Part shown: one piece after another, positions 1 to 64,000 of the stretch | How positions within the stretch are numbered: the first letter of the stretch is position 1 | Layout: every line of letters starts with the position of its first letter | DNA from: Mobula birostris | Taxonomy: Eukaryota | NCBI RefSeq assembly: GCF_030028105.1 | Contig: NC_092380.1 | Location: forward strand, 69,995,717-70,059,716 | DNA: 64,000 bases | Direction of reading: 5' to 3' | The notes under the pieces: generated by a model | Database searches by the model: none | Told to the model about the DNA's origin: nothing | What the model saw: the letters and a program-made list of their open reading frames with translations, nothing else | Position numbers and translations under genes: made by a program

Positions 1-1567
1 TAATGTCTGGGTCCAACCATTCACACTGGTGTGCATCCAACCTTCAAAAAAAATGGCTTAAAGCAAGTTGATGGATAAATGATTAAAAGTGCTGATTTAT
101 GATTTAAATAATTGTGCTATTTGACTTGGTAGTTAAGTATCAAAAATATATAATGTCTGAAATGCAAGTGTCAAGAAAATAATTTAATTCTAAGGTAAAC
201 AATGTTCAAATATGTTAAAGGGCAGGGTATAGATTACCTGAATCCACAAATTTACGACAATTCAGCAACTCACAAATGTCTCTCATTAACAGTAATCACT
301 ATAATTGATCTCAGATTTGCAACAAAAGAACCAGTCAGATTAGCAAACATTACGATCAATAATCCTGCAGGCCCATTTACTTGAGTTAAGAACAATCGAG
401 ACTATCTTGCAGTGGAGAAATACAGAGGCAAATTATAATTATAACCTCCCTTCACCAGAAAAAAATGATAGCTGTGTTTCAAACCCAATCTGCCTCGCAT
501 ATGCTTATGCCCAGTTATCAAGAATGCAGCATAAGGACAGAGGATGGGAGAGCATTTCTTCTTCCACAGTTAAATATTTTAACGTGATTGCATGCTTCAG
601 ATCTTCTTCTCACTTCCTACTCTAATGCTGGTAAACTGATTTTCTCACATGGTGATGCTATAATTGGGTTCTAATTTTGGCAACACTGTTCCTGGAATTC
701 TATCAGCAACTTCCGTTGAAAATTACGCATATGCAGATATCAGATCAAAGATGGACAGGCTTGCTATGATAAGAACTGTGGCCAAAGTTTACTGATACAC
801 ACCAGCCAAATGGGCACGATATCAGTAGTTTGCAATGGTACAATTTAGCATCTGTGATGTCAGTACCTAAGGTACTTATTGACCCATTAATCAAACTACT
901 CAAGAATATTTCATATATTTAAGTTTTTCTTGTATTTCAAAAAAATGGCATATAATTACTTGGCTTCATTTAATCTGACCTTGAAATAGCCAAAACTGCA
1001 GTTTAATACCCAAATGCTACCATGTGCACTAGGTCATGGACTTGTGCCATCTGATTTTGTGCTGACTTATACATAATGAATGAAGTAGAGGCTGACTGAA
1101 GGTGGGACTACAAATGCAATATACTCCCTGAACTGCCAGTTTATGTGATATGGTCAGCAACTAGCAATAACCCCTTTTTTTGCCCATTTATTCCTTGCTC
1201 CATCAATCTTGATCTCTGTTATTGAGTAAAACTCTAGATTACATTCTCACCAAACATTGACGGCAGGTTCCAAAGATGCATCTGCCTTCGTTAACACAAA
1301 TTACTTTACCTCCCTGGCTCAATACACCTTAGTGTTCTAAACTGCAGGGTTTTAGTCATACTATTGGATCTTCATATTTAATTGCAAGAATTTTTATTCT
1401 TGGTGACCAAAGCAACAGTGATAATTTGCTTTTTAGAAAGGCAAGGGAGCAATTGAAGGGAAGTGAACTGGAATCCATTATGCAATATGAAGGTTTTCAA
1501 GTAAACATACATCTGAAGTTTAATATATTACATTAACGGTTCAAATTCAAACTTTTTTCACATTTGA

Positions 1568-1723
<156 letters not shown>

Positions 1724-2258
1724 TAACTTTATTTACGACTTTCTGACCTGTGAGACAGCTACCTGGCAATAAGTGAAAAGGCAACATCCCAGGGTATCAC
1801 CTCTGCACCCATTAGAGGTAATTGGGTTTTAGTATTTCTTAAATGGGAGGAAAATATTATACAGTAACTAGTTCTTAAATCAGGGCTGTCACAATTTATA
1901 TAATATTTTTGATAACACCATTTAATGTTAGAGCAAAACCTGCTGACTTCAAATTTTTAGATACAATAAATTGGTTAATTATTCCAACATGTACAAAGGT
2001 ATCGTGAAAAACTTGCCTTGCATGCCATCCCTACAGCTCAATTTATTACAACAATGCATTGAGCTAGTACGAAGTAAAACAGTGCAGAATAAAGTGCTGT
2101 CTGTTAAAGATTAAATATTTAAAACACTAGAACAAAAATTAAAAGAGAAGAAAAATAAATTGTAAAGTTAAGGCAGTTTACATTTGCTAAAGCTGTTTCA
2201 CAGAAGTGTGTGCTGGAATCAAATTTATTCACTTAGTTAATTAGACGTTCGTTTAGTT

Positions 2259-2338
2259 CAGGGGTTCCCAACCCTTTTTATCCCAGGGACCAATACCATT
2301 AAGCAAGGGGTCTCTGAACCCCAGGTTGGGAATGCCTG
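2259..2338. mobile_element. hAT (Charlie-like) mini-MITE, 80 bp
   Basis: TIRs CAGGGGTTCCCAACC...GGTTGGGAATGCCTG, followed by atctagac, a typical hAT target sequence. Confidence 0.75.
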
Positions 2339-2489
2339 ATCTAGACGGCCTGAGGAGAACTTTATATGATGAAACAAGTTAGCAGTTGTATAATGTAGTG
2401 CAATTTTTCAATATCATCTATAATGTACTGTAATTATTCCATGTCTGCACTCAAAAATTATGAAAATAAATTATGTTGGTCTTTTCTAG

Positions 2490-2552
2490 GAAAACATCTT
2501 ACAAAAAGTTGTAATGACAGCCTTTGCAGATCGAACGGTGGTAACCATTGCT
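2490..2552 (+). CDS. ABCC8: Sulfonylurea receptor, penultimate coding exon
   Basis: cttttctag|GAAAAC...ATTGCT|gtaagt, 63 nt, phase 0-0. Encodes ENILQKVVMTAFADRTVVTIA, identical to the SUR1/SUR2 segment. Confidence 0.95.
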
Positions 2553-3036
2553 GTAAGTAACACCGGCCTTTTTTCAGTTTTTTTACTGTGTATGAATCAA
2601 TAGTTGAAAAGGACAGTATTGTCAATAGTATGAAAAACAGTTACATTAGGGAACTGTGAGTTGTGAGGACAGAGATGTGAATAGTTAATTTATAAAAGCA
2701 TTTTGAGTATAAACACATATTCTGAATGGGGCATTGTCAAAGCTAGCATGTTTCATCCATGTATAACTACCTTGAAGAGATGGGTGGTGGGCTGCCATCT
2801 GAGACCACAAATAATAAACTGATAAAACTGCCATAATGCTGTGCAATAATTTCACACATAGACCAGAAGGGCAAAAGGCATAACAAGCCTGTTGCATAAA
2901 CCATCATCATTTTAGTAATATTTATTCTTTTAAAACAATTCAAACTGAAATAGAAGGGAGAAATGAGCTCACCAATTATGGATTATTAGGCTCTGGATTA
3001 CTGTTCCAGTAAAACCACTAATACATCTATCCAGAG

Positions 3037-3115
3037 CAGGGGTTCCCAACCTTTTTCATGCCATGGACCCCTACCATTAACCCAGGGGTCTGTGACCCCA
3101 GGTTGGGAACCCCTG
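3037..3115. mobile_element. hAT (Charlie-like) mini-MITE, second copy
   Basis: TIRs CAGGGGTTCCCAACC...GGTTGGGAACCCCTG, with imperfect 8-bp TSD atccagag/atctaaag. Confidence 0.8.
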
Positions 3116-3329
3116 ATCTAAAGCTTCAAAATTAATTGTATTAATCCATGAGGTTAGTAATCAGGTACAATAGAGATGAGTGAAATATAAGTTTACCTTT
3201 AATGAACTGGGTTCATACTAAATTTTCTAACATATAAACCTGACATTGTTGCAACTGGCAAGGAGTTAAGAGACTTTACACACAAGAGATTCTGTAGATG
3301 CTAGTAATTTTGAGCAACACATACAAAAC

Positions 3330-4760
3330 ACTATCTGCCCTTCCACCTATCTTTATTTCATCCCTAATCTTGGCCACAAAGAGATTAATTCCATCATCCA
3401 GATCAGTTACAACACTATTCCCATTGGAACATCACTAGTCAGCAGCAGCCAACCAGAAAAGGCCCCCTTTATTCCCATTCTTTCTGTCCTATCAGTCAGC
3501 CAGTCTTCTGTCCATGTTGGTATCTTTCCTGTAATATGGGCTCCTGTCTTGTTTAACAGCCTCTTGTGGGGCGTCTTGTCAAAGGCTTTCTGGAAATCCA
3601 AGAAAACAACATCCATTGACTCTGCCTTGTCTATCCTGCCTGTTCTTTCTTTCCACAAAGAATTCCAACAGATCTGACAGGCAAGATTTTCCCTTGAAGA
3701 AATCATGCTGGCTTTAGCCTATTTTAACATTTGCCTCCAAGTATCCTGAAACATCATCCTTAATTATGAACTCTTAACATCTTGTCAACAACTAGTCAGG
3801 CTAATAGAACAATGATTTCCTGTGGTTTGCCTACCTCTCCTCTTAAAGAGAGTGAGGTGACATTTGCAACTTTCAAGTCCTCCTGAACCACTGGAGACTT
3901 TAGTAATTACTACTAATGCCTCCACAGTATTTTCAGCTACCTCCTTCAGAACCCTGGGTTGCAGTCCATCTGGTCTCAGTAACACATCTACTTTCAGACC
4001 TTTCAGCTTCACAAGCATATTCTCCTTAGTGATAGTGATTCACTCACTTCTTCCCCCCCCCCCCCCCGACACCTCAAACTCCTGACGTCCTTCTGGTGTT
4101 TTCGACAGTGAGAACTGATACAATATACTCATTGACTTTATCTACTATTGTTTATTCCCCATTACTACTTCTCCAGTGTCACTTTCCAGCAGTTCAATAT
4201 CCACCCTTTCCTCTCTTTTACTCTTCATATATCTGTAAAAACATTTGGTTTCCTCTTTTCTATTATTGTCTAGCTTATCTTCAGCTTTTCTTTCCTTATT
4301 GCTTTTTATAGTTGTCTTCTGTATTTATAAGCTCCCCAATCAGCCAGCTTCCCTCTATTTTTTTGCTATATTATATGCCCAGCCTTTTATTTTTATCCTA
4401 TCCTTAAGTTCCCCTTGTGAGAGACGGTTGCCTCATCTTCCTTTTAGAATGTGTTTCCTGGCTACTGTTCAGAGGCCTGTATATAACTCTGATCAGGGTC
4501 TTTTTCATAACTCCACTCACAAGGATTCTACATCTTCTAATCCTGTGACTTGTTTCAAATTTTAACAACAGAGCCATTCCCCTCCGCTCACCTGCCTATC
4601 CTTTTGGTATGATGTGTGTCCATGAATGTTAAGCTCCCAGCTGTGCTCTTCTTTCAACCTTGGCCCAGTGATACTCAGTCACTGCTGCCAATTTCTGGCT
4701 GCGCTACAAGATAATCTACTTATTTCGTAAACTGCGTGCATTTAAATCTAGCAACTTCAG
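3330..4760 (-). mobile_element. Degenerate CR1 LINE ORF2 fragments
   Basis: Minus-strand ORF with VVFLDFQKAFDKTPHKRLL...W...SGW...VP; frameshifted upstream portion. Confidence 0.75.
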
Positions 4761-4834
4761 TCCTGTATTTTTGGCCCTTTTCAATTTTTATCTCCATGTT
4801 ACCATAAGATAAATTTGTATCCCATTCTAAAACA

Positions 4835-7610
4835 CACACATAAAGCTGGAGGAACTCAGCAGGCCAGGCATCTATGATGTCGACATTTCAGGCCGAGACC
4901 CTTCATCAGGATCTGGGAAAAAAACGAGGAATAGAAGGTGGGGGGGGGGGGGGCCTGGGTGCAGGGAGGAAGAACCATAAGGTGATAAGTGAAATGGCGG
5001 GGCGGGGGGGGTTGGTGTGAAGTAAAGAGCTGGGAAGTTGATTGGTGAAGGAGATAGGCAGGTAAGGAAATAAAGTGAGAGAGGGGAATGGGGAATAATG
5101 AAGGGGGGTGTTCGAGAAATTGATGTTTATACCATCAGGTTGGAGGCTACCCAGACAGAATATAAGGTGTTGCTCGCTCCTGCAATCTGACTGTGCAATC
5201 ATCACGACAGTAGAGAAGGCCATGAATTGACACGTCAGAATGGGAATGGGTAGTGGAATTAAAATGGGTGGCCATTGGGTGATCCCACTTTTTCTGGTGG
5301 ACAGAGCATAGGTGCTCAGTGAAGCGGTCTCTCAGTCTGTGTCGGGTCTCGCCGATATACAGGCCCCACAGGGAGCACCAGATACAGTAGATAACCCAGA
5401 TTCACAGGTGAAGTGTTGCCTCACCGGGAAGGACTGTTTGGAGCCCAGAATAGTAGTGAGGGAAGAGGTGTAGGGGCAGGTGTAGCACTTGTTCTGCTTG
5501 CAAGGATAAGTGCCAGGAGGGAGATCAGTGGGGAGGGACGAATGGACAAGGGAGTCATGTAGGGAACGATCCCGGGGCGGGGAGGGGAGGGAAAGATGTG
5601 AAGATATGCTTGGTGGGATTCCTCTGGAGATGGCGGAAGTATGAGCTGGATGTGGAGGTTGGTGGGGTGGCGGGAGGATGGGGTGAGGGCAGACGTGTGA
5701 GAAATGGAAGATACACAGTTGAGAGCAGCATTGATGAATGAAAAGCCTCATCTTGAGAGCAGATGCAGAGAAGATAGAGGAATTGAGAGAAGGGGATGGT
5801 GTTTTTACAAGTATCAGGGTGGGAAGAGGTATAGTCCAGGTAGTTGTGAGAGTCAGTGGGTTTATAATAGACATCAGTAGATAAGCTCTCTACGGAGATA
5901 GATAGAGAGTTTGAGAAAGGAGAGGGAAGTGTCGGAAATAGACAAGGTAAATTTGAGGGCAGGGTGGAAGTTGAAGGCAAAGTTGATGGAAGTCAACGAG
6001 CTCAGCATGGGTGCAGTAAGCAGCACCAATGCATTGTCGATGCAGCGTAGGGAAAGTTGGTGAGTGATACCATTGTAGGCTTGGAACACAGACTGGTCCA
6101 CATAGCTGACAAAGAATCAGCCATAACCAGGATCCATACGACTGCCCATGGCTACACCTTTTCTCTGAAGGAAGTGGCAGGAGCTAAAGGAGAAATTATG
6201 AAGAGTAAGGACAAGTTCTGCCAGACGGAGGAGAGTGGTGGTGGAGGGGAAGTGGTTGGGCCTGGTGTCCAGAAAGAAACAAGAGAGCTTTCCTGGTGGG
6301 GGATGGCGATGTACAGAGACCGGACATTCATAGTGAAAATAAGATGATCGGGGCCAGGGAACTTGAAATCATTGAAAAGGTCAAGGGTGTGTGAAGTGCC
6401 ATGGATGTAGGTGAGAAGGGACTGAACGGGGGGGGGGGGGGATAAAACTGAGTCGAGGTATGCAGATACAAGTTCAGTGAGCTAATAAGGTCAGTGATGG
6501 TGTGGGACACTATAATGGCCTGGTGCTCCTTAGTGGGGTCCTGTTTTAAGTGGGATGCTGTCTAAGTTGCATGCCATCTTGGTCAATGTCTCCCATCCAC
6601 TACATAATGTACTGGGTGGGCACAGGAGTACATTCAGCCACAGACTCGTTCCTTCGAGATGCAGCACAGAGCGTCATAGGAAGTCATTCCTGCCTGTGGC
6701 CTTCAAACTTTACAACTCCTCCCTTGGAGGGTCAGTCACCCTGAGCCAATAGCCTGGTCCTGGACTTGTTTCATAATTTACTGGCATAATTTACATATTA
6801 CTATTTAACTATTTATTACTATTTTTCTATTACTATTCTATTACTATTTATTATTTCTATGACTATTACTATTCACTAATAGTAGTATTACTATTTCTAT
6901 TACTATTTATTATTTATGGTGCAACTAACGAAAACCAATTTCCCCCGGGATCAATAAAGTATGACTATGTTCGAGGAGTAAGTAACAGGAAGTGTCTGAC
7001 AGTTGTCACCAGGCCTCAGCAAGCTAGAGCTCTGTCTGCCAGACTCCTACAGCACCCCCCTTATCTGCAGGTTTGATGGTGAGGGTTAGGATTAGGATTA
7101 CTGCAGAGGGTGTGGAGAGCAGCTTGTTCAGAAGGAGTGAGGTTGGAATTGGAGAGAAGAGTGGTGAAGTCGAAACGATTGATATCCATTATCAATGAAA
7201 AGATCCAGAGCAGGCAGAAGACCAGAGCAGGGTGTCCAGGAAGAGGAGGAGGCTTGAAGACAGAAGAAGGGGTCGTTGGTGCGGGGTAGAAAGTCCTTAC
7301 CAAAGAAGTAGGCCTGGAGATGGAGGCAGCAGAAGAAGCATCATGGTGCTTGCAGAACTCACTGAGGTGTGTGCGCAGGGGGACAAAGGTGAGGCCCTTA
7401 TTGAGGACAGAGAGGGGAAGGTCGGAGGGGTTGGTGAAGACCCGGCACAGATGACAGCTGGGATCAGAGGGGGGAAAGGGATTGGTAATGTCAGAGGAGA
7501 CGGGAAATTAGGGTGAGAGGAAGATGGGGTCTCCAGGGACCCAAGAGCTGGATTGCAAAGTGGTGACTGGGGAAGGAAGACAGGCCTACTTCTTTGGCAA
7601 GGATTCCACC
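4835..7610 (-). mobile_element. Penelope-like element (RT plus GIY-YIG), interrupted by a Rex1-like fragment
   Basis: Fragments IKPADK, RCIDN, VYYKPTDSHNYLDY, CYTCPY...HFTCES, QPDGINI. Degenerate hammerhead core at about 4877-4910. Confidence 0.8.
6490..6975 (+). mobile_element. Rex1/Babar-like LINE 3' end
   Basis: HPLHNVL...RLVPSRCSTERHRKSFLPVAFKLYNSS, an AT-rich tract, then a gggatcaataaagtatgactatg tail. A short second copy of the tail lies at about 8130-8190. Confidence 0.7.
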
Positions 7611-7611
7611 A

Positions 7612-7985
7612 AGCTGAGGCATGAAGAGTTAACATATGAGAAGCTCCTGGCCTGTACTTGCTGGAGTTTATAAGAATGAGAGAGATCTCATTAAAACCTA
7701 CTGAATATTGAAAGAACTAGATAGAATGGAATTAGAGAGAATGTTTCCAATAGTGGGAGAGTCTGGGAATCAGAGGGTGATGAATCTATATAATTCATTG
7801 CCACAGAAAGCTATAGAGATTAAGACTGTGCAAATTTAAAACAAAGACTTAATTAATGAGGGCAACAAAAGTTACACAGAGAATTCATAAGAATGGGGTT
7901 AAGAGGGAAAATAAATCAGCCATGACCAAATGGCAGAGCAGACTCAATGGGCCTAATTTTGCTCCTTTGTCTTATGGTCAAAGTA
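7612..7985 (+). mobile_element. CR1 LINE 3' fragment
   Basis: LYLLEF.RMR.DLIKTY-type coding remnant and the typical 3' UTR (gcagactcaatgggcc...tcttatggtc). Confidence 0.7.
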
Positions 7986-8378
7986 TTTAGAAAGGTTTGA
8001 GGAGTTGGGGTGAGAGCACATAGAAAATAGGGTTCAGTGCAGAAAAGTGAGAAAGGAGCTCAATCCTAAAAATAGTGGTCTTTGAGTTCAGATTTTAACA
8101 TGTTTTGGGTTGAAAATGTGATGTTTTGTATGGTGCAACTGTAACGAAAACCAGTTTCCCCCGGGATCAATGAAGTATGACTATGACTTTGAAATGGGGT
8201 AGACAAAATTTGGGAAATGATACTATCCAGTGGTATTATTATATATTACAATGGAACAAAGGACAAGGCCAATTCAATAAATTAAAGCAGTGAATATCAT
8301 GGGAATAGTTTGACTTGGCGTATCTTAGGTTTTTTTGTGTACCTATGTGAAAGATTTCTTTTGCCTTTTCCTTTGTAG

Positions 8379-8513
8379 CATCGCGTTTCTCTAATTCTGG
8401 ATGCGGATCAGATTATAGTGCTGTCTGAGGGCACAGTAGCAGAGAACGATTCTGTTTCCAATTTGCTGAGCAAGGACAGCACATTTGCCTTTTTAGTGAA
8501 GACCAATATTTAA
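8379..8513 (+). CDS. ABCC8: Alternative terminal coding exon 'A' (SUR2A-like C-terminus)
   Basis: Polypyrimidine tract and ctttgtag|CATCGC, phase 0. Encodes HRVSLILDADQIIVLSEGTVAENDSVSNLLSKDSTFAFLVKTNI*, which aligns with SUR2A [45 protein letters not shown]. Candidate donor ACG|gtgtgt after 8554. Confidence 0.85.
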   Translation, partial: HRVSLILDADQIIVLSEGTVAENDSVSNLLSKDSTFAFLVKTNI

Positions 8514-8711
8514 AGATGGTCACAAAGATGACTTACTGGGTTTGTATGGGAACGGTGTGTCATCATTATAAAAGCAGAAATCTTTTGCTTTCAAAACTAA
8601 CATGGGCTGTTTTTGTTTTCCAGTGCTGAGTGGCTAACTGAGTTTCCTATCTTTTTAAAATAATATCTGGTCTATCAATCAATCAGACTAATTAATACTT
8701 TGGTTTTCCAG

Positions 8712-8849
8712 CATCGTGTGCATACCATTTTGAATGCAGACCTGGTGATTGTGATGAAGAGAGGAATTATTTTGGAATATGATGCTCCCAGCAGACTCTT
8801 GGAACAAAGGGATGGAACCTTTGCCTCTTTTGTACAGGCAGATAAATGA
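8712..8849 (+). CDS. ABCC8: Terminal coding exon 'B' (SUR1/SUR2B-type C-terminus)
   Basis: ttttccag|CATCGT, phase 0. Encodes [45 protein letters not shown], ending in ADK like SUR1 (SUR2B ends ADM). Confidence 0.95.
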
Positions 8850-8890
8850 TACACAGCAATAACTGCATTTGTAATTTCATTTGTTCTGTA

Positions 8891-8896
8891 AATAAA
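8891..8896 (+). terminator. Candidate polyadenylation signal of the SUR gene
   Basis: AATAAA about 40 nt after the exon B stop. Further AATAAA hexamers lie downstream, so usage is unproven. Confidence 0.4.
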
Positions 8897-11800
8897 ATTG
8901 GCATATTTCTTACGGATGCGTTGTACTGGCCAAAATTTTGCTCAGTAGCAACATAAAACATTAAACCATCATTCAGTGAATGGATTTTATAGCTAGACCA
9001 CATACATTGTTCAAATTTACTACAAAAAGAGACAACAAATCAGACTATTCACATTAACACAAAGCCTCTTCTAACAAAAAAGTTTGAAGAGTTCCAAGAC
9101 TTTCCAAAGTCTAAATAATTCTACCATATACCTACAATTCATTTATACAATAAATTTACATATATAGTAATTGGAAGACTTCCCCCTCTCCCCAATCTAC
9201 TACCTATATATTCCTTCTCAATATAAATCTGACACAATCATTCATTCCAAAGAAAGAAAACAGCATTTTTGTGGTTTGATACGACTCCAAGATGGTGTCT
9301 ACCTACCTGGTTGCGGAGTCAAAGGTGTCTAATATTCTGCAAACAACTTGAAGGGGAAGGTGAACAGCTACGGTCTTAGTACATTTAAGTACCAGTGATA
9401 ATGGTAGAAAAAGAGGTGAGGTCCTGCATGCATGTTTAGGAAATTAGAATTGAGGTTAAAACGCAAGACTTCAATGTTCTTATCTGCAATTACTATCTGT
9501 GCAACATCTTGATGAGTGCAGAAATAGGAAGTTGAAATGTGGTTGGGCAGATGTGTGGAAAGTGAAGCTTTAGATTCCAAAGGAACTGAGATCTTTTCTA
9601 CAAAAGATGGGGACTGCTACAAACTAGGCCAGTTGCAGCTCCTCAGGAACGCTAATTTCCCTGTAAAACAGGTACTGCTGTTTAAACTAGTTTGGTTGGG
9701 GCTGTGAACCCCAAAACAGAATCAGCAGAGAGAAAATTTCATCTGGAGATGGAAGGCAGGACTCAAGGAAGAAGTATTTAAGAAGGCCACAGTGCAGAAC
9801 AATAATAAATCTGTCGATAACTGGAGGGTATCAGGAAGGGTAAGAATCTACAAGCATAACAATACACCAGAGTAGGAAAATTATTTAGCTGAAGGCAAAA
9901 GAAAACAAAATAATCAGACAGCTTTTACCAGATTACAACAGAGTAAGGACTTTAGTGACAATAAAAATAAATCAAAGCTAATTTGTTTTACTGGGCAAGT
10001 ATATGAATGCAGAATATAGTAAATATATTATAAAACTACAAGCATAGTTATCATGGAAATGTAATTTGTTTGGTTGTAGCTAAAAAAAAGTGATGTGAAT
10101 ATTACATGCTTCATGCACAGTATGAGTTGGAAAACTGTAAAGGAGCAAAAATGCAAGAAAATTGCAGAGAAATGCAAAAATTATATAGGGTAGTCAGAAT
10201 GGGAGGATTTTAACTACAGTTTAAAACACCAGCCAAGCCTCAACTGGAATATTGTGTTTCTTTCCGATTATCACATTGTTGTGTCCTGAAAAGATTTAAG
10301 AGCATCGTTCCGGGGATGAGAGACTACATCCAAAACAATCGATCAGAAAATGGGGCTATTTGGAGTAGAACAAGGGGAGATTGGAAACAAATATGGAAAA
10401 TGATGATGAGCAGTTAGGACAGAGTGGATAGTTACCATCGCTAACCAGTTGCTGTAGAGGGGAACAAATTAGCTGCCTTCCTTCTCAGTCCTGAAGAAGG
10501 GTCAACTGTCTGTTTATTTCCATGGATGCTGCCTGACCTGCTGAATTCTTCCAGCATTTTGTGTGTATCACTTTGGATTTCCAGCATCTGCAGAATTTCT
10601 TGTGCTACTTGCCTGTTTTAAGGGCATTGTGCAATGCACACAGTGGAAATTCAGGACCAACAATAACCAATACTCTCATCCACACCTCAAATTCCTCTGC
10701 AACATCAGTACTGCAATGGTAATAAGCTCTCACTTCTAGCCACAGTGCGCTTTTTAAGTTTAACTAGAAATTTAAACACGGTAACAGGATGTAAAGCACT
10801 TGTTCACACGCCTCATTAATCAGTTTCAGTTAGCTGCTTTGATGGGCTTCCTATCAATACATTCAAAACTCATAGATGAATCTGATATTTAGAATGGCGT
10901 CGCACGGAAATGAGGCCAGCAAACTTTCTGGCAGCAAAATGGTTTCCTGGAACAATCAAACAGTCCCTATTCCCTGTAGCAAGGGTGTGGAGTAAAGAAA
11001 TGCTGGAGGAGAATCAATTGTTTATAGCTCATCTGTGGCCGTTTCCAGTGAATTGCTTCCAGTTATCAATACCACAGAAGATCATCATTTGCAAATTAAA
11101 GACCCAAAGATACTTTTATAGATAAGGGAGAAAATTATATGTGTTCAACTCAATCATGGGTAAAATAGTTATCCAGAATTCTCCAGCAGATGGTCAAGTA
11201 CAGTAATATCTTAAATATTCACATTCAGATCTGGCGTAGTTCAGAATCATTCATAGTATCAACAGCCAATTATTTTGGTCTTTTTTTTTGCAGCATGCTA
11301 GCAAATTCTAACAGTCCACAGTACTAGCTATATTTGATGCATCTGGCTGCTCCGTACAACTAGATGTGAACTTTCCCTTACTATTATTTTGATGTCAGAC
11401 TTCTACAATCTTGACAGTGAATATTCATAACATATTGAAAGAAGCAGCGAGATTCAACCCAGGAAAAAGAATAGAATTTTTGATGAGGAAGTGGCCTTCC
11501 AGCTCATTATGGTTCTGGCAAGTTATCATATCACAGTTCTGCAGACAACTGCATCACATATACTACTGAGAAAGTCAACAGCAAAATTTATAGGCTTAAT
11601 TTAGTCTGTACCACTGACAAATGCAACCACACTACATACCCAACTAATTTACCTACTTCATACTTGTAAGTCATTTCATCTTTGCACTCCTGTAACCATC
11701 AATCATAACTATCAGCCAGGGCTGTACTTGGAGCTGAGGTGACATAGGCAACAGGTGTGCGGCATTTAATTTGCCATTGAACTATTGGAGCCAAGAAGTC

Positions 11801-12369
11801 ATCTTGAGTTTGGCTATCTTCATTTATCTGGGCTACAAAGTAGGCTAGCATTTTCTAAAACTGCAAAGCAAGTTTGTGTCCGTTGTTCATCAAACCCTGT
11901 CACACTTCAATTAATCTCTAAAATACAAATAACATTGCCACCATGGATCTACTTCAAAGGGAGATAGTGAAGAATTCATTTACTAAATTTACATGGAACC
12001 AAAATAGTTGAAGAGAAGATCCAACATTTTATATTTTTAAAAAAAGATTATCTAATGGGATTACAGGATTATTCAATTAAAATGTTTATGATGATTGGCG
12101 GAAATGATGTGAAAGATTAAAATTTATTTTCTCTAGTGGCAGAGTTGGGGATAAAGCACAATTGAAATTTCAGCTCTGTTATTTTGAGTCAGAGGGACTT
12201 CACACAAAAGTTGAAACCAGATTTAGCTACAATTATGAAATTTAGAATTCCAAATACTTAATTAGGAAGAAAGGGGATAGAAATAAGATGCAAATCAAAA
12301 CTTGTAATAACACTTGAAATCCTTAAGTATTATTGCTTACAACTTGGGACATATCTTTCTAGCTCTAAC

Positions 12370-13620
12370 ACCTACACTACCAAGGTGAGGGATGGAATAC
12401 AGAAGTTGTCACGTTATGTTGCAACTTCACAAAACACTAGTTAAGCTGCAATTGGAGTATTTTGTGCAGTGAAGGCTGCCAGATTATAGGGTATGATTGC
12501 ATTGGAGCAGCGTGAAGAGGTTCATCAGGACATCACTTGGATTGGAGGACTTTAGCTGTGGGGACAGATTGGATAAGCTGCTTTGTTTTCTCCTAAGTGA
12601 AAGAGGCCGAGGAATGACCCAACAGAAGTATGTAGAATTATGAAAGATGTAGACTGGGTAGATGATCAATATCTTTTTCCTATAATGAGGATGTCAAAGG
12701 CAAGAGGACATCATTTTTATCTAAAAGGGTTGGAGTTTTAAAGGGGATTAAGTGATGTTTTTTAAACAAACTGTTTGCTATCTGGAAAATACTACCAGAG
12801 GAGATGGAGGAATTAGGTACAATAACTATATTTATTGTCCATATATTTATATATTAATCAGTGGATTAAGTAGGAAAGATATAGCAAGGGGTGGTCCTAG
12901 AACAAGCAAATGGGATCAGAGAACATAGATAGGCAAATAAGTTGGCATGTGTGTATGGGCCAAATAGCCTGTTTCTGTGCTGTATAACTCTATGATTCTC
13001 TAACAGAGCACATTAAACAGAACAGGAGTAGGTCACAAAGTCCTTCAAGCCTGTCCTTCCATTCAGTATGTTCATCCCTGATTAATGCTGGCCTCAATTC
13101 CTCATTACCCTCAGCTCATCAGTATTTCATAACTCTCACACTTGTGAACATTTGTCCACCCTCCTTAGAATTATATATGTTTGAATAAGGTCTCTATTCA
13201 TTCTCTGAACTCAATGGAACATTGTTTAGTTTCTCTGTGTAGGACAATTCTCCCATTCCAGGAATTAGCTTGGTAAATCTCCTTTTGATCAACCCTGTGT
13301 CATTATATCTCTTTTTCAGTAAGGGGGCCAAAATTGTGAACATTATTGTGGATCTGGTGTCACCAACACCCTGCGCAACTGTAAATGAAAAGTTATTTTT
13401 AAACTCCAAATTCTTCATAATAATGGTCAACATATCATTTGCCTTCTTAACTTGTCATTGAACTTGCTGATAACCTTTTGTGCTACATATATTAAAGCAC
13501 CTAGATCCTCCTGAACTTTATGCATTTGCAGTCTTTCTCTCTCTTCATTTAGGTAACAATCCACTTTGCTTTTTCTTACCCAAGTGCATGATCTCATCCT
13601 TCCCCACATTAAACTCAAAG
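12370..13620. mobile_element. Two CR1 3' fragments, tail-to-tail (+ about 12370-13000; - about 13010-13620)
   Basis: Plus side carries LEYFVQ...WIGG...RNDP remnants ending ctctatgattct. Minus side carries APLLKK...RRFTKLIPGMGELSY. Confidence 0.65.
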
Positions 13621-14419
13621 GTTAGCTACGTGCACAGTTCTGCCTGGCTGGAATCCTAATCAGTCCCAGAATTGTGATACCATAGTAGTTACAGTACCAC
13701 AATAATCATATGTCAATTTGGTCTTATTTTGTTACAAATCTTTCTTCCAAGTTCTCACTATCGCTACTAACAAGCGTCAATCCAAAAACTTGCCATTCCA
13801 AACAACTCTATTGCAAATTTAAATATCGCAATTTTAACTTCAGTTTTATCCAATTACTGTACTGCATTTACAGGGGATCTGTAGTTGAAATACTACTGGC
13901 TGACCCACCTGACTCCAGAAAAGAACTTTCTTTTAGGATGTTCTTACTTTTTGTGACAGAAATGTCACTTCAATGCCAGGTACAGTCGAAGAATGCCAGT
14001 ACAAGTTTTCCCAAACTAACCTTCCGTTTATTTAACTTCCCACCTATCCCATAAATATACTGTGCTCGTGCTGTCCATGGAAGTTGCTGTTCTATCAACA
14101 TTTTTAAATGATGAATACCAATAGTCCCATGGTTATATTTAGCACTTGAATTGCTGAAATGGAAATGCCACACATTTCGGTAAGAAGTATTACTTAGCAG
14201 ATTGATTAAAGCTGTAACCTGTGGTATCCCACAAATGACAGACTTGATCACCCAATCTCTTCTGACTGCCCAGCAATGGACAAAGTTAAATATAATCCTG
14301 CGACTATCAACTCTCAACATTAAATAAGTGTAGATTTAACTGCACAAGCACAGTTAAACTTAAAGCTAAATGTAATTGCTGGAGAGTCAGGGAGGTACCT
14401 GTGAAGTCAAAAGGGATGT

Positions 14420-15262
14420 GTCAAAGTTTTGGGTTGAGATTCTGCATCAGGACTGAGGAAAGAAAAGGATGAGAAAAGATGGCCAGTATACAGGGGAAGT
14501 CAAGGGTTTGCAGACAGTAAGTTGAACTAATTGATGGGGGCTGGTGGAAATGATGAGAGGATGTATCCAGATGGTAACGGTGGAGGTGAAGGGGCAAAAG
14601 ATCAATACAGTTGAGAAAAGCTGGGAGGACCAATGCAAGTGGGAAAGGTTCTGAATTAACCAAAATTAAAATATTCAATATTCAGTCACCAGGTTGCAAG
14701 CCACCCAAAGTAACACAAACACGAGGAAATCTGCAGATGCTGTAAATTCAAGCAACACACACAAAAAATGCTGGTGAATGCAGCAGGCCAGGCAGCACCT
14801 ATAGGAAGAGGTACAGTCGACGTTTCAGGCCGAGACCCTTCGTCAGGACTAACTGAAAGAAGAGACAGTAAGAGATTTGAAAGTGGGAGGGGCAGGGGGA
14901 GATCTGAAATAATAGGAGAAGACAGGAGGGGTAGGGATGGAGCCAAGAGCTGGACAGTTGATTGGCAAAAGGGATACCAGGCTCGAGAAGGGAGAGGATC
15001 ATGGGATGGGAGGCCTAGGGAGAAAGATGGGGGAGGGGAGCCCAGAGGATGGGCAAGGGGTTATAGTGAGGGGGACAGAGGGAGAAAAAAAGAGAGAGAA
15101 AAAAAATTAAATATATAAATAAATAAAAGATGGAGTACGAAGGGGAGGTGGGGCATTAACGGAACTTAGAGAAGTCAATGTTCATGCCATCAGGTTGGAG
15201 GCTACCCAGACAGAATATAAGGTGTTGTTCCTCCAACTTGAGTGTGGCTTCATCTTGTCACC
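14420..15262 (-). mobile_element. Penelope-like 3' end fragments, including one pLTR with an intact minimal hammerhead
   Basis: Reverse strand encodes RLEEQHLIFCLGSLQPDGMNIDFSKFR*, followed by a pyrimidine-rich UTR and the hammerhead at 14815-14850. Confidence 0.8.
14815..14850 (-). ncRNA. Minimal type I hammerhead ribozyme motif (Penelope-associated)
   Basis: Reverse complement reads AGUC-CUGACGA-A-GGGUCUCGGCCU-GAAA-CGUC/GACU. Stem I is AGUC/GACU, both core boxes are intact, the cleavage triplet is GUC and stem III is the palindromic ACGU. Confidence 0.75.
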
Positions 15263-16139
15263 CTAGTTGTCTCGATTGTGTAAAGATCCTAAAAAAAAGG
15301 ACATGCAAATAAAGTTGAAACTCCAACACAGGAAGCCGTTTGAACCAGGAATATGAAATAATTTGAAATTGCCTGAATCACTAGAGCTAAAAGACCACAC
15401 ACCTGCCACTGCAGTTACTTCAATGCCAAGTCTGTTGGTGGGCTTTATAACAGGGAGATATCTCAGGTAGGAACTGACTTTAAATCTTGAATTGTTCACA
15501 TGCTGCCATAAAATTTACCTCATACTAAAGGCACGAACAGAAGGCTCACCTTTATTATTGCAGCAAAGTGTGGGTTCTTGACTATGTTGAAACATGTTTC
15601 AGACACCCATTTGTCCCAGATAGCTTTCAGAGGCACTGTACTTTACTCCTTTCATAATCCAGTAAAGAACAAAGCACAGAAAATCTATCAGGAGCAAATA
15701 ATGAGGTAAAGACGGGAATATAGACGCACAGGGCTAGCGGCAACCTGATCTCCACGCGCTTCCCTTGATTGATTACCGACTGGAAAATCCAGTCCGACTT
15801 AATGTTGGGCGAGTACATGACTAATGGCCCAACTACGCTTGCTGTGCTGCACTGTGCTTCGAACAGCGAGGCTCAAAATATCCAAGGGTCAAGCGCTAAG
15901 CCTGAAAATGTTTGTACAGGTGTACAAACCCGTGAAAGATGCAATACGTGGAAGCCTCTGTATCACCGTGGGTTAACCTGGCCGCATGGCTACAAGTGCT
16001 GATGCAGCGCCTACTTAAAACAATTCAGACAACCTTAATGCTAGTGATATTTTAAAGAGTCATATTCAAAGGTAACGATACCCAAGAGAGATAATAGAGA
16101 AAGCGTCTCCTTCCCGAGCAGCTGCTAGCCAAAATCTAA

Positions 16140-17640
16140 TAACATGCGCGAAGGCGATCACTGGTGCCAGTGAGAGAGGGAGGACCTGCTGCCAATACCG
16201 AGAGCACGGCTGGGGAAGCCGCGGGTCAGGGAACTGCCGGACACTGGAGTCCGTCAGCCTCCCCTATCTAGTTACGGTCATGATTGGCGGCGGCAGCTGA
16301 AGCTGCTGCTGGTGGACGACATCGTGCCCTCCCCTCCCTTCACATCCCCTCCCCTCGCGTCCTTCCTTAGCTGATGAGCAGAGCCGGGCAGAGTGGGACT
16401 GCTCTTCTCCGCCTCTCTCGCCGTGACTTCGGCTGAGTTCAGACGGGCAGTCGGCAATGGGCCGGGGATGTTGGCCAGAAAGGACCTCGTCCCCGAGGAG
16501 TATGTACTGCGGCTGGTGGAGGACGTGTCGCGGCCGCGCTACCGGGAGAAGCAGCGCAAGGTACGCTTCGTCAATAAGAACGGCGCCTGCAATGTCGCGC
16601 ACACCAACATCCGAGAGCAGGGCCGCTTCCTGCAGGATGTCTTCACCACACTGGTGGACCTCAAGTGGCGACATACACTGCTCATCTTCACTATGAGCTT
16701 CCTGTGCAGCTGGCTGCTCTTCGCCATGATCTGGTGGCTGATCGCCTTCGCGCACGGCGACCTCAACGGCGCCGCGCCGCCCGCCGTGCCTTGTATCACC
16801 AGCCTGCACTCCTTCACTTCAGCCTTCCTCTTCTCCATCGAGGTGCAGGTCACCATCGGCTTCGGCGGCCGCATGATCACCGAGGAGTGCCCGGCTGCCA
16901 TCACCGTTCTGATCGCGCAGAACATCGTGGGGCTGGTCATTAACGCTATCATGCTGGGCTGCATTTTCATGAAGACGTCGCAGGCGCACCGGCGCGCCGA
17001 GACGCTCATCTTCAGCAAGTTCGCCGTCATCTCGCCGCGGAACGGCCGCCTCTGCCTCATGTTCCGCGTGGGCGACCTGCGCAAGAGCATGATTATCGGA
17101 GCCAGCATCCGCATCCAGGTGGTGCGGCGCACGACCACGACCGAGGGTGAGGTGCAACCACTGCGTCAGATCGACGTGCTGCTCGACAACCCGGTGGGCG
17201 GCGGTGCCATCTTCCTCGTCTCGCCGCTCATCATCGCGCACGTTATTGACCGCGACAGCCCCCTCTACCACCTGACGGCCGCCGACCTGCAGCGCCAGGA
17301 CTTCGAAGTGGTCGTCATACTGGAGGGGGTGGTCGAGACGACTGGCATCACCACCCAAGCCCGCACCTCCTACCTGGCCGACGAGATCCTGTGGGGGCAC
17401 CGCTTCGTGCCGGTGGTGAGCGAGGACGATGGCCGCTACTCGGTCGACTACTCGAAATTCGGCAACACTGTGAAGGTGCCCACGCCGCCCCTCGGCGCCC
17501 AGCAGCTGGAGCAGGAGCAGGCCGTCGGGGGCGAAGGACTGGTCGCCGCCTTCGACATTTCGCCCGGAGTGAGGAGGAGGTCCTCAACCTCCCAACCCAA
17601 TGATTCGTGACCCCAGCACCACCTCTCCCCCAGGCCGACG
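16140..17640. promoter_or_regulatory. CpG island covering the KCNJ11 5' region and the whole CDS
   Basis: Abrupt change to GC-rich, CpG-dense sequence within an AT-rich, CpG-poor background. Boundaries are approximate. Confidence 0.8.
16468..17610 (+). CDS. KCNJ11: ATP-sensitive inward rectifier K+ channel Kir6.2, 380 aa, intronless CDS
   Basis: MLARK...PEEYVL start, TIGFG filter, short extracellular loop ([13 protein letters not shown]), [29 protein letters not shown] and an RXR motif (RRR, 17572-17580). The intronless CDS and these residues match Kir6.2 rather than Kir6.1. Confidence 0.95.
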
Positions 17641-18254
17641 GGTGGCAGGGACGAGATCCCAACACCAACCAGGCAACTCTTCCAAGCTTTCCCAAATCGT
17701 GTTTCCCCAGGGGGTTTTGTTTGGCCATTTTGCATCTACTGTATTTAAACGTGTTACAATTTTGTAAATAGAATTTTGCTAAAGAAAACTGATAAGAGAC
17801 ATTAAACTAGACTATTGGTAGCGCTGGCGTGGTTAGGTTTAAGTACTAAAGTTAACAGTTCTCTATACTGATTGTAGTAGCTGTTGATCAATCTAGTGGC
17901 CAGCCATTCTATTTTCTTCTTATTGTAACTTTAATGGAGGATGGCAGACCAACAAAAGGTGCATTGCTACCATCTACTGAGTTAGAGCGTGGAGCAAAGA
18001 AACAAGAAGTTTACCCACTAAATACAGCCCCCTCCCCACCAAAACTCAAATAATATAGTAATCTAATGCTTTTCAGAAAGTCAAATTTTGAACAAGGAAT
18101 TATTCAACCTAATGTGTGAACTATGTAAACATGCAAGTATAACTACTGTCCTTTTATACTCATCTCCCAGTTGATTTTGCACCATACACTGAATTTTACA
18201 GAAATGCCCTCCTTTGTTTGCCTTATCTGAACTTTGTTGCCACAGTCAGGAGAA

Positions 18255-18467
18255 CGTGCAGATGCTGGAAATCTGAGCAGCACACACAAAAGTGCTGCAG
18301 GAACTCAGTAGGCCAGGCAGCATCTATGGAAAAGAGTACAGTCAACATTTCGGGCCAAGACCCTTCTTCAGGACTCAGGTGTCCTGATGAAGGGTCTTGG
18401 CCTGAAAAATTGATTGTACTCTTTTCCATAGATGCTGTCTGGCCTACTGAGTTCCTGCAGCACTTTT
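18255..18467. mobile_element. Fold-back element of two head-to-head Penelope pLTR ends, each with a hammerhead core
   Basis: Arms about 18288-18374 and 18381-18467 are near-perfect reverse complements with a 6-nt spacer. Cores at 18340-18375 (-) and 18381-18414 (+). Confidence 0.8.
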
Positions 18468-21400
18468 TAAGTTATGGTTTTCACCTCTCTTTTATGCAAA
18501 GGCACCACTACATTTATGTCCTTAATTTTAAGTGATTGCTTGGCTAGAATGTCTGTCACCTCATCTCCTTCAACTTCAACTTGGGTAGGGCCCCATAAGA
18601 ACTGATTACACAAACATAGACCCTGCTGCCGTAACAGATGTTGTCCAATCTCAATAGGAATGTCCAGCCTATAATCTGAAATATCTGTTTTAATAAATGT
18701 CAAAACTGAGAACAAGTCAGAGCACAGGAGTACAGAAGCAGGGTGTACTCCTTCTACTCATTTCCAAGCTAAAATAATAACAATCATCTCAGATGTGAAT
18801 AGTGATACATATACTATGATAGTCTTCTTAATAGTCAGCGGAGTCTTTGGAACATAACAGAAATGTCTGAGCGACCTGTTACTGGATCATTTGAGCCATC
18901 TATATAGATATGTAAGAAGCCATAATATCTGCCTTGCATATTGCTGAATTACATGTGCCATTGGTAAGCAATCATTCTTCATCTTGATCTTTTAAAGACG
19001 TAAATTAACCACACACAAAGGGAAAAACCATGGAATGAGGTAAACTGTGTCCATAATCCACATTAAACAACCCAAGATTTGGTGCCCATTCATTTCCCAT
19101 CCACCCAAAACTGAAGATATTATGAATGCAGTGCTCCCAACACTTTATTAATGCTGCCAATGTTGGATGACCAACTTTATGTCCCATTATGTTAACCCAG
19201 TTAACCACTGGTAACTGTAATCTGCATAGATATAAAGGTAATGCAAATTGGGGATAATGCAAAAATTGGGGATGATTGAGCTTGAACTAGCCGTTCTATT
19301 TCAAAGCTCCTGTGGAGCTTAAAGGGAACTTTCACACTAAATGCCCTTTAAGGTTTGACCTCGCATTTGAATTTTGATTGACAAACCACTGGCCCTCTCA
19401 ACAATAAAGGAAGACTCTGCACATTTCACTGCACCAGCTAGCTGGCTTTTAACACTACCACAAGACAATCACAGGAATTTTCTGACACTCAGCTTTCAAA
19501 ATGTAAATACTCTCAATTCACCACTTGCAACCGGAAATATGCTCACTCCTACACAGAATTAACCAGCTTTCAATTCTATAAGTATGTTTGCAACTAATGT
19601 ATTACAAGTGCATAAAGTACATTTCAGACTATTGGCTTGAGCAAGAATATGTAATAATTGATTCAGCAATAATTGATAGACCCCCCCTCCATTGAAATGT
19701 TAGGATTCTTCATCAAGCATTAGTAATTTAACAAACTTAGCCATGTCCTTCGCTTTGGTAATGCTACAGGATTAAGGATGATTTGCTTCATGTCAAGTTC
19801 CCTGGGTTCTGTGGTAGCTAATGAAGCTTATTTTGGCATTCCTCGGTACTAGATAAAGCAAGAAGCTGAATAGTTGAATACATGGTACATCCCTTCTGTC
19901 TTTTACATTGTGTACCTATCAGCTGGGCGCAAAGTTCAAAAAATACTGCTCTCCATTTCAAGACAATAGTTCCCAGGCAGAAGTGTCACTAACATCTTTG
20001 AATCACTTCCTCTGTCCACCTAGCAATTTATTGCTTTTGCAAGGTTGGAGTGGTGTGTCTGATTCTAATATTGAGCATATGAATGATGTGGCTTGTCCAT
20101 TCGAGCTGACTGAGTGCAGTTCAGTCCTCAATGCTGAGAGAAAATATTGGCATTAATCTGTTTTTTTTTTACTGGTGGACTAGATATTGTTGTTTGTGTC
20201 CTCCTGCTGTAGGTGATTACATCTTGGAATCATCCTGGAGGGTGGGATCATTGCTGCCTAGTAAACCATGAACCACATCACTTCAGACAACCAAATGCTG
20301 AAGGTGTCATGCACAGGTTTTAGTAAAATTCATGCTGAATGTAATCCTTTGGACAGAGCTGAAAGCTGAAACAGTCCATATAAGAAGTGGTCCATATTTT
20401 TCATGGTTTTGATGTAAATTATTATGGTCAGGAACAGGAGGCAATTTAGTAGAGTGAGGCATATTGGTATTGGACTTGTGTAGATGTTTGATGTAAGACA
20501 CATTCTCAGGTGTGCTTCAGTGAACAATCAGCCATGATCCGGAGCTAGGCCTCTGAACATAGGCACATTTGCCTAGTTCGGTGTTGAATGTCGGGGTAGT
20601 GGTGTCGGAGTGCAGGTGAATAGGTTTAACATTTTCCCATTTATTCTTAGATTAACTTTGCTCCAGTAGTTAAAATGTAGCCTTATTGAGAGAAAGATCG
20701 AGGAAAGGGTTCAACAAACAATATAGCCTTGTGTTAATAATATCAGTAGATCAATAAACCAATCCAATATTGCAATTGCACACTGTTACACTGCATGCAT
20801 TTGCTTTTTAATCCTATGAAATGGCACTGTCTAAATCACATGTATTCACCAATTGTGGAAAACATAAGTAAAATTTTATAACTGAAGAAAGGCTAATAAA
20901 ACACCTGATGGCATTTTTGAAGAGCACATGCAGAGGACGACACGACATTTTTAACATACAAATGTAGCTTTAAGTACCTAAGAATATCTATGACACTATA
21001 GGGAAAATTTGTATATTGAGGACTTACTGTACATTTATTTCATTATTGTTGAACTGATGTTTCCTACCATGCCCTATTTACAAGTATTTATAAACAATTC
21101 CAGAAAATTGAAGAGTGAAGCAATAATTTGTAGATATTGAAACTATACTTGAATGATTGAAATTAAATCATGTTAATTCTGTAATAATTTTGATACTCAG
21201 AATTGCCAATAATAAAGTGGCCACCCAGGAAAGTGCACTGGAATGTGATGACTAAAAATACATTTCAAGATTTATATAAACATTAAATACTTCAATCTTT
21301 TATATTTCACGAACTTTTCAGGGACAAAGGGTGGATTCTGAGAGGATCAGTTTCAAATCAATGTTCTTGAGGATTTAGTTTGAAATGGGAAGAATGGTTT

Positions 21401-22507
21401 AAACAGAGGTTCATTTAGAAAGACCCATTTTCTCTGTAATAAGGGTAATTGTGTTTTAATTCCTACTGTTTCTTATTAAAGTAATGAGAATCTGCAAACA
21501 AAAAACAGAATCGCTATGTATTTTTAATAATATCCTATCCAGATTCCCATGAAAAATTTCCTCTTTAACTTACATTCAATAGCTTTATTCAGGACCTACA
21601 AACACTAGACATTGCAACCATATAAGGAAAATTTGGAGTATTATTGATTCCTGAATCAGGTAGTCCATGATAATTAAAAGCATAAAATTGGAGCACTGGG
21701 GTGAAATTACCAGAGTTCTCAAAATGGTGCTTGTTTTAAAGATTAAAATAAAACAATGTTTTCTTGATTCACAAAGACTGTAAATATTGAGAACCAGTTG
21801 GTCTGATCTGCACCTGCAGCATAAGTGCTCCCATATAAAAAAAAATCCACAAAAGGATTGCAAGCTATTTATTGTACACACTTCTTAATGCATTATACAA
21901 AGAGATTTTCAGGTTTAAAAGTTTGTACATTTGTTGTTTTTCCCAATCTTCTGAATCAATAGCTAAGTAGTAAGTTAAATATTGCCAGCATATTTACCTT
22001 TAATGAACCATGAATTATAGTTTCTGTAAGGAAACAGAGTCAGAATTGAAAATTCTACAAAGAAAATGAGTATCATAGAAGAATGTGTTGACATTGCATG
22101 AGCTAATGGTGCTAAATTAAGATCCATGAAAATGTACTGTGTACAAATAACGCACTTTAATTGCATTGTTGTTAACAATAATAGTTTGTAGAAATTAAAT
22201 TTTATGTTCCACATCTTTTGCATGGAATACTGTTGAAAGGTCATCCAAAAGATCTTTAATAGCTGAAACAAACAATTTATAACATTCCAGATAATGATGG
22301 TAATAAAAATGTTTTAGAGATTTTAATCTGTATTTCAAACATGAAAGGGATTGAAGAATAAAAAACCCTCTATATTGAAAACAGAATAGGCGACAGAACT
22401 TTCTGGAATATCCCATAGATGTAATCTTGTCTTTCTTGCAGCTAATCACGTCAACAGTATTGTTTAATTTAGCAGCACAATTATTAATCCGCATTTCAAA
22501 TTTACGG

Positions 22508-23764
22508 AACACACATCAAAGTTGCTGGTGAACGCAGCAGGCCAGGCAGCATCTTTAGGAAGAGGTGCAGTCCACGTTTCGGGCCGAGACCCTTCGTCAG
22601 GACTAACTGAAGGAAGAGTGAGTAAGGGATTTGAAAGTAGGAGGGGGAGGGGGAGATCCAAAATGATAGGAGAAGACAGGAGGGGTAGGGATAGAGCCAA
22701 GAGCTGGACAGGTGATAGGCAAAAGGGGGACGAGAGGATCATGGGACAGGAGGTCCGAGAAGAAAGACAAGGGGGGGGGGACCCAGAGGATGGGCAAGGG
22801 GTATATTCAGAGGGACAGAGGGAGAAAAAGGAGAGTGAGAGAAAGAATGTGTGCATAAAAATAAGTAACAGATGGGGTACGAGGGGGAGTGGGGCCTAGC
22901 GGAAGTTAGAGAAGTCGATGTTCATGCCATCAGGTTGGAGGCCACCCAGACGGAATATAAGGTATTGTTCCTCCAACCTGAGTGTGGCTTCATCTTTACA
23001 GTAGAGGAGGCCGTGGATAGACATGTCAGAATGGGAATGGGATGTGGAATTAAAATGTGTGGCCACTGGGAGATCCTGCTTTCTCTGGCGGACAGAGCGT
23101 AGATGTTCAGCAAAGCGGTCTCCCAGTCTGCGTCGGTCTCGCCAATATATAAAAGGCCACATCGGGAGCACCGGACGCAGTATATCACCCCAGTCGACTC
23201 ACAGGTGAAGTGTTGCCTCACCTGGAAGGACTGTTTGGGGCCCTGAATGGTGGTAAGGGAGGAAGTGTAAGGGCATGTGTAGCACTTGTTCCGCTTACAC
23301 GGATAAGTGCCAGGAGGGAGATCAGTGGGAAGGGATGGGGGGGACGAATGGACAAGGGAGTTGTGTAGGGAGCGATCCCTGCGGAATGCAGAGAGGGGGG
23401 GGAGGGAAAGATGTGCTTAGTGGTGGGATCCCGTTGGAGGTGGCGGAAGTTACGGAGAATAATACGTAGGACCCGGAGGATGGTGGGGTGGTAGGTGAGG
23501 ACCAGGGGAACCCTATGCCTAGTGGGGTGGCGGGAGGATGGAGTGAGAGCAGATGTACGTGAAATGGGGGAGATGCGTTTAAGAGCAGAGTTGATAGTGG
23601 AGGAAGGGAAGCCCCTTTCTTTAAAAAAGGAAGACATCTCCCTCGTCCTAGAATGAAAAGCCTCATCCTGAGAGCAGATGCGGCGGAGACGGAGGAATTA
23701 CGAGAAGGGGATGGCGTTTTTGCAAGAGACAGGGTGAGAAGAGGAATAGTCCAGATAGCTGTTT
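22508..23764 (-). mobile_element. 5'-truncated Penelope-like element with 14-bp TSD
   Basis: GIY-YIG motif VIYCVRCSRCGLLYIGET...RFAEH...VATHF. TSD tttcaaatttacgg at 22494-22507 and 23768-23781. Confidence 0.88.
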
Positions 23765-24314
23765 GCGTTTCAAATTTACGGGCAAGGTTTAATATTTTTT
23801 AAATATTTAATTTCTAACAAAAGATATCCAGCTGCCAAATTATTAAACAGTCAATATAATGTTTCAAATTAAGTTACCTGTGAAATTCTTGTTTTACCCT
23901 TACGTTAGTTAGTTCTGAAGATGTTACATATTCTTTACTGTAACAATTCACTCTCATTGTTTTCTTCATTCAATGCAAGATTAGCAAATTATGATTTATG
24001 GTCCACAGCACACAGAATTTTCCTTAATCAGATTATGTTATTGTCTGTTGAGTGCCAACCCTCACAAAAATGTCACAATGCTTGAATTGCTTTGCAAACC
24101 AATGTGCTGAGAACTCAAAATCTGACCTCTACAGTCTAAGTACTGTCATTACAGAATAAATACCCACTAGTTTTGCAGCGTGGAACTTAAATACATTTTG
24201 ATATTCAGCAAAGGAAGCTAAATTCTACCTGTGTCATAGATTCTGGTTAATTGGACTATCCATTCATCACGGCAACAGCTTATTTTGGGAAACTCTTAAA
24301 AAAACAAACCAGTT

Positions 24315-25990
24315 CCCCTCTACCACCACTCTCCTCTGTCTAGCAGAATTAGTCCTTACTCTTAATAATTTCTACTTTGGCTCCTCCCACTTCCTCCAAA
24401 CTAAAGGTGTAGCTATGGGCACCCGTATGGGTCTTAGCTATGCCTGCCTTTTTGTTGGCTTTGTGGAACAATCCATGTTCCAAACCTAATCCGTCCCCCG
24501 CTTTTCCTTCGCTACATCGACGACTACATTGGCGCCGCTTCCTGCACGCATGCTGAGCTCGTTGACTTCATTAACTTTGCCTCCAACTTTCACCCTGCCC
24601 TCAAATTTACCTGGTCCATTTCCGACACCTCCCTCCTCTTTCTTGATCTTTCTGTCTTTATCTCTGGAGACAGCTTATCTACTGATGTCTACTATAAGCC
24701 TACGGACTCTCACAGATACCTGGACTATTCCTCTTCCCACCCTGTCTTTTGCAAAAATGCCATCCTCTTCTTGCAATTCCTCCGTCTCTGCCGCATCTGC
24801 TCTCAGGATGAGGCTCTTCATTCCAGGACAAGGGAGATGTCTTCCTTTTTCAAAGAAAGGGGCTTCCCTTCCTCCACCATCAACTCTGCTCTCAAATGCA
24901 TCTCTCCCATTTCACGCACATCTGCTCTCACCCCATCCTCCCGCCACCCCACTAGGGATAGGGTTCCCCTTGTCCTCACCTACCACCCCACCAGCCTTCG
25001 GGTACAACAAAAATTCTCCATAACTTCCGCCATTTCCAACGGGATCCCACCACCAAGCACATCTTTCCCTCCCCTCCCCCCCACATTCTGCTTTCCGCAG
25101 GGATCACTCCCTACGTGACTCCCTTGTCCATTGGTCCCCCCATCCATTCCCACTGATCTCCCTCCCGGCACTTATTCTTGTAAGCGGAACAAGTGCTACA
25201 CATGCCCTTACACTTCCTCCCTCACCATCATTCAGGGCCCCAGACTGTCCTTCCAGGTGAGGCGACACTTCACCTGTGAGTCGGCTGGGGTGATATACTG
25301 TGTCCGGTGCTCCCGATGTGGCCTTCTATATATTGGTGAGACCTGACACAGACTGGGAGACCGTTTCGCTGAACACCTATGCTCTGTCTGCCAGAGAAAG
25401 CAGGATCTGCCAGTGGCCACACATTTTAATTCCACATCCCATTCCCATTCTGATATGTCTATTCATGGCCTCCTCCACCGTCAAGATGAAGCCACACTCA
25501 GGTTGGAGGAACAACACCTTATATTCTGTCTGGGTAGCCTCCAACCTGATGGCATGAATATTGACTTCTCTAACTTCCGTTAATGCCCCTCCTCCCCTTC
25601 TTACCCCATCCCTTATCTACTTATTTATTTCCTTTTTCTCTCTCTTTTTTCTCCCTCTGTCCCTCTCACTATAACTCCTTACCTGCTCTCCATCTTCCTC
25701 TGGTGCTCCCCTCCCCCTTTCTTTCTCCCTAGGCCTCCCATCCCATGATCCTCTCCCTTCTCCAGCCTTGCATCCTTTTGCCAATCAACCTTCCAGCTCT
25801 TAGCTCCATCCCTGCCCCTCCTGCCTTCTCCTATCATTTTGGATCTCCCCCTCCCCCTCCCCCTCTCAAATCTCTTACTATCTCTTCTTTCAATTAGTCC
25901 TGACGAAGGGTCTTGGCCCAAAACCTTGACTATACCTCTTCCTATATATGCTGCCTGGCCTGCTGCGTTCCACCAGCATTTTGTGTGTGG
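24315..25990 (+). mobile_element. Penelope-like element (RT C-terminal part, GIY-YIG, pLTR)
   Basis: GVAMGTRMG, RYIDD, VYYKPTDSH, VIYCVRCSRCGLLYIGET. The hammerhead core at about 25896-25931 has a G12 to A change. Confidence 0.87.
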
Positions 25991-27229
25991 AGCTAAATTG
26001 AGAAAATTACCAGGATTCCCTTCTGGGATTTGGGGCAGAAAACTTGCCAAACAGGTTCTAGATAGTATAAGTCACATGCATTTGTGTGGCTGTTAGATGC
26101 TGCACTATGCTTAGAATGAACAATTTTTAAATAGAGTCAGTTTCTTGTGTTTGTGTACAAAAGGTAGTGATTTTTATCACTAATATATATGCAAGAAATA
26201 AACAGCAAGACAATTCAGAACTGCTTTGCTCACTGCGGTTTCAAGCATTCAGACTTGGAGGTGTCAGAGCGGGAGTGAAAATGAAATGATTTCAATACTT
26301 CAGCAAGTTAGGAACTAGAAGAATTTGAAGGCATTGACAATCATCTTGACTGTTACAATAAAAATGAAATTTTGGAGGATGCAATCATAGATAGCATTAC
26401 ATGAAGGATGTCCATTATCTGTACTAGGTGGCTGCACTGATTTTGTTCATTGCATACTTTAGATGAATTCCTCTGTCAATGACTATTAGTTATTAACTAA
26501 TTAATAACTAATACAGCTCTGTAGAACTATTGGCAGTGTTTTACTTTGTTCTGTATTTCATTTAAATATATAAATTGTTACTCAGTTTGTTTCTTATATC
26601 TTTTTAACTATTTCAAAATAGTACAACGGAATATTTTCAGCTTTGTTATTCTCCATTTGAAATTCTTTGCTTATCATTATAATAAACCATCTATCCAAAA
26701 TGCTAACTTCACAAAATCTGAAGTTTTAAGTTGCAAAGAAATAAGTGGAGGAATGTGATGGATGGGATTGTTTTGAGAGCCTGAATAGATTCAATGGACC
26801 GAATAGCTTCCTCATGAATAAATGTTGGGAATAAAAAGATAATCATGGTCCTATTAATCGCTTTCTGATATAAATTCAAACTTAAAGAGAATTTTTCAAT
26901 TTGATTCCCAGGTGGTTTAAACTTTATTATATTTTATCGTTCATAAATATTTAAAGACACAATTAAAAATTAGTTATGTACATAAATATTTATTTGTATG
27001 TTAAATTCTTCACTAGTAACCTATCTTTTATCCTAGAAAAGAAAGGAGATCATAAATTCATTGCCATGAATAAACCAGTCTGCGGTGGAGCAAAATAAGT
27101 CAGATTTGTTCAAGGTACAAATAATAATGTAAAATATATAGTGCTTGTTTATCTCATTGTAGTGTTTGAACAAGTTTAAAGTTGTTTATCAAAATTATAG
27201 ATCTAAAAATTGCATAGTCTGGATGATGG

Positions 27230-27750
27230 GGATCTTTAATAGCAGATGTCCTCTTGAGGGAGCCTTGTGTAGACACTACAAATGGTAGGGATGTATTGAT
27301 CAAAGTTCACTATTCCCTGCAACTTTTTATGTTCCTTTGCATTTGAGTTGCTGTAGCAGAGCATGATGCAACCATTAAAATACATTCAACAGTATATCAG
27401 CAGAAGTTTGTTAAGAGTATTCGATGACAAGATGAATTTCCTTACCTCCTATGAAAGTAAAGTAACTGGCATGGTTTCTGTATGATTGCATTTATGTACT
27501 GGGCCACGAACAAGTCGTCTGATATGTTAATGCCCAGAAGTTAATATTAAAGCAGCTGTCTACCACAGATCCCCCAGTGTAGACTGGTGCATGTTCAGCC
27601 TCCTTTCCCTTTGTTAAGTGAACAGTCAGCTCATTAGTTTTTCTGATGTTGAGAAAGGGGTTGTTTTGTGGCACCGTTCTACTGGTGACCTATCTCACTC
27701 ACGTGAACTATATGGGGCAAATGTGGAACAAGTGAGTAAGCACTTAATGC
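27230..27750 (-). mobile_element. L2/Rex1-like LINE fragment
   Basis: LNIRKTNELTV...VYTGGSVVD...INFW is typical of the post-RT region of these clades. Confidence 0.55.
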
Positions 27751-28089
27751 TGTCTAAATTTCTTACTTTATGTATTGCCCCAACAAATACATTATCACAG
27801 TTAACGTCTTTAGTTAGCCCTATCTATTTGTCTAAATAAAGGGTCTTTTTTTCCATGATTCAAGCTGGGTTTTGATTTAACAATGCTTTATAAAAGATGT
27901 TAAATTTCTTTGGTGGTAGATATTTAGTCACGTTCTTGAGAAAAGAGATGGATGGTATTTTTTCTCCCAGACTATTAATTTCAGTTTATAAATGCATCAG
28001 TATATAGTGAAAAGCTTGTTTTGCATACAGTTCATACAGATCAAGTAATTTCACAGTTCATTGAGGTAGAACATGGCAAAACAGTAACA

Positions 28090-28500
28090 ATGCAGAATTA
28101 AGACCATAAGACATAGGAACAGAATTAGGTCATCTGGTCTACTGAGTCTGCTCTGGTATTCCATTGTTTGATTTATTATCCTCTTGACCCATTCTCCTGC
28201 CTTTTCTCCATAACCTTTGACGCCCTTACGAATCAAAATCATCTCTGTTTAAATTATTCCAAAGACTTGGCCTCCACAGCTGTCTGTGGTAATGAATTCC
28301 ACACTTCCCAGGTATTGTTTTAATCTAAAACAAGCACGTACCAGGTCGAGATCTTTCCTAGCTTGTTTTTTCTTCCTTCATTCCTTCACCATCCTCTAAC
28401 TAAAGAGATTCCTCCTCTTAGGGACGATCTTCTATTCTGAGGCTGTGCCCTCTGGTCCTAGACTCTCCCACTGTTGGAAGCAGCCTGTCCAGCTGAGACA
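28090..28500 (-). mobile_element. CR1 3' fragment nested in an L2-like tail
   Basis: Plus strand reads accataagacataggaacagaattagg...cattctcctgccttttctccataacctttga, the reverse of a CR1 3' end. Confidence 0.6.
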
Positions 28501-29399
28501 GTAATAATACCAGACTGGTTCAAGCAATAAAAGGTGCAGAGAAATTCCAGAGCAGACAAGCAATAGTTATTAAGTGCAAGTTCATATGAGATAGATTGTG
28601 AAGTCAAGAGTGCATCTTATCATACAAGAGTCTGATAACAACAGGATAGAAACTGTCCTTGTTTTTAGACTGGTGTATCTTCTGCCTGCTGGGAGAGGGA
28701 AGCAAGAATGACTATGTGAAAAACAATGATTAATGCCAAGTTATTTGCATTTCTGTATTTGTGATTTATAACAAACAGGGGCACAGGTAGATCTTCAAGT
28801 TCACCAAGTCTACAGTTGAAATGGTCACATTAACATTTTTGCTCAATCCTATTTTCCCCTCAGTTCTCTTCATTCCCAGAAACCCACTAATGAAACTTGA
28901 GTCTCAGAAATGGAAATCCCCTGCCTGCTGGAATAGTTAGAATCCAAACTATAGGTGTTACAAATAGGAGGAATTTTCTTAGCTAATAACTAAACACCTA
29001 ACCCAATAACCAAATAAAAGAATTGTTTTTCCCTAAACTTTTGGTATTGAGTTGAAAATACTGCAGATAGAATAATAGAGAAACACAATTAACATGGACA
29101 AAAGGATTATATTTGACAAATCATTTAAAAATAAAAGGCTGTACAAATAATTTATAATTAATGTTCATTATAAAAATGTAATTTTAATGTGATACAATGC
29201 AGTGCTCCTTCACAAAGTCGTCAACAAATGCTTCATCAGAGGTTATATTAACATTTATGTGAACTGTTAATGCATCAAGTTTGGTTTTGGTTTAAAAGAA
29301 CAGGTAACTTCAATTTGTTTCAGCTTAACATCAAATAGTGAAAATCAAGCTGATACAAAATCTGAATACAACTGTGATACAAAATCAAGCTGATACAAG

Positions 29400-30490
29400 A
29401 TCTTGAGAACACGTAAATTATATCATTACCATTCATACTGATCATAGAGGACCTTTATATGAATGGTAATCTTATTACATTTGTTCAATTGTGTCAGACA
29501 TACCATATTCCTAAAAAAACACTTTTAAAATATTTGCAACTGAAATATTTCATACTATCAAAATATAAGCATTTAATATCTGAACCACCACTATCACATC
29601 TTGAAAATCTCATTCTAAACATAAAGGGGAGGAGTCAGATTTCTTTATTCTATACAGCTTTGATGTCATATGATAAGGAGTCCACCATTGACAGGCTGGA
29701 GGCATGGAGACTGGATGTTCAAGAGGACACACAAGGAACTGAGTGGGAAATGGCATGCTTAAGAGCCCAAAAACAATCAATTAACACAAGAATGAAGTTA
29801 TTACAATACAAATGGTTAATGAGAACTTATATTACCCTGGTCAAACTGATCCGTTGGTCCCGACATCCCGGACACGTGTTAAATGTTTAGAAGGAAAGGG
29901 TACTCTATTTCACTGTGTGTGGAACTGTCCAAAATTTTTTTTAAAACTGGAAAACAGTTGTTCACACTATATCTGAGATTGTTGGAGTAAAGGTGCCTCA
30001 CCTAGCAAAAATGTGTGTACTACGTATATATCCGCAGAACTTTACTGTTAGTTCAAAACAGTCTATTTTAATTGACTTTGGACTCCTGCAGGCCAGCAGG
30101 ATGATGGCTTTATGTTGGAACAAAATGGAAAGACCTTCGATACATGTATGGGTGAAGGAGATGGCATCTTGTGTTGGAGAGATTGACTTACATAATCAGA
30201 GGAAGGGTAGGAGAATTTGAAAATATTTGGAAACCTTTATTGTAGTTTCTTGGACGTCCTGGTGCACAGTCATTTTCAAATAGCTGTGTGTTCTTGAGTG
30301 CTTCTACGGTTTTTTTTCCTGATGTGTTTTTATTTTATTTCTTTGCTAAATATGTGAAATGTTATATTTCTTTTCCTTTGATGATTGTGAAAAACATGAT
30401 GATATGTTTCAGTATTTAGTTTGATTATTATTATTGTTTATTTGTATATGTGAAATGTATGTAAAATTCAATAAAACTATCGTTTAAAAA
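29400..30490 (+). mobile_element. L1-clade LINE 3' end (ORF2 C-terminus and 3' UTR)
   Basis: KYLQLK...W...WEMAC...KLLQYKWLMRTY, a C..C...H..W.C zinc motif, W...W, then a T-rich UTR ending aataaa. Confidence 0.75.
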
Positions 30491-32599
30491 ATCAATAGCA
30501 TTGTATGAAGGTGTGTGTCTCTGCTAATTTTGTTCATTGTGTACACTGGATGAATTCCTCCTTTGATAACTACTAGGAACTAATATACAGTTTTATATTT
30601 CTGTAGTACTATTGGTAGATTTTTAATTCTGTATTTTATTTGAATACATAATTTGTTTTTCAGTTTATCTTTTTTTATACCTTTATCTATTTCCATGAAA
30701 CTTCAGCTGATTGGGGCAGCCACTGAATAGTGCTATATGTACTGTTTCCAATCTGTCCCAATTAACCAAAATCCACTGTGCATAGATGGGTGGGTTATGG
30801 AGGGCTATGGTCCCAATGCAGGTCGATTGCAGATTAATAGTCCAGCACAAACTAGATGGGCCAAAGGGTCTGTGCCTGTGTAATAATATTTTATGACCCT
30901 ATTATTCCATGACATGGGAATATCTGGCCAGCGATTTCTCGAAAGGGAAAGTCTTAAGTATCTGGGATGACAATGAGAACCTCAAAGCCTGATGTATGGA
31001 AAATATGGAAATCTGCAGAAGTACAGACAACCTCACAGAATACCTATCCATGCACACAGTGAGTCACCATCTATTGAGTCTGAAATTTGCACAATGATCT
31101 CACTAGCAAACTCAGAACCTGCAAGATTGCAATGGGAGTAGGCACACTTAAACCTAAGGGACTAGCTAGAAGAATAATTTCAGTATGTCATAAAGCATTG
31201 TCACTGCATGATACCCTGAAATTTAACTAATTAAACAAAATAAACAATTTCCATTTAAAATTACAATTGTATTTTGATGAGTCCTGTATTACTTACTTCC
31301 CTGGATTTAAAAAGAAACTGCTCATCTGTATTCAGACCATAAATACATACTGTATTTTGTACTGCAAGAGCTATTCAGTACAGAATATAGACATAGTATT
31401 TTAAAACCTTTTCAGTAGATAAACTTTTCCAGATACAAATATGAAGATACTTAGTGTGAAAGGTTAGTTTACATTTTCCATTGGAAAAAAAAGTGAGACC
31501 AAACATGTTCATTGTTAAATCATTGTAAATCGCACTGTGATTTCCAGAAACTGTACCGGAAATCAAACATCAAAAAGAGAAAGCTACAATCCAGATTCCA
31601 CCATTAATCTAGAACTGTGCTAAATGACTGACAGACTTACGAATCAAATAGCTAAACTAGTATTATTTACATGATAGATACAAATTAAACTAGTAAGATA
31701 AAACTTTATCTCCTCTGGAAAGATAGCATTATCTAATTCTTCCCATGTAAGCTTTCTAGCATGAAAAATAATTTTCTAGGGCAGAATTTCATTCCTTCAA
31801 ACTTGTTAATGGTAAGTTAGAGAATAGCCTTTCTGTTAAATTTAGATTTTTAAGTCTTTTTTTTTTGTTTTGATACCTCTGTTTTATTTGCTGTGTGCAA
31901 TTGCAAGTTCAATTACAATTTTTTATTTTGATTGTGTAGGGAATACACAGTGTATGCCATATTCATACAGGCCTAAGATCCCTGCACAGTGTGCTTTAAT
32001 CAATTAAAGATGCTTGTGAGTGGTAAATATTCTCAAGGGTTTCTCCCTGTTTATAAGCTAGCTTAAAAGCATGTTTCATCTGCACACATAACCTGGTCTC
32101 TTTGTAAACGACCCCTAAATGAGTCAATTTCATGACACCAAAGTAAATGATGATCTTTCCAGAAGCTTCTATATTGATTGTATTCACTAAAAATCAATGA
32201 ATGGTTAATACTGTACAACTGAAATGTTGCCAAACATCCATGTGGCACTCACCCACTTCAAGCTCTTGACACTTGGATTTGCACATCAATTTTTTTCTCA
32301 ATACCTTTGACATAATATTCACATAACTTCCCGACTCTCTTCCAGAAACTATGTATTCAAGTAGTCAAAGAGGACTGTCTCTCTAATGAGCATATGAATT
32401 ACCTGTAAATAAAAAATTTTACTTAAGTTTCATTTGCCAAGTAACCATTATGTGCTGCCTCTCATTGACTTAGCATTTGACTAGGTTTTGTACCAATGAT
32501 GAATACAATCTCATAGCTGGAGCAAGTTGGATCTTCAACGAGTTATGCGAACCCACTTGGCAAAACCAGTAAGTGGTTAAAGGAAAAAAGTACGGGAGC

Positions 32600-32900
32600 C
32601 TCAGGACTACACTTGCTCCATCATCGAACAGTTCCCACAATCTATGAACACACTTCCAAGAGCTTGTCATCTCAAGTTCTCGAGATTCATTGCTTATTTA
32701 TTATTGTTATTCCTTATTTTTCTTTTGTATATCCACAGTTTGTTGTATTTTACACACTGGTTGTCTGTCCTGTTGGGTGCAGTCGTTCATTGATTCTATT
32801 ATGGTTATTGGATTTATTGAGAATGCCCACAGAAAATGAATCTGAGCTGTAAATAGTGACATATTTGTACTTTGATAATAAATTTGCTTTTCAACTTTGA
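32600..32900 (+). mobile_element. L2-like 3' end
   Basis: Typical tail gaaaatgaatctgag...gtactttgataataaattt. Confidence 0.55.
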
Positions 32901-33036
32901 ACTGAAAACACTTTAAAGAAGCTTCTAATATAAATTCACAAAGAGCTCTGCTCTGCCTCACCACTTATTGTAAGAATTCTGCACTGGAGGTGGTGAAATT
33001 ATGAACACTGCAAAGTTGTGAAATTACAAAACATAC

Positions 33037-33344
33037 TTAAATCTGTAATGTGAATGTCTTTTCTACAATATCATCGGACGGTGCATGTCGAATTTCACAA
33101 ATATAATTTTTTGAATCTCCTGTTACGACAATTGGCAGTTCTGTAATTGTGGAGTACAGTCCATTTTCATTCATTTCCGGTACTTCTACCACTTGCTGAT
33201 CCTTCAATGTCTTTGATCCTTGTGTCCACACTACATCTATATCCACTGGGCAAAAGTGTTCAATCCTGCAAGTAAGAGTGGCATTTCCACCCATTTTCGG
33301 CTGAACAGGAGTACACTTGATTTCTGATACTTCAGGAGGCACAG
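33037..33344 (-). CDS. NCR3LG1: B7-H6-like exon 10: post-TM IgC1-type domain 6, ending at the stop codon
   Basis: atttccatag|CTGTGCC...ATTTAA. AVPPEVSEIKC...LTCRIEHFCP...VW...NGLYST...YICEIRH...TFTLQI*. Exons 1-10 total 2898 nt = 965 aa plus stop. Confidence 0.87.
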
Positions 33345-33415
33345 CTATGGAAATAAGACACAAATATGGAATACAATTAACTGTTCAATAGCTTCATTAA
33401 TAAGCAGCTAAAATA

Positions 33416-34252
33416 CAGTGGATTCTTGTTAATTGGGCCAACAGTTAATTGGGGCAGCCACATATTTGGGACAAATCTTAAAGAATAAAAAGTAAATCCG
33501 GAAAATAACCGGGATTCCCTTCATTAACTTGGGACACTATGCTGCTTAACTGGGGCAGGAGACTATTGCTGGACAGTGTCTAAATAATGTCAATCGCGTG
33601 CACTGAGTGACCTTTAAACATTACACTGTGCTTAGAGTAAACAGGTTTTAAGTAGAATCAGTTATATATTCTTGTGTTCAAAAAGCGGTGATTTTTGGCA
33701 CTCATAGTCAACAAGAAATAACCAGCAAAACACTCAGAACTGTTTTGCTCACTGTGGTTTCAAGTATTCAGGCTTGGAGATGCCAGAAACAGCTGGGAGT
33801 GAAAATGAAATGATTTCACTTCTTCAACAAGGTACAAATTACAAAGGTATCCACAATCTTCTTGAATGTTACAATGAAAATGAAGATGTGATGGATGCAG
33901 TTATCTAAAGCATTGTAGGAAGGCAATCCATTATCTGCACTAGGTGTCAGTGCTGATTTTGTTCATTTACAGACAATCAAGGGAACATGGCAAATGAATT
34001 CCTCCATTGATAAATATTTGGAATTGATACTCTGTATAGGTATCGAACAACACCTGTACTGTACAGGTGTTGGTAGTATTCTAATTTGTTCTGTATTTCA
34101 TTTAAATACATACATTGTTATTCAGTTAAATGGTAGTTTGTCATTTTTATACTTTGTAACTATTTCCATGAAACTTCAGCTAATTGGGGCAGCCGCTTAA
34201 TTGCACCAAAATGTACTGGTCCCAATGTGTCCCAATTAACTGGAATCCATTG
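33416..34252. mobile_element. pogo/Tigger-like MITE with TA target duplication
   Basis: ta|CAGTGGATTCTTGTTAATTGGG ... CCCAATTAACTGGAATCCATTG|ta. Partial copies of the same family at about 26200-26590 and 30490-30780. Confidence 0.78.
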
Positions 34253-34739
34253 TACTTAATTTACATTAAGAAACTGTACAAACAAAATAAATTAGCTGTA
34301 TGCAATATCTACTGAAATGAACAAGTCATTCAGCAACCTCTGGCATTCACAATATATCTGACCAAGAATTTCTTAATGTATATGCAATGATACTCTTTCA
34401 CTTCAAAGTCTGTATTTCTATAGTCTGTGACAATGGAATCTGTACGCAAGCTACAAAATCAGGCTAACTACTAACTACCAAACTTAGAAACTGCCAGCAA
34501 ATCATTAAAAAGTATAGCTAGTTTATAACATCCTCATAAGACTTGAAAGTTTAATTTGAGAAATATTAAGTTTCCAATAAAAATTAATAAAGCAAGTTTT
34601 TTTGTATTTTTCTTCCTTTAGGTACTTCCCTTAATCCAAAATGTACAAATTAATCTGCACAGAGGCTGCCTTATATCTGGAATCTGCTGCCACAGAAGGT
34701 GGTGGAATCAAACAGGCAAGGCAAAGGAGGATTATATGG

Positions 34740-35860
34740 TCATAATGTGTGCATACATAGTCAGTATAGAGAGGCAAAATAGTCGACATGGTTTGTGCAT
34801 AGTAGGTCATGTCTAAACAGTCTTATAGAAATTTTTGAGGCAGTTACCAGGAAATTTGATGAATGAAAGTCAAAGGATGTTGTCAACACATACTTTAGCA
34901 AGACCTTTAACAGGATCCCACATGGAAAGTTGGTCAAGAAGGTTCTGGTAGTAGATGTTTGCCTCTCTGAATGGAGGACTGTGCCTTATGGTGTGCCGCT
35001 GGGTCTGTTGTTGTTCGATATCTATATTAATGTTTTGAATGATAATGTGGGAAACTGGTTCAGCAATCTTACAGATGACACCAAAACTGGGGTGTAGGAA
35101 GGAAGGCTCTTAAGGTTATCAGTGAGATCTGGAACAGCTGAAAAATGGCAAATTGAATTTAATGCAGACAAGTGTGAAGTGCTGCACATTGGGAGGACAA
35201 ACCAGATTAGGACTTGCACAGTGAATGGTAGGGCAATGAGGAATGCAGCAGAACAAAAGAGATTTGGAAATGGCCTTCATAAATAAGTGTATTGAGTACA
35301 AGAGTTGGGATGTTACCATGAAGTTGTATAAGACACTAGTGAGGCCTAATTTGAAGTATTGTGTGCAGTTCTGGTCACCTATCTACAGGAAAGATATTAA
35401 TAAGATTGGAAGATTACAAGGATTTTGCCAAAACATGAGCACCTGAATTATAGAGAAAGGTTAAATAGATTAGGACATCATTCCTTGGAGCGTAGGAGAA
35501 AGAAGAGAGATTTGGTATACAAAATTATGAGGGGCATAGATAGGGCAGGCTTTTATTCCCCACTGAGTTTGGATGAGACTGGAACTAGAGGTCATAGATT
35601 AAAGGTGAAAGTTTAAATATGTACTAGGACCATGGGGAGGCACTCCTTCACTCAGAGGGTGGGGAAAGTATAGAATGGGCTGCCAGCAGAAGTAGTGTAT
35701 CCAGGTTTGATTTCATTATTTAAGATGCTTGGATAAATATATGGATAGGAGGGCGATGGTCCAGGTACAGGTCAATGGGATTAGGCAGAATAATAGTTCA
35801 TACTGACTAAATAGGCCAAAGGGCCTGTTTACGTGCTAAAGTGCTCTTTGACTCTAAAAG
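34740..35860 (+). mobile_element. Degenerate CR1 LINE 3' portion
   Basis: KWQIEFNADKCEVLHIGRTN, LYKTLVRPNLKYCVQFWSP, LNYRERLNRLG remnants. Confidence 0.8.
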
Positions 35861-36243
35861 AATCTGCATGGATGTGGTCAGAAAATGGGCTTACTTGTGT
35901 GCTGTACAACTCCATGACAACAATGATTATTATACTTTCTACACAATATATATTTTTACCCTTTACTGAGCAAATGAATGTGTGTGAAGATTCTTTCATC
36001 AGACTAGGCAGACAACTTCTCTGTTGGTTTTTCTGTTCTTGGTTGTCACAGATCTCCACGTGAAGAGCCTCACATTGGATTAGACATCCAAAGACAAGAA
36101 GTTTCTTCTAAAAACCCATGTACCGTGATGAACAAAAAAAAACATTCTTCTGAACTTTTTGCAAAAATCCTTATCATCTTCAATGGGCTGTTATATGCAA
36201 TTTTAAAAATATTATTAAAACAGCATTTCTGCAATTCACTCAC

Positions 36244-36552
36244 CTTTCAGGGGAAGTTGCATGTGTTTTTTGAATTCATTTTTAGAATGGTCTTTACATA
36301 GAAAGACTAACTCTTTTCCAAAGTCTTCTGCGATCACTACAAAATTAAGGCAACTCTCTATATTGTAAGTTTTCTGAGGGGTACATACAAAATCTGAATT
36401 AGTTACTCCTATTTTCACAGGCTCAGCTCCTTTGTACCACTCAAAAGTAAAATCTTTACTTGGAAGATCATACACCCTATAAGACACAGATAAATGATGA
36501 CCATACAATGGAATCTTTGGCTCAATGTTGAAGTCTGAAAATCTCGGTGCAC
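36244..36552 (-). CDS. NCR3LG1: B7-H6-like exon 9: degenerate post-TM Ig domain 5 (canonical Cys pair absent)
   Basis: ttcattgtag|GTGCACCG...AAAG|gtgagt, 309 nt, phase 1-1. GAPRFSDFNIEP...LSVSYRVYDLP...FEWYKG...TYNIES...LVFLCKDH. Confidence 0.8.
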
Positions 36553-38923
36553 CTACAATGAAAAGAAATCATATTTAATAGCTACAGAAGACTTGATATG
36601 GGCATAATATATTTCCTTGCCTTTTCTTAAGCAATTCTTTGACATTAGGTGTTGGTGACAATGGTAGCAGTTTTGTCTATTTCCACCCATCCTTGAAAAA
36701 CTGAAGAAAAGTATTAATGCTTTCTCATCATGCCGCTACGTAAAAAGGTAACAGAATTTTGACTCCACTATAACTGTCTAAACCAAACTTAGCAACAATT
36801 AGTGTCTCCATTGGGAACACCAGCTATCAGACTACAAGGAAATCCTAGAATTCTGAGATGCCCTGAAGCCTGATGTTAACATATATAATTGCTGGCTTCA
36901 TCACTGGGCACACAACTGACTCAAATAGTGGAATAGTGATGAGGGGCAGGTAAGGTCTAATTCATGTCACATTGGTAATGACACACCCATGGAATCAATT
37001 GAAAGGAATCAACCAGTGGAAAAAGGCAAAGATTGAATCATTCCATTTAATATCAGCGAATGTATACAGTTTACAGCCTGAAATTCTTACTCTTCACAGA
37101 CATCCACAAAACAGAAGAAAACACCAAAAAATGAATGACAGAAAAGTGTTAGAACCACAAAGCCCCCTCCCTCCTAATGGCAGCAGCAAAGCATCAACCC
37201 TCCCCTTCCCCGTCTTCCCACTTGTTTCAGCAGGAAGCATCAGCCCCACCGTCCACCATGCAAGCCCCCAGAGAGACCATGATCTAGAGTTTATCAAAAA
37301 CTACAGTCCATGACCCAGCACTTCGACGTGCCACAGGCTCTCTCTCTCTCTCACCAACAAGGGAGGAAGAGGTATCACTCCTGTCACAGCAAGAGGTCAG
37401 ACTAACAGCTCGCTGTTTCGATGTTGCAGTCCCCAGTGCCGCTTATTCGAGCTCACCCAACTTGAGAACCAGCAGACTCTTCCCCCACCACCCCCCCATC
37501 AAAAGAGAAAGAGAGAGACAGAAAGAGAAAAACAGGCAGAGTCAGACACAGACAGATAGATAGATCACTCAAGTGCAGAAGCCTCCGACAGCCCCGCTGT
37601 CTCTATGTTCTCATCCGTAAAATAAAAATAGACTTAATTTTAGCATAATTATTTGTTAGTATTTTAATATGATTTTTAATGGCCTGCCTTTTTAATTATA
37701 CTCTATTTATAACTGTTCCCTATTTCAGACAAATTTGACATCATTCAAACTGTCATCGGCTGCCAAGATGGCCTGAGATGTCAAGTACTCAAAATCTGAG
37801 ACCCGCGTGCAAAATTAAACCCACTGCCTTCTCTGGACAACAACTGGGTGCAGCCAAGTGGGTCCTACAGGTGGCAAATTTAGACAGCATGGTCCATGTG
37901 AGTGAAAGAAATACATGTTCAAGTCATGTGGCTTCAATATGGTCCCATGCACCTGGTGTGGTCATTTCCAAGCAGTGGAGGTTTAGGAGGTGTAATTAAA
38001 GTATTATCAACACTTTATGTGCATTATTCACATGCGAAGCAGCATTTGCAGGTGGCTAATGATGAAGACAATGGATATTTGTATTGGATGCCTTGCCTGC
38101 AATATCCTGGCTAGTTAGCACAGCACTAATACATCCAGAGAACAATGTTCAATTATACTCCAGACCCAGTCTTGTCAGTGAAGTAGACACCGTATTGAGT
38201 CAGATGTACAAATCACCACCGGATATCCAGCTTCTGATTTGCTCTGGTATGCTATTGTATGTACACGCCCAGTTTGGTTGTTTCTGATCAGTAGTGATTC
38301 CAGGGTATGAATGGTGGGGCAGATTGTCAATGGTCAGTGAACATCAGAAGGAAGTAGTTAGGTCTTTTTCTTCATCTTCAGTGCTTATATGTATTCAATT
38401 TACTCAGACTAAGAGAAAGCAGGAATATAGCATATAGCTGCATATCAACAACTAATTAGGTTTTAATCTTCACAAAAAAACTGAACCATCCCTTTTCAGA
38501 ATGAAAGGAAAGCAAAGGAAGTACAAAATTGGATAATCACAAGTGACCCTCCCCCCATGTTACAGAATTCACCAATTACTGTTCTGAAACCTGAGATTTG
38601 AATTAAAATTTAATCTCAGAATTTACGTGAACAAAATAAGTACTCTTTTCAACTCAAATTTCTTGATGCATGTACAAATAGTGTGGCTATGAATCCTGGA
38701 CGAACATGATATGCACCCTTCCCTAAGAATAGCGACCCTCCTGTACCATCCTCTTCCACCCCCAGCCCCTGTAGAATGGTGGTTGCACATGTGACATTAT
38801 AATACTCAAATAGTTCTCAATTAACATTCTCAGAGCAGGTCTTGCTATAAACTCTGGCTGCTACTCTCAATAAAAATCTTCTTTCAGATACCACACTTCA
38901 ATATACAGAAAATTTTAACTCAC

Positions 38924-39250
38924 CTTTAAGAAACAATTGAAAGCATTGGTTCTGGGGTTTTGCAGACAAATTTGAATGATAAGCTTCAACTCTGAATTCA
39001 GCTTGATGATCAGCAGAGCTTGAAATCAACGTTAATTTGGTGACTTTGTTGTATAAACCATTTTCACTTTTTAATTCTTCATTAATGATTCCATATTTTG
39101 TATTTTCATTTATTCTCACGTTATCTTTGAACCAATCAATTTGAATTTCCTCTGGATAAAACTCCTTTATTTCACAGGCCAAGGTCAATGCCTTCCCAAT
39201 TTCAGGGTTGACAGGATCACAGGTAATTTCATTTATTTTGGGCAAACATA
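38924..39250 (-). CDS. NCR3LG1: B7-H6-like exon 8: post-TM IgC1-type domain 4 (F-strand Cys lost)
   Basis: tctttatag|TATGTTTG...AAAG|gtgagt, 327 nt, phase 1-1. LACEIKEFYPEEIQIDWFK...NGLY...FRVEAYH. Confidence 0.88.
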
Positions 39251-39505
39251 CTATAAAGAGAAATAAGAAAAGCTAAAATACAGCTTAAATTTTGTTTGAG
39301 ATAGATGTTCCACAAACTTTTTGGTAACATGTATTTTGAATAGAATTAGTGTTTATAAATTAACAGAATGTCACAGCATGGACTATCAACATTTAGCCAT
39401 CAATTTAAATGTTCACTCAGGTCTCCCGGTATACCAGAAATTGTCACTTAATATTAACTCCGCAAAGAATGAGAAGTAGTTTCATTCCTTCTTGTTACAT
39501 TTTAA

Positions 39506-41756
39506 CCATAGAACCATAGAAACTACAGCACAGAAACAGGTCTTTTGGCCCTTCTTGGCTGTGCCGAACCATTTTCTGCCTAGTCCCACTGACGTGCACA
39601 CGGACCATATCCCTCCATACACCTCCCATCCATGTATCTGTCCAATTTATTCTTAAATGTTAAAAAAGAACCCGCATTTACCACCTCGTCTGGCTGCTCA
39701 TTCCATACTCCCACCACTCTCTGTGTGAAGAAGCCCCCATTAATGTTCCCTTTAAACTTTTCCCCCCTCACCCTTAACCCATGTCCTCTGGTTTTTTTCT
39801 CCCAATGCCTCAGTGGAAAAAGCCTGCTTGCATTCACTCTATCAATACCCATCATAATTTTATATACCTCTATCAAATCTCCCCTCATTCTTCTACGCTC
39901 CAGGGAATAAAGTCCTAACCTATTCAACCTTTCTCTGTAACTGAGTTTCTCAAGTCCCAGCAACATCCTTGTAAAACTTCTCTGCACTCTTTCAACCTTA
40001 TTTATATTCTTCCTGTAATTTGGTGACCAAAACTGAACACAATACTCCAGATTCGGCCTCACCAATGCCTTATACAACCTCATCATAACATTCCAGCTCT
40101 TATACTCAATACTTTGATTAATAAAGGCCAATGTACCAAAAGCTCTCTTTACGACCCTATCTACCTGTGATGCCACGTTTAGGGAATTTTGTATCTGTAT
40201 TCCCAGATCCCTCTGATCTACTGCACTCCTCAGTGCCTTACCATCAACCCTGTATGTTCTACCTTGGTTTGTCCTTCCAACATGCAATACCTCACATTTG
40301 TCTGTATTAAACTCCATCTGCCATTTTTCAGCCTATTTTTCCAGCTGGTCCAAGTCCCTCTGCAGGCTCTGAAAACCTTCCTCACTGTCTACTACACCTC
40401 CAATCTTTGTATCATCAGCAAATTTGCTGATCCAATTTACCACATTATCATCCAGATCATTGATACAAATGACAAAAAACAATGGACCCAGCACTGATCC
40501 CTGTGGCACACCACTAGTCACAGGCCTCCACTCTGAGAAGCAATTCTCTACTACCACTCTTTGGCTTCTTCCATTGAGCCAATGTCTAATCCAATTTACC
40601 ACCTCTGCATGTATACCTAGCGACTGAATTTTCCTAACTAACCTCCCATGCGGGACCTTGTCAAACGCCTTACTGAAGTCCATGTAGACAATATTCAGTG
40701 CCTTCCCCTCATCCACTTTCCTGGTTACCTCCTCCAAAAACTCCAATAGATTGGCCAAACATGACCTACCACGCACAAAGCCATGTTGACTCTCCCTAAT
40801 TAGTCCCTGTCTATCCAAATGCTTGTAGATTCTGTCTCTTAGTACTCCCTCCAATAACTTACCTACTACCAACGTTAAACTTACTGGCCTATAATTTCCC
40901 GGATTACTTTTCGATCCTTTTTTAAACAACGGAACAACATGAGCCACTCTCCAATCCTCCAGCACCTCACCTGTAGACAGCGACATTTTAAATATTTCTG
41001 CCAGGGCCCCCGCAATTTCAACACTAGTCTCCTTCAAGGTCCGAGGGAACACCCTGTCAGGTCCCGGGGATTTATCCACTTTAATTTTCCTCAAGACAGC
41101 AAGGACCTCCTCCTTTTCGATCTGAACAGTTTCCATGATCTCACTACTTGTTTCCCTTAATTCCATAGACTTCATGCCAGTTTCCTTAGTAAATACAGAC
41201 GCAAAAAACCTATTTAAGATCTCCCCCATTTCCTTTGGTTCCGCACATAGCCGACCACTCTGATCTTCAAGAGAGCCAATTTTATCCCTTACAATCCTTT
41301 TGCTCTTAATATACCTGTAAAAGCTCTTTAGATTATCTTTCACTTTGACTGCCAAGGCAACCTCATGTCTTCTTTTAGCCTTCCTGATTTCTTTCTTAAG
41401 TATTTTCTTGCATTTCTTATACTCCTCAAGCACCTTATTTACTCCCTGTTTCCTATACATGTCATACAACTCCCTCTTCTTCTTTATCAGAGTTGCAATA
41501 TCCCTTGAGAACCAAGGTTTCTTATTCCTATTCACTTTGCCTTTAATCCTGACAGGAACATACAAATTCTGCACTCTCAAAATTTCTCCTTTGAAGGCTT
41601 CCCACCTACCAATCACATCCTTGCCAGAGAACAACCTGTCCCAATCCACGCTTTTTAGATCCTTTCTCATTTCTTCAAATTTGGCCTTCTTCCAGTTAAG
41701 AACCTCAGCCCTAGGACCAGATCTATCCTTGTCCATGATCAAGTTGAAACTAATGT
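39506..41756 (-). mobile_element. Young 5'-truncated CR1 LINE; ORF2 RT region broken by one nonsense codon
   Basis: ORFs 40333-41742 and 39580-40317 are in the same frame, separated by TAG in place of TGG (EK*AEKWQM). Motifs KSPGPD, NYRPVSL, QHGF, YMDFSKAFD, VPQGSVLGP, FADD; (TTCTATGG)n tail. Confidence 0.93.
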
Positions 41757-42482
41757 AATCTTTCTAATCAAAAGCCCCATGAGATGTATTTTACAGATCT
41801 TTTCAAAAAATAACAAGAATTAATCCAGAATGAATGGGTGCACTACCGTAGGGTGGTTATCAAGACTTTGGAACGTTACCTAGCATTATACATCATCAAC
41901 CAGAATTGCATCTTTAAGATTTTCAGAAATAGTTAATGCTCAGTCAGGCGATACATGCTGAATATCATTATTTGTGTTTTTCAGAAATAGGATTTTTAAT
42001 ATTCCTTGTAATTTTATCATTACCCAGTCCACTTTGAAACTGATCAGTAACGTCATTCAGTATTAAGCATTCCTCTTCAATGTAATCTAATTATTTAACA
42101 GCAAGATTATTTTTCCATGGCCAAAGATTCCTACATTGCAAAAGGAACCCGAAATCAAGAGGTACTCCAGAATCTTCAAGAGTCTCTAAGGCATGAAAGA
42201 GGCAAGTAAGTGTAAACAGAGTCCTGGCAAGCAGTCTAGCTATATAATTACATCTACTAATTACACTTACTTATTGTCCTACTGTGTTTAGAGTACTATT
42301 ATGTTCCCAAGTGTGAGGAACTGGAGTATCTACTTTGCTGACTAGACTCATTGTGCAGGAAAAAGGAATGTTGACTGAAAACTGTGTGAATGCAATGTAC
42401 AGAATTAAAACATAGATAACTTATAACAAAAAGCTCTATATTGTTTAAATATAGTAAGTTCATGACAAGAAAATAAACATAC

Positions 42483-42794
42483 CTAAACTTTCAGGAATAT
42501 ATTCCACAAACTTTGGAAATAAAAGGGTCTTGTGATTAACCTGACATCGGTATTTACTCTCTAAGTCCAATAACGTTGGAGTTACTGTGCAAGTAGTGGT
42601 TAATTCATACAATTTGTTGTCAGGATTCTCAATTATTTCAGATGTTTCAAAGTCCATTATCGCCTTCTTATCTTTGAACCACTGGACAGTAATTTCTTTA
42701 GGATAAAATGAATGCACGTTGCAAGAAAGAGTCAACTCTTTGTCTATTCTAGGGTTCACTGGGCCACACAGGATGGGATTAAGTGAAGGAAATG
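42483..42794 (-). CDS. NCR3LG1: B7-H6-like exon 7: post-TM IgC1-type domain 3
   Basis: ttttgcag|CATTTCC...TTAG|gtatgt, 312 nt, phase 1-1. LSCNVHSFYPKEITVQWFK...YRCQVNH. Confidence 0.88.
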
Positions 42795-44023
42795 CTGCAA
42801 AACAGAAATAATTAAAGTTTTTCTAAGTTCATATGTATATTTCATATTCATGATAAACACACTCAGAATTCAAAACATTTTAACTAAAAAGCACAATGTG
42901 CCAGATTATTTTTCAAAATTGTACCAGAGAATCTATAACAGCCACTTGAACTGTGAGATCAGTAATGTGCTTAACAGCACAGTCAAAATATGACACTTTC
43001 AACTGTATTGCTTGTATGTATTATAATGGTACATGGTAATCTTGAATGTAATTCTAAGGACAGGATATCCTAAACTTTAGAAAAAAATGTGATGGTGTTC
43101 AAAAGTGCTTATTAACATAGCTTATACATAGTTCAACCAATAACTAAGCAATCTGAATCTGCTTGTAGTGAGCGGCATTAAATTATATCAGAATAAGTAA
43201 TGAAATAAAACACAAAGAAGGAAGAAATAAACATTCCTGGCATTGCTCCTGCATTTTCTACATTACAATAATTTGTAATGTAGAAAATGCAGGGACAATT
43301 TTGCACATTAATATCCAAGGAATTACAACTGAAAGTAGAGCATACTTAATAATAAAAAAATTAGTTCACTGGAAGGAAGTTAAAGCAGAAAATTCCTGAA
43401 ATCAAAACTTTCACCTGTTCTATCAGCTAGCTCTTGAGACAGAGATGTTAGAACAGAACTATCTCACAAACTACTGTATATTCACTACCAGTATCAAGTA
43501 TTCTTATTTCAGATGTAGAATACACTAGCTGTAGAATACAAAACTAAGGATTTTCCTCATCACAAATCTATAAAATGTGAAATCTGCTTGTGTTTTGTTT
43601 ATAAGGGCTGAATCAGTGGAACTTGAATCATATGGCATAATAAAACACACATACAGAATCATGGAAGATTCAGTTAGATTGACATCACAACTTAGCACTT
43701 TATTATTTCACCATTTGTCTCTCTTAAATATATTCTAAAGGACTGACTGAATGTTCTCCCTTTTTAAAAACATAATAAGAATCCCTTACAAAGAAAGCTT
43801 GAATCACAGGAACACAATTTATAATAACTGGGATTTACAGGGATGCCACAGAGATACAAGTAATAAATGATTAAAGTTGAAAGTATTAGTCAGTAAAAAA
43901 ATACCTCAGTGAAATGTCATTTATTGTCTCTGGCTGAAATATCTCGTAGTAATGTTAACAAAGGATAGATGACTATGCATTTTAACAAAAAGTGTACTAT
44001 CAAGAACTTAGAATCCGAGTTAC

Positions 44024-44380
44024 CTTTTACATCCAGCTTAATACATTTTTCTTCTGGATGTTTCAAACTCACGTGATCCACTTCACAGAAATACTCATCA
44101 CCATCATCTTCTTGTACTGTTGCTTTAAAGGTCAACATGCTGTAGACACTGTAAGTGTTGCCAGGAAAACTAAACTCTTTCACATTATGATAATATCGGC
44201 CAACAGAGGAAGTTACTTCATCTTCGGTGTCCATCAGGAGTGATTTCTCCCCTTTTATGTTTCTATACCATTTGATTACTAAAGGACGGGGCTTGAAAAA
44301 ATTTATTGGACATGTCAGCATCACTAAACTGTTATGCTGCACAACATGAGGTATAATTATGTCGGACAATTTAGGAGCAA
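44024..44380 (-). CDS. NCR3LG1: B7-H6-like exon 6: post-TM IgC1-type domain 2
   Basis: tctctttag|TTGCTCC...AAAG|gtaact, 357 nt, phase 1-1. IAPKLSDI...LTCPINFFKP...WY...TYSVYSML...YFCEVDH. Confidence 0.87.
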
Positions 44381-44589
44381 CTAAAGAGAAAAAGAAAGTA
44401 AAATCAGTTTAACTTGTATATAACCTCTTTCAGAAAATGTTATAGTATATTTATATCAAATTCATAAAATGAAAAGTCATTTACAATACAGAAATTAAAC
44501 TGCACATATACTTCAGGCTTGAAATACTTTCTTTGCAACATGTCTAGTCCCCATCCAATTTTCCCATTCTAATTTATTCTCTATCTTAT

Positions 44590-44860
44590 AAACACAAGAT
44601 GCTGAAAATCCAGAGAAACACACACAGAACACTGGAGGAACTCAGCAGGTCAGGTAGCATCTATGGAGAGGAATAAAGAGTCGACGTTTTGGACCGAGAC
44701 CCTTCATCAGGACAGGAAAGAAAGGAGAAAGAAACCAGAATCAGAACCTGACTTCTTCCCCTTCCTTTACAGTCCCGATGAGGAGTCCCAGTGTGATTGT
44801 TTATTCCTCGTTATAGATGCTGCCTGACTTGCTGAGCTCCTCTGACATCCTGTATGTTTC
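44590..44860. mobile_element. Degenerate fold-back Penelope pLTR element
   Basis: gcatctatggagaggaataaa...gacccttcatcaggac, then an inverted tttattcctc...atagatgctgcctgacttgctgag arm. The hammerhead has G12 to A. Confidence 0.65.
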
Positions 44861-45339
44861 ATGCAGTATCTCTTAATTTCTCTTTCACATGCCGCAATTT
44901 TCAGACTCAGTGGTGCAACTCTGCATTTCAGGGCAAATTAGCAAAATGATCATCTCATCAAGGACAGTCAAGCAAAAGATTGGTCGTTCAGCCCACAAAC
45001 CAGTCCCGATGTTCAACTAATCCTTGAAGTTCACTTTATCTTAGTTTCCAATAATTTACCTTGGTTCCACAACCTGTTCCCAATTTTGTAACTAACTAAA
45101 TTTCAAAAGTTTTCCTTTGGCTGTAAAATGCTATGACATTTCCTAACACTGAGAAAATACAGAAATCCTGACAAAATTCTTTAAATTTTAGTTTAACTTT
45201 TCAAACTGATCTAGTCCTGACAGCAACTTTTGGAGTGCAGGTGCTCTACGGACTTCAATAGAGGTACTATTTCAGTCCCTATCTAAGGCATTGCTACAAT
45301 ACTTCCTTCATCCTTCTGAGCTTATAGTCCTAGGCACAT

Positions 45340-45500
45340 GAAATACTGCAGATGCTGGAGATCTAGAGCAACACACACAATGTGCTGGTGGAGTCAGCAT
45401 TTATGGATGGGAATAAACAGTCGACATCTCAGCCTGAAATGTTAACTGTTTATTCCCATCCATAGACACTGCCTGACCTGCTGAGGTCCTCCAGCACATT
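45340..45500. mobile_element. Collapsed fold-back Penelope pLTR element
   Basis: Perfect inner arms atggatgggaataaacagt (45403-45421) / actgtttattcccatccat (45445-45463); outer arms aatgtgctgg/ccagcacatt. Confidence 0.65.
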
Positions 45501-46000
45501 GAGCCTATAGTCCTGGTTCCAGATCCATTTTCGTATATTGTACATTTCAAAAAGTAGAGTAAATTTATTTCCTTACATAATATTTCTTGGTGGCACATAT
45601 ATTATCTATAACTGTGTAAGAATGCCTTTAAATAAATTATTTTACTATACTGGATGTGCGTACATAAAACTAATCCATCTGCTAGGCAGAAGATCTATTC
45701 TCACATAACTTAATAATACATCATAGCAACTTTCAACAGTAAAAATGTCAACTTTCAAACTCTTTTGAAAGCAGAGTATGCAATTAAAAATGAATAACAT
45801 GAACTCCATAAGAAAAGTAAAGAACATCAACACAGTAAATTGGAAAATCCAAGATTGTAAATTCCGGGCTCTACAAACAGGTACTTATTGATTTTAATCA
45901 TAAATGGTAATGGAGATCTAACATTTGCACAAATTAAATATGACATGCCCACAGTCTCCCAACACAGCAATGACTTTATATTGATTCAAAAAATGCTTAC

Positions 46001-46414
46001 TTCCATCAACACGTAAGCAGATGTGTTTTTCCTCTGTTCCAGTCGGATGCCACACTCTACATATGACTTCTACTCTGTCATCCATTGTTAGATCAGGATA
46101 AACTTCAACAGTGCTAGAAAGGCTGTATGTTCCATCACCATTGTCCTGGAAATTTGGTGTGCGGAGTTTCCAATTAACCAGAGTTTTATTTCCTAGCTCT
46201 ATTTCTTGTATCCTGTTTTTTCCCCAAAAACTTCCTATCATCTGATATCTTTTGAATTCGCCAATTAATTTCTCTCTAGCATCACTTTGTGTCTTCAAAT
46301 ACCACCAAACATGAATCTTATTAGGTCGGAATCCAGACACATGGCAAGTGATCTCTGCAAGTTCTTGGTGTATAATTCGAGCTGGCAACTGAATATCTGA
46401 TAACTTGGGCGGAA
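46001..46414 (-). CDS. NCR3LG1: B7-H6-like exon 5: post-TM IgC1-type domain 1, with a long insertion
   Basis: tctctcag|TTCCGCCC...GGAA|gtaagc, 414 nt, phase 1-1. VPPKLSDI...ITCHVSGFRP...WY...NGDGTYSLSS...VICRVWH. Confidence 0.85.
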
Positions 46415-46569
46415 CTGAGAGAGAAAAAAAAAGAAATATAAACCTGGATTAATCAAAATTATCTTTGACTTCTCTTGAAAATTAATATCAGTTAGGATGA
46501 ACAAGCTTTAGTGAAGACTCAAGTTTGATTGTCAAATACTATTATTTGATTTCAATCATATTTCATGTT

Positions 46570-47730
46570 TGCCATCCAGAAGTCAATATTACATGAGGTT
46601 GTTAAACAAAATAGGAGCCCATGGTATTACAGAAAAGATGCCAGCATGGATAGAATTTTGACTGGTTGGCAGGAGACAAAGAGGAGGAATAAAGGGGAGC
46701 CTTTTCTGGTTGGCTGCCAGTGGGAGACTAGTGGTGTTCCACAGGGGTCAGTATTGGGACTGCTTCTATTCATGTTATATGTCAATGACCTGGATGATAG
46801 GATTGATGGCTTAGTAACCAGGTTTGTGAATGATATGAAGGTACATTGAGAGGTAGTGTTGAGAAAGCAGGGAGTTTACAGAAAGACTTAGACAGATTAG
46901 GAGAATGGGCAAAGATGTGGCAGATAGAACACAGTGCCGAGAAGTCTGTTTTGGCAGAAGGATAAAGGCATAGACTATTTTCTAACTGGTAAGCAATTTC
47001 AGAAATCAGAGATATAAAGGGACTTGGGAGTCCACATGCAGCACTCCTTAAAGGTTAACTTGCAAGTTGCGTCAACAGTAAAGAAGGCAAATGCAATGTT
47101 AACGTTCATCTTGAGAGGGCTAGAATATAAAAGGAGGATATAATGCTGAGCCTTTATACAGCAATGGTCTGACTGCATTTGGAGTATTGTGAGAAATTTT
47201 AGGCCCCTTATCTAAGGAGTTACTGGTATTGGAAAGGGTTCAGAGGAGGTTTATAAGAATGATCCTGGGAATGAAAAGGATAACATATGAGGAGCAGATG
47301 CTGGCTCTGGGCCTATACCCACTTAGTTTAGAAGAATGAGGGCTATCTCATTGAAACCTCTTGAATATTTAAAGGCCTAGACAGAGTGCACATGGAGAGG
47401 ATGTTTCCTGTAGTGGGGGAGTCGAAGGCCAGAGAACACAGCCTCAGAATACAAGGCATCTCTTTAGAACAGAGATAAGAAAGAACTTCTTTAGCCAGAA
47501 GGTGGTGAATATGTGGAATTCTTCATCAGTGATGGCCATGGAGGCCAAGTTATTGGCTATATTTAAAATAGAATTTGACAGGTTCTCAACTAGTCAGGGC
47601 ATCAAAGGTCACGGGGAGAAGGCAGGGGAATGGGGTTGAGAAAGATAATATATCAGCCATGATGGAATAATGAAGCAGACTCAATGGGATGAATGGCTTA
47701 ATTCTGTTCCTCTATCTAATGGTCTTAGTT
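46570..47730 (+). mobile_element. Degenerate CR1 LINE 3' portion
   Basis: SGVPQGSVLGLLLFMLYVNDLDD...FVND and a CR1 3' UTR. Confidence 0.8.
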
Positions 47731-48029
47731 AAATTAGATCAATGCTAGGTGAACTGCAGCCTTATTATGGCTCATTCTGCTAGGATGAGCTTAAAGACAA
47801 TGCTTAATGATTACAAGCTGCTGTTACATTCCCATGACACCAAATACATAAATGACAATTCCTAAGGTGGCATCAGCATTTCTGACAGATAATGACCAAA
47901 TCAAGGCTACGTAAAAGGAACATAAATGTATAAACTTAGTGCAAATTTAAGTTATGTAGAAAAACAAACACCCTGTAAAAGTGGGACCAAATATAGGGCA
48001 ATAGCAATGTTCAATAGGGTTCATCAGCC

Positions 48030-48390
48030 TTGGACGGCAGCCCACTAGGAGAAGGAAAACTCTGATCTTAAACCTCCACTGGCTTGCGGCCATACCCACC
48101 CATGGGAAAGGTTTCGGGAGTAAACCCCGAGGAAGAAATCCAGAGCCCTAAGGCAGTTTGATGTTGTCTACAACTTCACTCTGGCGGCCTCTGCGATGAC
48201 ACTGGTGCCAGGCTGTATCAGCACTTGCCCTTCCCTTGAACTACATCAGTGACGTGGAGAGGGGGAATCCACTACATAGGCAACAGCCGGTTCTTCAAAT
48301 CTTCCTGCCCAGGCCTGCTCCCTGGAGAGGACACAGTCCACCAGAGGTGCAAACCCATGATCCCCTGGGATCAACGGCTGCCTGCTAGCA
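48030..48390 (+). mobile_element. Non-autonomous RTE-like element
   Basis: ggagaaggaaaactctgat...aaacc and ggtttcgggagtaaacccc resemble RTE-clade 5' UTR sequence as recalled; no ORF. Confidence 0.45.
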
Positions 48391-49308
48391 TTGTTCAAAG
48401 TTCTGCTGCAGTTCTAAGGTGTGGAAAAAGCATAAAATATGCCACACAGAAGTGAGGTAACAAAACACAAAATATGAGAAGAGTTCAAAATATGTTTGCT
48501 GTTTTAAAATATACATGTGAAATAAAAATAACGCATCTACTGTACATTCACATTCTGCGGTACAGTTTAGAGACAGCACATTGCACCAGTCTACACAAAG
48601 GTTTTTTTGATGCGTACTTTGTCCAGTTTACATTGGAAGCACTTTGAAACACACTGGTGGCTTTTCCAACTGATCAAAAGGACTGCTCAAAGATCTAAAA
48701 AAACTAAGACTTCCTTGTGCTACCAACAAAATATAAATTCGGCACTAAATAGTAAATTTAAAAACAATGAATCAACATCATTTTCCTCAATGCAGCAGTT
48801 AACAAATTAATTTAACAAATAGCAATTTCCTCAATTAACAATTTAATCCTTAGAATTTCCTTCCCATGTAAGTGTTACTCAATTCACATAAGTTCCAAAA
48901 GAACTAAGCAGTGGTTATTGGTAACCCCGCTGAATCAGTGAAATAAATTAATTGTACAACAATAAAATGCAAAAGCAACAGTGACATTATGCAGCTTTAT
49001 AAAGCAAACTATTAGAGTTCAAGAAAAGATTCTACACAAGAAGTTCATGAAAATTATTCGAACTATGAAATAAACTTACAGTAACATTTCACAATTAATT
49101 TCAATTCAAAGACTAAACATTCACATTTAGTAATACCAAATGAAATAAATGAAAATCTCAAAACTGTAGCAAGTTCTGTGCAGCACTGGTTAACCAGAAA
49201 ATTATAAAATCTAGCATAAAAGCATTGTTTTTATTGTGTCCCATCCCAATAATTTAAGTTTCCTCTGAGTCAGTAACTACAAATTCATTACTGATACACA
49301 GACATTAC

Positions 49309-49425
49309 CTTTGTACATGTACCACATGTAAAGAAAAATTCCTACTCCTATTAGTAATACAGAGATGATAACGCTTGCAGTGACGCTTCCAACTATTGCT
49401 CTTTTGGATATTCGAATTTCTGCTT
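49309..49425 (-). CDS. NCR3LG1: B7-H6-like exon 4: transmembrane segment
   Basis: ttctttttaacag|AAGCAG...TACAAAG|gtaatg, 117 nt, phase 1-1, open. Encodes EAEIRISKRAIVGSVTASVIISVLLIGVGIFLYMWYMYK, with an uncharged hydrophobic run of more than 22 residues at the canonical post-C1 position of B7 proteins. Not in the ORF track. Confidence 0.85.
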
Positions 49426-50542
49426 CTGTTAAAAAGAAGTGCAAAAGAATTTACAAGATAGTCACTTCAAAGTCTTTTCCTAGCAGCTGTAATCTTTTGT
49501 TGAGTATCTAGTCACTAAGGAACAATTTTGAAACATGGAATAATTTAAAGTCCATTAATAAAAGGAAATACCCACAGGAAATAAAGAGAAAGAAAGAAAT
49601 TTTGTTACTTTCTACCTATGATTCAACTGACAACCCAAGAGCATCTTTCCACCATTGCCAACTTCCACAATATTTATGAAAGTGAAAGTATTTTGAAATT
49701 GAGTAAAATTAACTCTGAAGTTACACAATTGTCAAAAAACTTAATGCCTGATTAAAAAGGATAGTGAAGTTATGGGATGGAAGAAGCAACTGTGAGAAAC
49801 TTCCCATAAAATGCACAACACTTTGGCAAAATAACTATCAACAATACACATGTACTTAAATTTACTTGCACCTGCGCAAGAGTTCATGGATACATGTAAG
49901 CATAAAGATCCACCAAAATAATCTGTGTTAATATTCAGTTTAATCAATGCTATAAAAGCCTTTGAAAATTTTACGTGAAAAGAAATTTTCTTTAAAAAAA
50001 AAATCAGACTTGTTTTCCAAGTAAATTTTACAACTACAACTACAACCCCAGCTCCAACCTCATTCTGGTCTCACACATAAAACAGACATTCCATTTCAAG
50101 ATGCCGTGAGACAAATTTACCGGGTGGACAATAGAAAATATTCAAGGTTACTGTCAAAGTCTCCTTGAAAAAAAAATGCAATGGCATTTTCTGGAATCTC
50201 TGCCCACAATTCCCCAAAGTGGAGAAAGAGCATTCTAGGTGGAAATGAGAACCTTGAACCAGAAGATCATATGAAAATCCAATACAAATGATGGCAAAGC
50301 GTATCTTCTCTCCCCCACAGTGGAAAGTACCTATCCATCCCAATAAGGCAACAAATCCCAAGTTGGCTTATCAGTCACCTAATGAGCTACAGAATCAGAG
50401 CCAAGCCAAGACGTCTTGGATCCCAAGAGATGGCCTAAAGCAGACAGCAGCAATCCACCAAGGTTGCTCTCAATGGGAACTTAACTAAAAGTTCCAAACT
50501 TCAAATTTTAATTAAAAAAAAAGCAAGTGTACTACAGCTAAC

Positions 50543-50869
50543 CTTTCAAAGTCACTGCAGCATTCACGGTGTATGGTTCTGCAAAAGTCTTATGTGTCAC
50601 ACGACATCCGAAACTGCTGCCAATGTCTTCTTTCTGAGGTTCAAACCGAACTTCAGCGGTTACTTTGCATGTTCCATCAGGATTTTTGACTGGTGGGGTA
50701 ATGCATAGATCTGTTAACAGTTTTGTTTTACTTTGTGATGGACTTGACTGAAACCATTCCACGTTGCTTTCACAAGGATAATATCCATTCAAATGACAAC
50801 CCAAGAACATCTCGCCACCATTGCCAACTTCCACGACCTCTTTGGAAACAACAGTCACCGTGGGTTGTG
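50543..50869 (-). CDS. NCR3LG1: B7-H6-like exon 3: extracellular IgC1 domain
   Basis: ttacag|CACAACCC...AAAG|gttagc, 327 nt, phase 1-1. GCHLNGYYP...WF...PPVKNPDGT...EDIGSSFGCRVTH resembles the B7-H6 C domain (GFYP, TIKNMDGT, YQCVVRH). Confidence 0.9.
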
Positions 50870-52206
50870 CTGTAACACAAAAATTGTACATTAATCTTAC
50901 AATGGTACTTCAAAGCTACTGTATACAATAAAAATGGCATTGAACTGTAAGGAAATAAGTTGGAAATCAGTGATTACATCAAACATATATGCCTGGATAC
51001 ACACAGACACCATCAACAAATAGTAGAATTGAGAGGCTAAAATCATTATGAAAGACTTAAGTCTGAAGCTGAGAAATGATTTGATAGGACAAGGACAAAA
51101 GAATGAATGGGTTATATAGAAGAACAATGCAGAAGACAGCTTAGAGTAAAACCAGCATCATAGCTATAGCTGGGTCAATAATAATTTGGACACTTAACGG
51201 TAGCCAATTAATCTCCCTACCAGCATACAACTGAGATGTGGGAGGAAACAAGAGCACCTGGAAGGACCTCTTAGTGTCACAGGGAATACGTGCAATTCCG
51301 CAGGATTGAACCCAAGTCACTGTAGCTGTGAGCTGCAGCTCCACTAGATACATGTACCTTTGACAATATAAAATTTCATGACTGCTAATATGCAGGTTTT
51401 TAATCTATTCCAATTGCACAGCAAAAAAAAGGATTTTTTTTAGCACCTAATTCCGTATCATGTAAAGAAGCAGCTAACATTGCACATTTACTCATAGGTT
51501 ACATTATCCTTACTCGAGTTGTGTAATTTCTGAATTCCGCACATCTCTTTGGAAATGCTCCCTTCCATGATTGACACTTTTAATGCAGAATTGACTGACA
51601 CAATAATGAACAGTGCATTATTTGACATATTGTTGCTAATGGAACACATTCTAATGAAACAGCATTAGTCCAAAACATTTGTTGTTTCTCTCTTCATAAA
51701 TGCTGTTTTACTGCTTCAACTTTGCTGTTTTGTGGCAGATTTCCAACATCTATATCATTGCTTTTCCATGACTGAAATCCATGACCACATTGATCATATT
51801 TTATTTTAAACTTGAGTTCATTTGAAATGATGAATGCAAAGATTTTGAACTACTGCAAGTTTGCATTTGAAGTAACTCGATCATTTGCACAAATGTGTTG
51901 TGTAAAGGATCATCAGCATGTGAGACAACATTTACGTTCAGACCATTATGAAAAATGAGATTAGAAAACACAAGCACAAATTATTCTGCAAAATCAAACT
52001 AAGGCATCGGCTGTCTTTCAGTTCATAGCTTCTACCTGATACTATTTCCAATAATTTTTGTCCTTAATTAGGATCGCCAATAAATGTAGAACTTTGCTTT
52101 CATACTCAGGCAAAACATTGTTTCCAAAAATATTTTCACTAAAATACAAACTTACATATAAGATGCCACTGTATAATTTACAGTTATGTGAAATAAATCA
52201 ACTTAC

Positions 52207-52560
52207 CTAAAACTTCAAGCTTCATCATCACGAATTCTTTATAATCTGGTGGAATAACAACCTCACACTTGTACTCTCCACTATGTTTCAATGTAACATT
52301 TCTCAGTAAAAGTGACATGCTTCCATTTTGAATGGCGTTTGCAGACAGCTCAGCTTCTTCCCATTGAGATGTTATGTGCCCATCAGAATACACAAGGATA
52401 TTTACTCTTTCAGTACCCTGACTGAAAACCCATAAGATGCCTAAATTCTTTGGGTTCAATGAGATCCCAGTCAGGTTGGCAATTTCACACTGCAGAAGGC
52501 TATTTTTGTGAAGGATTACTTCCACTGGACCTTTATTCGTTTTCAGCTTCAAATTTCCTT
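52207..52560 (-). CDS. NCR3LG1: B7-H6-like exon 2: IgV domain
   Basis: atag|AAGGAAAT...TTAG|gtaagt, 354 nt, phase 1-1. LNPKNLGILW and GEYKCEVVIPP resemble human B7-H6 LNITSMGITW and GEYRCEVVVTP. Three N-glycan sequons (NLT, NGS, NVT). Confidence 0.9.
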
Positions 52561-52771
52561 CTATAAATTTAAGACAAAATATATAACTGAGTGAATTGGA
52601 CAAAATTGTGCATACATTTATCTTAGCTATTATAGAAAACATTATAGACCATTTATCCAACTATTCCAATATTTTTGTTATGAAATACTTGTTTTCACAT
52701 CATGCCTCAGTCCCCAACTTAACTCTGAGTTCCTTCCCATTGTCACATGCCAGTGATAATAAACCGGATTC

Positions 52772-53047
52772 TTTTTTATTGGCGCGTGCGTGTGCGTGTC
52801 TGTGCATGATTATGTTTCTTTCATGCCTTTACAAGGCACAGAGCGAGAGAGAGACTGTGTGGCACGCCACTCCTCACACAGACATTTTCGCAGTATTTTC
52901 CCTTTATTTTACAAGGTTGAGTTGCGATCTCAACACTCAACCCAGCACGGATGGAAAGCATACTCGGGAGCGGCCCCGACAGGATTTGAACCCGGGAACC
53001 TCCATTCCGGGGTCCGGCGCTGATGTCATTGCGCCACCAGCTGGCCA
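52772..53047 (-). mobile_element. tRNA-derived SINE with about 16-bp TSD, inserted into an L2-like tail
   Basis: Reverse strand has A box TGGCGCAATG, B box GGTTCAAATCC and an AATAAAAAA tail. TSD ataataaacc(g/t)gattc at 52756-52771 and 53048-53063. Confidence 0.85.
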
Positions 53048-53589
53048 ATAATAAACCTGATTCTGATTCTGATTCGTACAACCAGCTAAGATTCCTGCAT
53101 TCCTCACTTTTAGAATCTTGCACTTCTCAATTATAATTCCTCCACTGCTGACAATTGTACCTTAAGCTTCCTATGATCCAAGCTTTGGAAGTCCAAACAC
53201 AAACATCTCCTTTCTTACATGAAGACACCTTTTAAAATGGCTTATGGCTGTTGCACAATAAAAAGACTGAGGCGCTTCTCAAAGCACAATTTGTTTGCTA
53301 ACACTTTTCTGATCTGTGCCTTAAAATATTTTACCGCGTATAATTGCAAGATGTTATTTCCCCCTATCCTATCTCTTTTTAACTTCACTATTAATTAGGT
53401 CATCACAGTTTCTGATCCAACTCTGAACTCAGGTGAGATTCCAAAGGGTCATTGCAAATCATAAACTAAAGAAAATGGAAGTAACATGACAATGATCATT
53501 TCAGGTTATTTTCCACATTAAGGATGTCAACAAAGTAGATGAGAAGAGGGAAACACAAATTTGTGAGCACTGCATCTCAGTACAGCCAC

Positions 53590-54280
53590 CACAAAGGCAT
53601 TACAATGAAATACCACAGTCTAAAGTCCTGTCAAGAACACAAAAAACAGGAGCTGGAGTTGGCCACCAGTCCCCTCAAAAGTTCCCCTTTTAATATGATC
53701 TGGGCAAATCTATGCCGGCCTCAACTCCACTCCCTTGCAAGCTTTCCATAGCCCTCATATACTCAAATGTTTCAGATATTTACATATCTCCACTATATAT
53801 GATCTGGCCTCTACCACCTTCTGAGTTTCAGAGATTCATTTCACTCAGAAATATCTACACACCTTAATCTGCATACCAACCTCCCCTCAACAGACTATCT
53901 GCACTTTTTGCTACCTTGGTAAAGCAGCCAATATAACCAAATACCCCACTCATTCTGAACATTCTCTCTTCTTGCCCCTCCTATCTGACAGAAGCTACAA
54001 AAGCCTGAAAGTATGTACCACAAGGTTCAAGGACAGCTTCTATCAGACTAGTACAATGAGATGGAGGCTTGATCTCACAACTGACCTCACCATGGCCTTG
54101 CACCATATTGTCTACACTGCACTTTCTTTGTAACTGCAACACTATATTCTCCAGTCTGATACTGCTTTCCCCTTGTACTTTCTTGATGTGCTGATTTGAT
54201 GTGATGAAATGTGTTGGATGGGATGCAAAACAAAGTTTTTTAGTGTAATTCGGTACACGCGACAATAATAAACCAATTTA
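53590..54280. mobile_element. CR1 (-) and L2-like (+) fragments
   Basis: caggagctggagttggccacc...ttatatgatc (reverse CR1 tail), and PSDRSYKSLK...TTRFKDSFY followed by an aataataaacc tail. Confidence 0.55.
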
Positions 54281-54775
54281 CCAACAAATCAATGTAAATA
54301 ACCAACCCCTTATCTTGTACCTCTACCCACTTGTCCATGCACTTCCACAAGCGGAATTGTCTTAACATCCACCCCGTCAAGCACGCCCCCCCCAGGATTT
54401 TATTCATAAGTCTAAGAGCCACATTTCTTTTTTCAAAACTCTAAGGAATACAGACACAAACTGCCCCTCTTCATAGACCACTAAAAGTCTGTGTAACAGC
54501 CCTTCAAACACTTCAAGTGGTGGGCTGTTTTAAGAAGAAACATGAGTTACATTGCTACTTTCTTAAAAGAAAATAATATATTGGGTTGAACTCACAATGC
54601 ATGTATAGAAAAAAAATGTACTGATTATGGCATATTTCCTGTCTATATTTTTATGAATAATTTCTCAAAGTAAAGAAAGCTACAAAGCACAACCTGGCAG
54701 TGCTGATCGCTCAGTGCATCATAGATCACCTGCTGGGAAGATAAAATGAACTGTGAGAGGCAACTGCGCAGGCTG

Positions 54776-57700
54776 GGGCTGCTGGCTGGGTGTAGTGGAG
54801 GGGTGGAGTATTGGAGAGACGACTGGAGTTCCGCCTGCAGTGTTTTGCTTTGGATTTTTGCTGGTTTTTCGGAAGACGAAGGCAGTTGGCTAAACAACTA
54901 GACTGTGAATGGACGGAGGATGGCAGGAGGAAGTGACAATTTGGGAAGTGAGTTAGAGATGGAAGATGGCGGGAAAGAGGAATGGAGCGTAAAGAGTAAG
55001 AAAAGAAAACAGAGGTATGAGCAGTCAAATTCTGAGGGGTCGAGGATGATCGAAAAAGGATAGCAAAAGAATGGAAAGAAGATTAGATTAAAGCAATTAT
55101 AAAACTGAGCAAATACGGGGCATCTTTCGGGGACTGGAACCTGATTCATGTGACGAAGGTAATTAACAAACTTATAGGCAAAGTCAAAAGAACCAAGGTA
55201 TTACGAAATGGATCGCTATTAGTGATATGTCGGGATAGCGCTCAGCAAGGCAAAGTGATAAGATTAAATAAAATAGATGGCAAAAAGTACCATGCTCAAT
55301 CCTCGACAATAGAAAGTGGACGAGAGGAGTTATTTCAGGGATACCAACAAAAGTTACTATGGATGAGATTAAACAGAATATAAAAGAAGCAAAGATTATT
55401 GAGGCCAAACGTTTGACAGTTACAAGAGAAGGAAAAAAGTATGATAGTTTATCGGTAATGATCAACTTTGATAGTTTATCGGTAATGATCAACTTTGAAG
55501 TGAGATTGCCGACTAAAGTTTATTTAGGGTATATGTGTTATGAAGTCAGAATATATATGCCACCGCCTTTAAGATGTTTTAAATGTCAGAAATTTGGGCA
55601 TATTGCGGCGGTCTGCAAAGGGAAACAAAGATGTGGGAGATGCGCTGGAGAACATGAATACGGGAAGTGAGGCGGGGGCTAGGCTGAAATGTTGCAATTG
55701 TGGCGAGGAATACAGTGCAGCTTATCGAAGGTGCATTATTAGCAAGAAGGCAGCTGAGATACAATATGTTAAAGTAACTCAAGAGATTAGTTACGCTGAG
55801 GCAGTGAAAGGTTTCGCTGAAAAGGAGAAAGTTATTAAGCAAACAAATACAGGGAATAACAGTGAACTGTGAGGGCTGTAATATGATAAATAAGGACACA
55901 CTAACAATGAATAGAAAAGATTTCATACTGCTTATGGTAGATGCAATTAACTGTTCAGTGCAAACAGACAAAAGAACAGAAAAAATTAAAATTATAGTCA
56001 AGTCTGCAGAAAAATATCTTGGTATTACAGGGCTTAGGTGGGAAGCAGTTGAAAAAATGCTGAATGGAGGATCAAACAGATCACAGGCAGGGGAGGTGGG
56101 ATCTTAATGGCAATATATATTTTGCAATGGAATGCAAGGAGTCTTATGGTAAATGGTCAAGATCTTAAAAAAATGTATCAGAACTTAAGGAAAAACCTCA
56201 AGTTTCTATGTATACAAGAAACATGGTTGAAGCCACAATTAGATTTTGTTTTACAAGGATATACAGCAATTAGGAGGGATAGAAGTAATGGCAATGGTGG
56301 AGGAGTAGCAATTATTTATAGCCAGATATAATATAGTCAACACAGGGCAGAAATACGAATCAATAATAATCAAAATATGGATAGGCAGAGAAAACTTGGT
56401 AATAATAAATTATTATAATCCATGTAGAAGACTAAGTAAAGATACATTAAACAAAGTGGGTGGTAGGATGCAAGGGAAAATAATATGGTGTGGGGATTTC
56501 AAAGGACACAGTACACTGTGGGGATGTAAAAATGTGGATGAAAACAGATTAATGATAGAAGAATTTCTCAATGATGAAAAACTGGCATGTATAAATAATG
56601 GAGAAGGTACAAGATATAATATATCCCAAAACACAGAAACTGCAATAGACTTAACATTTATAAGTAGAGAATTAGCAGGAATCAGTACTTGGAATGTATT
56701 AAAACCAACTACAGTAGGAAGTGATCACTATCCCTTACTCACAAGGATTCAGGTTAAAATAGAACAAAATGTAGGATCTAGAGTGTAAAGCTGGAAACTG
56801 AATGGGAGTGGGAGATATTTCAAAAAAGAAGCGAAGTAAGATGCACAAAGATTTTAGATGAAAATATATCAGATATAGAAGAAATGAATGACAAATTGGT
56901 CACAGCAATTATAAATTCGGCAGAAGAAACAATTCCGAAAAGTAAAGGTACAGGAAAGAGGGAAAATGTTCCATGGTGGAACTGTGAATGTAGTAGAAGT
57001 ATAAAAGCAAGAAATAAAGCATTTAAAATGTTAAAAAGACAACATTCAGTAGAAATATTAATACAATATAAAAGAGCACAAGCAGAAGTTCGGAAAACAA
57101 TCAGACAAGCAAAGCAAGCATTTTGGAGACAGTATTGTAACAAAATTGGAAGAGAAACTCAACTGTCCAAAATATGGGGCATGATAAGGGATAAGGAAAG
57201 TGAATGGTATAAGAAGTAGTAAAGAGATCCTGTGCTAAAAAGTAAGGACAAAATGGCAATTAACAATGTAGAAAAAGCAGCAATATTGGCAAAAGCTTTT
57301 GTAAACCTACATAGCTCAGAGAATTTGATGGTCAAGGCTAGACAGCAAAGGGAGAAGAGGCTTAAGCGAAATTCAGGAATGACGGACAAAAGAGCAACAT
57401 CTGAAGAAGTGCTAGATACACTTTTTAGCATAACAGAAATAGAAAGAGCCATTACGAATGCACGGCCAACTTCTTCTGGGAAGGATCAAGTATGGGGTAT
57501 AATGCTGAAGCATTTATCAAGAAGTGCATTTCTAGTTCTACAGAGACTGTTTAATAAAATATGGGAAATAGGTAAACTACCAACTGCATGGAAACATTCT
57601 GTTAGTGTTCCAGTATTAAAACCTGGTAAAGATTCATCAGACCCAACAAATTATAGACCAATTGCACTAACTTCACAGCTAGGTAAACTTATGGAACGAA

Positions 57701-59913
57701 TAATAACTGATAGGCTTACATACTTTCTAGAAAAAAGAAATCTTATTTCTCCCTACCAAAGCAGTTTTCGTAAAGTAAGAACTGCAATGGATTCAATAAT
57801 TAGCTTGGAATCTGAAATTCGGGAGGCTCAAACAAATAAAGAAATGGTCCTGGTGGTATTTTTTGACATAGAAAAGGCATATGATATGCTCTGGAAAGAG
57901 GGAGTGTTAATTAAATTGAAAGAACTAGGGGTGGAAGGAAAATTATATAATTGGGTTCTAGACTTTCTTTTTGGTCGAACAAATCAAGTCAAGGTAGAAA
58001 CAGAATACTCCAGGACATACTTGGTTGAAAATGGAACACCACAAGGTAGTGTCTGCAGTCCATTACAATTTTCCATAGTGATAAATGACATATTTGCACA
58101 AGTTGAACATAGTGTAGGGAAATCCTTATATGCAGATGATGGGGCTTTATGGGTGAGGGGAAGAAATTAAATTTATATACAAAGGAAAATGCAAGATGCA
58201 ATAAATAAAGTGGAAGAGTGGGCAAATAAATGGGGTTTCAAATTGGCTACAAGTAAGTCACGAGTGATATGTTTCTCAAGAAGTCACAAACCAGTTTCCG
58301 TGAAATTATATGAACAAAAATTAGAGCAGGTAAAGGTGATTCGATTCCTTCATTTGTTATTTGATGAGAAACTTACATGGAAAAAAGCAAATCGAGAATA
58401 TTACAAACAAATGTAAAAAAAAAATAACTTATTGAGGGGTCTTGCCCGACAGGACTGGGGTGCGAGCAGTATATCGCTATTAAATATTTATCAAGCCTTA
58501 ATGAGGGCTACATTGGATTATGGAAGTGTAGCATACATGTCAGCTGCAGAAAGTAATTTAAAAATGCTGGATATGTAGTGGTGCATTCAGAACATCACCT
58601 ATATCAGCTCTTCAAGTCGAAATGGGGGAAATGCCATTAAGACTTAGAAGAATAAAGCTAATGCTAAATTACTGGGTTAACATCATGGGACATAACTACT
58701 CACATCCAGCTAAAGCTATATTAAAAGACTCCAGGGAACATGATAAGGCAAGTTATAATAGCTTCGGGGGTGGAGCAGCACAAAAATATGGTCTACAGGA
58801 ATATAGCCCTACAGTTCCAATATCTGATGTTCCTCCATGGCTCTTTACAATGCATACAGGTTTTTATCTGTAAAGAGTCTAACTATGGAATCAAACAGAT
58901 AGCACACGAATATATAGACTTGCATTTTAGAAATGAACTTGTAATATTTATGGATGGATCAAAAGACCCTCGATCTGGCCACACAGGTATTGCAGTCTAC
59001 ATTCCTCAGTGCAAAACTAGTATCAGGAAAAGAACATCAAAACCATTTATCAGTGTATACAACAGAATTAATGGCAATTTTGAGTGCATAATCTTGGATA
59101 GAAGAAAATAATATCAAAAAGGCTGCAACCTGTTCAGACGGTTTATCTGCATTAACCTCAATCAAATCAAGAAAATCAGAAAGTAGACAGGATATTTTAT
59201 GCAAGTTATATACACTGACCAAAAATGGGGTAGAAGTAAGCTTTCTTTGGGTTCCTGCTCATTGTTGAGTGGAGGGTGATGAAAAGGTGGATAATATAGC
59301 TAAACAATCGCTCAAATCGTCTATAATAGAGGTCCAGATCCATCTTAGCAAAGCGTAAGTCAAGAGCAATATCAAAACACGTATTGAGGAGACATGGCAG
59401 AAGCATTGGGAAAGAGTGAAACAGGGAGACAACTGTACAAAATACAGAGGCAAGTTAGATACAAAAGAGTGTCAAGTGGATATAGAAAGACAGAAGTGAT
59501 CATCAGTTGTTTGAGAATTGGACACACTAGTCTTAATTACACATTACACAAAATGGGGAAACATCCAACTGCGTTGTGTGAATACTGTAATCAACCAGAA
59601 ATAGTTGAATATGTATTGATAAAATGTAAGAAGTATCAAAAAGAAAGTGAAGATGATAGGAGCGCTTAAGATAACAAAAAAAAACTGATGTGGGTATAGA
59701 AGACATTTTAAGTGAAAATTCAAGAGAAATCCAGATCTGTATCATGAAGTATCTGAAAGACAGGTTTATTATATAGAATATAATATAGAATAGAATATGC
59801 AATTCTGTTCCCTTCCCGTTTATCCAACGATCGACACTCCAGTCTAGCAGGTGGCGGTAATGCACCTTAAAGCTGGTTTGCCAACCACCATAAAACAACA
59901 CAAGAAGAAGAAG
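54776..59913 (+). mobile_element. Full-length, decayed I/Nimb-like LINE (gag-like ORF1; APE-RT-RNase H ORF2) in intron 1 of the B7-H6-like gene, antisense to it
   Basis: ORF1 from about 54959 with CCHC knuckles (RCFKCQKFGH, CGRCAGEH, CCNC). ORF2 from 56107: ILQWNARSL, CIQETWL, GSDHYP, YRPIALTS, FFDIEKAYD, GTPQGS, YADD, RNase H (FMDGS, FLWVPAH), C-terminal CEYC. (AAG)n tail. Imperfect TSD aactgcgc(a/g)gg(c/t)tg at 54762-54775 and 59914-59927. Many frameshifts. Confidence 0.9.
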
Positions 59914-59919
59914 AACTGC

Positions 59920-60450
59920 GCGGGTTGAAGCGCAGCATAACGAAACACGGTTCTGGGTTCCAGCTCACCGACGCCCCGGCCTCGATTCGATTCGATTCGA
60001 TTCGACTCGGCCCGGCCCAGCCCGGACAAGCACGGCCTGCCAGTCATCTCTCTTCCTTCGGCACTCCCCCCACCCCCCAGCCCAATCCGGTTTTCACCTG
60101 AAAGCGGCACCAGGACCGTCAGCGCGATCACCGCCGACACGATCCACAATGAACTCCCCGTCCAGCCCATGACCGTCGGTCTTCTACCGTCGGCTGGTTA
60201 GCCTTCCTCCCTTCTGCATTCGTTTCACTTTCGCTCCGGAAAGGGCGGGGGAATCTGCGCCCACAGCGAGAACAGCAGAACCTTCCGTTGAAGGGCAAGC
60301 CTTCTCTTCAGAGAGATGGAGACGTCGCCTTTCCGAGAGGAGAGAAAAAGATGCAAAACTTCCTTTCTCAGACACACACACGACCTCCTTTCCTTGGAGA
60401 AAGAGACCTTCATCCCAGAGACCGGGGCAGCTCCTCTCCGAAGACACCGA
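59920..60450. promoter_or_regulatory. CpG island / probable promoter of the B7-H6-like gene
   Basis: CpG-rich block around exon 1, with GC-box-like aagggcgggg near 60241. Boundaries are approximate. Confidence 0.65.
60098..60170 (-). CDS. NCR3LG1: B7-H6-like gene exon 1: signal peptide
   Basis: ATG...MGWTGSSLWIVSAVIALTVLVPLS, then G|gtgaaa donor. 73 nt, phase 1, inside a CpG island; joins exon 2 in frame. Confidence 0.8.
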
Positions 60451-60599
60451 GTGACAACTCTTTTCTTTCCAAAGAGACAGCGAAAAGCAGAGACAATCCT
60501 TCTCTCCAGGCTGAAAGAGAGAGGCAATTTCTCTCACTAGATAAAGATAGCTCACCAGCCCAACAGTGAAAAAGTACTGTATAACCCTCCCTGAGACGA

Positions 60600-60720
60600 A
60601 GGAGAGAGGGAGGGGGGAGAGGGAGGGGAGGGGGGAGGGAGGGGAGGGGAGAGGGAGGGAGAGAGGGGAGGCAGAGAGAGGGGAGAGGAAGGGAGGGAGA
60701 GGGGGAGAGATAGAGAGAAC
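60600..60720 (+). repeat. Polypurine (G/A) tract
   Basis: About 120 nt almost entirely G and A, with many GGG runs, roughly 430 bp upstream of the B7-H6-like ATG. Confidence 0.9.
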
Positions 60721-61310
60721 ATCCTTCCTAAGACAAAGATAGATTTAGTTTTCCTGTACATCTCTGACCCCTCTCTGTAGAGAAAGAGAGAGACATTACC
60801 GAAAACATCTACCCCGATTCTGATCTTTTCACCAATAGAGAGAGCAAGAGATTTAGATAGATCCCTGGAGAAACAACTTTCCCCAAACAACAAGCATCCT
60901 GTCATGAGGTTCTCTGAAGAGAATAAATGTCTCCTTTGGTACATCACCCACTGCACATTAATACAGATATTCATCCTCGGTTGTGACTGACTGATGAAGA
61001 AGTATGCACTTCCTAAGTGGTGACTAGCCGTGTACCAATACCAGTGATACCAAACTAGCCAGAATCAACTGGTAGCTGATACCCATAGGCACACAATTAC
61101 ATTTGCTGCTATCTCCATGATAAGTCACAAATCACAAACCTAGGTTGTCAGCTTAATCAGTGATAAATTTTGGACTGAATCTGAAAGAATCCACCTTACC
61201 ATATGTATGTTAAGGAGTTGTTTCTCTGCCTGTGGTAGAAATGGTTAAAACTAGTATCTGATGGGATACTTGACCATTCTGGAACAATTGGGCTTAAGGC
61301 TGTTGATGCA

Positions 61311-61682
61311 TGTTGAGAATAACCTTGGATGATAAGCACAATGTCAGGAACTCCAATTAATAAGATACTAGGCCCCTGGAACCAGGAGGGAGGATGCGTC
61401 TGGGGGTAAATTATGAGCCCTGATAACAGGGAACAAAGAGGACTGTTAGACTCGCGCTGAGAGAATAATTGACATGTCTTTTAAGCGATTGATATTGTAC
61501 TGACCGTGGGATGCCAAACAAAGTTATGTGAAGTTGTTTGTCTTGCTGTATAAATATGAGCTCTGTATAACCTAGAATTCAGAGTTCTGGTGGTGGTGGA
61601 GACTTCTGCAGACTCTCCATGATATCATGTTAATAAACTCTTGAAAAGAAACTCGAAGTTCTTTGTTAGTGTTTCCACGACA
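61311..61682 (+). mobile_element. 5' LTR of a decayed Gypsy-like LTR retrotransposon whose body runs toward the window end
   Basis: TGTTG...CGACA termini, TATAAATA at 61549, AATAAA at 61632. Degenerate PBS-like gggcgacaaagatgggat at 61688-61705, resembling the complement of a tRNA-Arg 3' end. E/K/R-rich gag-like remnant at about 63180-63320. Confidence 0.6.
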
Positions 61683-61845
61683 GAATCGGGCGACAAAGAT
61701 GGGATCTACATTGAGCAAGATCCGAAGGAAGGCTAACTTAGAGGGCCGAGTTAAATAAGGGACTGCCCTAGCTGAAGTGGGGGTAGAGTCCGGATTAAAT
61801 TAAGGGGCTACCCTTGCTGAAAGGGGGCTAGTGCCTGAATGGAAC

Positions 61846-63066
61846 TGTCATGGTCCGGTCCGTGAAGTCTGTATTCCGGTTCACGGTCCAGTCCATAGTC
61901 CCTTATTCCAGGGTTTCTGGTTTTCCCCAGTTTCTGTTGTAGGCACATGATTCTCGTTTTGGGGCTGAGACATAAGTACCTCTGCAAACCAGGGATTCCC
62001 TGCTGGACTGTTCTGCTCCCCTCCTTGTCTTTCCCCCCTTGCCTGACTCTCTGCCTGGATACCCTGTATACCCCACCTGTATCCCTAAAGTTTTACTGCC
62101 GGAACAAGACCGGAGCCTTGTTAGGTCAAGATAAGGAACTGTCTTTCGTTGTGTGGAATTGTCTCTCTGTGTCCACGCCTTCGCTAGGTAGGTCCAGCCA
62201 TTTGCCATTACCTAGTGTTGGGAACTGTCTCTTGTGTCTTCGCCTTCACTAGGTGGGTTCGGCCATTTGCCGCCACCTTGTGTTGAGATCTGTCTCTTCA
62301 TGTTCAGCGTTCTGTGTATGAGTCCCGGACCTACGTCCTGTTCCCAAGGAGGGGTCCCGGCTCTGTGTTCCATGCTCCCGTCTCTTCTAGCCCAAGGCTC
62401 CGTGCTCCTGAAGGCCCTCGTCCAGTCCAGTCCTCTCCGAGTCCTGTCCATGTGCCTTTAACTGTCCTCGTGTCTTGCTCTACTCAGGAGTTCCTCACCC
62501 AAGCCATGTCCAGTCCCGTAGCCTTGTCTTGTCCTCGCCTAGTTCTGGAGTCCAAGCCCGAGTCAAGTCCCAGATTCTGGGTCCTTGCCCAGTCTCTGGC
62601 TCGGAGTCCATACCTCAAGCCTCAAGACCCAAGCCTGTCTCCGAGCCCCCAGCTTCAAGACCCCAAGCCTCCAGCCTCAAGACCCCAGCCTGTCTCCAAG
62701 CCTCAAGCCTCAAGACCCCAGCCACGTCCTGTCCTGCAGCCATGTAATGTCTTTGCCTAGTTCTGGAGTCGGAGCCCGAGGCAAGACCCAGGTTCTGGGT
62801 CCTTGTCCAGTCTCTGGCTCGGAGTCCAAGCACAGGCACCTAGTTCATAGTTCCTTGTCCTGGTCCCGCTTTCCCAAGCCCAGGCACTTAGTTTGTAGTT
62901 CCTTGTCTGGGTTCCCTGTCTAGTCCATGTCCTGGCCCTAGTCCGCGTTCTTGTCCCTGCTCCTTGTCTGTATCCTGTCACGTCCCTATTCTGGTCAAGT
63001 CCTATTCCTTGTACTTCAGTGTCTGTGTCTTGCATTTGGATCCGTTCCCAACGCCCCACTGGGACA
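61846..63066 (+). mobile_element. Solo LTR (1221 bp) with 5-bp TSD, nested in the previous element
   Basis: TGTCA...GGACA termini, TSD GGAAC at 61841-61845 and 63067-63071. Removing it restores the host repeat ggaactgcactagctgaagtgggggtag. Contains internal tandem repeats. Confidence 0.82.
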
Positions 63067-63330
63067 GGAACTGCACTAGCTGAAGTGGGGGTAGTTAGCA
63101 AAACCTCCCTGGGAGAAGGGAAGGTAGTCGGTAGCCTAGGGTCCGGCCAGTGACTCAGAGTAAGCTAAGATGCCTGCACGGCTGAGGCTGGAAAAAGACC
63201 TGAGAAGAAAACAAGCTAGAGCTACGAGAAAAAGAGAAGGACAAAAGAAAAGAAAAGCGTAGCTACGGGGAAAAAGTAAGAGGAGACTTTGAGGTTCATA
63301 GATGGAGGTTCAGTGAGCGCTCATTGTGTA

Positions 63331-63903
63331 CATTGGGTGGATGGGGTGTCAGGGAGGGGTAGCACCTCTGGTGGGGTAACATGTCGCGTCCTTTTCAAGG
63401 CGGTTAGTCCACCTTTGGTCCCCACCTGGCACTCAGCTCTCACCTGTGGCTCCCTGTAGCTGTTTGCATGCAACAGCGGCCACACACCGGGCAACGGCTT
63501 CAACAAGCCGGCTAAACCAGGTGAGGGTAGCTGACGGGTCTCAAACCCTCGGTGAGATAGGGAATTGTCTATCCCTGCACGTGAAGACAGACTCCAGCGG
63601 ATTGAGCGGACGAGACCAATGGAAGGCCCAATGGTCAAGAAGGCAGTCTCTGCAAGAGTCGTGGAACGTGTAGAGCAGGACAAGACACAGAAGGTGTCCT
63701 GGTCATCCACTGCGCCTAGTCCCATCTCCAGCCGTCTCGGCTCTGTCTTGCCACTGGATCCAGATGGGAATTGGGAAGAGAGTGAGGCTGACGCTGCACA
63801 ACTCTCCCTCACTTAAATCCAAGTCACGCGCTAGTCTCGACACCATCAATAATGGTGTCGAGGTCCTCATCGACGTATGATGGACGAACAACAACAACAA
63901 CAA
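63331..63903 (+). mobile_element. Non-coding retroposon (SINE-like) with a 3' stem-loop and (CAA)n tail
   Basis: 11-bp perfect stem at 63836-63862, (CAA)6 tail, imperfect TSD cattgtgta / cattgtgtgta. Confidence 0.65.
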
Positions 63904-64000
63904 CATTGTGTGTATAAAGAAACTCTGCTTTCTTAACTGTAATTAAAATCCTAAACAGGAAAAATGGGAAGTGCCAGCAGTCGACTGGCTAGCGCTGATC

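What the first reader, a model, noticed from the sequence alone, without database searches (positions are those of the whole stretch)
8379..8849. SUR2A/SUR2B-style alternative terminal exons in a gene that synteny identifies as ABCC8 (SUR1)
Seen: two tandem phase-0 exons, both starting with His-Arg-Val. The first matches the SUR2A tail pattern (HRVS.I.DA...V.SEG...E.D.V.NLL...K...F..LV.TN) and the second the SUR1/SUR2B tail. Established: the A/B choice in ABCC9 changes about the last 42 aa and alters MgADP and K-channel-opener responses, and mammalian ABCC8 has only the B-type exon. Inference: the exon duplication predates the ABCC8/ABCC9 split, this lineage keeps a 'SUR1A' isoform, and Kir6.2/SUR1A would be an undescribed KATP channel type. 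Caveat: some residues here are SUR2-like (KSS.LIM, VMKRG.ILEYD.P), so orthology rests on the KCNJ11 and NCR3LG1 neighbours.
Basis: partly seen in the sequence, partly recalled or inferred. Interest (0 to 1): 0.8.

Follow-up and report, generated by a model that had tools for sequence, protein, structure and literature searches.

The report
SUR2A-type tail exon in ray ABCC8
Rays, skates, sharks and chimaeras keep and actively splice a second, alternative last coding exon in ABCC8 (SUR1, the pancreatic-type sulfonylurea receptor). In other vertebrates this switch is known only from the heart/vessel paralogue ABCC9, so the switch is older than the two genes.

Summary
The window carries the 3' end of a sulfonylurea-receptor gene 7.6 kb upstream of an intronless KCNJ11. 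After exon 2490-2552 come two phase-0 exons that each encode HRV... plus a stop: A (8379-8513) and B (8712-8849).

RNA contigs from six runs of three related species show both 2552>8379 and 2552>8712 junctions. Exon A is a cassette of 161 or 176 nt, using donors at 8539 or 8554, and is spliced on to exon B. This is the ABCC9 38A/38B architecture. A-inclusion is the major form in two runs.

Exon A is conserved in skate, zebra shark and elephant shark, with dN/dS of 0.15-0.21. It is absent from the same intron in bowfin, sturgeon, zebrafish, a frog and a bird.

The elephant-shark orthologue groups with ABCC8 (100/100), not ABCC9. A-type tails of ABCC8 and ABCC9 form one clade (96/90). The exon duplication therefore predates the ABCC8/ABCC9 split, and bony vertebrates lost exon A from ABCC8.

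The functional consequence (SUR2A-like Mg-nucleotide handling on a SUR1 body) is inferred, not tested. I found no published description.

The parts
1575..1708 (+). ABCC8 exon (NBD2 signature to Walker B region: (D)[44 protein letters not shown]), third from last constitutive coding exon
   Evidence: Sequence with AG/GT borders. 93-98% identical to the same exon next to KCNJ11 in skate, elephant shark, bowfin and sturgeon. Carries FSLGQ, the ABCC8 state; ABCC9 has FSVGQ.
2490..2552 (+). ABCC8 exon [21 protein letters not shown]. Its donor at 2552|2553 is used for both exon A and exon B.
   Evidence: The last 25-26 nt of this exon are the 'loose ends' of RNA contigs that continue at 8379 or at 8712.
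8379..8554 (+). Exon A, a cassette exon: CDS 8379-8510 (44 aa, A-type/SUR2A-like tail), stop 8511-8513, then 26 or 41 nt of UTR. Two donors are used: 8539|8540 (161-nt exon) and 8554|8555 (176-nt exon).
   Evidence: RNA joints 8539>8712 (runs X4, X3) and 8554>8712 (runs X15, X21), and 2552>8379. Conserved in L002, L010 and L001. dN/dS 0.15-0.21.
8712..8914 (+). Exon B, the terminal exon: CDS 8712-8846 (45 aa, B-type tail as in SUR1/SUR2B), stop 8847-8849, AATAAA at 8891-8896. RNA contigs end at 8898-8914.
   Evidence: (61.5 bits to SUR2B, 57.6 to SUR1).
16468..17610 (+). KCNJ11 (Kir6.2), single coding exon, 380 aa
   Evidence: ORF; IRK + IRK_C; 120 best hits all named KCNJ11, best is 97% to Hypanus sabinus; Kir6.2 598-610 bits against Kir6.1 565.
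43917..52660 (-). Ig-superfamily gene (NCR3LG1/B7-H6-like): V-set exon about 52190-52540, C1-set exons within 45918-46388 and 43917-44369
   Evidence: V-set, C1-set; the best whole-domain PDB matches of the V exon are NCR3LG1, E about 5e-5, which is weak. A gene on the same strand with the same domains sits at this position in elephant shark, skate and tarsier.

Best explanation
This is the 3' end of ABCC8 (SUR1) of a stingray-like batoid. The gene keeps the ancestral pair of mutually exclusive C-terminal coding exons that is otherwise known only from ABCC9 (SUR2A/SUR2B). The donor of exon 2490-2552 is spliced to one of two acceptors. If it joins 8379, the 161/176-nt cassette exon A is included. 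Translation then ends at 8511-8513 after a 44-residue A-type tail, and exon B becomes 3' UTR. The stop lies only 26-41 nt before the last junction, so by the usual 50-55 nt rule the mRNA should escape nonsense-mediated decay. If the donor joins 8712 directly, the result is the 45-residue B-type tail that all bony-vertebrate SUR1 proteins have. The swapped segment runs from the NBD2 H-loop histidine to the C-terminus. Shown here: both mRNAs exist, exon A is under purifying selection across all three cartilaginous-fish lineages, the gene is ABCC8, and exon A is orthologous to the ABCC9 A exon. Inferred: the A-tail SUR1 pairs with the neighbouring Kir6.2 to give a KATP channel whose Mg-nucleotide activation and metabolic sensitivity are shifted towards the cardiac (SUR2A) type while the SUR1 body is kept. 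The tandem exon duplication arose before the ABCC8/ABCC9 duplication, and exon A was lost from ABCC8 on the bony-vertebrate stem.
For: Anatomy. RNA: run X15 has contigs exonY>8379...8554>8712 (depth 6.1) and exonY>8712 (16.9). For the same two forms, X4 gives 271 against 115, X3 gives 254 against 102 and X21 gives 9.45 against 9. Introns and the sequence beyond 8914 are uncovered, so this is RNA and not DNA. Exon A words are held by RNA runs of many related organisms. Conservation: skate L002 6634-6765, zebra shark L010 3372-3503, elephant shark L001 6037-6168, each upstream of exon B and of KCNJ11. dN/dS is 0.15-0.21 for A and 0.10-0.15 for B. The cassette donor is conserved, giving 176/178/176 nt. 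Absence elsewhere: tblastn and an A-tail HMM find nothing (at most 1 bit, against 77-91 bits for positive controls) in the last ABCC8 intron of bowfin, sturgeon, frog, zebrafish and a bird. Orthology: KCNJ11; P0360 with ABCC8, 100/100; 83% identical to turtle ABCC8; FSLGQ, TDSML, K.VVK, ILNAD...ADK against the ABCC9 states FSVGQ, TDD, KNMVK, ILTAD...ADM. Exon homology: the window's A tail is 61% and 59% identical to snake and tetrapod ABCC9 A tails against 42-44% to B tails. A8+A9 form a clade at 96/90, and A8+B8 is rejected at p-AU 0.034. Function of the segment: exchanging the last 42 residues between SUR1 and SUR2A switches Mg-nucleotide regulation (PMC6292810).
Against: The window itself holds only about 110 shared residues of the gene, so the full-length tree rests on the elephant-shark orthologue and not on this species. 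The tail tree has 45 columns and p-AU is only 0.034. No cartilaginous-fish ABCC9 was available, so an old transfer of exon A from ABCC9 cannot be excluded. By HMMER against the PDB, exon A scores no better with SUR2A (27 bits) than with generic ABCC tails (ABCC2 33 bits), and it is as close to invertebrate SUR-like tails (mean 53%) as to ABCC9 A tails (mean 49%). Part of the A8/A9 likeness is therefore shared ancestral character. Elephant-shark exon A begins PRV and not HRV (CCT for CAT), so its H-loop histidine is missing. Depths are assembler word depths and tissues are unknown. No protein or channel data exist.
Confidence: 0.88

Rival explanations
1. The gene is really ABCC9, or a third SUR paralogue, that came to lie beside KCNJ11, so this is the known SUR2A/SUR2B splicing in a rearranged locus.
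For: The B tail scores slightly higher with SUR2B (61.5 bits) than with mammalian SUR1 (57.6). RSRL and SGSIR in the elephant-shark exon match ABCC9 states.
Against: The elephant-shark protein, whose C-terminus is identical to the KCNJ11-linked exons, sits inside ABCC8 at 100/100. The ABCC9-derived states TDD, KNMVK, FSVGQ, ILTAD and ...ADM are all absent. The SUR2B-like residues are also present in bowfin, sturgeon, bird, turtle and skink ABCC8. The same ABCC8-KCNJ11-Ig gene order is seen in tarsier.
Confidence: 0.02
2. Exon A is a decaying relic or a 'poison' exon whose inclusion only down-regulates ABCC8, with no A-tail protein made.
For: It carries a premature stop relative to exon B. The elephant-shark copy has lost the H-loop histidine. 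No protein evidence exists.
Against: dN/dS is 0.15-0.21 with an intact frame, and the stop is at the same codon in four lineages separated by roughly 400 My (that age is my own estimate). The stop is 26-41 nt from the last junction, inside the NMD-insensitive range. A-inclusion is the major form at high depth in two runs. The orthologous ABCC9 exon makes a well-known protein.
Confidence: 0.04
3. Exon A of cartilaginous-fish ABCC8 is not ancestral. It arose by an independent duplication of exon B, or was copied in from ABCC9 by gene conversion on the cartilaginous-fish stem.
For: Only cartilaginous fishes have it among the ABCC8 loci examined. No cartilaginous-fish ABCC9 A exon was available for comparison. 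The tail alignment is short.
Against: An independent duplication is rejected (A8+B8 held together, p-AU 0.034), and A8 is sister to all ABCC9 A tails of teleosts and tetrapods, mirroring the gene tree. A8 is only 38-61% identical to A9, which fits an ancient split better than a later transfer. The cassette size (161-178 nt here, about 180 nt in L006) and the exon order are shared.
Confidence: 0.06

Closest known systems
ABCC9 exon 38A/38B switch (SUR2A / SUR2B)
   Same: Two tandem phase-0 exons, each running from the NBD2 H-loop HRV to the stop. The upstream one is a cassette of about 160-180 nt with its own stop, and skipping it gives the B tail. The A exons are orthologous (clade 96/90). PMC2883927 and PMC8504400 describe the ABCC9 case.
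   Different: It sits in the other paralogue, ABCC8, next to KCNJ11. The A tail is 44 residues, not 45, and only 38-61% identical to ABCC9 A tails. Two alternative donors are used in the UTR part.
ABCC8 (SUR1) of bony vertebrates
   Same: Orthologous gene. Same linkage to KCNJ11. The B tail is 76-84% identical.
   Different: Bony-vertebrate ABCC8 has a single terminal exon. No trace of exon A in bowfin, sturgeon, zebrafish, frog or bird. The listed mammalian SUR1 variants are exon skips, and none replaces the tail (PMC8504400).
Engineered SUR1/SUR2A tail-swap chimeras (Vedovato et al. 2018, PMC6292810)
   Same: A SUR1 body with an A-type last ~42 residues, which is what the A isoform encodes. 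In the chimeras this swap switched Mg-nucleotide regulation and partly switched metabolic sensitivity.
   Different: Those are laboratory constructs from mammalian sequences. This is a natural isoform with a divergent A tail, and it has not been tested.

Membership tests
ABCC8 (SUR1) orthologue | Lies head-to-tail immediately upstream of KCNJ11 | tested here: met
   Exon B ends at 8849 and the Kir6 CDS starts at 16468 on the same strand. The Kir6 is KCNJ11. Same arrangement in L001, L002, L003, L004, L005, L010, L011 and L012.
ABCC8 (SUR1) orthologue | Full-length protein groups with ABCC8, not ABCC9, in a rooted tree | tested here: met
   Done on the elephant-shark orthologue P0360 (C-terminus identical to the L001 exons): ABCC8 clade 100/100, ABCC9 clade 100/100, invertebrate outgroups. 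The window's own protein is available only for its last ~110 residues.
ABCC8 (SUR1) orthologue | Paralogue-diagnostic residues in the part encoded in the window | tested here: met
   FSLGQ, ILNAD, RGIIL and ...QADK match bowfin and sturgeon ABCC8. Every ABCC9 examined has FSVGQ, ILTAD (ILEAD in Oncorhynchus), RGN/S and ...ADM.
ABCC8 (SUR1) orthologue | Binds sulfonylureas and gates Kir6.2 | not testable with these tools
   Needs expression and electrophysiology.
SUR A/B alternative C-terminal exon switch | Two tandem phase-0 exons, each encoding HRV... to a stop | tested here: met
SUR A/B alternative C-terminal exon switch | Both forms are made: A included (then spliced to B) or A skipped | tested here: met
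   RNA contigs with 2552>8379, 8539/8554>8712 and 2552>8712 in runs X15, X21, X16, X4 and X3 from three organisms.
SUR A/B alternative C-terminal exon switch | The A exon is homologous to the ABCC9 A exon | tested here: met
   Clade A8+A9 96/90. The alternative A8+B8 is rejected at p-AU 0.034. Only 45 columns, so support is moderate.
SUR A/B alternative C-terminal exon switch | Tissue-specific choice of A or B | tested here: inconclusive
   The A:B depth ratio runs from about 0.4 (X15) through about 1 (X21) to about 2.4 (X4, X3), so usage varies between samples. Tissues are not given for the coded runs.
SUR A/B alternative C-terminal exon switch | The two tails give different MgADP and opener responses | not testable with these tools
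   Inferred only, from PMC6292810.

The most novel reading that the evidence does not exclude
The common ancestor of jawed vertebrates already had a SUR gene with an A/B tail switch before ABCC8 and ABCC9 separated. Cartilaginous fishes would still run that switch in both paralogues, giving up to four SUR isoforms. In some ray tissues the dominant SUR1 would be the A-tail form, giving a natural Kir6.2/SUR1-A channel with SUR1 drug and TMD properties but cardiac-type Mg-nucleotide regulation. No such KATP subtype has been described in any animal.
Probability: 0.5. Interest if true: 0.72.

Novelty: new variant of a known kind. Interest (0 to 1): 0.62.

Why it matters
The SUR2A/SUR2B tail switch is the textbook reason why cardiac and vascular KATP channels differ, and SUR1 has been regarded as a fixed 'B-tail' protein. 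If the same switch exists, is conserved and is heavily used in ABCC8 of cartilaginous fishes, three things follow.

1. The exon duplication dates to before the ABCC8/ABCC9 split, and the single-tailed SUR1 of bony vertebrates is a secondary loss.
2. There is a natural SUR1-body/A-tail protein with which to test what the last ~44 residues of NBD2 do, independently of the rest of SUR2. Until now this has been approached only with artificial chimeras (PMC6292810).
3. It raises the question of which shark and ray tissues need a metabolically 'closed' Kir6.2/SUR1 channel.

It also shows that current gene models in cartilaginous fishes (longest product ends in exon B) under-report this isoform.

Tried and rejected
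**Searches that led nowhere**
- phmmer of exon A against 1.84 billion representatives. The best full-length hits were echinoderm 'ABCC9-like' proteins and generic ABCC tails, not SUR isoforms, because isoforms are hidden inside 50% clusters.
- A whole-length search with the echinoderm protein P0143. It returned only invertebrate paralogues and a mis-named 2255-aa elephant-shark 'ABCC9' that is not a SUR.
- A profile made of a starfish carrier plus cartilaginous-fish exon peptides. MAFFT split the fragments, so the profile was abandoned. Instead I searched the last 183 residues of starfish P0215, which finally gave named vertebrate ABCC8 and ABCC9 proteins.
- The search of earlier findings found nothing beyond this same finding.

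**Loci that could not be read**
- No DNA was returned for Hypanus sabinus or tarsier because the files were too large. Coelacanth KCNJ11 was not on record. Mammal, coelacanth, lungfish, gar, bichir and lamprey loci were therefore not examined.
- Runs X1 and X2 gave no laid contigs, probably because of the filter for human-like contigs. X3 and X4 from the same studies did.

**Leads rejected**
- A rattlesnake 'ABCC8' with an A tail (P0134/P0304) looked like a reptile SUR1-A isoform. It falls inside ABCC9 and is a naming error.
- The cobra A+B fragment P0121 groups with ABCC9 tails.

**Literature**
- Eight literature calls (seven searches and one in-paper lookup) found no description of an alternative last exon in ABCC8.

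Full report
**What is in the window**

On the + strand the window holds the last exons of a sulfonylurea-receptor gene.
- Exon 1575-1708 encodes ...[44 protein letters not shown].
- Exon 2490-2552 encodes [21 protein letters not shown] and has the donor GCT|gtaagt.
- Exon A starts at 8379 and exon B at 8712.

Both A and B begin right after a good acceptor with CAT CG. GT. (His-Arg-Val), the NBD2 H-loop. Each runs to its own stop, at 8511-8513 for A and 8847-8849 for B.

An intronless Kir6 ORF follows on the same strand at 16468-17610. It has IRK and IRK_C domains. Ig V-set and C1-set exons lie on the minus strand at 43.9-52.7 kb.

**Identity of the neighbours**

The 120 best database hits of the Kir6 protein are all named KCNJ11, and the best is 97% identical (Hypanus sabinus, a stingray). 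Against solved structures it scores 598-610 bits with Kir6.2 and 565 with Kir6.1. It also lacks the 11-residue Kir6.1 loop insert.

The V-set exon's best whole-domain PDB matches are NCR3LG1/B7-H6, although weakly (E about 5e-5). A gene with C1-set domains lies on the minus strand at the same position in elephant shark, little skate and tarsier.

**Is exon A used?**

It is. Public runs hold the exons, and the introns are uncovered.
- In run X15 (a close relative), one contig carries the last 26 nt of exon 2490-2552, then 8379-8554, then 8712-8741. A second contig carries the same 26 nt joined directly to 8712.
- Runs X4 (over 99% identical to the window), X3 (a second species) and X21 each show both forms; run X16 shows the exon-B junction and an exon A contig with no upstream junction.
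- X4 and X3 use a donor at 8539|8540, which gives a 161-nt exon. X15 and X21 use 8554|8555, which gives 176 nt.
- Word depths of the A-included and A-skipped junction contigs are 271/115 (X4), 254/102 (X3), 9.45/9 (X21) and 6.1/16.9 (X15).
- Coverage stops 13-18 nt after an AATAAA at 8891-8896.

Exon A is therefore a cassette exon with an internal stop, spliced on to exon B. This is the arrangement that makes SUR2A and SUR2B from ABCC9. The stop lies 26-41 nt before the last junction, which is within the range that normally escapes nonsense-mediated decay (my knowledge of the 50-55 nt rule). RNA runs of about ten coded organisms hold part of exon A.

**Is exon A conserved?**

I fetched the DNA around KCNJ11 in other species. 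Exon A is present between the ENILQK... exon and exon B in three of them:
- little skate (L002 6634-6765, 86% identical in protein);
- zebra shark (L010 3372-3503, 86%);
- elephant shark (L001 6037-6168, 74%).

dN/dS is 0.15-0.21, close to the 0.10-0.15 of exon B. The acceptor, the position of the stop and a donor giving a 176-178-nt exon are kept.

In contrast, tblastn with four A-type queries and an HMM of A tails found nothing in the last ABCC8 intron of bowfin, sturgeon, a spadefoot toad, zebrafish (intron only 155 nt) and a passerine bird. These scored at most 1 bit, against 77-91 bits for the positive controls.

**Is the gene ABCC8?**

The window holds too little of the gene for a tree, so I used the elephant-shark orthologue. 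Protein P0360 is named ABCC8 in UniRef, and its C-terminus is identical to the KCNJ11-linked exons of L001.

With the alternative tail removed, in a tree of 1508 columns rooted on echinoderm, hemichordate and amphioxus relatives, P0360 groups with turtle and skink ABCC8 at 100/100. It is 83% identical to turtle ABCC8. Eleven ABCC9 proteins form a separate 100/100 clade.

The residues encoded in the window agree. FSLGQ, ILNAD and ...FVQADK match bowfin and sturgeon ABCC8, while all ABCC9 have FSVGQ, ILTAD and ...ADM. Elephant-shark TDSML and K.VVK are also ABCC8 states.

They are ancestral states that mammalian SUR1 has changed.

**Are the A exons of the two genes the same exon?**

The window's A tail is 61% identical to a snake ABCC9 A tail, 59% to that of a tetrapod ABCC9 locus (L006), and 42-44% to B tails.

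In a tree of 38 tails, the A tails of ABCC8 and ABCC9 form one clade (96/90) and all B tails form another (100/100). Forcing the A and B tails of ABCC8 together is rejected (p-AU 0.034). Both A types have also lost the proline of the D-x-P motif that B tails and invertebrate tails keep.

There are caveats. The alignment has only 45 columns. A tails are also close to invertebrate SUR-like tails (mean 53%). No cartilaginous-fish ABCC9 could be added.

**Mechanism and meaning**

Shown here: one gene makes two mRNAs that differ only in the last 44 or 45 residues of NBD2.

Inferred: the A-tail protein assembles with Kir6.2 and changes nucleotide regulation. The basis is the finding that swapping the last 42 residues between SUR1 and SUR2A switches MgADP regulation and partly switches metabolic sensitivity, and that deleting them abolishes MgADP activation (PMC6292810).

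The simplest history is a tandem duplication of the last exon before the ABCC8/ABCC9 split, retention in ABCC9 of jawed vertebrates and in ABCC8 of cartilaginous fishes, and loss from ABCC8 on the bony-vertebrate stem.

**Novelty**

Reviews state that only SUR2 uses alternative last exons (PMC2883927). The known SUR1 variants are internal exon skips (PMC8504400). Eight literature calls (seven searches and one in-paper lookup) found no report of an A-type exon in ABCC8.

The longest annotated products in stingray, skate, zebra shark and elephant shark end in exon B. Whether minor predicted isoforms with the A tail exist in databases could not be checked.

I rate this a new variant of a known kind. 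It is real and well supported at the RNA and evolutionary level, and its functional significance is still to be tested.

Noticed in passing
L001:6037-6039 (elephant shark exon A): The first codon of exon A is CCT (Pro) where the ray, skate and shark have CAT (the NBD2 H-loop His). The rest of the exon is intact. This is either an assembly error or a chimaera A isoform without the catalytic histidine.
   Followed up: partly
window 8539-8556: Two alternative 5' splice sites of exon A, 15 nt apart and both in the UTR part. 8539|8540 is used in organisms A and B, and 8554|8555 in organism I.
   Followed up: yes
window 8509-8510: The window's A tail ends ...KTNI. Close relatives (runs X15, X16, X21, X17) read AA for TT, giving ...KTNK, the ending also seen in ABCC9 A tails. 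Run X4 agrees with the window.
   Followed up: partly
database proteins P0134/P0304, P0377, P0188, P0318, P0322, P0340: Naming and model errors. Rattlesnake 'ABCC8' is ABCC9 with an A tail. Komodo 'ABCC9' is ABCC8. The elephant-shark 'ABCC9' of 2255 aa is not a SUR. Several ABCC9 models read exon A and exon B through as one protein.
   Followed up: yes
P0215 and other echinoderm, hemichordate and amphioxus 'ABCC9-like' proteins, C-terminus: Their single tail is a mosaic of A-like motifs (ILVLS.G.V.E.D, LVK) and B-like motifs (TILN.D, D.P, FASFV). After the exon duplication each vertebrate copy therefore kept a different subset. The tree could not resolve which copy is the original.
   Followed up: partly
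window 39580-41742 (-) and 56396-58170 (+): Long ORFs with reverse-transcriptase-like sequence (LINE elements). Further repeat-derived ORFs fill the 5.8-kb intron before exon A (about 3400-7640) and recur at about 22.4-26.0 kb.
   Followed up: no
window 16000-18000 and 60000-64000: GC rises to 0.58 over KCNJ11 and to 0.48-0.54 at the right end of the window, against about 0.36 elsewhere. The right end may be a CpG island or the first exon of the next gene.
   Followed up: no
L003, L004, L011 downstream of KCNJ11: The gene after KCNJ11 differs in ray-finned fishes (exostosin-like in bowfin, a 2OG-Fe(II) oxygenase in sturgeon, Mob1-like in zebrafish). The Ig (NCR3LG1-like) neighbour is shared by cartilaginous fishes and tarsier.
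   Followed up: no

Follow-up and report, generated by a model that had tools for sequence, protein, structure and literature searches.

A B7-H6-like gene of Mobula birostris with six C1-type immunoglobulin domains likely on the cytosolic side of the membrane

C1-set immunoglobulin domains are the hallmark fold of antibodies, T-cell receptors and MHC molecules, and oxidising compartments are assumed to be the place where they function. In a 64,000-nucleotide stretch of the Mobula birostris genome (NC_092380.1, positions 69,995,717 to 70,059,716 of the forward strand; hereafter the window), a reading made from the letters alone proposed a B7-H6-like gene of ten canonically spliced exons in one 965-aa frame, ordered as signal peptide, IgV, IgC1, transmembrane segment (TM) and six further IgC1-type domains, with no second TM. 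The locus thus raised the question of whether a ray relative of B7-H6 places a chain of about 670 aa of Ig domains in the cytosol, and what such a tail might do.

The proposed gene structure was confirmed in full. The ten exons lie on the minus strand at exactly the coordinates first proposed (Table 1), all nine introns are GT..AG and of phase 1, and the joined exons form a 2898-nt frame of 965 aa plus stop, identical to the protein of the public NCBI gene model, which is named just 'uncharacterized'. The domain order held as well. A 19-residue Kyte-Doolittle scan of the 965-aa protein gave only two peaks above 2.0, the signal peptide (2.03) and residues 265-283 (2.47), and both hydropathy and the structure model agree, at the sequence level, with a type I layout of signal peptide and single TM. 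Pfam assigned exon 2 to the V-set and, over the curated cut-off, exon 3 and five of the six post-TM exons to the C1-set. Exon 9 had no Pfam match, was modelled as a beta-sandwich (pLDDT 83-91) and corresponded in alignments to tail domain five of the relatives. Neither introns 4-9 nor the 15 kb beyond the stop yielded another TM-like exon under a search rule that does pick up the true one.

Table 1. Features of the six-domain gene and its neighbour in the window.
Feature	Positions	Strand	Evidence
Exon 1: start codon and signal peptide, aa 1-24	60098..60170	-	First in-frame ATG after a stop; hydrophobic peak 2.03
Exon 2: IgV, B7-H6 type, FG loop unlike the NKp30-binding loop	52207..52560	-	Pfam V-set E 1.2e-9; B7-H6 match; on spliced contigs
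Exon 3: extracellular C1 domain (C0)	50543..50869	-	Pfam C1-set E 1.4e-10; on spliced contigs
Exon 4: single TM, 117 nt, phase 1-1	49309..49425	-	Hydropathy 2.47; model helix 268-288; 117-letter interval and matching depth on three spliced contigs
Exon 5: predicted tail domain c1, long variable insertion, start about 3 residues past the TM	46001..46414	-	Pfam C1-set E 8.5e-9; on spliced contigs
Exon 6: predicted tail domain c2	44024..44380	-	Pfam C1-set E 1.6e-9
Exon 7: predicted tail domain c3, both canonical Cys invariant	42483..42794	-	Pfam C1-set E 9e-16
Exon 8: predicted tail domain c4, F-strand Cys lost	38924..39250	-	Pfam C1-set E 3.1e-10
Exon 9: predicted tail domain c5, both canonical Cys replaced	36244..36552	-	No Pfam match; beta-sandwich in model
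Exon 10, coding part: predicted tail domain c6 and stop; no free tail beyond the last strand	33037..33344	-	Pfam C1-set E 3.7e-10
Likely poly(A) signal	32813..32818	-	Contig X1/1 extends 208 letters past 33000 and would end about 20 bases after the signal
Neighbour: intronless KCNJ11 (Kir6.2) frame, convergent to the six-domain gene	16468..17610	+	Best solved relatives Kir6.2 E 1e-182, Kir6.1 E 7e-169; Pfam IRK

The six-domain gene is spliced into one message that includes the TM exon. Spliced contigs from three runs of two studies joined exon 3 to exon 5, and all three held exactly 117 letters, the length of the TM exon, between the two pieces. Contigs X1/1 (3197 nt) and X3/10 (2937 nt) spanned exon 2 to exon 10, and X5/14 exon 2 to exon 5. 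Depth in the bin with the TM exon was 5.15, 7.28 and 10.4, where 5.2, 6.8 and 10.4 were expected (contig depth x 116/657). Inclusion of the TM exon is deduced from interval length and depth in contigs, which drop rare isoforms; no run is on record as RNA, the run types are guesses, and the spliced form was judged from the contigs themselves. The junctions of the TM exon with exons 3 and 5, which the sequence-only reading had marked for verification, are supported in this way by the 117-letter interval in three contigs. A processed retrocopy as the source of the spliced contigs was rejected: among the best 30 candidates scored, exon 6 matched five genome places, all in the gene cluster.

These contigs bear on two other explanations. 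The reading of the locus as two adjoining genes, or as a gene-model artefact, is already largely refuted and retains hardly any probability. A contig spanning two genes would be no proof of one molecule, and intron 4 does hold one hydrophobic stretch that opens with an ATG, though its donor is poor; however, the spliced contigs run across the junction and leave no space for an extra exon, and the same architecture recurs in 90 proteins and in the next paralogue, whose exon phases are identical. It is also very unlikely that the gene mainly yields a secreted protein of eight Ig domains, made by skipping of the TM exon, with extracellular C1 domains. Such skipping would stay in frame since all exons are of phase 1, four public models of relatives (P0026, P0034, P0065, P0073) join C0 to the tail without a TM, c2 and c3 retain both canonical Cys, and the tail has one fairly conserved sequon. 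Yet the 117 letters stood at the TM position in every spanning contig, the TM exon was present in 16/16 proteins of alignment A4, and in the tail Cys loss is systematic and sequons are not in excess.

Where a signal peptide is cleaved and a single stop-transfer helix comes after it, all downstream sequence stays in the cytosol; by this established membrane biology, everything past the single TM of the ray protein would be cytosolic. The cytosolic chain that had been proposed gains support from three indirect, family-wide signs, namely the loss of Ig Cys pairs, no excess of glycosylation sites and a positive-inside charge, and on this comparative evidence the six tail domains likely lie in the cytosol. 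Among 27 aligned proteins, the Cys pair was kept in 53/54 pre-TM domains and in 62/142 post-TM domains; these family counts, like those that follow, share descent and are therefore not independent. Retention differed along the tail (c1 3/27, c2 24/25, c3 27/27, c4 0/25, c5 4/20, c6 4/18), and the core Trp was kept in c2-c6. The F-strand Cys of c4 was lost in the ray protein and in 25/25 relatives scored; the ray tail as a whole keeps the Trp in 6/6 domains and the Cys pair in 4/6. In a set of 90 proteins, selected for one TM (61 of 151 were dropped), the pair was kept in 95/103 domains before the TM and 186/354 after it. Non-canonical Cys numbered 0.77 per 100 residues before the TM and 1.85 after. 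We infer from these patterns that the tail would fold without need of its disulfides.

The observed/expected ratio of sequons was 1.79 before the TM and 1.10 after, the excess being larger before it in 76/90 proteins. Ser/Thr stood two places behind Asn, Asp and Gln at frequencies of 0.283, 0.237 and 0.184 before the TM and 0.167, 0.192 and 0.180 after, so that past the TM Asn had no lead over Asp or Gln. Among the chondrichthyan orthologues the sequon contrast is weak (1.39 before versus 1.07 after), and 11/14 carry a post-TM sequon at position 445, absent from the ray protein. Net charge was -0.5 before the TM and +2.3 after, higher after in 74/90 proteins and lower in 6/90, with a slight bias at the ray protein's own TM. 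That weak bias, together with the established occurrence of other C1-set domains in oxidising compartments, would suit an inverted or unusual insertion, with the six domains luminal or outside and the V-C1 part elsewhere. We consider this highly improbable in view of the ordinary signal peptide, the V-C0 part with its invariant Cys pairs and its surplus of sequons, the family-wide positive-inside bias, and the superposition of the predicted ectodomain on extracellular human B7-H6 (Foldseek TM-score 0.90, rmsd 2.1 Å).

This structural match and the profile comparison, in which human B7-H6 was closest (E 1e-56) and CD276 next (2e-43), bear out the B7-H6-type ectodomain. The whole model gave mostly generic tandem-Ig matches with rmsd above 20 Å, the B7-H6 rows alone being informative, and a titin I65-I70 fragment among the top ones reflects generic tandem-Ig likeness only. 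The ray protein thus shares with human B7-H6 the V-C1 ectodomain, one TM and a locus by KCNJ11 and NUCB. The NKp30-contact loop of human B7-H6 includes Thr127 (PMC3135353). The Thr127-Pro128-x-Lys130 motif of the FG loop, which holds the main NKp30 contacts, is absent from the ray protein; relative to human B7-H6, Thr127 is replaced and one residue is inserted in the loop in 14/14 orthologues. Four cluster neighbours keep a Thr-Pro-x-Lys/Arg loop, and Thr-Pro occurs in the FG loop of 42/89 family V domains scored. Because Thr127 is lost and a residue inserted here while neighbours keep the loop, a role as NKp30 ligand is doubtful for this particular copy. Outside the cell it likely pairs with an NKp30/CD28-like V domain, although the mode of binding probably differs from the human one.

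The claimed linkage to KCNJ11 was verified by the convergent frame in the window. Human NCR3LG1 lies between KCNJ11(-ABCC8) and NUCB2; in the ray, a weak ABC-membrane match (E 0.001) lies 0.11 Mb before KCNJ11, and NUCB_N matches, in which NUCB1 and NUCB2 are not told apart, lie 0.83-0.84 Mb beyond the gene. The cluster extends towards this NUCB gene, and the KCNJ11-NUCB interval holds eight V-C gene heads. The gene is therefore one paralogue among several and not 'the' fish orthologue of B7-H6, and the single-orthologue reading was rejected. One cluster neighbour carries four identical c4 exons, and the cluster includes a frameshifted copy.

The layout belongs to an old jawed-vertebrate family and is no special trait of this fish. 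It recurs in sharks, chimaera, coelacanth, lungfish, reedfish and amphibians, and reptiles have it with three tail domains; tails of relatives hold from 1 to more than 10 domains. Each chondrichthyan genome listed has one close full-length counterpart (50-82% identity). Between ray and chimaera, identity was 41-51% in the tail domains and 39-55% in the ectodomain, and c2 is conserved across the family like the extracellular C1 domain (mean pairwise identity 0.36). In a domain tree without outgroup, c1, c2, c3, c5 and c6 each formed one well-supported cross-lineage group, support for c4 being weaker. As judged from the sequences, each tail position has been conserved from a time that preceded the divergence of cartilaginous and bony fishes.

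We think it rather probable that the gene encodes a single-pass B7-H6-family surface protein, made from one message, whose cytosolic six-C1 tail serves as a docking chain relaying V-domain engagement. The outer V domain would be engaged by an NKp30/CD28-like partner, and the six C1-type domains would form, where a short tail is usual, a folded chain for docking that passes the engagement on to partners inside the cell. Filamin, palladin and titin carry intracellular Ig chains; the signal would run, as in these, through domain surfaces, and from this analogy we infer a scaffold or reverse-signalling role. Since the tail has neither a free peptide nor a conserved Tyr motif, any signal would have to pass through domain surfaces. 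No conserved ITAM, YxxM or ITSM was found in the tail, and the best ITIM-like match, in 6/14 orthologues, sits in a predicted core strand; linear-motif signalling was rejected on these grounds. Domains c2 and c3, being least changed, would be the first candidates for a partner site; a c2-c3 homodimer prediction, in which the alignment was not used, scored 0.00 and says nothing either way.

The same topology, differing from the docking chain in direction only, would allow the cytosolic Ig chain to bind a stress or pathogen cue, or to bait a pathogen protein, and so alter the clustering or display of the ectodomain to a killer cell. The butyrophilin B30.2 domain works inside-out on its ectodomain in this way, the start of c1 so close to the TM would couple ectodomain and tail tightly, and paralogues and lineages differ strongly in how many copies and how long a tail they have, like fast-evolving immune clusters. 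Human B7-H6 is a stress-induced ligand (PMC6514059). We nevertheless regard such a sensor as unlikely: the single close counterpart per chondrichthyan genome listed is unlike an arms-race gene, and no ligand pocket or cue is known. Quite unlikely, too, is a chain that carries no signal and serves mostly to control how the ligand is trafficked, retained or turned over, or is a passive spacer. The lack of a linear signalling motif would fit it, as would the mammalian ligand, which works with an unrelated Gag-like tail (PMC2715080) and hence without an Ig chain; but six positions kept distinct for more than 400 million years, at ectodomain-level conservation, exceed the needs of a spacer.

The docking-chain reading sets the ray protein beside several known systems. 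In human B7-H6 the tail resembles Gag and carries ITIM, SH2 and SH3 motifs (PMC2715080), whereas the ray tail of about 675 aa has six C1-type domains and neither the Gag-like tail nor its motifs. Butyrophilins (BTN3A1/BTN2A1) combine a B7-like V-C ectodomain, one TM and a cytosolic B30.2 domain behind a coiled coil; the ray protein shares the ectodomain type, the single TM and, as predicted, a folded cytosolic module, and no exon scanned matched B30.2 (PRY/SPRY) in Pfam. Titin, filamin and palladin/myotilin are soluble proteins of a reducing compartment, and their tandem Ig folds are of the I-set or filamin type. The ray tail would likewise be a row of Ig folds in a reducing compartment, but of the C1-set and on a type I membrane protein; I-set scores arose in 2/6 tail exons only, both under the cut-off and below the C1-set scores. 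The closest solved sequences to the tail are SIRP alpha (profile E 4.5e-36) and Ig heavy-chain C1 domains, which in contrast are extracellular with intact disulfides. Type I 'icIg' proteins with intracytoplasmic Ig domains are reportedly known from bony fish and may share with the ray protein Ig domains on both sides of one TM; they did not turn up in our literature search.

A wider proposal is offered only tentatively. The ancestral jawed-vertebrate B7-H6 may have been a two-way receptor whose cytosolic, disulfide-independent C1 chain sensed or recruited intracellular factors and licensed killer-cell recognition, leaving an overlooked multigene family from sharks to reptiles, with the human Gag-like tail a later replacement. 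A B7-H6-linked family in which up to six or more C1 domains have likely been cytosolic for over 400 million years would show the C1 fold adapting without its disulfide, provide natural models for intrabody design, and raise the question of which inward signals the ancestral NKp30-ligand system gave. Topology and partners can be tested directly with few constructs. Our literature search returned no description of B7-H6-like proteins that carry Ig domains past the TM, and the elephant-shark genome supplement gave 0 matches to B7H6/NKp30 terms; because the most relevant texts and their supplements, which may note such domains, were outside its reach, the novelty of a B7-H6-linked family with post-TM Ig domains is unsure. 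Public databases label proteins of the family 'uncharacterized' or give them misleading names, and reptile and frog relatives are called 'SIRP-like', 'CD276-like' or 'IgG heavy chain-like', the misleading names being due to the C1 likeness of the tail to SIRP alpha and Ig heavy chain.

The ten exons proposed in the sequence-only reading were all present, with GT..AG introns, every one in phase 1, and their joined frame of 965 aa encodes, in order, a signal peptide, an IgV domain (V), a C1 domain, the transmembrane (TM) exon of 39 residues and six further Ig exons (c1 to c6) ending in a stop. Over the curated cut-off, Pfam assigned V-set to exon 2 and C1-set to exons 3, 5, 6, 7, 8, and 10, and gave no match in exon 9. 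AlphaFold2 (30-sequence alignment) modeled eight beta-sandwiches and a single helix at 268-288 with a mean pLDDT of 83.5; the pTM was 0.44, so the relative placing of the domains is not predicted. A public model, "uncharacterized protein [Mobula birostris]", matches the frame identically; hence, the gene structure was already on record, without a name.

Four sequencing runs (X1 and X3 of one study, X5 of another, and X17) were compared with window positions 33000-52700. Spliced contigs crossed the TM position in three of them: X1 record 1 and X3 record 10 span exon 2 to exon 10, and X5 record 14 spans exon 2 to exon 5, while X17 gave short pieces only. In each spanning contig the exon 3-exon 5 interval is exactly 117 letters, and the depth in the TM-exon bin agrees with the contig depth; inclusion of the TM exon is deduced from these two measures, not from rows for the exon or its joints, and contigs hide rare isoforms. 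The proposed junctions are thereby supported, the reading as two separate genes is removed, and constant skipping of the TM exon is unlikely.

The solved structure closest to residues 26-251 is human B7-H6 (NCR3LG1; single-sequence E 5e-19, TM-score 0.90, rmsd 2.1 A), and the profile comparison gave E 1e-56 for it versus 2e-43 for CD276. The convergent KCNJ11 neighbor was confirmed, and exons of NUCB type were located about 0.84 Mb past the gene. Scanning contig C13 between them (69.976-70.900 Mb) revealed eight V-C gene heads, the gene included, all sharing one strand. One neighbor shares its nine post-signal exons and their phases, two have longer, internally duplicated, partly frameshifted tails, one is a frameshifted copy, and in three, one or zero tail domains were found. 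The claimed B7-H6 relationship is supported by ectodomain and KCNJ11 linkage, but the status of sole orthologue is not; the gene is thus a co-orthologue within a B7-H6 cluster.

Features of the locus and the gene cluster (window positions in nt; Mb positions on contig G000:C13)
Feature	Position	Strand	Remarks
B7-H6-like gene	33037..60170	-	
TM exon (exon 4)	49309-49425	-	
TM exon donor read-through	49308-49275		would yield ten-residue tail, then stop; possible short-tailed isoform
Copy of exon 3 part, intron 3	49621-49668		48 bases, 92% alike, ~200 bases before TM exon
LINE-type element, intron 1	55087-59666	+	endonuclease and reverse transcriptase (Pfam); split into several frames
LINE-type element, intron 7	39583-41763	-	endonuclease and reverse transcriptase (Pfam)
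KCNJ11	16468-17610		
Next paralogue (L009-L013)	70.074-70.113 Mb		V-C-TM-c1..c6 exons, all AG/GT, phase 1; of the ~29% identity type, as is Pristis P0017; FG loop likewise without Thr-Pro
Third paralogue (L017-L018)	70.158-70.166 Mb		four identical c4 exons, ~2.5 kb spacing (recent tandem duplication or assembly effect), then several frameshifted c6-like exons
Frameshifted copy of second paralogue	70.231-70.286 Mb		V, outer C1, c1, c2 broken; TM, c4, c6 open
Second NUCB-type locus (L046, L049)	12.596-12.598 Mb		

Human B7-H6 contacts NKp30 mainly via three FG-loop residues, Thr127, Pro128, and Lys130 (PMC3135353). The FG loop of the gene and of 14/14 chondrichthyan orthologues lacks the Thr and is one residue longer, whereas four cluster neighbors retain Thr-Pro, so the gene would be only a candidate NKp30 binder.

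A cleaved signal peptide followed by one TM segment leaves the C-terminal part of a protein in the cytosol. No second TM-like exon was found in introns 4-9 or within 15 kb past the stop; models of four relatives lack a TM. The canonical Cys pair is present in 53/54 pre-TM versus 62/142 post-TM domains (27 rows, excluding three near-duplicates) and, in a set of 90 proteins, in 95/103 versus 186/354 (excluding 6 gapped domains); the frequency of stray cysteines in the tail is more than double that before the TM. The gene's own protein retains the pair in four of six tail domains, and c2 and c3 do so throughout the family. Sequons (N-glycosylation sites) are enriched before the TM (observed/expected 1.79) and not after it (1.10), the small excess there being abolished by an Asp/Gln control; one tail sequon occurs in 11/14 orthologues. 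Charge is higher after the TM than before it in 74/90 proteins. The TM-less models, the retained Cys pairs, and the common tail sequon speak against a cytosolic tail, and the counts come from related sequences and are not independent in that respect. Three independent kinds of sign agree with it, and the tail, as the sequence-only reading had inferred, very probably lies in the cytosol.

The tail starts directly behind the TM and stops on the last strand of c6, and conserved motifs of the ITAM, ITSM, or YxxM type were not found in it; any inward effect would therefore have to pass through folded surfaces. We moderately favor a docking chain: engagement or clustering of the V domain outside the cell would let the cytosolic Ig chain recruit cytosolic partners. 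A butyrophilin-like inside-out sensor would have the same topology and seems improbable, and a trafficking or spacer role, equally compatible with it, slightly more so. The human B7-H6 tail is Gag-like (PMC2715080), which suggests that this module of the protein can be exchanged.

Membrane proteins with cytoplasmic Ig domains ("icIg") have reportedly been found in bony fish. No published description of the V-C1-TM-multi-C1 architecture was found, the likeliest comparative papers lying outside the literature covered; the chances that it has already been noted in print are about even, and most likely its function has not yet been shown there. Passages of PMC13262535 describe paralogue expansion of the NCR3LG1 cluster in turtles and Cladistia and make no mention of tail domains.

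Other vertebrates, sharks to amphibians and reptiles, proved to share the architecture. The profile search (E up to 1e-30) gave 168 representatives, of which 150 were among the matches listed; 149 of these plus P0001 and P0008 made up the 151 proteins examined. Of the 151, 90 combine a V domain with a single TM followed by two or more Ig domains, the other 61 being partial, TM-less, multi-TM, or unrelated. Members given names (20 looked up, plus more) belong to sharks, rays, skate, chimaera, coelacanth, lungfish, reedfish, caecilian, frogs, lizards, and turtles. Birds, mammals, and teleosts are absent among the named members, but most matches remained without a name. In a midpoint-rooted tree of 78 domains and few columns, each tail position groups by itself across lineages (c1, c2, c3, c5, and c6 starred, c4 92/79), and within the c1-c5 groups the caecilian protein P0011 clusters with the gene and its counterpart from chimaera. 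The six-domain tail is thus older than the cartilaginous/bony fish split. Conservation of the tail domains matches that of the ectodomain; the architecture is real, old, and conserved, a variant of the B7-H6 kind.

A second subfamily (P0056, P0187-P0193; lizards, turtles, frogs), which databases label SIRP-like, CD276-like, or IgG-like, has three well-conserved tail domains with Cys pairs largely kept. The horn-shark relative P0036 carries seven near-identical c1 repeats lacking both canonical Cys, and P0044 and other frog proteins have three outer domains and a tail of at least ten.

Follow-up and report, generated by a model that had tools for sequence, protein, structure and literature searches.

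The manta ray (Mobula birostris) gene that contains the 117-nt exon at 49309-49425 encodes a protein in which a signal peptide, a V-set domain, a C1-set domain and a transmembrane (TM) segment are followed by six further C1-set immunoglobulin (Ig) domains. We consider it reasonably probable that this protein is a type I membrane form of B7-H6 with the six further domains in the cytoplasm, skipping of the TM exon being a possible minor or regulated event. The V-C1-TM-Ig-array architecture itself is real and old. The manta gene is annotated but uncharacterised, and its post-TM array is more surprising than the splice switch between cytosol and secretion that a sequence-only reading of the same DNA had proposed; that reading had noted the array as well but centred on the switch. 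A full-text literature search for Ig domains after the TM segment in B7-H6 relatives found no description, and an earlier description is possible.

The gene lies on the minus strand of the window (the whole 64,000-nt stretch of DNA analysed here), which has no runs of N. Its recorded span is 27,134 bp (60170-33037), and its coding sequence consists of a leader exon and nine further exons, the TM exon being the fourth of the ten:

60098-60170, minus strand: exon 1, start codon and signal peptide (73 nt, ends in phase 1)
52207-52560, minus strand: exon 2, V-set Ig domain (354 nt, phase 1-1; Pfam V-set, E 1e-9; best PDB matches human B7-H6)
50543-50869, minus strand: exon 3, membrane-proximal C1-set Ig domain (327 nt, phase 1-1; Pfam C1-set, E 1e-10)
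49309-49425, minus strand: exon 4, stalk, predicted TM helix and YK juxtamembrane residues (117 nt, phase 1-1)
46001-46414, minus strand: exon 5, post-TM Ig3, C1-set with an insertion of about 40 aa (414 nt; Pfam C1-set)
44024-44380, minus strand: exon 6, post-TM Ig4, C1-set (357 nt; Pfam match)
42483-42794, minus strand: exon 7, post-TM Ig5, C1-set (312 nt; Pfam C1-set, E 9e-16)
38924-39250, minus strand: exon 8, post-TM Ig6, C1-set (327 nt; Pfam match; F-strand Cys lost in rays)
36244-36552, minus strand: exon 9, post-TM Ig7, divergent C1-like (309 nt; Pfam C1-set below threshold, E 0.04; B-strand Cys lost in manta)
33037-33344, minus strand: exon 10, post-TM Ig8, C1-set (ends with TAA at 33039-33037; Pfam match)

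The joined CDS (P0178) translates into 965 aa identical to RefSeq XP_072128562.1/XP_072128563.1, which is annotated as 'uncharacterized protein' of Mobula birostris. Pfam recognised the V-set in exon 2 and the C1-set in exon 3 and in five of the six post-TM exons, with a weak C1-set match for Ig7. The manta chain stops after Ig8 without a further hydrophobic segment, and it shares the C-terminus ...TFTLQI with its orthologues. The stop codon of the last exon (33037-33031, minus strand) falls exactly at the donor position of the other Ig exons (TAA/gtatgt), as if this exon had once been an internal cassette. In white shark, isoform X1 is extended by 14 aa at its C-terminus.

Two LINE-type elements were found within the introns of the gene. 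Reverse-transcriptase ORFs lie on the gene's own strand in the Ig5-Ig6 intron (39583-41763, minus strand; Pfam RVT_1, E 3e-28), and a second LINE with Exo_endo_phos_2 and RVT_1 ORFs lies antisense in the 7.5-kb first intron (55087-59666, plus strand). Elsewhere in the window an interspersed repeat is present in at least five copies on both strands (4859-5134, 14689-15115, 18143-18532, 22467-22896 and 25682-26093), and its ORFs share the motif ...PDEGS(R/W)PE...AAWPAAF.... The ORFs at 22925-25115 and 5150-5401, which lie beside this repeat, had no Pfam match.

Exon 4 is read from 49425 to 49309 and has 39 codons with phase 1 at both ends. Its acceptor (...tctttttaacag/AAGCAG at 49425) follows a pyrimidine-rich tract and its donor is ACAAAG/gtaatg at 49309. 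The exon encodes first a short stalk with charged residues (AEIRISKR), then 29 uncharged hydrophobic residues and finally YK, together residues 252-290 of the protein. The C1 exon ends with ...TTG AAA G at 50543 and the Ig3 exon begins with TT CCG at 46414. Reading of these junctions confirmed what had been proposed from the letters alone, namely that skipping of the 117-nt, phase 1-1 exon would join AAA G to TT (K-V), keep the frame and leave a product of 926 aa (965 minus 39). Since phase 1-1 symmetric exons are the rule among Ig-superfamily genes, and all eight internal coding exons of this gene are multiples of three in phase 1-1, preservation of the frame is not special to the TM exon. 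The unusual feature is that Ig exons follow it.

To what family the protein belongs was judged from its V-C1 part and from its neighbourhood. In a sequence search of the PDB the top three matches of the V-C1 region were all human B7-H6 (E 1e-19, both domains), the next match being an antibody heavy chain (1e-12). In an AlphaFold2 (AF2) model built on 21 orthologues (mean pLDDT 78.9), the V-C1 pair matched human B7-H6 with a target-normalised TM-score of 0.86-0.90 and an rmsd of 2.3-2.9 Å. The single TM segment directly follows the C1 domain, as in human B7-H6. An intron-less Kir6.2 (KCNJ11) CDS was found at 16468-17607 (plus strand), convergent with the B7-H6-like gene; this ORF scored 610 bits to Kir6.2 versus 565 to Kir6.1, and lies inside a GC-rich block (58% GC). 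The human NCR3LG1 and KCNJ11 genes are adjacent in the same convergent arrangement, and the manta neighbour supports conserved synteny with human 11p15. The NCBI name NCR3LG1 ('natural cytotoxicity triggering receptor 3 ligand 1') is carried by the thorny-skate orthologue and by two frog relatives. On the strength of the PDB matches, the predicted fold, the KCNJ11 neighbour and the NCBI names, the best explanation appears to be that the manta gene is an orthologue of B7-H6/NCR3LG1 in an ancestral 'long' form. No NKp30 gene was found inside the window. The human-type Gag-like tail with ITIM, SH2 and SH3 motifs is absent, the post-TM region of the manta protein consisting of six C1-set domains; the Gag-like tail belongs to the lineage of the human protein and is not a defining trait of the family.

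The distribution of the long architecture was determined by searching a profile of the six post-TM domains against 1.84 billion representative proteins, and 207 proteins scored below 1e-30. Direct orthologues of 941-974 aa were present in 21 cartilaginous fishes comprising sharks, rays and a chimaera. All 21 had the same order of nine coding modules, the same terminal residue block and six post-TM domains. Among the best 150 of the 207 representatives, 109 had one internal TM segment preceded by one or two and followed by 2-14 C1 domains; the named long-form members come from lungfish, coelacanth, bichir, sturgeon, caecilian and many frogs. Moreover, three skate RNA contigs (3.1-3.9 kb), assembled independently of one another, each carry the V-C1-TM-6xC1 order as one uninterrupted ORF; one of these contigs derives from SRR5172152.

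Several members of the family showed peculiarities of their own. In frog members (P0001, P0002, P0003, P0013 and P0020) the C1 domains number up to 16 and the C-terminal tails are long and acidic. Some frog models have a signal peptide without a TM segment, others begin within a C1 domain without a signal peptide, and some of the frog models may be incomplete. The partly spliced skate transcripts P0199 and P0201 (Logan) end in a retained intron after Ig3 or Ig4 (e.g. ...KLDVKGNSN...), and these ends parallel the intron read-through at 44023 in manta.

The hydrophobic segment encoded by exon 4 has the properties of a membrane anchor. Its Kyte-Doolittle maximum over 19 residues is 2.47, and AF2 predicted a helix at residues 268-288. 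The exon has 39 codons across the 21 orthologues, with one sawshark isoform one residue shorter; its mean pairwise identity among them (63%) matches the level in the Ig domains, and the manta-skate comparison of this exon gave a dN/dS of 0.38. The segment (residues 252-290) carries small residues (G, S or A) at every third or fourth position and a conserved LYM-x-x-x-YK end. It is unusually conserved for a simple anchor, a pattern that suggests helix-helix packing with itself or with a partner.

Topology statistics were collected from the 12-aa flanks of the hydrophobic span in 101 non-redundant family members. The flanks contained on average 1.73 K+R on the N side versus 3.48 on the C side, the C side having more in 79 members and the N side in 12. 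The N-side (outer) stalk was acidic across the 101 members, and the median distance from the TM span to the next Ig domain was eight residues. The C-side excess of K+R together with the acidic outer stalk is the signature of a stop-transfer anchor whose C-terminal side would be cytoplasmic. The gene model and this topology reading agree with the earlier proposal that the TM-included product is a type I membrane protein.

The post-TM domains were then compared with extracellular C1 domains. In manta both canonical cysteines are present in four of the six post-TM domains (Ig3, Ig4, Ig5 and Ig8), and there are three post-TM sequons (NKT 366, NLS 745 and NAT 884). The sequence-only reading had given the same counts, which were borne out by the translation, and had regarded them as suited to a luminal isoform. 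This argument is weak, because three sequons per 675 aa is approximately the chance level and because the canonical Cys pair is kept less often family-wide. The pair was found in 55% (270/490) of post-TM domains, in 88% of pre-TM domains and in 100% (86/86) of the C1 domains of a control set composed of extracellular multi-C1 proteins with a C-terminal TM segment. Enrichment of sequons over shuffled sequences was 1.19-fold (z 4.1) in the post-TM part, 1.71-fold (z 11) in the pre-TM part and 1.78-fold (z 10) in the control. The manta orthogroup gave no clear signal (103 observed versus 95 expected post-TM, 53 versus 41 pre-TM). Across the family the core Trp was retained in 95% of post-TM domains, and the post-TM part was enriched in E and K and depleted in S, T and N. 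Together with the charges of the TM flanks, these family-wide features suggest that the post-TM domains reside mainly on the cytoplasmic side.

Among the 21 direct orthologues the canonical pairs of four post-TM domains are kept strictly. In Ig3, Cys314 was conserved in 21/21 and Cys409 in 20/21 sequences, and both Ig5 cysteines in 21/21. Altogether, the pairs of Ig3, Ig4, Ig5 and Ig8 were kept in 20-21 of the 21 across the shark-ray-chimaera split, a strictness equal to that of the V and C1 domains. Two non-canonical cysteines of Ig8 (C874 and C895) were conserved in 19-20 of the 21 orthologues, and in Narcine both are replaced, a hint of an additional disulfide; such a bond would require an oxidising compartment. 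Strictly kept Cys pairs, joint loss of C874 and C895 and sequons slightly above chance would be expected if a secreted form also matters. The array had a dN/dS of 0.46 (0.25 to 0.79 per domain). In the AF2 model its pLDDT was mostly above 80, with confident beta-sandwiches even for Ig6 and Ig7, which have no disulfide pair. By these substitution rates, the constant number of six domains in cartilaginous fish and the predicted fold, the post-TM array appears to be functional and not junk.

Whether the TM exon is skipped was examined in annotated isoforms and transcripts. Annotated isoforms of three relatives, namely a paralogue in a ray, one caecilian and one toad, are missing precisely the residues of the TM exon. 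In Hemitrygon akajei XP_072905590.1 (isoform X6 of a stingray paralogue) a 38-aa deletion joins ...LTVE to VPPK..., in Microcaecilia unicolor XP_030056930.1 (X3) the TM-exon residues are missing by an exact 37-aa deletion, and Bombina bombina NCR3LG1 isoform X2 is without the TM segment. All three are annotation models, that is, computational predictions. No TM-less isoform was found in the 11 clusters of 90% identity that contain manta and its direct orthologues (approximately 35 sequences), where such a form would be expected to fall into the same cluster, as happened for the isoforms of the three relatives. The TM exon was included in all three independent skate mRNA assemblies, and the TM segment was present in every direct-orthologue model and transcript examined. 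A search for partial transcripts with a C1-Ig3 skip junction (query residues 144-428) scored nothing. Judged by eye, the donor and the acceptor of the TM exon were no weaker than those of the neighbouring exons, and they gave no hint of a weak, regulated cassette. There was no excess synonymous constraint in the TM exon (dS 0.55 versus approximately 0.6 elsewhere).

Of the proposed switch, the in-frame 926-aa product and the occurrence of TM-less isoforms (in three relatives) thus hold, but manta and its direct orthologues yielded no such form and the skate mRNAs include the exon. A role of the putative skip product as a secreted decoy for NKp30 is purely conjectural. Mammalian soluble B7-H6, which had been cited as a parallel, does exist, but in humans it arises by ADAM shedding or on exosomes and not by exon skipping (PMC6836727).

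Ig domains past a TM segment look wrong at first sight, and they could have come from an annotation in which a B7-H6 V-C1-TM gene was fused in silico with a separate multi-C1 gene. However, no stop codon, leader exon or start codon lies between the TM exon and Ig3, the phase is continuous, and the same order recurs in the 21 orthologues and in 109 of the best 150 representatives. The skate mRNA contigs cross the junction, and since they carry the whole order as one ORF, the two-gene fusion is excluded as the source of the architecture; we regard an artefact of this kind as hardly credible. The hydrophobic stretch might also fail to span the membrane, leaving the whole chain luminal or secreted even with the exon included. 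The segment is rich in Ser, Gly and Thr, and its simple position-independent hydrophobicity sum is only about -1.5. The uncharged span of 29 residues with its Kyte-Doolittle value of 2.47, the helix predicted by AF2 and the positive-inside asymmetry with an acidic stalk in 101 family members all argue against this possibility, which we hold to be very unlikely. It would be similarly far-fetched to take a short membrane isoform as the working B7-H6, made by read-through of the TM donor and intronic polyadenylation, with the long TM mRNA as a by-product. Read-through at 49308 would add ten residues (GNVCVSVMNL) before a stop, and the sole AATAAA of the 2.9-kb intron is located at 49235-49230 (minus strand), 74 nt past the donor. 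But this is a single hexamer with a chance expectation of about 8% (AATAAA occurs approximately once per 1.3 kb on the minus strand), no short isoform was seen in databases, and purifying selection acts on the post-TM domains, which are read in frame with the TM exon.

A more serious alternative, although we still think it unlikely, is that the TM exon is a regulated switch and that the six domains do their work in the secreted 926-aa V+(C1)7 chain. The secreted chain would possibly be dimeric and act as an antibody-like soluble ligand or as an NKp30 decoy, and the membrane form would carry the domains as baggage. The TM-less isoforms annotated in three lineages, the strict maintenance of Cys pairs in four of the six domains, the joint loss of C874 and C895 in one lineage and the weak sequon enrichment (z = 4.1) are consistent with such a switch. 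So is the usual behaviour of C1-set domains, which pair and lie outside the cell; the closest relatives of known structure are Ig heavy chains, SIRP and UrIg2. On the other hand, the TM-less form is absent from the models of manta and its direct orthologues and from the skate transcripts, the splice sites of the TM exon are no weaker than their neighbours, and family-wide the disulfides have decayed and the sequon density is near chance. Moreover, over more than 400 My the TM segment and the array have stayed in one frame in 109 of the best 150 representatives, with no split into a secreted and a membrane gene.

According to the explanation that we prefer, a type I membrane B7-H6 with a cytoplasmic array, the TM exon would be spliced in by default, and the main product would be the 965-aa membrane protein with its B7-H6-like V-C1 head outside the cell. 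The six folded Ig domains would stand on the cytoplasmic side, starting about seven residues past the membrane. Omission of the TM exon would yield the in-frame, anchorless 926-aa V+(C1)7 chain, which would be secreted; such omission is probably a low-level or regulated event, the membrane protein being the main output. As a tentative extension, for which we claim rather less confidence, the ancestral B7-H6 may have been a type I ligand with a cytoplasmic array of folded C1-set domains (six of them in cartilaginous fish, as many as 14 in frogs) that was kept since the jawed-vertebrate ancestor and replaced on the way to humans. It is possible that, through skipping of the TM exon, these domains also enter the secretory pathway in the form of an antibody-like chain.

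C1-set domains are otherwise a hallmark of extracellular antibody, TCR and MHC molecules, and no cytoplasmic C1-set domain is known to us. If the array is indeed cytoplasmic, it would be the first known case of C1-set domains working there, and it would represent a new type of signalling or scaffolding tail for an immune ligand. B7-H6 and NKp30 are among the oldest NK-type ligand-receptor pairs and, to our knowledge, only the short mammalian form of B7-H6 has been studied. If skipping of the TM exon is used, a single gene would be the source of a membrane ligand as well as of a long, secreted V+(C1)7 chain, and this would bear on the origin of secreted versus membrane Ig-like molecules.

The manta protein shares with human B7-H6 the order signal peptide-V-C1-TM of a type I protein and the KCNJ11 neighbour. 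The two differ past the membrane: the human protein (454 aa) has a Gag-polyprotein-like cytoplasmic tail with ITIM, SH2 and SH3 motifs (PMC2715080), whereas the manta protein has six C1-set domains. Shark UrIg2 (described in PMC12227049), IgW and IgNAR-type chains resemble the manta protein in having one V domain followed by 5-11 C1-set domains, and UrIg2 was among the AF2 fold matches of the manta protein. In those chains, however, the TM segment is C-terminal and all Ig domains are extracellular, whereas in manta the TM segment follows the first C1 domain. In addition, the V domain of UrIg2 is of the VJ type while that of manta has no J-like FGxG motif, and the UrIg and Ig-heavy-chain-like proteins of the control set have the canonical Cys pair in 100% of their C1 domains. 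Ig-superfamily receptors that skip a symmetric TM exon have the same phase 1-1 TM cassette and the same kind of in-frame, anchorless product, but only a short tail past the TM segment, whereas in manta 675 residues of folded Ig would change compartment. Extracellular-type beta-sandwiches are known to function in the cytoplasm in the FN3 domains of integrin beta-4 and in the cytosolic I-set Ig domains of titin and obscurin. The domains are of the FN3 or I-set type in these proteins, and of the C1-set type in the manta protein.
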